Sequence record: SRR31156797_21439
Reading direction: 5' to 3' (one strand)
DNA length: 34,082 nucleotides
Part shown: piece after piece, positions 1 to 34,082 of the stretch
Layout of the letters: every line of letters begins with the position of its first letter
How positions within the stretch are numbered: the stretch's first letter is position 1
Made by a program: the position numbers and the translations under genes
The notes under the pieces: model-generated
Seen by the model: only the letters and a program-made list of their open reading frames with translations
Told to the model about the DNA's origin: nothing
Database searches by the model: none

Positions 1-36
1 GGAGGCCAACGCTCTATCCAGCTGAGCTACGGGCGC
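1..36 (-). tRNA. tRNA-Arg (CCG), 5' half only; truncated by the window edge
   Basis: Reverse complement reads GCGCCCGTAGCTCAGCTGGATAGAGCGTTGGCCTCC, matching the acceptor stem, D arm and start of the anticodon loop of gammaproteobacterial argX-type tRNA. The last anticodon base is outside the window. Confidence 0.9.
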
Positions 37-43
37 ATGCCCT

Positions 44-106
44 ATCGGCGGAGTGGAATAATACGTAGTTCACACTATGTCGTCTAGTATTTTTTCAACT
101 TTTTTT
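44..106 (-). promoter_or_regulatory. sigma70 stable-RNA promoter of the tRNA-Arg gene
   Basis: On the minus strand: -35 TAGACG (86-81), 17-nt spacer, -10 TATTAT (63-58), GC-rich discriminator TCCACTCCGCCG, and A-tracts upstream of -35 (UP-element-like). Confidence 0.7.
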
Positions 107-331
107 GCCGTTTGATGGCTTTTTCGTCACATAGTTGCTGCCATACCCACATTAAGGATGTGACTAAGCCCCTGAAGATCGCAACTTGTTGTTTATTGCA
201 ACAACTTATCGGGATATAATCACTCACCGTTTACATTGATTTAACAGCCTTGTTGCTTTAAGTCACCATACTCAAATAAAAATATAGGTAAGCAGCACTT
301 ACCTTCGGAATGTAAAGTGAGTTTATAGGAT

Positions 332-733
332 ATGTCTCGATCACTCTTAAGCGTATTGTTCGCTGCTCTAACTTTTTCTACTGCAGCCCTAGCAACTAGC
401 CAAGCAGATTATGATGCTATTGCTGAACGAATCAAACCTGTCGGCGATGTGTATCTAGCTGGTAGTGAGCCAGTTAAAGCGGAACCAACTGGTCCTCGTG
501 ATGGCGCAACGGTATATGGTACTTTCTGTATCGCTTGTCATGCATCGGGTGTTAGTGGCGCGCCAATTAAAGGCAATGCTGAACAATGGGCTCCTCGAAT
601 TGCTCAAGGCGAGGATGTGTTGAAGAAGCACGCTCTTGAAGGTCTAAACCTAATGCCAGCGAAAGGCACCTGTATGGATTGTTCTGACGACGAAATCGTT
701 GCTGCAATCGAACACATGATTGCCGGTTTATAA
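332..733 (+). CDS. Cytochrome c5 family periplasmic mono-heme cytochrome
   Basis: Signal peptide, CxxCH motif (CIACH), WAPRIAQG and MPAKGTCMDCSDDEI motifs typical of c5; AGGA SD upstream. Confidence 0.93.
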   Translation: MSRSLLSVLFAALTFSTAALATSQADYDAIAERIKPVGDVYLAGSEPVKAEPTGPRDGATVYGTFCIACHASGVSGAPIKGNAEQWAPRIAQGEDVLKKHALEGLNLMPAKGTCMDCSDDEIVAAIEHMIAGL

Positions 734-758
734 CCTCAACAAGTTATCAGTACTAATT

Positions 759-796
759 AAAAAAGGCTTGGTCCCTATCTCGTGACCAAGCCTTTT
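759..796. terminator. Bidirectional intrinsic terminator between convergent cytochrome c5 and ABC genes
   Basis: AAAAGGCTTGGTC (761-773) / GACCAAGCCTTTT (784-796) perfect inverted repeat with A/T tails on both sides. Confidence 0.85.
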
Positions 797-805
797 AGTC
801 TTCAA

Positions 806-2452
806 TTAGCTAACTAGCTGCCCGTTTATCAACTGCCAATGTTGGCAAGAACTTCCTACCCCCTCAGGCTGATGAGCTACTTCCACCACCAACTTATCTT
901 TCCAGTAACTTTGCAAATTACTTCGGATTGTTATCTCCGTTTCCTTGTCTAATGCGCTGAAAGCTTCATCTAAAAAGTAAATTGCCGTGTCTCGCAGCCA
1001 TGCTCGAGCAAGTGCGATTCGCTGAGCCTCTCCGCCACTCACTCTTGATCCATTTAGTCCCAGCTCTGTATCAAATCCATCTTTTAAAGCGGTAAAAAAT
1101 ACATCAAGGCAGACCAACTTAAGTGCCCGCTGTAGAAGTTCATCACTGTAGTTTTGTCCCAAGCACAAATTGTAGCGCAAGCTGGCAGGGAAAATAACGG
1201 TTTGCTGCGGTACATAACAACTGCATTCCCATACGCTAGAACGGTTAGCTTTGTTGATCTCTTCGCTATTGAAACGCAGAGCTCCTTCAGAGACATAGAT
1301 TGCGGCCAGATAACGTAGAAGAGACGTTTTACCACTGCCACTTTCCCCTTGAATGATGACATGCTGATTAGGCGAGAAATGAAGTGTCAAATCCTTAAAC
1401 AACCAGGGCGAATCTTCTGTATAGCGGTGACTCAATTTATCTACCGTTAATAACTGACTCTTAGCTTTTGCTCGATTATCGCTGGCCTTGCTCGTCGACT
1501 CAGATTGGTTTTTTAAATCCAGCATCGATAGAACCCGCTTACAGGCAGGAAAGGTTTGAGGTAAATCTTCAAATGTTCGGGTCAGAGCGAGAACAGGACC
1601 AAAAGCCCCAGCATAGAGACATAACAAAGGCAGCGAAACATCGCCGTCAAGCAGCCACACCTGCAGTACTAACCCTAAGAAGCCCAGACCAATGACAACA
1701 TCCGTTAGTGCATCTTTAAGGCCATTACGTTTGGCCAACTGATGATAGTAGGCCTGCAACTGCTTACCTTGCTCGGCGACTTTGTGTTGGAAAAACGGCA
1801 TTGCTTGCCAGTTTTGAATCTCGCCAGTTCCGCCAACAATGTCCGTCAGAGTTGCATTGAGACTTCCAAAGTCACGTCGTAAGTTTGTGCCCATTACCTT
1901 GCTTCTAAAAAGGTGCCAACCAGGAATAACGAGACCAACCACCAGCAACAGCCCAAACAGAACCAGCGCAGCTTCTCCTGCTATTTGGTAACCATAGAAA
2001 GTGACACACAGTGAAACAATCATCGCAGACATTACCGGAACAATCGTGTGTGCGTAGAACACTTCAATGCGCTCAATATCTGAAACGACTTTCGCGGTTA
2101 AGTCACCAGTAGAAAGCGCTTGGATGTTGTCAGGCGCTTGAGATTCAAGCTGCCAGTACATATGGTTACGCAACGTTTCTTGAATACGAAAAGCTGCGTT
2201 ATGCCCTGATAGCTGTTCGATGTAACGACAAAACGCTTTTCCTATACCAATCCACAAAAGAGGCCATATCAGTTGCGGCCAAAAGTGTTCCGATAGCGGT
2301 TCAAACGAAGGGGCATTAAACAGTTTTTGAGCATAGAGCCCGGCGACAACAAGAATCGCAATAGTCCCTAATTGATTGAGAACCCGACACAGCAGAGATA
2401 AGACTAATGGTACTAAATGAGGTTGAGCAAACTTTAGTAAACGATAAATCAT
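806..2452 (-). CDS. CydC-like type IV ABC half-transporter (fused TMD+NBD)
   Basis: N-terminal TM helices with RYIEQLSGHNAAF (CydC-type RYxExLxxHxxxF) and DIERIEVFYAHT; Walker A GESGSGKTS, signature VSGGE, Walker B IYFLDE, H-loop VAH. Confidence 0.85.
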   Translation of the reverse strand: MIYRLLKFAQPHLVPLVLSLLCRVLNQLGTIAILVVAGLYAQKLFNAPSFEPLSEHFWPQLIWPLLWIGIGKAFCRYIEQLSGHNAAFRIQETLRNHMYWQLESQAPDNIQALSTGDLTAKVVSDIERIEVFYAHTIVPVMSAMIVSLCVTFYGYQIAGEAALVLFGLLLVVGLVIPGWHLFRSKVMGTNLRRDFGSLNATLTDIVGGTGEIQNWQAMPFFQHKVAEQGKQLQAYYHQLAKRNGLKDALTDVVIGLGFLGLVLQVWLLDGDVSLPLLCLYAGAFGPVLALTRTFEDLPQTFPACKRVLSMLDLKNQSESTSKASDNRAKAKSQLLTVDKLSHRYTEDSPWLFKDLTLHFSPNQHVIIQGESGSGKTSLLRYLAAIYVSEGALRFNSEEINKANRSSVWECSCYVPQQTVIFPASLRYNLCLGQNYSDELLQRALKLVCLDVFFTALKDGFDTELGLNGSRVSGGEAQRIALARAWLRDTAIYFLDEAFSALDKETEITIRSNLQSYWKDKLVVEVAHQPEGVGSSCQHWQLINGQLVS

Positions 2453-4047
2453 GCTACCACCTCTTTTAGTTGAACCTTTTCTTCCGTCTTCACTCTAGTT
2501 AAATCGATAAGACGGTCAGCTTGTGCTATCAATTGTGGCGAGTGGCTAATCACTAATACCCCTGCGTTTTGCTTAAGCTGATGCAACGCTTCAATCACTT
2601 TACGCTCCGTACGCTCATCCAGTTGACGAGTAGGTTCATCAATCAGTAATAACGGTTTATGAGATAAGAATGCGCGTGAAAGACCGATTCGCGCCGCTTG
2701 GCCTCCAGAGATATGCCCTCCGCCCTCTCCAAGTTGGTAAAGTAAGTGCTCCGAGTTTGCTCCCAACGGCTCTAATGCTGATAATTTTAATGCCGCATCA
2801 ATATCTTCAGCAGAAGCTAGCGGATCAGCAATCCTGCTGTTTGTTTCTACGCTGCCGTCAAAAATATACGGAGACTGCTGTAAGTAGCCAGTTGCCTGAC
2901 TTGCAATCACACCACTGTCCGGCGTTAACTGCCCTCGAATCAACTTAAACAGCGTCGATTTACCACAGCCACTTTGACCACAAACAACCACCAACTCCCC
3001 TTTATTGACTCTGAGGTTCAGTTGCTCAAAGAGTGGCGTTTGATTGTCGTAACCAAAGCAAAGCGATTGGATATCGAGTACCACTTCACTCGCACTATCA
3101 ATCGCTTGTATTGGATTGTTTTCTGGCATCAATAAAATGCTCTTCACATCATTTTGGACTTCTCTTCCCAGTGCGCCCGCAAAGAAAAAAGCCCCCATTA
3201 GCGATAAAGGACGAATCAACTCAACACTGGCGAGAATAATAAATGCTGCTGTACTGGCCTCAATTAACCCAGCCTGATATCGAGTAATCGCCAGAAGCGA
3301 TGCGGCAATAATGGTTCCGAGAGAGAAAAGTAAGTCAACCAGCAGAATAACCAGTTGATTGGTTTTCAGCAGCGACATGGTAGAGCGTCTCAGCTTCGCC
3401 CCATGCTGCTCAATCGTGCCACCCCACACTTGTGAATGCTGATACAACTTCAAAACAGGCAAGCCATGCAAGCTTTGAGTAAACAACTCGGTCATCAAAG
3501 CTAAGTGATGTTTGTAAGTAGCACTTACGCTAGCAAAGCGCTTAAACACCAACATTAAAATGGCAGGGATGATTGGGATCATTAATAACAAAACCAATCC
3601 AGAAAACGGGTCAATAAGTGCAATGAAGACACAAACTAATAGAGGACCAAGCAAACCAATAAAAAACTGAGGAACAAACAAGCCCCAGTACAAATCCAGC
3701 ACTTCTACGCCTTCTCCAAGTAGATAGTTCAGCTTTCCTCGTAGCTCTGGAGTCAGCTCAGAGGGACGCAACTTGGCGAGCTTTTCTAATAACTGCGCTC
3801 GAATCGTTTGTTTGACTTCAGCAGAGGTTCCGGCACCAAGCGATCGATGCCAAATAATGGTGACGAAGCGGCCTAACAGTAAGGCAACCATTACCATTAC
3901 AACCCAATGAGCCTGTTGCAAGAAATCTGCGGAAAACATCTGACTGACCAGCCAGTACTGGGCAACCAAGGTAAGTATAATGAAAATGCCACTGGTCACC
4001 GTTCCCAGCAACCAAGGTTTTGCACTTTTAGGAATCGCACCGATCAT
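2449..4047 (-). CDS. CydD-like type IV ABC half-transporter (fused TMD+NBD)
   Basis: TM domain with EGVEVLDLYWGLFVPQ and ELIRPLSLMGAFF (CydD-like); Walker A GQSGCGKST, signature ISGGQ, Walker B LLLIDEPT, H-loop ISH; 4-nt overlap with the partner gene. Confidence 0.85.
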   Translation of the reverse strand: MIGAIPKSAKPWLLGTVTSGIFIILTLVAQYWLVSQMFSADFLQQAHWVVMVMVALLLGRFVTIIWHRSLGAGTSAEVKQTIRAQLLEKLAKLRPSELTPELRGKLNYLLGEGVEVLDLYWGLFVPQFFIGLLGPLLVCVFIALIDPFSGLVLLLMIPIIPAILMLVFKRFASVSATYKHHLALMTELFTQSLHGLPVLKLYQHSQVWGGTIEQHGAKLRRSTMSLLKTNQLVILLVDLLFSLGTIIAASLLAITRYQAGLIEASTAAFIILASVELIRPLSLMGAFFFAGALGREVQNDVKSILLMPENNPIQAIDSASEVVLDIQSLCFGYDNQTPLFEQLNLRVNKGELVVVCGQSGCGKSTLFKLIRGQLTPDSGVIASQATGYLQQSPYIFDGSVETNSRIADPLASAEDIDAALKLSALEPLGANSEHLLYQLGEGGGHISGGQAARIGLSRAFLSHKPLLLIDEPTRQLDERTERKVIEALHQLKQNAGVLVISHSPQLIAQADRLIDLTRVKTEEKVQLKEVVA

Positions 4048-4433
4048 GGCTTCACCTCGCCAGCGTCGAGACGCGTCTTGTACTTAGCAATGACATAGGT
4101 TTCGATCAAAGCAATGACAATCAAAGTGATTTGAGCAGAAGGTCTTTCACCTAGCAGCCCAAAAGCAGTGGCTAAGATGGACACCCACACCACCACTAAT
4201 ACTCTAATCTTTTCTTTAACAGTTAACCCACGCTTCTCTTTTATATTACGCAGCGTGGGGCCTAGTAGGCGATTCGCCAATAGCCATTGTTGAAAGCGAG
4301 GAGAGCTCACACTAAAGCAGTAGAGTGCGAGCAAGGCAAAAGGTACGGTCGGGAGTAGTGGAATAACAACACCGACCATGCCAAGTCCTGTTGCCAACAG
4401 ACCAATACTCAAATAGGTATATCTTCTTATCAT
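4044..4433 (-). CDS. YbaN / DUF454 family inner-membrane protein
   Basis: Family motif GMVGVVIPLLPTVPFALLALYCFSVSSPRFQQWLLANRLLGP; 4-nt overlap with the downstream ABC gene. Confidence 0.9.
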   Translation of the reverse strand: MIRRYTYLSIGLLATGLGMVGVVIPLLPTVPFALLALYCFSVSSPRFQQWLLANRLLGPTLRNIKEKRGLTVKEKIRVLVVVWVSILATAFGLLGERPSAQITLIVIALIETYVIAKYKTRLDAGEVKP

Positions 4434-4520
4434 ATTAAAATCTTTTGAGGTTGCTTGGGTGTATCGAAGTACTGGCTTTAAATGGCAAACTTATCTGGTT
4501 CGCTCTATTTTCTGAAATGG

Positions 4521-4547
4521 AAAAGGGGTGAAGTTGCCTCCACACCC
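4521..4547 (-). terminator. Weak terminator or stabilising hairpin after the hutZ-like gene
   Basis: Minus strand GGGTGTGGAG-GCAA-CTTCACCCC-TTTT: 9-bp stem with one bulge and one G-U pair, GNRA loop, short U tract. Confidence 0.55.
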
Positions 4548-4553
4548 AATACA

Positions 4554-5069
4554 CTAAGCGGCTTCTTCTGTATGTCCTTCGGTTAAATGCACCGCGTGGC
4601 CTAAGTGACAATCCAGCTCAAACGCCTGACCAAAACCCTTAACGTAGTTGCCCGATTTGGGAACAAAGCGGTAAAAACTGAAATCTTTCATTCCGCACAA
4701 CTGGTCAACAATATCGCCATAAGCAGCTTTCATTTGTCGCTTAAGAGGTTCCGCTTCAGGCTGCGTTTTTTCGATATGAACAACATCACAGTCAATCACT
4801 AATCGCTCGCGAGCAAAAAGGTGGCGAGCTTTATCTTCAGGCTCAACCAACATCAACGAGGCTTGAGGATGACACTGCAGATTGCGGGCATGCTTTGACA
4901 CGGTGCTGAGCAACATAATGAAGTCATTGCCATCACGCACAAAAGGGCCGTAACTGGCCAATGGTGTACCTTTATCATCAACCGTTCCTAGTTGAGCCGT
5001 AGAAAACTGTTCGATAAACGCCTGTATACGGGCAGGGAGACGCTGTAATTGTTCTTCGCGATATGACAT
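4554..5069 (-). CDS. hutZ: HutZ/HugZ family heme-degrading protein (PNPOx-like split barrel)
   Basis: Motifs SYGPFV, KHARNL, LFARERL, DF, YVKGFGQAF and C-terminal VHLTEGH align by eye with Vibrio HutZ (SYAPFV, RHARNL, LFARKRL, FVKGFGQAY, VHLEEGH). Divergent, so probably a paralog. Confidence 0.85.
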   Translation of the reverse strand: MSYREEQLQRLPARIQAFIEQFSTAQLGTVDDKGTPLASYGPFVRDGNDFIMLLSTVSKHARNLQCHPQASLMLVEPEDKARHLFARERLVIDCDVVHIEKTQPEAEPLKRQMKAAYGDIVDQLCGMKDFSFYRFVPKSGNYVKGFGQAFELDCHLGHAVHLTEGHTEEAA

Positions 5070-5091
5070 ATCTTTCCTTCCTAAATATCAG

Positions 5092-6495
5092 CTACTCCAC
5101 TAACTGAATTTTGTTCAGCGTGGTAGCAACTTGTTGTAATACGGTTCTAATGGTTCGGTTATCTGACTGGTAATATTGACCAGGACTGGCACAAGATTTC
5201 ACCGATGGGGAGCGGTTATTAAAATCAATCGAGATAATCTCAATCCCTTTGCGCCTCATCTCACGACACAACATCACTTGTTTGCGGTCTCTCACTTGTC
5301 GATTAATCAAGTGATCGCCATCGGTAAACAGCACCATGACTTTTTTATTGGTTTCTAAGCCGTAATCTCGAGGTAACTCTTTCTTGGTTTTATCCCACTG
5401 ACCACGCCATTCAGGTGACAGTAAACGCCATGCCCACATCACGCCTTCAGCATTGTTGGTGTTCATTTCTGGATACAAACTATCAAGGCTGTCGATAAAC
5501 TCTCTGTGGTTTGATTTCCACGCTTGAATGCTGCTCACGCCGCAGTCAATCGAGTCAAACAGAGCCTGGGCATGCTTCCAGTCAGGGTTGTAATTGGGGT
5601 AATTGATTTTTGGATAGTGGGCATACAAAGGCATGCCATTTTGGTACTTCGACTCTGCCGGTTTTTTGCTGGTTTCCAAGTAAAAACGCAGATCTTGCTG
5701 TTTAGGGCCTCGCTCAAGACTACGAATCCAACCCGGATTAATCAGCCCTGCCTTAGTCATACCATCTTGAATTTCCGGCAGTTGCATACACATAGCTTCA
5801 CGCCAGCGGCCAGGTACACCTTCACTAAGCAAGTTTTTCCAACCTTCATCTTTAGCTAATGGTCGCAACCCTCTCGGAATAGCAAGCGCGCTAGATTTCA
5901 TAAAGTGTGGTTGCCAGCCGATATTAATCAGACCGGTGGCCGGAACAATACTGATGGTCTTGCTTAAGTTACGTCTCTCTTCTTCATAAAGAATGTCTGC
6001 AAAATCCCTCAGGCCTTTTATGGCCTGCGACATCGGCGCACCTTCCATTGAGCCAGACACATCAAGCATGATGACAATTTCTAACGTAGTCTGATGCAAA
6101 CGAGCCGAGGCTTGATGGCTAAGACCCACATCGCCAGCAACTAACTCTTCGTTCATAGCCAGTTGGCTGGCTTTTACTTTGCCTGATACCGTCGCCTGAG
6201 TACTTAAATCTTGGCTCTTAAGCTGGCTTCTGGCCCCTGTCAGGCCACTATTATCTTCACCAGCATTGGCCGCCATTAACTGGTTGGCATCTTGAGCAGC
6301 ACTGATACTGTCTGAAGAGGAGTACAGCACTGCATCCGCCAACATAGAAAGACGGCTATCGGAAGTACTACTGACCACAACCAAAACCACAAAACTGAAA
6401 AACGTCAGCATGCCGGAAAGAAAAATCGCGGCAGATGCTGAAATAACGCCTTTTTGTTTGTCGATTGAAGAAACTAACTTAGAAGATCTCAACAT
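5092..6495 (-). CDS. tadG: TadG-like pilus protein with vWA domain
   Basis: Pilin-like N-terminus (KQKG then hydrophobic helix); vWA MIDAS motif DVSGS, plus NTNNAEGVMWAWRLL and VLFTDG; last gene of the tad cluster. Confidence 0.8.
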   Translation of the reverse strand: MLRSSKLVSSIDKQKGVISASAAIFLSGMLTFFSFVVLVVVSSTSDSRLSMLADAVLYSSSDSISAAQDANQLMAANAGEDNSGLTGARSQLKSQDLSTQATVSGKVKASQLAMNEELVAGDVGLSHQASARLHQTTLEIVIMLDVSGSMEGAPMSQAIKGLRDFADILYEEERRNLSKTISIVPATGLINIGWQPHFMKSSALAIPRGLRPLAKDEGWKNLLSEGVPGRWREAMCMQLPEIQDGMTKAGLINPGWIRSLERGPKQQDLRFYLETSKKPAESKYQNGMPLYAHYPKINYPNYNPDWKHAQALFDSIDCGVSSIQAWKSNHREFIDSLDSLYPEMNTNNAEGVMWAWRLLSPEWRGQWDKTKKELPRDYGLETNKKVMVLFTDGDHLINRQVRDRKQVMLCREMRRKGIEIISIDFNNRSPSVKSCASPGQYYQSDNRTIRTVLQQVATTLNKIQLVE

Positions 6496-7001
6496 CAGTT
6501 GGTCTCCCTAATCATGTGTGAATGAAAGCGACCAGATGGCCAGAGTTTCCACACAGCATTACCACGGACTTTTTCATCAGGCGAGTAACAAACCGCCACT
6601 TCAACCAAACTGCCCAACTCAAAGTCAGGCCAACGATTGCTAAGTGGGCATTGAGCGCTTACCAAAACAGGAGCGGTTTCTTGGGTAGCCGCGTTGTGTA
6701 TCGCAATCGACAAATACGCGGTCCCTTGTGCGACATTTGAAAGCTCTTGCTGAGCAAACGATTCAAAGTAAGGAAGCTGCGCAATATTATTGTTGAGCGT
6801 TAGCGTGCGGCGGTTACCCACCATCTCGAGAATGTTGTAGTTAAGGTTCACCAAGCGTTGTTCTACGCGCAAAATAGTCAGCACTTCTGAAGTCGCTACA
6901 ATCACCATCAACAGCATAGGTAATATCAGTGTCACTTCTAAACTGACACTGCCGCGAGAACGACTAAAGTGAGTTGAAAAATTGGGGTATCGAGTCATCA
7001 C
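6495..7001 (-). CDS. tadF: TadF/TadE-like pseudopilin
   Basis: Class III signal RSRG^SVSLEVTLILP with Glu at +5 and a hydrophobic helix; position in the tad operon. Confidence 0.75.
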   Translation of the reverse strand: MMTRYPNFSTHFSRSRGSVSLEVTLILPMLLMVIVATSEVLTILRVEQRLVNLNYNILEMVGNRRTLTLNNNIAQLPYFESFAQQELSNVAQGTAYLSIAIHNAATQETAPVLVSAQCPLSNRWPDFELGSLVEVAVCYSPDEKVRGNAVWKLWPSGRFHSHMIRETN

Positions 7002-7012
7002 TAATCAAACAG

Positions 7013-7483
7013 TTAATCAAACAATAAATCTTGAGAGGCAATCACCGTGCTGCGAAACACCAGCGGTTCTGAATAAAACGCGGCTAACGGGCTAAACTGC
7101 AACTGAGTTTTCAAGGTCGCCGAAACCCGAAACACCGGATCTGCCGGGCGAAAAACACGATTCTCATCTTGCTCTTCTTCTTCAACATTGAGTAACTCAT
7201 TGAGCGAGTTATAACGGGTAATATCAACGTCTACAGCGTCAATAAACCCATAGCTGTTACCCTTAATCATTCCCTTCACCACCCCGATATTCAGTGGTTT
7301 TTTGCGCCAATCTTCAGCAATGAGTTCACGCAATGAGTGACGCATAGCATGTTCGAGCAAACTGTATTGCAGGTGCACTCGGGTAATATCAAAAAACACC
7401 AGTAGTACCGTCAGCACGGCTGGCAACAATAAAGCGGTTTCGATGCTGATTACGCCGCACTGAGATTGACGTTTAGTACTCAT
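7013..7483 (-). CDS. tadE: TadE-like pseudopilin
   Basis: Class III signal QCG^VISIETALLLP with Glu at +5; position in the tad operon. Confidence 0.8.
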   Translation of the reverse strand: MSTKRQSQCGVISIETALLLPAVLTVLLVFFDITRVHLQYSLLEHAMRHSLRELIAEDWRKKPLNIGVVKGMIKGNSYGFIDAVDVDITRYNSLNELLNVEEEEQDENRVFRPADPVFRVSATLKTQLQFSPLAAFYSEPLVFRSTVIASQDLLFD

Positions 7484-8265
7484 CTTTTTGCTCGAATCGC
7501 CGCTATGCGAGAGGACAAAATGGCGATATCTCGCTCAACCTCACTGGCTGGTAGGTGACGAGCAAGCAGAGCACGAGCATCATTCTCATTACCTTCAGCG
7601 AGTAGCAACAACGCAAAATTCAGTTCAACCTGAAGCGGAAGATGCTGATAAGCGAGCAATGGCGAAAACACCTCGCGGGCCTTTTCGACTTGATCCTGAT
7701 GTAAATAACTCACGGCTAGATTTGAACGGAAAAAAGGCTCATCAGGCGAAAGTAAAATTGCCCGTTCTAACTCTGTACGCGCTTGAGCTGGCTGAGTCGC
7801 GAGTAAGGCAACACCCAACCCATTATGTAACTGTGCTTGAACCTTTCTGTTTTGGATTTCGCTGTTCTCTGCTTTAGAGACACCGAGCTGATAGACCGCG
7901 ACCGCTTCTGGCACTCTGCCTTCATTAAGTAAAAAACGACCTAGATAGACACAAGACTCCGCTGAAATCGCATCATCGCTGGCACAAACGTAGCGCAGTT
8001 TTGCAATCGCAGTTTCTTTCTTATCTTGATGATACTGGCTTCGCCCAAGCATCATTTGATACTGCAAATTGTCAGGCGATGACTCAAGCAGAGCAAAATA
8101 CTGAGCTTCCGCTTTATCATATTGACCGTAGTTAAATGCGGCTTCAGCTAACGTTTTGGTATTGGATTCCGTCTGTTTTTTCACTTTGCTCGGTGTAGCA
8201 CAACCGATAAGTAGAGAAGTTAAACAAGCCAACAAGCACATACGCACAAAACGACTATTCATCAT
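7480..8265 (-). CDS. tadD: TadD TPR lipoprotein (secretin pilotin-like)
   Basis: Lipobox LLIG^C; TPR-like repeats (HNGLGVALL, RSNLAVSYL, LNFALLLLAEG). Confidence 0.8.
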   Translation of the reverse strand: MMNSRFVRMCLLACLTSLLIGCATPSKVKKQTESNTKTLAEAAFNYGQYDKAEAQYFALLESSPDNLQYQMMLGRSQYHQDKKETAIAKLRYVCASDDAISAESCVYLGRFLLNEGRVPEAVAVYQLGVSKAENSEIQNRKVQAQLHNGLGVALLATQPAQARTELERAILLSPDEPFFRSNLAVSYLHQDQVEKAREVFSPLLAYQHLPLQVELNFALLLLAEGNENDARALLARHLPASEVERDIAILSSRIAAIRAKR

Positions 8266-9170
8266 TTCAAACTCTCGAGTAATAGGTTCATGGTTGGCGC
8301 GACAATCAACACCATTAAAGGCAGCATGATGAACGCCATTTGAATTAAGGTGATACGACCCGGCAACTTACCAGCTTGCTCCTGCAGCGACATTTTCCGC
8401 TGCTGCCTCGCATCACTACTAATGGTTCGCATTGTTTCAGCCAGAGGTGAGCCATAGCGTTCCGCCATCGCCAAAGTATTTGCCAAACGTTCCAGTTCAA
8501 TAAGACCGGTGCGCCACGCCAGTTTTTTTAAGCACTGCGCGGATTCACCGCGTACTTGGATTTCGGCGTAAGTCCGTAGCATCTGTTTTGCGAGCATAGG
8601 CTCAACATCCATCAGATATAGACCCACTTTTTCCAGCGCCCGTTCAAGGGATAAACCAGCCTCAACGCTGATGACCATTAGATCTATCGCGTCAGGCACC
8701 ACTTGTTGCTGCTTCTGCTGCGCTTGAGCCGCCTGACGTCGTAGCCAATATTCCGGAGAATTCGAACCCATCACGTAACCAATCAGCACCACCATAACGG
8801 TATACGCACCGAACAACTCTCCTTCGAACGCTTGCCACACGATGCCTAGTGTCGCGGCCATTAAACCGAGAAATAGTTTGGCACCAAGCACAGTTAGTAA
8901 CATCGCAGGTCCAGCTTTTCCGGCATGTTCCAGCATCTGCTTTAAACGATCAGCTTCCTGTTCCGATACCGGATACAAAGCACCAAGAGACACAAAGAAT
9001 GATGACGATTCAGGTTGAGAAACCGCGTGTTTATCGATGCTTGAATATCGCTGACACTGCAACTGCCAGGCGGTTTTTGTTTGACGAGATAAAAACAGCC
9101 ACAGCAAAGTGCTCATAAACACCATGCCGGCAACCAGTAAAACCATCACTACAGGGTTCATATTCATCAC
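8262..9170 (-). CDS. tadC: TadC inner-membrane platform protein (T2SS-F family)
   Basis: VPDAIDLMVISVEAGLSLERAL and AERYGSPLAETMR motifs; several TM segments. Confidence 0.9.
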   Translation of the reverse strand: MMNMNPVVMVLLVAGMVFMSTLLWLFLSRQTKTAWQLQCQRYSSIDKHAVSQPESSSFFVSLGALYPVSEQEADRLKQMLEHAGKAGPAMLLTVLGAKLFLGLMAATLGIVWQAFEGELFGAYTVMVVLIGYVMGSNSPEYWLRRQAAQAQQKQQQVVPDAIDLMVISVEAGLSLERALEKVGLYLMDVEPMLAKQMLRTYAEIQVRGESAQCLKKLAWRTGLIELERLANTLAMAERYGSPLAETMRTISSDARQQRKMSLQEQAGKLPGRITLIQMAFIMLPLMVLIVAPTMNLLLESLK

Positions 9171-10070
9171 TTACCCCTTTAACTGCGTCATGCGGCGAAT
9201 CAAGAACAACCCGCCAAGAATACTGCCGACCACGTACGCCATCACCATCTGTCCACCCGCCGATGTCATCAGGAAGTCGAAATGCTCGCGGCCAGTAGAA
9301 AACAGCACCAAGCAAACTAGGACTGGCAAAGCAGCAAGTACTTTGGCGGAGTTTCTCGATTCAGACGTGATGCTTTGGATACTGGCATTCAGTTCAGCGC
9401 GGGATCTCAAGGTAGCCCCTAATCTCTCAAGTACTTCCGTTAAACGCCCGCCAGTTTCCTGCTGCAAACTCAGTACGATGGTTAAGAAACGAAACTCCGC
9501 AATCGGCATACGTTGTGCGGCTGACTTCATCACTTCATCCAAGCTCTGACCCACGCGTAGCTCATCATTCATTTTGGTAAACAGACGAGCGGTCACATCC
9601 TGATGCTGCTGAGCAATTTCCAGCAGAACGTCCGCCATTGGGGCACCAACACGTAACGCTCGAATCAAGCCATCAATCACATCCGGCAGTTCATTACGAA
9701 ACTTATCTTTCGCTTTTTGCTGAAGCTGTTGATAGATAAACCACACCACCAAAATCGCTGTCGTCAATGCCAACGGTACAGCCACATACCAATCCATCCC
9801 GTTGAAACAAAGCACTAAAGGCGCAAGCAAAACTGAGCCCGCCAACATCCACTGCCCCTGTTTCAACTTCTGAGGACTGACAAAAGTTTGCAGGTTTTGA
9901 TACCACAGCCAGCTATACCAAGGAGGTTGATAGCCCGTGCTACCATCATCGACATCTAACAGGGCATAGCGTTTAAGCTGATTACGCCAAGCTTCTTGGT
10001 GCTCGATATAACGCCACACAGCAACGCCAATCACGAGCCAAGCGACGATTATGTAAATCAACACGCTCAC
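9171..10070 (-). CDS. tadB: TadB inner-membrane platform protein (T2SS-F family)
   Basis: ELPDVIDGLIRALRVG and LQQETGGRLTEVL motifs; TM segments. Confidence 0.9.
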   Translation of the reverse strand: MSVLIYIIVAWLVIGVAVWRYIEHQEAWRNQLKRYALLDVDDGSTGYQPPWYSWLWYQNLQTFVSPQKLKQGQWMLAGSVLLAPLVLCFNGMDWYVAVPLALTTAILVVWFIYQQLQQKAKDKFRNELPDVIDGLIRALRVGAPMADVLLEIAQQHQDVTARLFTKMNDELRVGQSLDEVMKSAAQRMPIAEFRFLTIVLSLQQETGGRLTEVLERLGATLRSRAELNASIQSITSESRNSAKVLAALPVLVCLVLFSTGREHFDFLMTSAGGQMVMAYVVGSILGGLFLIRRMTQLKG

Positions 10071-11368
10071 TCACCACTCTCCACACATTGTTGAATCGCT
10101 TGGTCTTGGGCGAAGTGAGCCGCTTTTTCTATCAGATCGTTAGAGATGGCATGAGCGCTAAAACGGCCATGAATGGTTTGCTGTTCGGCACGAATAAGAT
10201 CGAAACGAAACACAGGGCTAAGCTCGATCTCTTCACCCTTGATACCAACCACTTCACTGATTGCCGTAATGCGGCGACGCCCGTCTCGCATACGCTCTAA
10301 CTGCACCACTAAATCAATCGCACTCACGATTTGGCTGCGGATAATATGATCCGATAATCGCTCACCGCCCATTTGCAGCATGTTGGTCAGTCGCACAATC
10401 GCATCTTGTGGGTTGTTCGCATGCAAGGTACACAGAGAACCATCATGGCCGGTATTCATTGCTTGCAGCATGTCGAAGGCTTCAGCGCCACGAACTTCAC
10501 CCAAAACAATTCTGTCCGGACGCATCCGCAGCGCGTTCTTCACCAAGTCACGTACGGTGACTTCACCATTACCCTCAGAACTGGCGTTACGCGTTTCCAG
10601 TGGCACCCAATGCGGTTGCGCCAGAGACAACTCTGCTGCATCTTCAATAGTAAGAATCCGCTCGTCTTCACTGATATGACGACTAAGGGCGTTCAGCAGT
10701 GTGGTTTTGCCAGAGCCCGTACCGCCGGAAATCAAAATATTGCAGCGACAATAGGTCGCTAAAGCCAAGAACTCCGCCATCTGAGTAGAAAGACTTTCGT
10801 TATCAACCAGATGGGAGAGCATTAACTTGCTGGCAGGAAACTTACGAATAGAGATACACGTACCATGCAATGCCAAAGGCGGTGCAATCACGTTCACACG
10901 GCTGCCATCTTTTAAACGCGCATCAACCATAGGGTTGGATTCATCCACCCTACGACCAATCGCATTCACTATACGTTGAGCCACATTCAGTACATGCTTG
11001 GAATCGCGAAAACGGATGTCTGTCTTCTCTAACTTGCCACGGCGTTCAACGTAGATCGTTTCAGGTCCGTTAACCAAAATATCGGACACTTCTGGGTCTT
11101 CGAGTAACGCCTGAATAGGACCAATCCCCACCATTTCATCGACCAGTTGCAGCGCTAACACCGCCAACTCTTGTCGGTTATAAGGCAGCATCTTCCTTGC
11201 CGAAATGATGTTCAGAGCATCTTTAACACGAGGCAATAGTTCATCACGCCCCAGCGTGGCGGCGATCGAAGGATCAACCAGCTCGTAGAATGCGGATTTT
11301 GCTTCATCAGACATCGATAGCAGTTGTGAGCTGCGAGCTTGTTGAGTTAACACTTCTTGCTTAAACAT
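10067..11368 (-). CDS. tadA: TadA/CpaF pilus assembly ATPase
   Basis: Walker A GGTGSGKTT, Asp box TIEDAAEL, Walker B RPDRIVLGEVRG, His box MNTGHDGSLCTLHAN. Confidence 0.95.
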   Translation of the reverse strand: MFKQEVLTQQARSSQLLSMSDEAKSAFYELVDPSIAATLGRDELLPRVKDALNIISARKMLPYNRQELAVLALQLVDEMVGIGPIQALLEDPEVSDILVNGPETIYVERRGKLEKTDIRFRDSKHVLNVAQRIVNAIGRRVDESNPMVDARLKDGSRVNVIAPPLALHGTCISIRKFPASKLMLSHLVDNESLSTQMAEFLALATYCRCNILISGGTGSGKTTLLNALSRHISEDERILTIEDAAELSLAQPHWVPLETRNASSEGNGEVTVRDLVKNALRMRPDRIVLGEVRGAEAFDMLQAMNTGHDGSLCTLHANNPQDAIVRLTNMLQMGGERLSDHIIRSQIVSAIDLVVQLERMRDGRRRITAISEVVGIKGEEIELSPVFRFDLIRAEQQTIHGRFSAHAISNDLIEKAAHFAQDQAIQQCVESGE

Positions 11369-11373
11369 TCGGT

Positions 11374-12501
11374 TTACCCTTTTTGCTCAGAAGAAGGGCT
11401 GCCTAGCAACTGTCCAAGCTGGGTAATTTTTTTGCTCAGCTTTGTTCGCGCGGCCAGCAAAGGCGCACCCTCACGCTCTGATTTATCAATGGCTTTTGCA
11501 TCAAACGGAAGCTCAACACTGATGTTCAAACCCAAAGTGTTTGAGATTTCCTGTTTTGGCACTCGCCCTTTCGCATTGCGGCACAGGTTACCCACCAGAA
11601 TCTGACGTTGATGCTTGAGTGAAGTATTTGCCGTAAGTTTGGCTAAATAACGGAAACTATTGAGGCTGTAGTCGGTGACAAAAATACAGTTATCAGCCTG
11701 CTGCAAAATGGCTTTCATTGCCGGATGATTCAAATCCGGCACATCAACAATCACCGTTGCGTAGTGCTCGGCTAAAGCTTGTACTGTTTTGACCGGTTGA
11801 GAAACGTCATCATGGGAAAGCTGACTGTCTTGACCGTAAAAAAGGTGCAGGCGATCGGTCAATTGTTGGCTACTGTGCGCCAGCAGGGTTTCATCGATAC
11901 GCTCGGCATCTTGGATAATGTTTTCAAGGTGCGGTTCGTAGTCAGCACCAAGCAGAATTGGGTGCTGGCTGTGATACAAATCAAAATCGACCAAAGCCAC
12001 AAACTGGCTCTGCTTTTCAGCCAGAAAATAACCTAAGTTCGCTGCAATCGTGCTGGTGCCACATCCACCAGTACTACCAAGAACGCAGATCACACGCCCT
12101 TGACGTAAAGGTTTCGCAATCTGATAGCCTTGTAAATGCAGCAAGCTTAAGCGAATCGCATCAATATCCAGTGGCGTAGTGTGATAATCGTTAACGCCAG
12201 CAAACATTAAACTGCGGTATAACGCGACTTCTTGCTTATTACCTAACACCATCAATTTCATTTGTGGTGGGCAATATTCGGCAAGACCTCTTAAAGCAGT
12301 TTCAAGACCAATACAGTCACCGCCGTCGACTACCAGCAGATCAGGCGCACCGTGTTTTACGCACCACTGGCGAGCATCCTCAATGGTGCCTTTACGTATC
12401 TCAATATTCTGAGTAGTGAGATTACTCTTCAGTTGCTCGAAAACTTTGTGGCTATGATCGTCAAGAACAAAAGCAACAACGTTAAATACACTCTCTGCCA
12501 C
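11374..12501 (-). CDS. tadZ: TadZ/CpaE MinD-like localisation protein
   Basis: Receiver-like N-terminus (LYRSLMFAGVNDY) and a deviant Walker A GSTGGCGTSTIAANL; GTG start. Confidence 0.85.
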   Translation of the reverse strand: MAESVFNVVAFVLDDHSHKVFEQLKSNLTTQNIEIRKGTIEDARQWCVKHGAPDLLVVDGGDCIGLETALRGLAEYCPPQMKLMVLGNKQEVALYRSLMFAGVNDYHTTPLDIDAIRLSLLHLQGYQIAKPLRQGRVICVLGSTGGCGTSTIAANLGYFLAEKQSQFVALVDFDLYHSQHPILLGADYEPHLENIIQDAERIDETLLAHSSQQLTDRLHLFYGQDSQLSHDDVSQPVKTVQALAEHYATVIVDVPDLNHPAMKAILQQADNCIFVTDYSLNSFRYLAKLTANTSLKHQRQILVGNLCRNAKGRVPKQEISNTLGLNISVELPFDAKAIDKSEREGAPLLAARTKLSKKITQLGQLLGSPSSEQKG

Positions 12502-12503
12502 CG

Positions 12504-13061
12504 TTATTCTCCTGTTACTGGTTGTCTTTCAGCAGACTTAAGCTGATTGTTGAACAGACGCTGCACTGCACCTGTCGCCAACGCGCTAGTGCCTTGCTGA
12601 TATTGTTCGCCTTGCTGCCATGTGTTCTTGCTGGCAACACTGAAGTAGCGATTTCTCATTTGCTGACAAGCGTTGGTTGATAGCACCAAGGCTTGTAGGT
12701 TAAAGCGGCAAGTATTGGGCTTAAGCACAACGTCTAATTCAGCATTAATCGCACTTTCACTGTTTGATTGGTGATTGATCTCTACCGGCATCACCACCAG
12801 CTCTGCCAAACGTGATTCAAGACGCTGTTGAGTTTTTGCATCCAGCTGGCCACCCTCTAACATAATGGTCAGGTAACCTTGTTCTTCTCGCTGATTAAGT
12901 GGTGATACCGCCGCCAACAGGTCTTGCTCTAATCGAGTTTGTGTCGTCTTTAGTGACAATTGGTCTTGAAAACGAGCATGGGGCTCAGCGTCATACGGAC
13001 GTTGGCAGCCCATCAGTAAAACAAGGCTCAACGCGGTTAAAACTAATTTCATCTCTTTCAC
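12504..13061 (-). CDS. RcpB/CpaD-position pilus lipoprotein
   Basis: Lipobox LLMG^C and a C-terminal Cys pair; lies between the secretin and TadZ genes, where CpaD/RcpB normally sits. Confidence 0.6.
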   Translation of the reverse strand: MKEMKLVLTALSLVLLMGCQRPYDAEPHARFQDQLSLKTTQTRLEQDLLAAVSPLNQREEQGYLTIMLEGGQLDAKTQQRLESRLAELVVMPVEINHQSNSESAINAELDVVLKPNTCRFNLQALVLSTNACQQMRNRYFSVASKNTWQQGEQYQQGTSALATGAVQRLFNNQLKSAERQPVTGE

Positions 13062-13067
13062 CTTGCC

Positions 13068-14489
13068 TTAGTAGTTGTAGCCATAGTTGCCAAACAAACG
13101 AGTACGATCATCATGGGTATCTCCCATATCTCTCAGGAATAGTCGTTCGAAACGGTTAGCGGGACGGAAACGATCCAATGGTGTAGTCAACTGACTCGGA
13201 TCGCTGGTTGGCTCAACCAGGCGAGCGGTGGCAATGATCACCAGTTCACTCTCTGAGTTCTTGAAACTATTGCTACTAAAGAAAGGCGCGAGAATTGGGA
13301 TTTCACCAAGGAATGGCAAAGACTCGATCTTGTGGTCCTGATAGGTGCGAACTAGCCCTGCCAACGCAAAACTTTGTCCATCCGCAAGTTCAATGGTGGT
13401 CGTCGCTCTGCGGCTTTCAATTCCCGGCACTTCAACGCCAGCAATAGAAACACTGTGCTCACGGCTTAAAGTAGACACTTCCGGAGCAACCGTTAGGCTA
13501 ATCTGATTATTACTCAACACAGTTGGGGTCAGCTCTAATGAGATACCAAATCGTTTGAACTCAATGCTGACGCCTTCGTCACTGTTATCGACAGGGAAAG
13601 GAAACTCACCGCCGGACATAAATGTCGCCGCTTCACCGGATTTCGCGGTTAAGTTAGGTTCTGCAAGCACATTCACTAAGCTGTTTTCAACCAGCGCATC
13701 AATGATTACATTCAAACCATGTTGACCATCAGTTGGCATGGTATTGGTTGGAAACTTGTTGCCCGGAGTAATACCCAGTGCCGTTTGTAACGTGTCCCAA
13801 GTACCCCAACGCATATTACCGATAGAGCTCCAACGCAGACCAAGTTGCTCACTGGTGGAACGCTCCATTTCAACAATTCTGACCGAAATATTAACCTGAG
13901 CACTGCCTGAGGTTTTTAGCTGATTCACCACCAGTGGGTACATACCAATACCGCCACCAGGTTTAGCAACCCCTTCACTGCGACCACCCGCACTGCTTTG
14001 CTGAGGAGCGACCGCTAAATCTTGCTCATCTTTTTGCTGTAAACCTTTGGCAAAGCCTGAAGCCATACTCAGGATATCGTGGGCTTGCAACGCATTAGCC
14101 ACCTCACCCATGACTATGATGGTTCCTTTGCTATAGGCAAAGTGAACATCAGCCTCAGGGAAAGCGTGCCTAACACTGCGTTGTAAATCGGAGAGATCGG
14201 CAGAGATAGAGACTTGATAATGAGCTAAGGTTTGCGAATCTTCGCCCAATAACAAAACATCGGTTTGGCCTAAGGCTTTACCAGATAACATCACATGTCG
14301 ACTTGAAGGCGCATGAACAACCAACAAGCTAGGATCAGAAACAAAAACGTCCTTAATATCTTCTTTGACCGATAAAATACGATTCTGGTTAATGTGCAAA
14401 TCCAGTGAGTGCTGCGTTGACTTCGCCAATAGAGAAAATGGCATCATCATCAACGCGGTTAAAAAAGTTAATTGTCTAAACATCATCAT
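13068..14489 (-). CDS. rcpA: RcpA/CpaC outer-membrane secretin
   Basis: Signal peptide; secretin motifs LAEPNLTAKSGEAATFMSGGEFP, ELADGQSFALAGL and LPFLGEIPILAPFF. Confidence 0.93.
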   Translation of the reverse strand: MMMFRQLTFLTALMMMPFSLLAKSTQHSLDLHINQNRILSVKEDIKDVFVSDPSLLVVHAPSSRHVMLSGKALGQTDVLLLGEDSQTLAHYQVSISADLSDLQRSVRHAFPEADVHFAYSKGTIIVMGEVANALQAHDILSMASGFAKGLQQKDEQDLAVAPQQSSAGGRSEGVAKPGGGIGMYPLVVNQLKTSGSAQVNISVRIVEMERSTSEQLGLRWSSIGNMRWGTWDTLQTALGITPGNKFPTNTMPTDGQHGLNVIIDALVENSLVNVLAEPNLTAKSGEAATFMSGGEFPFPVDNSDEGVSIEFKRFGISLELTPTVLSNNQISLTVAPEVSTLSREHSVSIAGVEVPGIESRRATTTIELADGQSFALAGLVRTYQDHKIESLPFLGEIPILAPFFSSNSFKNSESELVIIATARLVEPTSDPSQLTTPLDRFRPANRFERLFLRDMGDTHDDRTRLFGNYGYNY

Positions 14490-14492
14490 GAT

Positions 14493-15380
14493 TTATCTCA
14501 CTGCACTTCTTTCTTGCGTTCGGACTTCTGTACCAGCAAAAATCCTAATGGAATGTTCAGGCTTACCTGACGGGTGATGGTTTTCAGACAACTGCTCGTC
14601 CCACAAAGTCTTTGGGCTATTAAGCTGAGCAATATCTTGATCGCGATGACCACGCAGTATCAGCGAAAGTCCACCAAGCTGTTTCGCCAATAGCAGACGC
14701 TGAGCGCCTTCTGGTGTGACTTCAAACGTGACTGGAAGGGTTTCTCTCGATCCGGATAAATCTTCATTTGCCTTACTTTGTTTTGGCCCATCTAACAGGT
14801 GGGTCAGCGTACTGTTGATCGCCAGTAAACGCGTGTTCTGCAAAATCACACTAGTCGCATGCTTGTTAATCTCACCGAATCCCTGACTAGAGGTATGAGT
14901 GTTTTCACTGGTAAGAATCACGTCAACGAAATTGCCAGGACGAAGCATGTCGTAATTCATCCCCGCTAAGGTCATCTCAATGGTTACCGCTCGCATGCCT
15001 GGCGATAACATTGCCGACATATATTGGCTCTGCTCCGGACGAATAATGTCTGACATCACTAACGGCTGATTAGCTCTAACCGTTCGGGTAAGTAGACTGC
15101 CTTCAATATCACCGGGCTCGATAAAGCCTTGTAAAAACAGTTCGTTGAAATCGGCTTCTTTATCCGACTCTAAAGGCTCCCAACGTAGATCTTCGCCACG
15201 GATTAAAGCACCAGCTTGAATCGGATATTTTGCGACCAGCACCTTGGGAACAACGGCTTGATTAGCCATTTCCGCCACGGTTGTTTCTGTCTTTTGCTTG
15301 GGTTCAGTATCAAACCAAACCAACGCAAGCATGCCACTCAACACCACTCCGCTGAGCAAAATAAAAATTAATTTCTTCAT
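14493..15380 (-). CDS. rcpC: RcpC/CpaB pilus assembly protein (SAF domain)
   Basis: N-terminal TM, VLVAKYPIQAG, PGMRAVTI, PGNFVDVILT and VTFEVTPEGAQRL motifs. Confidence 0.9.
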   Translation of the reverse strand: MKKLIFILLSGVVLSGMLALVWFDTEPKQKTETTVAEMANQAVVPKVLVAKYPIQAGALIRGEDLRWEPLESDKEADFNELFLQGFIEPGDIEGSLLTRTVRANQPLVMSDIIRPEQSQYMSAMLSPGMRAVTIEMTLAGMNYDMLRPGNFVDVILTSENTHTSSQGFGEINKHATSVILQNTRLLAINSTLTHLLDGPKQSKANEDLSGSRETLPVTFEVTPEGAQRLLLAKQLGGLSLILRGHRDQDIAQLNSPKTLWDEQLSENHHPSGKPEHSIRIFAGTEVRTQERSAVR

Positions 15381-15389
15381 GAGTAAGAG

Positions 15390-15833
15390 CTACATGTAGT
15401 GGATGGTTGTCATAGCTGCGCCGCAGATAGCTACTGCATAAGGCACTGTTTGGGATGGTGTTCCTATAATTACGCCATGCCGAACCATTCGATTAAAAAC
15501 TAGATAAATGACACTCAAAGCTCCCCCTAACAGTGCAGTTGTCATCAACAACCAATACCACTGCTCTAACGATGCGTATGCACATATAGCCAACAATTTG
15601 GAATCTCCGGCTCCTAACCAACCACGGTGAAAAGCAAAAATGCCAAAAGCTAAAATGGAAAAACAGACCAACAAAGAGGAAACAGAAAACGGAGTGTTTA
15701 CGCTAAGCACCACTATCAAAATGAATAGCAATACATTAGGAATTTCACGCTTAAATACGTCATTTACAGCAATAACAGCCAATACACCTGCCGTTATCAT
15801 CTGTAATGAAAAGTCACTACTACTCTCCACCAC
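15390..15833 (-). CDS. tadV: TadV/CpaA prepilin peptidase (A24)
   Basis: Two catalytic Asp motifs NDVFKREIPN and LGAGDSKL; C-terminal VPYAVAI. Exact start uncertain. Confidence 0.88.
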   Translation of the reverse strand: MVESSSDFSLQMITAGVLAVIAVNDVFKREIPNVLLFILIVVLSVNTPFSVSSLLVCFSILAFGIFAFHRGWLGAGDSKLLAICAYASLEQWYWLLMTTALLGGALSVIYLVFNRMVRHGVIIGTPSQTVPYAVAICGAAMTTIHYM

Positions 15834-16020
15834 TACCCATGTTCATCCCATCGATAATCGTTTGGAACTTGTCTTTCAATGCCGTGATGAACAGGCCATC
15901 TGAACCAAAAATTGCCAAGATGCCAGCAGCCAAGCCTGCAGCAAGAATTCCATATTCAATCGCTGTCGCACCATTCTCATCGTCAATGTAGCGTTTTATC
16001 AGAGTGATAAAGTCATTCAC
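15820..16020 (-). CDS. flp: Flp type IVb/IVc major pilin
   Basis: DENG^ATAIEYG Flp motif followed by a hydrophobic helix; GTG start with AAGGGAGAG SD. Confidence 0.93.
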   Translation of the reverse strand: MNDFITLIKRYIDDENGATAIEYGILAAGLAAGILAIFGSDGLFITALKDKFQTIIDGMNMGSGGE

Positions 16021-16063
16021 CTTTTGCCTCTCCCTTAATGTGGTATCGATAATAAAACAGATG

Positions 16064-16102
16064 TGAGAATTATTATCGTTACCATTGTAAAAATCAATCT
16101 CA
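16064..16102. promoter_or_regulatory. Two Fur-box-like sites upstream of flp
   Basis: TGAGAAT-T-ATTATCG (16064-16078) matches the 7-1-7 consensus TGATAAT-N-ATTATCA at 12/14; TAAAAAT-C-AATCTCA (16088-16102) matches at 10/14. Confidence 0.65.
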
Positions 16103-16278
16103 TTTATATAATAATCCTAAATTATATCCATTTTACAGATCAATAGACCTTATTTATTGATAATTGCGATATTAACATCTTTTACAGTACGAAATAATGA
16201 ATGATAATTTTTGTGGTGGGTCGCATTTTTAGCATCGTTATCTCGTATTAATTACGTGATTGTGCAAGGGAACGAATA

Positions 16279-19200
16279 ATGCTCTTTAAACAACTTATTG
16301 CCTTCAGTGCGATAATTTTTGTGCTCGCAGGTTGTAGCGATCAACCAATGCAAGAGGGAGGAACAACTCCACCATCGAAGGGAGATAACACTAATGGAGT
16401 GAATAACTCGACTCCAGATGGCGCTGCTGATTCTGGCTCTCAACCGCCATCGTTAACAGACCCGACTTCAGGCAACGATAATTCACCAATTACCCCTCCT
16501 GCCGCCTCGTCGTTATCGAGAAAGTCATTAACGATTTCCGGATCGGTTTCAGGTAGTCAGGCAGAAGATACCTATGCGTTTAAGGCGTGTGTAGGTCAGG
16601 TGTGTGACTCTTGGCAACAAGTGATGTCTGAGGGAATGTATCAACGTAAGTTCCATCTATCACAATGGTCAACCAATGTCCCTTTGACCATTGAAGGTAA
16701 TAAGCAAGCGAACCCTGCAAGCCAACCCGCAGACGCAATTGATGCGTTGTCATCGTCCTACTTCAAGACAGAAGTTGCCCCATTTGAGCAGCTGATAAAA
16801 CGAGACAGCAATAACGATGGAATGGTCGATGAAAAAGAGCTAGCAACGCTATCACTTAACTCTGTGAACATGGCATTTCATGCTATTGCAAAACACTTAC
16901 TGAGCACTGAGTTAAGTAACGTCGGTAATTTGCCTTATGAGGCTAAGTTAAAAGCCGTGCGTCAGCACTTATCCAACAACAATAAAAAAGCACTACTCAC
17001 GCTTTCAGATAGTCAAATCAGTAAAGTAAAATCGCACCTTTTTTGGAATCAAAACAATAAGTTTTTTGGCGAGTACTCTTTACTGTTAACACCAGAACAA
17101 TGGGCTGACCTCGATGGGCCTCTGATTAGTGATGACCAAAAAATCATTAAAATTAACACCTCACAGTTTGAACAGATAAAGGCCAATCAAAAGTCTCTCA
17201 ACCTGAGCGTGAAGCAAACTAATGCGATTCATAAAAGACAAGTTTATACCCAGCAACTCGTTCTAGAGTTAGCCGCGCTTTACCAAATGATTTTAAAGCC
17301 CAGCACGACCGATCTTGTCTTTCGCCAACATGACGGAAGGGCTCTTGTTGAGGAAATTGAATCTAACACGGTAACAACGAATTATAACCTTCCGATTAGT
17401 AGCGAAATGCTTAAAACCATCGGAATGTTTGATATCCCGAACGATAATGAATCGAAGATTGAGATCAGCTTAGACACGATGACCTCAGCTTATGAAACAT
17501 ATCAAAACTCAACAAGCCAAAGTTCCAGAGGCGATTTCCCCGTCGCTCTTAGACATACACTTTGGAGCACTGCTGATAAAACTTTGGAACAGATTGGCCA
17601 ACAACTTTTAAAAGTGGCGGATTCAGAGTCTTCATTAGAGTTATGGCAGCACTATCAAAATGAGTTTGCTCCTAATCACCGTTCTGTACCTGTCTACCAG
17701 GAGCTGAGCAAAGTCCTGACACCTGATACCCAAAAATCATATCTCTATCAAAACTATACTCAAGATCTAAGAAAAGCTGGACATACACATCCGTTAAAAC
17801 CTGCACTGTTAGCTTTAGCAGCCGAGCGTCACTTAAAGATCAGCGGCCGTTTTCCTAAAGAACTCGAACAGGTCACACTGAAAATTGTGCTAGGCAGCCA
17901 ACCAAATCCTGACCCTGGTATCGTAATCTATCAACCTGAATTACTAGACCAATACCCAGAGCGTCACCTTCCTGTTGACCTGATCGATAATGAAAACCAG
18001 CGACATAAAGAGCTTAATCTCACTGGCGAAAATGACTTTATTACCACTATCGCACTGCGTGATATTGATAACTTGTACTCCCACTGCCAGCCAGGATTAA
18101 TTGGTTATTCTGACTACACTGCCGATGAGATGCAGGACACTTTAACCATCCACATTCACGATGAGAAAACCGGAGTTGAACTGAGGTCCATCCTTGGTTC
18201 ATTCTGCGAAATTGCCCAATTGGATCAGAAACTAGGCAACAAAAATGGCGTACTCTCTTTTGAAGAATTTGAGCGCCTCAATGTGGGCTATATCAGCACC
18301 GCTCAAGCGGCACTCCTATTTAAGTCATCACTGACCAAATGGGGAGGCACTAATAATATAGTCCCTCTTAATCTTGAAGACATTGTAGATAGATACAACC
18401 AACTACCGCGTAAACAAGTGGAACTGTTAGCAGCTTTTATGGCATTGCAGGCTAAAGGTACTCTGTTTAGTTCATCGATTGATCTTGGTGAGCAAGGCAG
18501 ACTTTACAAAGACTTGTTAGCCCTGCTAGATATTAGTTTTGGCGGATATAGTCTCAGTAAAAACAACGCCATTCCCTCTGTCGAAACTCTGCAAGATAAG
18601 ATTGCTAACCGCTACGCAATTAACCAAGTACTCATAGAAAACCCCGATGTAAACATTTCGCATATCATTCAGGCCATTACTCAGAATTTGGTTAATTCTG
18701 AGGTCGACCAGTATTACTTTCCATCCGGCGTTCGGCCGGGAAGCTGGGTGACGGTTTATCCAGTATCGGTCATTGATGCGACGTGCCAAAAAACGATGCA
18801 AGAGAATCAATTAGTCGGGCTAAGAATTGAAGGAAAGGGCCAAAATGAGTTCGGTCATTGGGTCACCATTGGTTGGGATGAACAGGCTGGAGCCTCTGGC
18901 TATACGTTAGCCTGGAGTGACACACCTTTTAACCACATAGATACCACACAAAACGTGTTACCAATTAATGAACTTGGCAATACACGCACAACAGTTTCAG
19001 GCTTAGAGTTAGACACACAATATTACATTCGAGTGCAAAGCAATACTGGTAGTCCAAGTGCGCTACTGTCTTATTCTCCAAGTAATATTCATGTTGCAGA
19101 CTCTAGAGTGATTGACGGATTGTCAGGCGATGATAGTACTCGCGGAAGAGACCTTAGCTCAGAGTGTGACCCTCTAACTGGCAAAGCAAAAAATAGCAAT

Positions 19201-19776
19201 GATGATGGTGTGCTCGGCGCTCGTTACCTCAAGTTGGACAGCACAGGTAAGCCACTTGCACGTCAGGACTTAAGTTACCAAGCTTTGTCTTTTGCTTGTG
19301 TAGTGGATGCTCATACTGGTCTGGTGTGGGAAACCAAACACCAACGTGGTGATGATGAAGACTACAGTATCTATGACAGCGACAACATGTTTGTTATTCA
19401 ACCTGCGGATGGAGCCACCCAATTTGGAGGAACATGCACCCTACACGACAGTAACCAAGTTTCTACTGACCCTAATCAGTGTACTGTCGCCAAACAAATC
19501 GAAACATTCAATAACCTAAAGCGTTGCGGACTTAGCAACTGGCGAATGCCAACCTTCCATGAAGCATATGCTCTGGCAGATTTTAACGCCGAGTCGTCAG
19601 GTATTGATCATCTTTACTTTCCGCACATACAAGCAATGTGGTTAGACGCACCTAATTTCAACACTACGACTTACCTTTCATTATCTTTACAGAACTTGAA
19701 CGCTATCGGAACCGACATCAATCACCACAAGCCGTTAATGTTAGTGAGCGATGGCTTTTATGTTAAACAACCATAA
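16279..19776 (+). CDS. Large lipoprotein with EF-hand-like loops, an Fn3 domain and a C-terminal DUF1566 (Lcl-C) domain
   Basis: Lipobox VLAG^C; P/S/T/G-rich tether; DSNNDGMVDEKE loop; Fn3 pattern VTIGW...GYTLAW...GLELDTQYYIRVQS; DUF1566 motifs CVVDAHTGLVWE and CGLSNWRMPT. Confidence 0.8.
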   Translation: MLFKQLIAFSAIIFVLAGCSDQPMQEGGTTPPSKGDNTNGVNNSTPDGAADSGSQPPSLTDPTSGNDNSPITPPAASSLSRKSLTISGSVSGSQAEDTYAFKACVGQVCDSWQQVMSEGMYQRKFHLSQWSTNVPLTIEGNKQANPASQPADAIDALSSSYFKTEVAPFEQLIKRDSNNDGMVDEKELATLSLNSVNMAFHAIAKHLLSTELSNVGNLPYEAKLKAVRQHLSNNNKKALLTLSDSQISKVKSHLFWNQNNKFFGEYSLLLTPEQWADLDGPLISDDQKIIKINTSQFEQIKANQKSLNLSVKQTNAIHKRQVYTQQLVLELAALYQMILKPSTTDLVFRQHDGRALVEEIESNTVTTNYNLPISSEMLKTIGMFDIPNDNESKIEISLDTMTSAYETYQNSTSQSSRGDFPVALRHTLWSTADKTLEQIGQQLLKVADSESSLELWQHYQNEFAPNHRSVPVYQELSKVLTPDTQKSYLYQNYTQDLRKAGHTHPLKPALLALAAERHLKISGRFPKELEQVTLKIVLGSQPNPDPGIVIYQPELLDQYPERHLPVDLIDNENQRHKELNLTGENDFITTIALRDIDNLYSHCQPGLIGYSDYTADEMQDTLTIHIHDEKTGVELRSILGSFCEIAQLDQKLGNKNGVLSFEEFERLNVGYISTAQAALLFKSSLTKWGGTNNIVPLNLEDIVDRYNQLPRKQVELLAAFMALQAKGTLFSSSIDLGEQGRLYKDLLALLDISFGGYSLSKNNAIPSVETLQDKIANRYAINQVLIENPDVNISHIIQAITQNLVNSEVDQYYFPSGVRPGSWVTVYPVSVIDATCQKTMQENQLVGLRIEGKGQNEFGHWVTIGWDEQAGASGYTLAWSDTPFNHIDTTQNVLPINELGNTRTTVSGLELDTQYYIRVQSNTGSPSALLSYSPSNIHVADSRVIDGLSGDDSTRGRDLSSECDPLTGKAKNSNDDGVLGARYLKLDSTGKPLARQDLSYQALSFACVVDAHTGLVWETKHQRGDDEDYSIYDSDNMFVIQPADGATQFGGTCTLHDSNQVSTDPNQCTVAKQIETFNNLKRCGLSNWRMPTFHEAYALADFNAESSGIDHLYFPHIQAMWLDAPNFNTTTYLSLSLQNLNAIGTDINHHKPLMLVSDGFYVKQP

Positions 19777-19786
19777 GGAGTAACAC

Positions 19787-20557
19787 ATGAAGTCTTTAAC
19801 ATTAAGCCTTGCTATCACTATCAGTACCAGCTCTGTGTATGCAAATGAAACCCAACAAGAGTGTAGAGCGGGAGCAGAATCAAACCCTAACAATCGCTTC
19901 AGCCAGCATACCATTACTACTGATACAGGCGATTATAAGGTTATCAATGACGCAGCAACCGGATTGCAATGGAGCTATTGCTTTGTCGGTCAACAACTGG
20001 ATGGGAACGGAATCACATGTGAAGGGCAGCCAATTGTGCCATACGATTTTGAAAAAAAAGAGTCCGGATTCCCAAATGTTCGCCGAGTAACCATGGAGCA
20101 AGTGCAACGAGAGAATCAACGTTTAGGTGCACATAAACCGTCATGGCGGCTACCCAATATCAAAGAGTTACTCAGTATCTATAATGAAAGCTGTAATCCC
20201 GCGATCTATCCGATATTTAGTTATGCTATGAATGTCCCATCTCAAGTCTTAGCGGAATTATCTGAGGGACGCCCTGCGGGTGATGAGGAGGCCGTACTTG
20301 AAGCGGCACTTGAAGCTGCAAATGAAGAGGGTGGACAAACCGGTAGGGACAGAGCAGCTCGTATAAGAACAGCCATACAATACAAAGCAAAGGCATATCA
20401 AAACTACACCTTAGTTTCAGACACGGCTTTAATAGACAATACGTATAAAACTTATTACAACATTAACTTTAAAGGATGGGGGGGCATGTTTAATACCATC
20501 CAAGGTGTCCAACCAACGGGCTTATTAAGACTCGTCCGCGAGATCCCACAACCTTAA
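19787..20557 (+). CDS. Secreted DUF1566 (Lcl-C) domain protein
   Basis: Signal peptide ending SSVYA; motifs INDAATGLQWSYC, WRLPNIKELLSI and terminal LRLVR; strong SD TAAGGAG, 10 nt after the upstream stop. Confidence 0.8.
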   Translation: MKSLTLSLAITISTSSVYANETQQECRAGAESNPNNRFSQHTITTDTGDYKVINDAATGLQWSYCFVGQQLDGNGITCEGQPIVPYDFEKKESGFPNVRRVTMEQVQRENQRLGAHKPSWRLPNIKELLSIYNESCNPAIYPIFSYAMNVPSQVLAELSEGRPAGDEEAVLEAALEAANEEGGQTGRDRAARIRTAIQYKAKAYQNYTLVSDTALIDNTYKTYYNINFKGWGGMFNTIQGVQPTGLLRLVREIPQP

Positions 20558-20588
20558 AAATCAAGCGCCCAGAATAATTCTGGGCGTT
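20556..20588 (-). terminator. Intrinsic terminator of rep, possibly also used by the convergent DUF1566 operon
   Basis: CGCCCAGAAT-A-ATTCTGGGCG inverted repeat (20566-20586), followed on the minus strand by CTTGATTTTT. Confidence 0.7.
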
Positions 20589-20595
20589 CAACTCA

Positions 20596-22611
20596 TTACT
20601 TCTTAAACATCGCTTTCAGGTTTGCGATGTGAGCCTGACCTTTCGCCATTCGCTCTTCTGCGGTTTGCGGTTTTTTCTTAATTTCCCACTCCACGTCATC
20701 GTAAGGCAGTTCTTCTAAGAAGCGACTTTGCGTTGGCTTAATAAGCTCACCAAACTGGCGACGCTCTTTACACATAATAAAAGTAAGCTCTCGCTGTGCA
20801 CGAGTGATACCCACATACATCAGTCGACGCTCTTCCTCGACATTATCTTCATCAATACTAGTTTGGTGCGGTAAAATACCCTCTTCCGCCCCCAGCAGGT
20901 AAACATAGGGGAACTCCAGACCTTTGGATGCATGCAATGTCATGAGCTGAACTGCATCACTGTCATCATCGCCTTCGCCACGCTCCATCATGTCGCGCAG
21001 AGTCAGTCTTTGAACCACTTCTTTCAGTGTTTTCTCTTCCTGATCGGGGTTATCACCCTCCAGATCAGCCACAATCCAAGAGTAGAGATCAGAGACGTTT
21101 TTCATCCGCATCTCGGCCGCTTTAGGGCTAGCAGAAGTTTCGTATAACCAGTCTTCGTAGTTAATATCGCGAACCAAAGAACGCACCGCTTCTACCGTAT
21201 TGCCCCGTTCAGCGTTATCACCAATCGCCACCAGCCACTCGGTAAAGCGGCGTAAGTTTTCTAAGCCTCGTCCTGACAGGTGCTGTTCTAAACCAATTTC
21301 AAAGCTTGCTTCAAACAAGCTTTTTCCGCGCATATTGGCGTAGCTACCCAGTTTTTCTAACGTCACCGGACCAATTTCACGTCGTGGGGTATTCACGATT
21401 CGTAAAAACGCGTTGTCATCATCGGGGTTCACCAATACTCGTAAGTAAGCCATGATGTCTTTGATCTCTGCGCGAGAAAAAAATGAGGTTCCACCAGAGA
21501 TTTTATACGGCACCCGGTTTTGCATTAGCGATTTTTCAATCAAACGCGACTGGTGATTGCCACGGTATAGAATAGCGTAGGCTCGATACTCCGTTCGATT
21601 AAGGAACTTATGCGCGATGATTTCAGCGGTAACACGTTCGGCTTCATGATCTTCATTCTTGGCTAAAATAACTTTCAGTTTTTCGCCATCAGGGATCTCT
21701 GAGAATAGAGACTTCTCATACACGTGCGGGTTATTGGCAATCAAGATATTCGCCGCACGCAGAATACGGCTGGTAGAACGGTAGTTTTGTTCCAGTTTAA
21801 TTAACCTTAAACTCGGGAAATCTTCACCAAGCAGAACTAGGTTCTGCGGTTTTGCACCACGCCAGGAATAGATAGATTGGTCGTCATCACCCACGACGGT
21901 TAAGCGGGCGCGCTCACCCACCAGCAATCTCACCAATTCATACTGGCTGGTGTTGGTATCCTGATACTCATCCACAAGAAGGTAGCGGATTCGATTTTGC
22001 CAACGCTGGCGAACTTCTTCATTACCACGAAGCAGCATCACTGGCATTAAAATCAGATCATCAAAGTCCAATGCGTTATAGGCGCGCATTTGGGTTTGAT
22101 ACATTTCAAAGCAGAACGCGAACAATTGCATCTGCTCTCCCTGAGCCATCGCTTTGGCTTGCTCAGGGCTGATCATGTCATTCTTCCAGTTTGAGATAGT
22201 ACTCAGCAACTGACGTAACAGATCTTTATCACCATCGAGTTGTTTCTCGGTCAGCTCTTTAAGTAAAGCAAGTTGGTCCTGATCATCAAACAGAGAGAAA
22301 CCCGCTTTTAAACCGAGGTGCTTATACTCACGACGAATGATATTAAGACCCATGGTATGGAAAGTGGAAACCATCAAACCACGAGACTCATGCTTACCCA
22401 AAGTTTGTCCCACTCGCTCTTTCATTTCACGAGCCGCTTTGTTGGTAAACGTGACCGCTGCAATATTACGAGCTTTATAACCACACTGTTGCACTAAATA
22501 GGCTATTTTATTAGTGATTACACGTGTTTTACCCGAACCAGCACCGGCTAATACCAAGCAAGGGCCTGATACATATTTTACAGCTTCGTCTTGTCTTGGA
22601 TTCAGCTTCAT
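20596..22611 (-). CDS. rep: ATP-dependent DNA helicase Rep
   Basis: [11 protein letters not shown] start, [36 protein letters not shown], and C-terminal [12 protein letters not shown] characteristic of Rep. Confidence 0.97.
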
Positions 22612-22719
22612 ATTGGTCTCGAGTCAATGAATAAAGGCCGCTTATGATAATCCTCATAAGCGATGATTTCCAAACAAAGATAAAAATGTAACGATTTATC
22701 ACTTTACTGCACAAGTGTA

Positions 22720-22749
22720 TTGCAAAATATATAGGACACTGTGCATAAT
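22720..22749 (+). promoter_or_regulatory. Putative sigma70 promoter for the RND efflux operon
   Basis: -35 TTGCAA (22720-22725), 18-nt spacer, -10 CATAAT (22744-22749). Confidence 0.55.
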
Positions 22750-22773
22750 AACGTCAATTTATGATTTTCATTT

Positions 22774-22802
22774 ACCTCAGAAGAGTGTTTCTGAGGTTTT
22801 TT
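22774..22802 (+). terminator. Terminator-like hairpin in the leader of the RND operon
   Basis: ACCTCAGAA-GAGTGT-TTCTGAGGT perfect 9-bp stem, with a run of T (22797-22802) after it. Confidence 0.65.
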
Positions 22803-22878
22803 CGTTAGCCGAAGTGACTGCTGAACCTTGCCCAGCATAGCAAGAAACCGCAATCACCAACTTGGAGTTCTATTTAGA

Positions 22879-23985
22879 ATGAAAAAGTGGACTTTTTTTA
22901 TGTTACTGATCGCGACACTACTGTTCGGTAGCGTGATTGGTTTCAATTTGTTTAAACAACAAAAAATTGCTGAGTATATGGCAAACCGTCCTGAACCAGA
23001 CTTCCCTGTAACTGTAACCGATGTTACCGCAAACAGTTGGACTCCAGTGATTGAGGCGATTGGCTTTATCGAACCAAACCAGGGTGTCACTCTGACCACT
23101 GAAACCAGTGGTGTGATTGATAATATCTCATTCGATTCAGGTACTCAGGTTACCGAAGGACAATCGTTAATCCAGCTCGATTCAAAGGTTGAAAAAGCAA
23201 ATTTAAAGAGTACCGAAGCTCGTTTGCCGGCAGCCGAAGCAAAATACAAACGCTATAAAGGCTTATTCGCCAAAGGCTCAATTTCTAAAGAATCTTACGA
23301 CGATGCGGAAGCAAGCTTCCTATCTCTTTCTGCTGATATTGAAAGCTTAAAAGCATCCATTGAGCGTCGTGAAATCAAAGCACCATTTGCAGGTGTGGTT
23401 GGTATTCGTAACGTTTACTTAGGCCAGTACCTACAACCGGGTACAGATATTGTTCGCCTGGAAGATACCAGCGTAATGCGTTTACGATTTACCGTTTCAC
23501 AAACCGATATTTCTCGTATCTCTCTTGGCCAACAAGTTGATATTTTTGTCGATTCCTACCCAGACAGCGCGTTCAAAGGTTCGATTACCGCTATTGAGCC
23601 CGCCGTTAGTGTGAAAAGTGGTTTGATTCAAGTTCAGGCTGACATTCCAAACAGCGACGGTCAGCTTCGCAGTGGTATGTTCGCTCGTGCCAACATCATT
23701 CTGCCTAAACTCACTGATCAGGTCATTCTTCCTCAAACAGCCATCACCTACACCTTGTATGGTGACAACGTGTACGTAATGAAAGAGGTTGATGGTGTTT
23801 CTCGCGTTGAACAGCGTGTGGTTAAAGTTGGTGAACGCAAAGGTGCGGATGCCCACATTCTTGACGGTGTAGAGATCGGCGATGTGGTCGTGACTTCAGG
23901 TCAGGTTCGTCTGAGCAATAACGCGAAAGTTCGTGTAGTAGAAAGCGATGCAACTACTCCACCAGCTGAAACACCGATGCTGTAA
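22879..23985 (+). CDS. vexA: RND efflux periplasmic adaptor (membrane fusion protein), VexA-like
   Basis: N-terminal TM anchor, lipoyl/hairpin motifs (IKAPFAGVVG), LRSGMFAR. Start reassigned to ATG 22879 (MKKWTFF) after GGAG at 22864. Ortholog call rests on recalled synteny with ilvC/ubiK/rep. Confidence 0.85.
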   Translation: MKKWTFFMLLIATLLFGSVIGFNLFKQQKIAEYMANRPEPDFPVTVTDVTANSWTPVIEAIGFIEPNQGVTLTTETSGVIDNISFDSGTQVTEGQSLIQLDSKVEKANLKSTEARLPAAEAKYKRYKGLFAKGSISKESYDDAEASFLSLSADIESLKASIERREIKAPFAGVVGIRNVYLGQYLQPGTDIVRLEDTSVMRLRFTVSQTDISRISLGQQVDIFVDSYPDSAFKGSITAIEPAVSVKSGLIQVQADIPNSDGQLRSGMFARANIILPKLTDQVILPQTAITYTLYGDNVYVMKEVDGVSRVEQRVVKVGERKGADAHILDGVEIGDVVVTSGQVRLSNNAKVRVVESDATTPPAETPML

Positions 23986-23996
23986 TTGGAGGAAGC

Positions 23997-26900
23997 ATGC
24001 GCTTTACTGATGTTTTTATAAAACGTCCAGTTCTCGCGGTATCAATTAGCTTTTTGATCGCATTGCTTGGCTTGCAAGCAATCTTCAAAATGCAGGTTAA
24101 TGAATACCCAGAAATGACGAATACCGTAGTCACGGTTTCAACCAGTTACTACGGTGCCAGTGCCGACCTGATTCAGGGCTTTATTACCCAGCCTTTAGAA
24201 CAAGCGGTGGCTCAGGCAGATAACATTGATTATATGACTTCATCTTCTGTGCTTGGTAAATCAACCATCACAGTCACCATGGAGTTAAACACCGATCCGA
24301 ACGCAGCGTTGGCCGATATTTTGGCCAAGACCAACTCGGTGCGTTCTCAGCTTCCTAAAGAAGCGGAAGATCCATCGGTCACCATGTCGACCGGTTCAAC
24401 AACTGCTGTACTTTACATCGGTTTTACCAGTGACGAGTTGGCTTCAAGCCAAATTACCGATTACTTAGAACGTGTAATCAACCCACAGCTATTCACGGTT
24501 AACGGCGTATCAAAAGTCGACCTATACGGTGGTATGAAGTACGCGCTACGTATTTGGCTGGATCCGGCCAAAATGGCTGCGCTTGATCTAACTGCGACTG
24601 ACGTAATGAGCATTTTGAGTGCCAACAACTATCAGTCAGCAACGGGTCAATCTATCGGTGAGTTTGTTCTGTACAACGGTAGTGCTGATACTCAGGTTTC
24701 AACGGTTGAAGAGTTAGAACGTCTGGTTGTTCGTACCGGAGAAGGTGCCGTTGTTCGCTTAAGTGATATCTCGAAAGTCTCAATGGAGAAAAGTCACGAT
24801 GTTTACCGCGCAACAGCGAATGGTCAAGAAGCCGTTGTTGCGGCAATTAACGCAGCACCAAGTGCGAACCCAATTAACATTGCAGCCGATGTTCTAGATT
24901 TGCTTCCTCAACTGGAAACGAATCTGCCAAGCAACATCAAAATGAACATAATGTATGACTCGACCGTTGCGATTAACGAATCAATTCAAGAGGTGGTTAA
25001 AACCATCGTTGAAGCGGCATTAATCGTATTGGTGGTGATTACCCTGTTCCTAGGTTCGTTCCGCGCAGTACTGATTCCAATCGTTACCATTCCTCTATCT
25101 CTGATTGGTGTAGCGATGGCGATGCAGGCGATGGGCTTCTCATGGAACCTAATGACACTGCTGGCGATGGTACTTGCTATCGGTCTAGTCGTGGACGATG
25201 CAATCGTTGTACTGGAAAACGTCGACCGCCATATCAAGCTTGGCGAGACTCCTTTCCGTGCAGCAATTATCGGTACACGTGAAATTGCGACCCCAGTTAT
25301 TGCTATGACGTTAACTCTGGGTGCGGTATATGCACCGATCGCCATGATGGGTGGTATTACCGGTTCATTGTTTAAGGAGTTTGCTTTAACTCTGGCTGGC
25401 GCCGTTTTTGTATCAGGTATTATTGCATTAACGCTGTCGCCAATGATGTGTTCAAACATGTTGAAAGCGAACGAGAAGCCAAGCCGATTTGAGCAAACCG
25501 TTCATAATGTGCTTGAACGTATGACGAACCGTTACGCTCGTATGCTTGCCGCCGTTATGCAGCATCGTCCGGTGGTCATCGCTTTTGCTTTAATTGTTTT
25601 TGCTAGCTTACCAGCACTGTTTAGCTTTATTCCAAGTGAACTGGCACCTTCAGAAGATAAAGGTGCAGTAATGATGATTGGTACAGGTCCATCAAATGCA
25701 AACCTAGACTATCTATCTAACACCATGGATGAAGTAAACCGTACCCTGAACGAACTACCAGAAGTGGATTACGCTCAGGCATTTACTGGTGTACCTAACT
25801 CAAACCAAGCTTTTGGTATCGCTTCATTAGTACCATGGAGTGAGCGTGACTTAAGTCAGGCAGATATCGCAAACCAACTGGGCACCCTACTTAAAGATAT
25901 TCCTGGTATGTCGATTACCGCATTCCAAATGCCTGAACTGCCAGGTGCGGGTGGTGGTCTTCCGATTCAGTTTGTCATTACAACGCCAAACAGCTTTGAA
26001 AGCTTGTTTACTGTAGCCAGTGATATTTTGGCAGAAGCGACAGCCAGTCCACTGCTGGTGTATACCGATTTAGACCTGAACTTCGATTCAGCGACAATGA
26101 AAGTAAACATCGACAAAGACAAAGCTGGCGCCTATGGCGTAACCATGCAGGATATCGGTATCACGCTGGGCACCATGATGGCTGACGGCTATGTAAACCG
26201 TATTGACCTTGATGGCCGCTCTTACGAGGTTATCCCTCAGGTTGAACGTAAGTTCCGTCTAAACCCTGAGTCGATGAACAATTACTTCGTACGTGCTGCT
26301 GATGGTAATGCCGTTCCTCTGGGTAGCTTGATCTCTATTGATGTTGTTGCAGAGCCACGCGCACTGCCTCACTTCAACCAGTTGAACTCTGCAACCATCG
26401 GTGCCGTGCCTATGCCAGGCACAGCCATGGGTGATGCCATCAACTGGTTTGAAAACATAGCAGAAACTAAGTTGCCGACAGGCTATAACCACGATTACAT
26501 GGGTGAAGCTCGTCAGTACGTGACTGAAGGCAGTGCGCTATACGCTACCTTCGGGTTAGCACTCGCGGTTATCTTCTTGGTTCTGGCGATCCAGTTTGAG
26601 TCTCTCAAAGATCCGATTGTTATCATGGTCTCGGTACCGCTAGCTATCTGTGGTGCGTTAATCACCCTTGCGTGGGGCGCGGCGACGATGAACATCTACT
26701 CACAAGTCGGTTTGATTACACTGGTGGGTCTGATTACTAAGCATGGTATTTTGATCTGTGAGGTAGCCAAAGAAGAGCAGCTACACCATCAGAAATCGCG
26801 TATTGATGCGGTAATGGAAGCAGCAAAAGTTCGTCTGCGTCCAATTTTGATGACAACAGCAGCGATGATTGCAGGCTTGATTCCTCTGATGTACGCAACA

Positions 26901-27107
26901 GGCGCAGGTGCCGCTCAACGCTTTAGTATCGGTATTGTTATCGTATCGGGTCTGGCGATTGGTACGCTATTTACCCTGTTCGTATTACCGGTGATCTACA
27001 GCTACCTAGCGGAAAAACACAAGCCACTACCGGTGTTTGTCGAAGAAGAAGAGTTAAAAGCTCTTGAGCAACTCGACAGAGAAAATGAGGCTAAGAGCGC
27101 TCACTAA
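23997..27107 (+). CDS. vexB: RND multidrug efflux permease, VexB-like (AcrB/D/F family)
   Basis: MRFTDVFIKRPV start; proton-relay motifs GLVVDDAIVVLEN, TKHGIL and RLRPILMTT; 1036 aa. Confidence 0.9.
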   Translation: MRFTDVFIKRPVLAVSISFLIALLGLQAIFKMQVNEYPEMTNTVVTVSTSYYGASADLIQGFITQPLEQAVAQADNIDYMTSSSVLGKSTITVTMELNTDPNAALADILAKTNSVRSQLPKEAEDPSVTMSTGSTTAVLYIGFTSDELASSQITDYLERVINPQLFTVNGVSKVDLYGGMKYALRIWLDPAKMAALDLTATDVMSILSANNYQSATGQSIGEFVLYNGSADTQVSTVEELERLVVRTGEGAVVRLSDISKVSMEKSHDVYRATANGQEAVVAAINAAPSANPINIAADVLDLLPQLETNLPSNIKMNIMYDSTVAINESIQEVVKTIVEAALIVLVVITLFLGSFRAVLIPIVTIPLSLIGVAMAMQAMGFSWNLMTLLAMVLAIGLVVDDAIVVLENVDRHIKLGETPFRAAIIGTREIATPVIAMTLTLGAVYAPIAMMGGITGSLFKEFALTLAGAVFVSGIIALTLSPMMCSNMLKANEKPSRFEQTVHNVLERMTNRYARMLAAVMQHRPVVIAFALIVFASLPALFSFIPSELAPSEDKGAVMMIGTGPSNANLDYLSNTMDEVNRTLNELPEVDYAQAFTGVPNSNQAFGIASLVPWSERDLSQADIANQLGTLLKDIPGMSITAFQMPELPGAGGGLPIQFVITTPNSFESLFTVASDILAEATASPLLVYTDLDLNFDSATMKVNIDKDKAGAYGVTMQDIGITLGTMMADGYVNRIDLDGRSYEVIPQVERKFRLNPESMNNYFVRAADGNAVPLGSLISIDVVAEPRALPHFNQLNSATIGAVPMPGTAMGDAINWFENIAETKLPTGYNHDYMGEARQYVTEGSALYATFGLALAVIFLVLAIQFESLKDPIVIMVSVPLAICGALITLAWGAATMNIYSQVGLITLVGLITKHGILICEVAKEEQLHHQKSRIDAVMEAAKVRLRPILMTTAAMIAGLIPLMYATGAGAAQRFSIGIVIVSGLAIGTLFTLFVLPVIYSYLAEKHKPLPVFVEEEELKALEQLDRENEAKSAH

Positions 27108-27130
27108 GCCGCTTAAATGTTCTCATCTTC

Positions 27131-27160
27131 ATAAAAGGTCACATATGTGGCCTTTTTTAT
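27131..27160 (+). terminator. Intrinsic terminator of the RND operon
   Basis: AAAAGGTCACATATGTGGCCTTTTTT: hairpin with T tract. Confidence 0.8.
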
Positions 27161-27229
27161 TACGCCAATTAACGACTTTCCAATGTGAATTGCATAGAAT
27201 ATTGCCCATCAAGATAGGAGAACAACACA

Positions 27230-27481
27230 ATGTTTGACCCAAAGAAACTCGAGCAAGTTGCTAAGCAGATTCACGACTCAATGCCTCAGCCGGTCAAAGA
27301 GCTAGGTGCTGATGTTGAACAGAAAGTCCGTCAGGTAATTCAAGGCCAACTGAACAAGTTGGATGTCGTTAGCCGTGAAGAGTTTGACGTACAAACTCAA
27401 GTACTACTGCGTACTCGCCAAAAGCTAACTGAAATGGAGCAGAAACTCGCTGAGCTAGAAAGCAAACTTGCTGACAAATAA
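27230..27481 (+). CDS. ubiK: Ubiquinone biosynthesis accessory factor UbiK (YqiC)
   Basis: MFDPKKLEQ start, [20 protein letters not shown] signature, C-terminal coiled coil. Confidence 0.93.
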
Positions 27482-27486
27482 TGTTA

Positions 27487-27521
27487 TATATACTCAAGTA
27501 ACCTCAAGATACTGAGTACAG
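27487..27521 (+). repeat. Fragment of an ERIC/IRU-like Vibrio intergenic repeat end
   Basis: TATATACTCAAGTAACCTCAAGATACTG resembles the recalled terminus TATACCCAAGTAACCTCAAGATGC; a second copy is on the minus strand at 4440-4464 (17/20 identical). Confidence 0.5.
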
Positions 27522-27527
27522 AATAGT

Positions 27528-27560
27528 AAAAGGGCTGAATCTTTCGATTCAGCCCTTTTT
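27528..27560. terminator. Bidirectional terminator between ubiK and ilvC
   Basis: AAAAGGGCTGAATC-TTTC-GATTCAGCCCTTTTT perfect stem with tails on both sides. Confidence 0.85.
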
Positions 27561-27640
27561 ATTTATGTTGTGTTTGCTTGTTGTTTACAGCGATAACAAT
27601 GCCAGCAATACGTTTTATTTCTGCTGGCATTCAGTGAATA

Positions 27641-29125
27641 TTAGTCACCTACTGCAATGCGCTTCATGTCTTTCATGTAGCCGCGTAGCTCTTCACCGAT
27701 GTATTCCACTGGGTGGTTGCGGATAATACTGTTCACTTCGATAAGTGTCGCGTTATCAACCTGGTTAGACGTTTCGCCTAGACCTTTACCAATCACGTCA
27801 GTACCTACGTTTGGCATGAACTTCTCACGTAGCAATGGCGTTGCAACGTTAGCGAATAGGTAGTTACCGTATTCCGCAGTATCAGAGATAACTACGTTCA
27901 TTTCGTATAGACGCTTACGAGCAACAGTGTTAGCGATTAGTGGTAGCTCATGTAGAGACTCGTAGTAAGCCGACTCATCGATGATGCCTGAAGCTGTCAT
28001 TGCTTCGAATGCCAATTCAACCCCAGCACGAACCATTGCAATCATTAGAATGCCGTTGTCGAAGTACTCTTGCTCGCTGATCTTAGCGTCTGACTCTGGG
28101 TAGTTTTCGAATGCCGTTTCTGCAGTCTCTTCACGCCAGCCTAGAAGGTTCGCATCGTCGTTAGCCCAGTCAGCCATCATAGTGCTAGAGAAGTGACCAG
28201 TAATGATGTCATCCATGTGCTTGTTGTACAGTGGACGCATTAGATCCTTTAGCTCTTCAGAAAGTTCAAATGCTTTCACTTTCGCTGGGTTAGATAGGCG
28301 ATCCATCATGTGAGTGATACCACCGAACTTCAATGCTTCAGTGATGGTTTCCCAACCGAATTGAAGTAGACGACCTGCGTAACCTGCATCAATACCATCA
28401 GCAACCATCTTCTCGTAACAAACGATTGAACCCGCTTGCAACATACCACATAGGATTGTTTGCTCACCCATTAGGTCAGATTTAACTTCAGCAACAAATG
28501 AAGATTCTAGACAGCCAGCACGGTGACCACCCGTTGCCGCAGCCCAAGCTTTAGCGATATCCCAACCTTCACCTTTCGGATCGTTCTCTGGGTGAACCGC
28601 GATCAGTGTAGGAACACCGAAACCACGTTTGTATTCTTCACGTACTTCTGTACCTGGACATTTAGGCGCAACCATAACTACTGTTAAGTCTTTACGGATT
28701 TGCATACCTTCCTCAACGATGTTGAAGCCGTGTGAGTAACCTAGTGCCGCGCCTTCTTTCATTAGAGGCATTACCGTTTCAACCACGTTAGTGTGCTGTT
28801 TGTCTGGCGTTAGGTTTACTACTAGGTCAGCTTGTGGAATTAGGTCTTCGTAGCTGCCTACGTTGAAGCCGTTGTCTTTTGCGTTTTTGTATGACTGACG
28901 TTGTTCGTCGATTGCAGCTTGGCGAAGTGCGTAAGATACGTCCAAACCAGAATCGCGCATGTTCAAACCTTGGTTAAGGCCTTGAGCACCACAGCCGACG
29001 ATAACTACTTTTTTACCTTTCAGGTAATCAGCTTCTGTCGCGAATTCTTCACGGTCCATGAAACGACAGCGACCAAGTTGGTCTAATTGCTGGCGTAGGT
29101 TTAGCGTATTAAAATAGTTAGCCAT
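27641..29125 (-). CDS. ilvC: Ketol-acid reductoisomerase (class II, long form)
   Basis: [23 protein letters not shown] start (reassigned to ATG 29125, AGGAG SD), GCGAQG nucleotide-binding motif, [12 protein letters not shown]; 494 aa. Confidence 0.97.
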
Positions 29126-29202
29126 TAGGGTGCTCCTGTAATTATCTTTCCGTAGGGTCGGTGGCTCTGCACCGAATGAGTTCATACTAAAACAGACATT
29201 TA

Positions 29203-29252
29203 ATTGCTCAAAGTGATATATTCACAACTAGTAATTGCAAAAAATGCAACAT
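29203..29252. promoter_or_regulatory. IlvY operator region in the divergent ilvC/ilvY promoter
   Basis: TTGCA-N5-TGCAA dyad (29235-29249); minus-strand GTTGTGAATATATCA...GCAAT closely resembles the recalled E. coli ilvY-ilvC control region. Confidence 0.75.
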
Positions 29253-29261
29253 GGTATTTTC

Positions 29262-30158
29262 ATGAATATAAAAACCATCCGACTGTTCCTAGATATCTGT
29301 GACAGCAAAAATTTTAGTAAGACAGCGGCAACAATGCACGTCAGTCCATCCGCTTTAAGTCGTCAGATTCAAAAGTTGGAAGATGAGATCGGCCATCCAC
29401 TGTTTGTCAGGGATAACCGGAGTGTCGAACTCACACCCGCTGGTGAAAAATTCCAGCCTGTGGCCATAAAAATGGTTCATGACTGGACGCAATTCCAATC
29501 GCAAATCAATGTTCAGGATGATGTCCTTAAAGGAGAAGTTCGCCTGTTCTGTTCCGTCACCGCAAGCTATAGCCACTTACCGCAACTGCTCAACTCATTC
29601 CGATTAAAGCACCCATACATTGAGTTTAAACTTCTGACCGGAGATCCGGCTCAAGCGATTGATAAGATCATGAATGATGAGGCTGATATTGCTATCTCAG
29701 CCATGCCAGAGCACCTCTCATCTAAAGTCGAGTTCACCACCATCAGCGAGATACCACTTTCTGTCATTGCACCGATTGGGATTAGCTCATGGGTAGACGA
29801 GCTACATAAAGAAAAGCCAGACTGGAGTATAATTCCTTTTATTGTGCCCGAGGCTGGGACCGCTCGAGATAGGGCAAATACCTGGTTTAAAAAAATGAAA
29901 ATTAAACCGAACATTTACGCTCAAATTTCGGGACATGAAGCGATTGTAAGTATGGTTGCTCTGGGCTGTGGCGTCGGTATCGCACCCGACGTGGTGATTA
30001 ATAATAGTCCTGTGCGCGATAGTATTCAGCGCCTCTCTTTCGCACCGATTAAACCTTTTCAACTAGGCGTATGTTGTAAAAGATCGCAGCTAGACAATGC
30101 CTTAGTTAAAGCCCTGTGGGAACTTGCTGAAGCCAGCTTTATTACTCAAGAGAAGTGA
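29262..30158 (+). CDS. ilvY: LysR-family activator IlvY
   Basis: LysR HTH (MHVSPSALSRQIQKLE), LFCSVTASYSHLP, GHEAIVSMVALGCG; divergent from ilvC. Start reassigned to ATG 29262. Confidence 0.95.
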   Translation: MNIKTIRLFLDICDSKNFSKTAATMHVSPSALSRQIQKLEDEIGHPLFVRDNRSVELTPAGEKFQPVAIKMVHDWTQFQSQINVQDDVLKGEVRLFCSVTASYSHLPQLLNSFRLKHPYIEFKLLTGDPAQAIDKIMNDEADIAISAMPEHLSSKVEFTTISEIPLSVIAPIGISSWVDELHKEKPDWSIIPFIVPEAGTARDRANTWFKKMKIKPNIYAQISGHEAIVSMVALGCGVGIAPDVVINNSPVRDSIQRLSFAPIKPFQLGVCCKRSQLDNALVKALWELAEASFITQEK

Positions 30159-30231
30159 AAATTACTCACCTAAATACCTTCATTCGGTTTCATTAACTAT
30201 CTTTAATCTTTCCAAAATGTCTACTCAATAC

Positions 30232-30335
30232 AACACCATGTAGTATTCATGGTGTTTATCTTTACTCCCGTAAAGGATTGGCGATTATTCCCCCTAATCG
30301 CACTGGCTCGCATTAGTCACGCGAGCCTATTTTTT
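30232..30335 (+). ncRNA. Candidate small RNA with consecutive hairpins, C-rich loops and an intrinsic terminator
   Basis: Stems AACACCATG/CATGGTGTT, CTTTAC-TCCC-GTAAAG, GCGATTA-TTCCCCC-TAATCGC, and GGCTCGC/GCGAGCC followed by TATTTTTT. No family recognised. Confidence 0.45.
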
Positions 30336-30390
30336 CAACTTCCCTCCCCTCTCTTTCATCGATAAAGTACTAAAAAATAGAGGAAAGCTC

Positions 30391-31065
30391 ATGAAAATAC
30401 TCATCATTGAAGATGATACAACGACCAGAGAGTTCGTCAGTAAAGGGCTCACTGAGCATGGCTATATCGTTGATCAGGCTGAAGACGGTAAAAAAGGGTT
30501 AATGATGGCTCTGAGTTCAGAATATCAACTCATCATCTTAGACAGAATGCTACCCTACTTAGATGGAATGAAAGTACTCGCAGCAATAAAGGCTGCAGAA
30601 TCTCAACTTCCTGTACTGATATTAAGCGCTATGGACAGTGTTAACGACCGAGTGGACGGTCTGCAAGCCGGAAGTGATGATTACCTCATTAAACCCTTTG
30701 CGCTGGCTGAACTGATTGCCCGAGTGGATATCATCATTAACCGCAATCAACGTCCAACCACCAATCAGCACATTCTAAAATATCACTGTTTAGAGGTGGA
30801 TCTCAAAGCACACAAAGTCATGTGTAATCAACGAGAACTCCTGCTGCAGCCCAAAGAGTTTCATCTTATTCAATATTTCATCGAGCACAGTGAACAAGTC
30901 GTGTCACGAATGCGGTTGTTCGAAAATATTTGGAGCTATCACTTTGACCCAAGAACCAATGTCATTGATGTCCACGTGGCTAACTTGCGCCGAAAACTCG
31001 AAGATGCGGGATGTAAAGGATTACTGCATACCGTGAGGGGGGTGGGATATGTCCTTCGTCGATGA
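30391..31065 (+). CDS. OmpR/PhoB-family response regulator (CusR/CopR-like)
   Basis: IIEDD, ILDRMLP (phospho-Asp), DDYLIKPF, winged-HTH FDPRTNVIDVHVANLRRK...TVRGVGY. Confidence 0.92.
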   Translation: MKILIIEDDTTTREFVSKGLTEHGYIVDQAEDGKKGLMMALSSEYQLIILDRMLPYLDGMKVLAAIKAAESQLPVLILSAMDSVNDRVDGLQAGSDDYLIKPFALAELIARVDIIINRNQRPTTNQHILKYHCLEVDLKAHKVMCNQRELLLQPKEFHLIQYFIEHSEQVVSRMRLFENIWSYHFDPRTNVIDVHVANLRRKLEDAGCKGLLHTVRGVGYVLRR

Positions 31066-32335
31066 CTATGCGCTAACTCGCTCTTCTGTGTTTAAGACCT
31101 TAGTAACGCTTTTCTTGCTGGTCACCGTTACTAACATAATTGTCATCCACCAGGTATTTAGAGATTCAGATAACTTCCATCGCCAGCAGCTCACCAGACA
31201 ACTAAATGAAGAAATACTCGAGTTCAATTTCGCGGCGAAACAAAGCACAGAGGAAGTTGAACGTCTATTAAGAACCAAGCAAGCAGCTGCGACTCCTTTT
31301 TATTACCGGTTAATTCAGACTGAAGAGAATCCGCCCCCTCACCCCGCCTATCCTATCGACTTACAACAAAATCGCCACAACATAGCTCTGAGTCAGAATC
31401 TAAAGTTAGAAATTGGCGTAGATAAAAGCGCAGTAGAAGAGTATCGAAAATCCCTCACTCCAATTGTGTTCTCTGGCATCATCTTCCCAACCGCCATCAT
31501 GGTGATATCTGCCCTCTTTTTTACTGTCCTGATCCTAAAACGACTAGAAAAGGTTAACCAAGCGATGAACCGCGTTCTCTGCGGAGAGCCGAATGTGAAG
31601 ATCGCAGTCTCACGTCAAGATGATGAGTTCGACATACTGGCGATCCACCTTAACTTCATGATCGAACAGATGGCAAAAAATGAGTCGAGTCTGAAATCGC
31701 TCACCACTGGGCTTGCTCATGATATGAGAACGCCAATGGCCAGGCTGAAGTTAAGATTAGAAGACATCTTGGAGCAGAGTGATTTATCTTCCCAACAGCA
31801 CACTAGCTTTTCAGCTTGCTACGATGAGCTAGAACTTATCCTTTCTCTGTTCAACAGCATGCTAGAGATCGCCAAACTCAACAGCGGACAAGTAAACATC
31901 AGTACGGAAAGCGTCGACTTAGGCCACGTGGCTCGGGATGCATTGGAGTTTATATCTCCTGTCGCTGATGAAAAACGTCAAATCTTAATCTTTAGGCAAG
32001 ATACGCCGTGTACCGTTACCGGTGATCGCTCCCTGCTATTTAGAGCCGTGTTCAATCTGCTAGAGAATGCTGTTAAGTACACTCCAGACGGTGGAAAAAT
32101 AGAAGTGATTGCCGATTGCTTTGGTATTGTGGTCGCTGATACTGGGATCGGAATTTCTGATTACGACAAAATGTATGTATGTCGTCCAATGTACCGCGCA
32201 GACCAAAGTCGTTCTGAAGCCGGAAATGGTCTAGGACTGTCATTAGTTGACGCGGTAGTTAAACTACACAATGCACACCTGTTTCTACGAGACAATACCC
32301 CCGGTCTACGAGCTCGCATCTACTTCAGCAATTAA
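31049..32335 (+). CDS. Sensor histidine kinase (2 TM, HAMP, HisKA, HATPase)
   Basis: H-box LAHDMRTP, N-box NLLENAVKY, G1 DTGIGI, G2 GNGLGLSLV; 17-nt overlap with the regulator. Confidence 0.92.
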   Translation: MSFVDDYALTRSSVFKTLVTLFLLVTVTNIIVIHQVFRDSDNFHRQQLTRQLNEEILEFNFAAKQSTEEVERLLRTKQAAATPFYYRLIQTEENPPPHPAYPIDLQQNRHNIALSQNLKLEIGVDKSAVEEYRKSLTPIVFSGIIFPTAIMVISALFFTVLILKRLEKVNQAMNRVLCGEPNVKIAVSRQDDEFDILAIHLNFMIEQMAKNESSLKSLTTGLAHDMRTPMARLKLRLEDILEQSDLSSQQHTSFSACYDELELILSLFNSMLEIAKLNSGQVNISTESVDLGHVARDALEFISPVADEKRQILIFRQDTPCTVTGDRSLLFRAVFNLLENAVKYTPDGGKIEVIADCFGIVVADTGIGISDYDKMYVCRPMYRADQSRSEAGNGLGLSLVDAVVKLHNAHLFLRDNTPGLRARIYFSN

Positions 32336-32362
32336 TCGTTCATGGTGGCTTAGCGCCGCCAA

Positions 32363-32390
32363 TAAAAAAGGCTAAGCATACGCTTAGCCT
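32363..32390 (-). terminator. Intrinsic terminator of the PTS gene
   Basis: AGGCTAAGC-ATAC-GCTTAGCCT stem with an A tract on its left (T tract on the minus strand). Confidence 0.8.
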
Positions 32391-32419
32391 CAAAACTGCT
32401 TTTACAATTGTTATTCAGA

Positions 32420-33901
32420 TTAAAAACTTGGAACCACGACTTCTGATAAATCTTGTGTTTTCGGAATCTGCTTCATTGCATGAGCAACTTCTTCCGCTTC
32501 GGTACCAATAATCACTTGAAGGTTATTCGCACCCATCTTCACCACACCCATTGCACCAATCGCTTTCAGCGTTTTCTCATCCACAATCGAAACATCGACC
32601 AATGTTAGACGTAAGCGAGTAATGCATGAATCAATCGAAGCAAGGTTGCTATGGCCACCTAAAGCTTTTAAGTATTGAGCTGCTTTCTCATTAGTTGATG
32701 TTTCACTTATTTTAGCGGCTTCAACTTCTTCACGACCTGGCGTTTTCAAATCAAACTTAACAATAGCGAATCGGAATACCGCATAGTAAATAAATGCAAA
32801 GCAAATGCCTTGAACAATAAGCATATAAGGCTTAATCGCTAATGGCAGGTTATAAGAGAGAATGAAGTCAATCAAGCCACCACTAAAGGTGAAACCAGCG
32901 AACCACTGCATGCTTGCTGCAATGTATAGAGAAAGTGCAGCCAATAGAGCGTGAACAACATACAGCGCAGGAGCAACAAACATGAACGCAAATTCAATAG
33001 GCTCTGTTACACCAGTCAAAATTGCGGTTAGTGCTGATGCACCAAGAATACCGCCGACTCTTTTCTTGTTTTCTGGTTTTGCACAGTGATACATCGCTAA
33101 ACATGCAGCAGGTAGACCATAACCCATAAACGGGAAGAAACCACCTTGGTACATCCCCGTCACACCTAGCTCACCAGTACCAGACCAGAATTTAGAGATA
33201 TCGTTGATACCAACAAGGTCAAAGATGAACACTTGGTTTAGCGCATGGTGCAGACCAATTGGAATCAACAGTCGGTTGAAGAAACCGTAGATACCAGCAC
33301 CCGCCGCGCCCATTTCAGAAATTGAAATACCAAAGTTGACCAGTGAGCCATAAACGGCAGGCCATACATAAACCATCACAATACTGATAAAGATTGAAGC
33401 AAGTGAAGTTACGATAGGAACAAAACGTTTACCGCCAAAGAAGCCTAATGCAGCCGGCAATTTGATAGTGTGGAAACGGTTATAAAGAGTGGCAGCCACT
33501 ATCCCCATTACAATCCCTGTAAATGCGCTGACAGCAGCTCCGGATGCAACCACTTCCGAAGTACTCATCTCTGCCACAGGAACTCCCGTGATCTGTGAAA
33601 TAACGGCCGTATTGCCGACAATCATTTCAACAATTAACAGACCAAGTAACCCAGATAAAGCAGCAGCACCGTTGTTATCTTTTGCTAACCCATAAGCGAC
33701 ACCAGCAGCGAATAACCACGCTTGGTTATCCATAATGCCCTTACCACCATACACAAGTATTGTCGCTATCGGGCTATTTGCACCCCAACCCGACGGGTCT
33801 ATGGCATAACCAAGACCAAGCATTAAACCACCGGCTGGTAGTACGGCAATTGGCACCATCAGTGCTTTACCAATTTTTTGTAAGTACCCTAATATATTCA
33901 C
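32420..33901 (-). CDS. PTS glucose-family EIICB, NagE-like (N-acetylglucosamine-type)
   Basis: LQKIGKALMVPIAVLP, NRLLIPIGLHH, GVTEPIEF, linker LKTPGRE, EIIB DSCITRLRL with phospho-Cys; no EIIA; GTG start with AAGGGGA SD. Confidence 0.88.
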   Translation of the reverse strand: MNILGYLQKIGKALMVPIAVLPAGGLMLGLGYAIDPSGWGANSPIATILVYGGKGIMDNQAWLFAAGVAYGLAKDNNGAAALSGLLGLLIVEMIVGNTAVISQITGVPVAEMSTSEVVASGAAVSAFTGIVMGIVAATLYNRFHTIKLPAALGFFGGKRFVPIVTSLASIFISIVMVYVWPAVYGSLVNFGISISEMGAAGAGIYGFFNRLLIPIGLHHALNQVFIFDLVGINDISKFWSGTGELGVTGMYQGGFFPFMGYGLPAACLAMYHCAKPENKKRVGGILGASALTAILTGVTEPIEFAFMFVAPALYVVHALLAALSLYIAASMQWFAGFTFSGGLIDFILSYNLPLAIKPYMLIVQGICFAFIYYAVFRFAIVKFDLKTPGREEVEAAKISETSTNEKAAQYLKALGGHSNLASIDSCITRLRLTLVDVSIVDEKTLKAIGAMGVVKMGANNLQVIIGTEAEEVAHAMKQIPKTQDLSEVVVPSF

Positions 33902-34022
33902 GTTACATCCCCTTGTTTGTAATTCTGGCGCAAGGATACGTGATCGATAATTAAGGCTTGGTTGTGCGAAGATTAAGTTTTATTAATGTTTGGATAAGAG
34001 AGAGTTAGAAATAGCAGATAGC

Positions 34023-34050
34023 AAAAAGCCCGCTATTTCTAGCGGGCTTT
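34023..34050 (-). terminator. Terminator downstream of tRNA-Ser
   Basis: AAAAAGCCCGCTA-TTTC-TAGCGGGCTTT inverted repeat. Confidence 0.85.
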
Positions 34051-34056
34051 GCAATG

Positions 34057-34082
34057 TGGCGGAGAGATAGGGATTTGAACCC
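34057..34082 (-). tRNA. tRNA 3' end, probably tRNA-Ser; truncated by the window edge
   Basis: Reverse complement GGGTTCAAATCCCTATCTCTCCGCCA: T-loop, acceptor strand, discriminator G and CCA. Anticodon not in the window. Confidence 0.8.

Follow-up and report, generated by a model that had tools for sequence, protein, structure and literature searches.

The tad locus of Aggregatibacter actinomycetemcomitans is composed of flp-tadV-rcpCAB-tadZABCDEFG. Fur-repressed genes usually serve iron acquisition, and YbtPQ and IrtAB are exporter-fold ABC importers of iron chelates. For one Tad locus, Vibrio vulnificus tad1, induction by low iron has been published: flp-1 rose about 131-fold when iron was limited with dipyridyl (PMC6748444), and tad genes were also reported to be upregulated in iron deficiency (PMC7137831). 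In further papers, a glycosaminoglycan-binding adhesin carries the Lcl_C (DUF1566) domain (PMC11162425), a set of HutZ pocket residues has been published (PMC3472187), and reference residues of CydC and CydD are described for Escherichia coli CydDC (PMC10374445).

The window studied here, a whole stretch of 34,082 nucleotides, contains a complete flp-to-tadG operon, all on the minus strand, which continues on that strand into hutZ-like, ybaN-like (DUF454), cydD-like and cydC-like genes (Table 1). ORF calls agreed with Pfam and NCBIfam scans on this gene content, which the initial annotation had listed, and Lcl_C matches on the plus strand confirmed its two exported DUF1566 proteins divergent from flp. 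Domains of a TonB-dependent receptor, TonB/ExbBD or a periplasmic binding protein, which it had described as lacking, were indeed found in none of the 28 ORFs scanned with Pfam. Between rcpA and tadZ, the 185-aa ORF that had been called cpaD-like has homologs at the equivalent position in 22/22 fetched orthologous loci (29-95% identity), so that a conserved gene stands, but the name drew no family match in the Pfam or NCBIfam scans. The tadF-position gene also had no family match in these scans, and for the tadG-position gene the Pfam scan returned VWA matches below threshold only.

Table 1. Features of the locus, with positions in the 34,082-nucleotide window and the evidence for each
Feature	Position	Strand	Evidence
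CydC-like ABC half-transporter (TMD-NBD), 548 aa	806-2452	(-)	TIGR02868 272.6 vs cut-off 329; ABC_membrane + ABC_tran
CydD-like ABC half-transporter, 532 aa	2449-4047	(-)	TIGR02857 312.3 vs cut-off 435
DUF454 (YbaN-like) small inner-membrane protein, 129 aa	4044-4433	(-)	PF04304 114.6 bits
HutZ paralog, PNPOx split-barrel, 171 aa	4554-5069	(-)	TIGR04110 159.2 vs cut-off 225
tadG-position gene, 467 aa	5092-6495	(-)	position + conservation in all orthologous loci
tadF-position gene, 168 aa	6495-7001	(-)	position + conservation
tadE pseudopilin	7013-7483	(-)	TadE PF07811 30.2 bits
tadD	7480-8265	(-)	TPR families
tadC platform protein	8262-9170	(-)	T2SSF 48.3 bits
tadB platform protein	9171-10070	(-)	T2SSF 52.9 bits
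tadA ATPase	10067-11368	(-)	T2SSE 216 bits; TIGR03819 344.1
tadZ, ParA/MinD-type	11374-12501	(-)	AAA_31, ParA, CbiA matches
185-aa ORF between rcpA and tadZ	12504-13061	(-)	position + conservation
rcpA secretin	13068-14489	(-)	Secretin 140.9 bits; T2SS-T3SS_pil_N 57.2 bits
rcpC/cpaB	14493-15380	(-)	RcpC 85.5 bits; TIGR03177 162.5 vs cut-off 71
tadV prepilin peptidase	15390-15833	(-)	Peptidase_A24 40.8 bits
flp pilin, 66 aa	15820-16020	(-)	Flp_Fap 48 bits; processing motif ENG/ATAIEYG
Predicted Fur box, 7-1-7 core	16064-16078	.	2 mismatches to TGATAATNATTATCA; 15/19 to classic consensus
Promoter-like site for flp, TTGATT, 17 nt, AATAAT	16069-16097	(-)	consensus scan, 9/12
1165-aa lipoprotein, Fn3 + C-terminal Lcl_C (DUF1566)	16279-19776	(+)	lipobox LAGC; Lcl_C 39.2 bits vs cut-off 34.9
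256-aa exported Lcl_C (DUF1566) protein	19787-20557	(+)	Lcl_C 35.0 bits vs 34.9; signal-peptide-like N-terminus

Several Fur-box-like sites had been proposed between the two arms. One of them is strong, being the sole site with two or fewer mismatches in the window, and when the 258-bp intergenic region was shuffled 5000 times, 1.2% of the shuffled sequences gave a comparable site; the remaining stretches were weaker. The predicted box overlaps the predicted −10 element of flp, and the promoter-like site lies within a stretch of some 55 bp showing near-identity among the full loci. A Fur box with zero to two mismatches lies upstream of flp in 23/23 orthologous loci (8 with the appended genes and 15 without), at a distance of 23-103 nt in the 15 loci lacking them and at the corresponding alignment position in the seven further full loci and genome G231. 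This position over the −10 element fits the induction of flp-1 in V. vulnificus and supports, in silico, the iron control that had been suggested for the flp promoter. We infer that Fur represses this promoter and that low iron would turn on adhesion pili.

The gap between tadG and the hutZ-like gene is 22 nt in the window and 22-38 nt among full loci; scans of it showed a ribosome-binding site but nothing resembling a terminator. Considering the short gap and the lack of a terminator-like site, read-through from the flp promoter into the appended genes is probable. The hutZ-like gene and DUF454 are 120 nt apart, and 4-nt overlaps join DUF454 to the cydD-like gene and the cydD-like to the cydC-like gene. 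Such DUF454/ABC overlaps recur in both gene orders, and a metagenomic relative (P0033) carries DUF454 as an N-terminal fusion to its ABC protein. In two RNA libraries, contigs 90-99% alike extend over tad as well as appended genes, one of them spanning 4396-5001 across the hutZ-like/DUF454 gap; contigs of this kind cannot prove transcription.

The heme-type flavour proposed for the appended genes has support in silico from residues shared with characterized proteins. The HutZ paralog matched V. cholerae HutZ (3tgv) with an E value of 3.8e-30 and retains 10/14 of the pocket residues, including His63, Arg92 and Asp132, as well as the His170 equivalent. It is about 42% identical to canonical HutZ proteins, and a canonical HutZ above the cut-off is encoded elsewhere in 4/4 related genomes checked (G001-G004) and in G231, indicating that the paralog is a second copy. 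The CydC-like protein matched E. coli CydC (7zd5_C, E 1.8e-46) and keeps the equivalents of His85 and Arg77, with Arg81 changed to Gln and Arg136 to His, and Phe/Phe stands at the equivalents of CydD Tyr311/His312 in the CydD-like protein. E. coli CydD was absent among the 48 PDB sequences that matched in the ABC comparison at E 1e-30 or better. The TIGR04110, TIGR02857 and TIGR02868 scores are all under the curated cut-offs; the best families other than CydC and CydD reached 148.5 bits (MsbA) for the CydC-like and 136 bits (LssB) for the CydD-like protein, compared to 272.6 and 312.3. For both proteins, the top 25 NCBIfam families included neither YbtPQ nor IrtAB, and an IrtA-type extra domain was not found in the pair by Pfam scan. 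Both nucleotide-binding domains look intact, with the Walker A, signature, Walker B and H-loop residues of the CydD-like protein invariant across 11 relatives. The kept HutZ pocket residues and CydC His85 equivalent thus suggest a link to heme, which is not secure because of the Phe/Phe pair, the changed Arg81 and Arg136 and the sub-cut-off family scores.

To follow these genes across Vibrionaceae, we sampled 401 genomes and fetched the orthologous tad locus from 22 of them, the window being the 23rd locus. Homologs of both Lcl_C proteins occurred in 22/22 fetched loci, and the lipoprotein homolog was divergent from flp in all. The lipobox of the 1165-aa lipoprotein was present in 12/12 aligned orthologs, and a fold search placed its Fn3 domain at residues 841-936 (Z 10.8), while the large N-terminal part had no match. 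The HutZ-like and CydDC-like genes were absent from 15/22 genomes with the orthologous tad locus, yet the Fur box and Lcl_C pair were retained in all 15 loci, the TadA of which was 59-83% identical. By this distribution, the DUF1566 proteins go with the tad locus and not with the heme genes; they are probably adhesins. None of the four appended genes was present in 12 of the 15 loci, and the downstream genes were unrelated in the three of these 12 that were checked.

An ortholog of the CydD-like gene, with 58% identity or more, was detected in 9/401 genomes, the next best match being 27%. It is usually attached to the tad locus, the full locus being found in 7/9 of these genomes, which by itself is a point against separability. 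The eight full loci formed one clade (SH-aLRT 100) and therefore count as one evolutionary event. The remaining contexts were different. In G231, a rep gene, Fur box, tadV-like, hutZ-like, DUF454, cydDC-like and cytochrome c genes were found, with no pilus operon and no Lcl_C genes. In G305, the order was hrpB, cydD-like, cydC-like, DUF454 and mrcB, without tad or HutZ at the locus, and a 16/19 Fur box upstream of the ABC pair and DUF454 was matched by 0/5000 shuffles. Thus, each of the three contexts of the appended genes includes a Fur box ahead of them.

DUF454 also follows tadG without the ABC pair in G271, G285 and G396, and the same holds for G167, G200, G335 and G398, whose tad loci belong to a more remote family; overall, it lies directly 3ʹ of tadG in 14/57 sampled genomes with a DUF454 homolog, in two tad subfamilies. 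In G396, tadG-DUF454 is followed by a different, canonical-type hutX-hutZ pair, which together with the window clade indicates that HutZ-family genes joined this kind of operon twice. This double addition goes beyond genes being neighbours merely by accident, and it could point to a functional link. The block from the Lcl_C genes to the cydC-like gene has been preserved whole in two distinct chromosomal settings. Like the DUF454 recurrence and the double HutZ addition, this is an observation that counts against reading the locus as a composite of separable units.

The initial annotation had united pilus, secretin, surface proteins, ABC pair and HutZ in one obligate module, and the neighbourhood check set beforehand as refuting for it found orthologous tad loci mostly without heme genes. 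As a contact-dependent heme machine, the pilus, secretin and Lcl_C proteins would capture heme, the ABC pair would import it and the HutZ paralog would free the iron. Probable co-transcription behind a single Fur box, the kept HutZ and CydC residues, the double joining of HutZ-family genes to tadG-DUF454 and the intact block all argue for such a machine, and our literature search found no paper describing a system of this composition, as had been claimed. However, the tad loci lacking the HutZ-like and CydDC-like genes still keep Fur box and Lcl_C pair, G231 has the appended genes without pilus operon or Lcl_C genes, in G305 only the ABC pair and DUF454 occur, behind a Fur box of their own, and the full loci represent a single event. 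In addition, the locus encodes no outer-membrane heme route, canonical HutZ is encoded elsewhere in related genomes, and the Lcl_C domain is that of a glycosaminoglycan-binding adhesin (PMC11162425). One machine is therefore improbable. Since the parts come apart in related genomes, a shared switch is most likely: we give a probability of roughly 60% to a composite of two separable units sharing one iron-responsive promoter. The first unit would be a Vibrionaceae Flp/Tad operon family with its divergent Lcl_C pair and the Fur box on the flp −10 element. The second would be a separable, Fur-linked module of the inner membrane and cytoplasm, made up of HutZ paralog, DUF454 and CydDC-like heterodimeric ABC transporter, added at the 3ʹ end of the operon in one clade and probably transcribed by read-through from the flp promoter. 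On this genomic evidence, pilus and module are most likely co-regulated rather than mechanically coupled.

Adjacency without shared regulation, with the four genes under their own promoter and unrelated to iron, would suit the 120-nt gap ahead of DUF454 and the finding that no Fur-like site with three or fewer mismatches occurs from tadG to the cydD-like gene; the short tadG/hutZ-like gap with its ribosome-binding site and no terminator-like site, and the Fur box ahead of the module in every context, make it very improbable. The module might instead serve the pilus, with DUF454 as a Tad accessory and the CydDC-like pair exporting a reductant or cofactor for assembly or maturation of the pilus or Lcl_C proteins. 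The position of DUF454 after tadG in two subfamilies fits this proposal, as does the closest ABC family, CydDC, being an exporter (PMC10374445). It is nevertheless unlikely, if a shade less so than the single machine, as the ABC pair and DUF454 persist without the pilus operon in G305 and G231, most tad loci of the family do without the ABC pair, and it is not obvious what a HutZ paralog would do in building a pilus. A somewhat better, still doubtful candidate is an export function, either to detoxify heme or tetrapyrroles or to supply the periplasm with a cofactor, induced by a low-iron, host-like signal. Intact nucleotide-binding domains, the lack of an encoded binding protein and the kinship with the CydDC heme exporter, including the kept His85 equivalent, speak for it (PMC10374445). 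HutZ-family proteins, however, work on imported heme, and G396 carries the utilisation genes hutX-hutZ at the equivalent position. Furthermore, Fur control would be expected mostly of acquisition genes, and the fold itself is compatible with import, as in YbtPQ and IrtAB. Within the composite of two units, heme or a similar iron tetrapyrrole may cross the inner membrane through the ABC pair, with DUF454 as a possible partner, and may be bound or degraded in the cytoplasm by the HutZ paralog. Uptake and utilisation are tentatively favoured, ahead of export and then of a non-heme substrate.

Compared with the A. actinomycetemcomitans tad locus, the order and families from flp to tadG are alike, and the present locus differs by the 185-aa gene between rcpA and tadZ, the Lcl_C pair, the Fur box and the four appended genes. 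V. vulnificus tad1, from the same genus, appears analogous as a Flp/Tad operon with an flp gene induced by iron limitation, and the available text of its account leaves HutZ, DUF454 and CydDC-like genes unmentioned; the paper has 0 occurrences of "heme" (PMC6748444). The HutZ paralog resembles V. cholerae HutZ in the split-barrel PNPOx fold, the pocket residues and the His170 equivalent; unlike it, the paralog lies outside a hutWXZ operon, is a second copy and scores 159 bits against 225. With E. coli CydDC, the ABC pair shares the half-transporter heterodimer, the top family for both proteins and CydC His85 and Arg77, and it departs from CydDC in its sub-cut-off scores, the Phe/Phe pair and the changes at CydC Arg81 and Arg136; in contrast to CydDC, it adjoins DUF454 behind a Fur box, with no cydAB in the window. 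Both divergent proteins have the Lcl_C domain of the Legionella pneumophila Lcl adhesin, here just above the Pfam cut-off, but no collagen-like repeats were seen and one of them is a 1165-aa Fn3 lipoprotein. YbtPQ and IrtAB resemble the module as heterodimeric exporter-type ABC proteins under iron control with no binding protein, and, if the module imports, they might by analogy provide a working model.

The gene content of the window was determined by listing its open reading frames (ORFs) and scanning 28 of these against Pfam and NCBIfam. On the minus strand, the genes follow the order flp-tadV-rcpC-rcpA-185-aa gene-tadZ-tadA-tadB-tadC-tadD-tadE-tadF-tadG, and the operon runs on into hutZ-like, DUF454, cydD-like and cydC-like genes (hereafter the module, the last two being its ABC pair), which bears out the arrangement described in the initial annotation. 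Of the components by which a Tad/Flp system is recognized, a Flp prepilin with the G/XXXXEY motif, the TadV A24 peptidase, RcpA, RcpC, TadZ, TadA, TadB/TadC, TadD and TadE were found, and the tadF and tadG genes are named by position and conservation. The stop codon of tadG lies 22 nt before the start of the hutZ-like gene, and this gap contains a ribosome-binding site and no terminator-like site that we could find. A gap of 120 nt separates the hutZ-like and DUF454 genes, and overlaps of 4 nt join DUF454 to the cydD-like gene and the latter to the cydC-like gene. As also described earlier for the locus, Pfam found no domain of a TonB-dependent receptor, of TonB/ExbBD or of a binding protein in any of the 28 ORFs. 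No Rfam family was found in the window. Past rep, an RND efflux pair is followed by ilvC and ilvY.

Genes and sites of the window, with the family matches on which their names are based
Feature	Coordinates	Strand	Description
Cytochrome c gene	332-733		Flanks the block from the Lcl_C genes to the cydC-like gene
Large divergent protein		plus	1165-aa lipoprotein; lipobox LAGC; Fn3 domain; C-terminal Lcl_C, 39.2 bits (cut-off 34.9)
Small divergent protein		plus	256 aa; Lcl_C, 35.0 bits (cut-off 34.9); signal-peptide-like N-terminus
Predicted Fur box	16064-16078		Overlaps the predicted flp -10; promoter-like site TTGATT, 17 nt, AATAAT
flp		minus	66 aa; Flp_Fap, 48 bits; processing motif ENG/ATAIEYG present
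tadV		minus	Peptidase_A24, 40.8 bits (A24 peptidase)
rcpC		minus	RcpC, 85.5 bits
rcpA		minus	Secretin, 140.9 bits
185-aa gene		minus	Conserved, without family; after rcpA, before tadZ
tadZ		minus	ParA-type
tadA		minus	T2SSE, 216 bits
tadB, tadC		minus	T2SSF, 52.9 and 48.3 bits
tadD		minus	TPR
tadE		minus	TadE
tadF-position gene		minus	No family match; named by position and conservation
tadG-position gene		minus	Sub-threshold VWA matches only; named by position and conservation
rep	20596-22611		Flanks the same block on its other side
RND efflux pair	22828-27107		RND adaptor and RND_permease_2-type pump (1415 bits, above cut-off), between rep and ilvC; ordinary flanking genes
Two-component genes	30391-32335		CopR/CusR-like response regulator and histidine kinase; ordinary flanking genes
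GlcNAc PTS IIBC gene	32420-33901		Ordinary flanking gene

When the entire 34,082-nt window was searched for the Fur 7-1-7 core TGATAATNATTATCA with at most 2 mismatches, a single match was obtained (2 mismatches), which agrees with the classic Fur 19-mer at 15 of 19 positions. The flp intergenic region in which it lies measures 258 bp with 29% G+C, and such a Fur site arose in 1.2% of 5000 shuffles. A block of about 55 bp comprising the promoter and the Fur box is near-identical across loci whose proteins are only 60–90% identical, and the predicted Fur box at the flp promoter is kept in all 23 orthologous loci examined. The 15 tad loci without the module all carry a Fur site with 0–2 mismatches, 23–103 nt upstream of flp, which is usually the sole one of its kind in the 20 kb fetched. 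As a positive control, at least one Fur-core site was detected in 42 of the 75 other HutZ-centred loci (L006–L080). In a more distant tad family, Fur-like sites were present upstream of flp with 2 mismatches in one genome (G167) and, more weakly, with 3 in another (G200). The related distant-family tad locus of a further genome (G231, locus L115) also has a Fur-like site upstream of flp. Of the earlier proposal of iron control through several Fur-box-like sites, the site over the flp -10 stood and the other stretches are weaker, one site being found at this threshold. Iron control of the flp promoter is predicted and supported in silico.

A CydD-like ortholog (at least 58% identity) was found in 9 of 401 sampled Vibrionaceae genomes, the next best match being 27% identical, and 40 kb were fetched around each of the nine. 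In seven of these genomes (G001–G004, G318, G358 and G377), the block is complete from the Lcl_C genes through the cydC-like gene. In G231, nothing lies between rep and the cytochrome c gene except the promoter block with its Fur box, a tadV-like gene (49% identity), and the hutZ-like, DUF454 and cydDC-like genes; no flp, rcp, tad or Lcl_C genes or remnants of them were detected at this site, as checked from the tadV-like to the hutZ-like gene. The best TadA of G231 is encoded elsewhere in the genome, in a different tad locus, and is 55–57% identical. In G305, cydD-like, cydC-like and DUF454 genes lie between hrpB and mrcB in altered order, again with a 4-nt overlap and with no tad or HutZ gene at the site, and the 114-bp upstream region contains a site that agrees with the classic Fur box at 16 of 19 positions, which none of 5000 shuffles reproduced. 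A predicted Fur box therefore precedes the module in all three contexts (full loci, G231 and G305).

Conversely, TadA at 59% identity or more occurs in 22 of the 401 genomes, the seven full-locus genomes and 15 others, and 20 kb were fetched for each of the 15 loci without the ABC pair. The four appended genes are all absent from twelve; in two (G271 and G285), tadG is followed by DUF454 and then by a cytochrome c gene; and in the last, G396 (locus L102, 1485-4218), tadG is followed on the same strand by DUF454, HutX (206 bits) and a canonical-type HutZ (269 bits), which is a second copy, the other HutZ lying elsewhere in the genome. On the other strand of this locus are a second, shorter DUF454 gene and a gene for an NAD(P)-binding protein. 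In the three of the 12 loci whose 3ʹ genes were checked (G360, G241 and G315), the genes 3ʹ of tad are unrelated to the module (MFS, FAD oxidoreductase, GH18, flavodoxin-like, PLP enzyme and methyltransferase). In three others of the 12, G050, G094 and G198 (L106–L108), an RND efflux pair about 26–35% identical to that of the window follows tadG on the same strand, the pump being seen in all three and the adaptor reported only in G198.

A quick maximum-likelihood tree of RcpA, TadZ, TadA, TadB and TadC (IQ-TREE) placed the eight full loci, including that of the window, in one clade with an SH-aLRT of 100, and the full association of tad and module is accordingly counted as a single evolutionary event. 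The sister group of this clade consists of G396 and three module-less loci, followed by G271 and G285, and the nine outer loci carry none of the appended genes. HutZ-family genes were thus added 3ʹ of tadG on two occasions, once in the window clade and once in G396. The intact block occupies two chromosomal contexts. In the window and G001 it is flanked by rep and the cytochrome c gene; in V. hepatarius-type genomes it lies elsewhere, at a site whose left flank matches that of the module-less G360. The genes of G231 also lie at the cytochrome c/rep site, and these placements suggest a variable or island-like site.

These distributions do not uphold the initial proposal that pilus, secretin, Lcl_C proteins, ABC pair and HutZ form one pilus-coupled heme machine. 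The full module accompanies orthologous tad loci in only 7 of 22 genomes, all of one clade (12 of the others have none of its genes, DUF454 stands alone in 2, and 1 combines DUF454 with hutX-hutZ). Absence of the heme genes is thus the usual state of orthologous tad loci (15 of 22), the outcome named in advance as counting against the proposal; in addition, tad and module each occur without the other.

The two divergent proteins, encoded within 16279-20557, pass the gathering cut-off of Lcl_C (PF07603, formerly DUF1566). The divergent pair is present in 22 of 22 fetched orthologous loci (L081–L113), down to 59% TadA identity, and both homologs are divergent from flp in all 15 module-less loci; the pair therefore tracks the tad locus and not the heme genes. 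The large protein measures about 1000–1200 aa across orthologs, and a lipobox was present in all 12 sequences aligned. An AlphaFold model of the 1165-aa lipoprotein from 12 sequences had a mean pLDDT of 72.5, and Foldseek and VIA-align searches with the whole model matched only Fn3 domains, at residues 841-936. A Protein Atlas search with residues 20-860 gave a best score of 0.84 and no lead. Nothing in the whole-model search of the lipoprotein pointed to heme capture. No description of this pairing with a tad locus was found in the literature consulted on the topic.

The hutZ-like gene encodes a 171-aa PNPOx-fold protein that scores 159.2 bits against TIGR04110, below the cut-off of 225. Of the 14 pocket residues of V. 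cholerae HutZ listed in PMC3472187, 10 are identical (Ser42, Tyr43, Pro45, Ser58, His63, Arg65, Phe88, Arg92, Asp132 and Phe133) and four are changed (Ile60 to Val, Ala61 to Ser, Arg62 to Lys and Thr94 to Val); the equivalent of His170 is also kept, as H166. Neither HutW nor HutX was found in the window with Pfam and NCBIfam, which places the gene outside a hutWXZ-type heme utilization operon. A HutZ-type alignment run against one genome per species confirmed at least 534 relatives among at least 600 matched stretches, and the best 80 were kept as loci L001–L080; protein clusters labelled V. diazotrophicus, V. natriegens or V. mimicus fall outside these 80. Five of the 80 are 78–91% identical to the window protein, namely those of a Vibrio sp. 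MAG (L001), V. hepatarius (L002 and L005), Vibrio sp. J1-1 (L003) and a Vibrionaceae MAG (L004), and all five share the order tad genes, hutZ-like, DUF454, cydD-like, cydC-like. Around the remaining 75 (at most 49% identical), neither tad genes nor DUF454 were seen, and the ABC matches were weak and scattered. Because the genomes behind L001, L002, L003 and L005 carry a canonical HutZ on another contig (265–304 bits), the tad-linked copy (155–166 bits in the same genomes) is a second, divergent one. For the window organism, only the genomes of these relatives point to a canonical heme system.

Among NCBIfam families, CydC and CydD fit the ABC pair best by a wide margin. The cydD-like protein scores 312.3 bits against TIGR02857 (cut-off 435) and the cydC-like protein 272.6 bits against TIGR02868 (cut-off 329); the E. 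coli-type models NF008379 and NF008364 give 190.5 and 238.4 bits against cut-offs of 684 and 630; and the best other families are LssB for the cydD-like (136 bits) and MsbA for the cydC-like protein (148.5 bits). Both proteins show no change at the Walker A, signature, Walker B and H-loop residues across the relatives aligned. Pfam detected no cydAB in the window, and related genomes also hold separate canonical CydD-like matches of about 25% identity. YbtPQ and IrtAB are exporter-fold ABC importers of iron chelates; their families are absent from the best 25 of the 154 and 187 NCBIfam families matching the pair, and in Pfam the pair shows ABC_membrane and ABC_tran domains only, with no IrtA-type extra domain found. 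On alignment to E. coli CydDC, the equivalents of CydC His85 and Arg77 are kept in six of six sequences (the window and five relatives), Arg81 is replaced by Gln and Arg136 by His, and in the cydD-like protein both Tyr311 and His312 are replaced by Phe. His85 is described in PMC10374445 as an invariant axial ligand, the loss of which abolishes heme binding. The heme character ascribed to the appended genes is favoured by the HutZ pocket and CydC His85, and weakened by the changes at CydC Arg81 and Arg136 and in CydD and by the scores below cut-off; judged from these residues, heme or a related tetrapyrrole would be a reasonable, not secure, substrate. In a collection of 5.8 billion proteins, only 16 clusters matched the CydD-like protein beyond about 1e-60, and all named ones were Vibrio. 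With so few orthologs and clusters, the module is a small, Vibrio-restricted subfamily.

A DUF454 homolog at E 1e-18 or better occurs in 57 of the sampled genomes, and in 14 of these the gene is on the tadA strand, some 5 kb downstream of tadA. The 14 include four loci of the more distant tad family (G167, G200, G335 and G398; loci L117, L122, L123 and L124), whose TadA is about 53–55% identical to that of the window; there DUF454 follows 9–79 nt after the tadG-position gene where this gene was detected, and no Lcl_C homologs were detected. DUF454 thus recurs as the final gene of tad operons. It overlaps the ABC genes in both gene orders, that of the window and that of G305. The CydD-like search of the protein collection also returned P0033, a 692-aa metagenomic protein in which a DUF454 domain (residues 3-117) is fused N-terminal to a CydD-like transporter 32% identical to that of the window, mirroring the window gene order. 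A search from the DUF454 protein for longer, fused relatives returned none, which weighs little, and a complex prediction of DUF454 with the two ABC membrane domains scored 0.00, giving no verdict either way. A FastTree of DUF454, based on only about 125 residues, did not retain the G305 copy. No functional study of DUF454/YbaN was among the literature matches listed.

Contigs from two seawater metatranscriptome libraries, 90–99% alike, cover parts of the tad and module genes. One spans 4396-5001, across the gap between the hutZ-like and DUF454 genes; another, 5054-5675, extends only 16 nt into the hutZ-like gene and was not counted as bridging it to tadG. As these contigs give no strand, ends or level and the libraries may contain DNA, they offer only a weak hint of transcription.

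Taken together, the described observation is confirmed and its interpretation partly supported, in that iron control and a heme flavour hold in silico and the single machine does not. We consider the best reading, with a probability of roughly 0.6, to be a Tad adhesion locus that is under Fur control and has conserved Lcl_C proteins. On this reading, a separable, Fur-linked module (HutZ paralog, DUF454 and CydDC-like ABC pair) accreted onto it in one clade. Alternatively, the Fur-controlled pilus, the Lcl_C lipoproteins, DUF454 and the heme-type genes might work together. An iron-starved cell would then adhere by its pilus and adhesins to heme-rich host tissue, prey or detritus, and DUF454 would connect the inner-membrane platform of the Tad apparatus with a unit that transports and processes heme. 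DUF454 as recurrent 3ʹ gene, its link to the ABC genes, the recruitment of the HutZ family twice (the paralog with the CydDC-like pair, and hutX-hutZ in G396) and the two chromosomal contexts make such a tie possible; the same points are also expected if iron-starvation genes accrete onto an operon that already holds a Fur-controlled promoter, and we regard the functional tie as improbable. On the accretion reading, the locus is a case of genes gathering at the end of an operon that already bears the right switch, which can mimic a single machine if only one genome is read.

Three leads are of most interest. The family-wide Fur box at flp implies that iron control of Tad pili, previously one V. 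vulnificus observation, may be a hard-wired trait of this family in Vibrionaceae, always paired with two uncharacterized Lcl_C exported proteins. DUF454/YbaN, of unknown function, recurs at the 3ʹ ends of tad operons, and its place beside the Fur-linked CydDC-like subfamily gives it a first setting related to iron or heme. This subfamily, uncharacterized and found in three contexts beside DUF454, with the HutZ paralog in the window clade and G231, is a candidate for passage of heme over the inner membrane needing no binding protein.

A full-text literature search combining 'tad locus' and 'HutZ' returned only two unrelated Azospirillum genome papers, in line with the earlier statement that no described system of this composition is known, and a search on pili and Fur under iron limitation in V. 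natriegens turned up nothing related. Among known proteins, the Legionella adhesin Lcl has Lcl_C as its C-terminal domain and recognizes sulphated glycosaminoglycans, according to PMC11162425. The Introduction of PMC6748444 calls V. vulnificus tad1 induced under iron-rich conditions, its Results cite the same reference for iron-limited conditions, and its own data show that iron limitation induces the locus. In those data dipyridyl raised flp-1 of tad1 about 131-fold, and PMC7137831 lists tad genes as up in iron deficiency. By these descriptions, tad1 is an iron-limitation-induced Vibrio Tad locus that can be set beside the family of the window.
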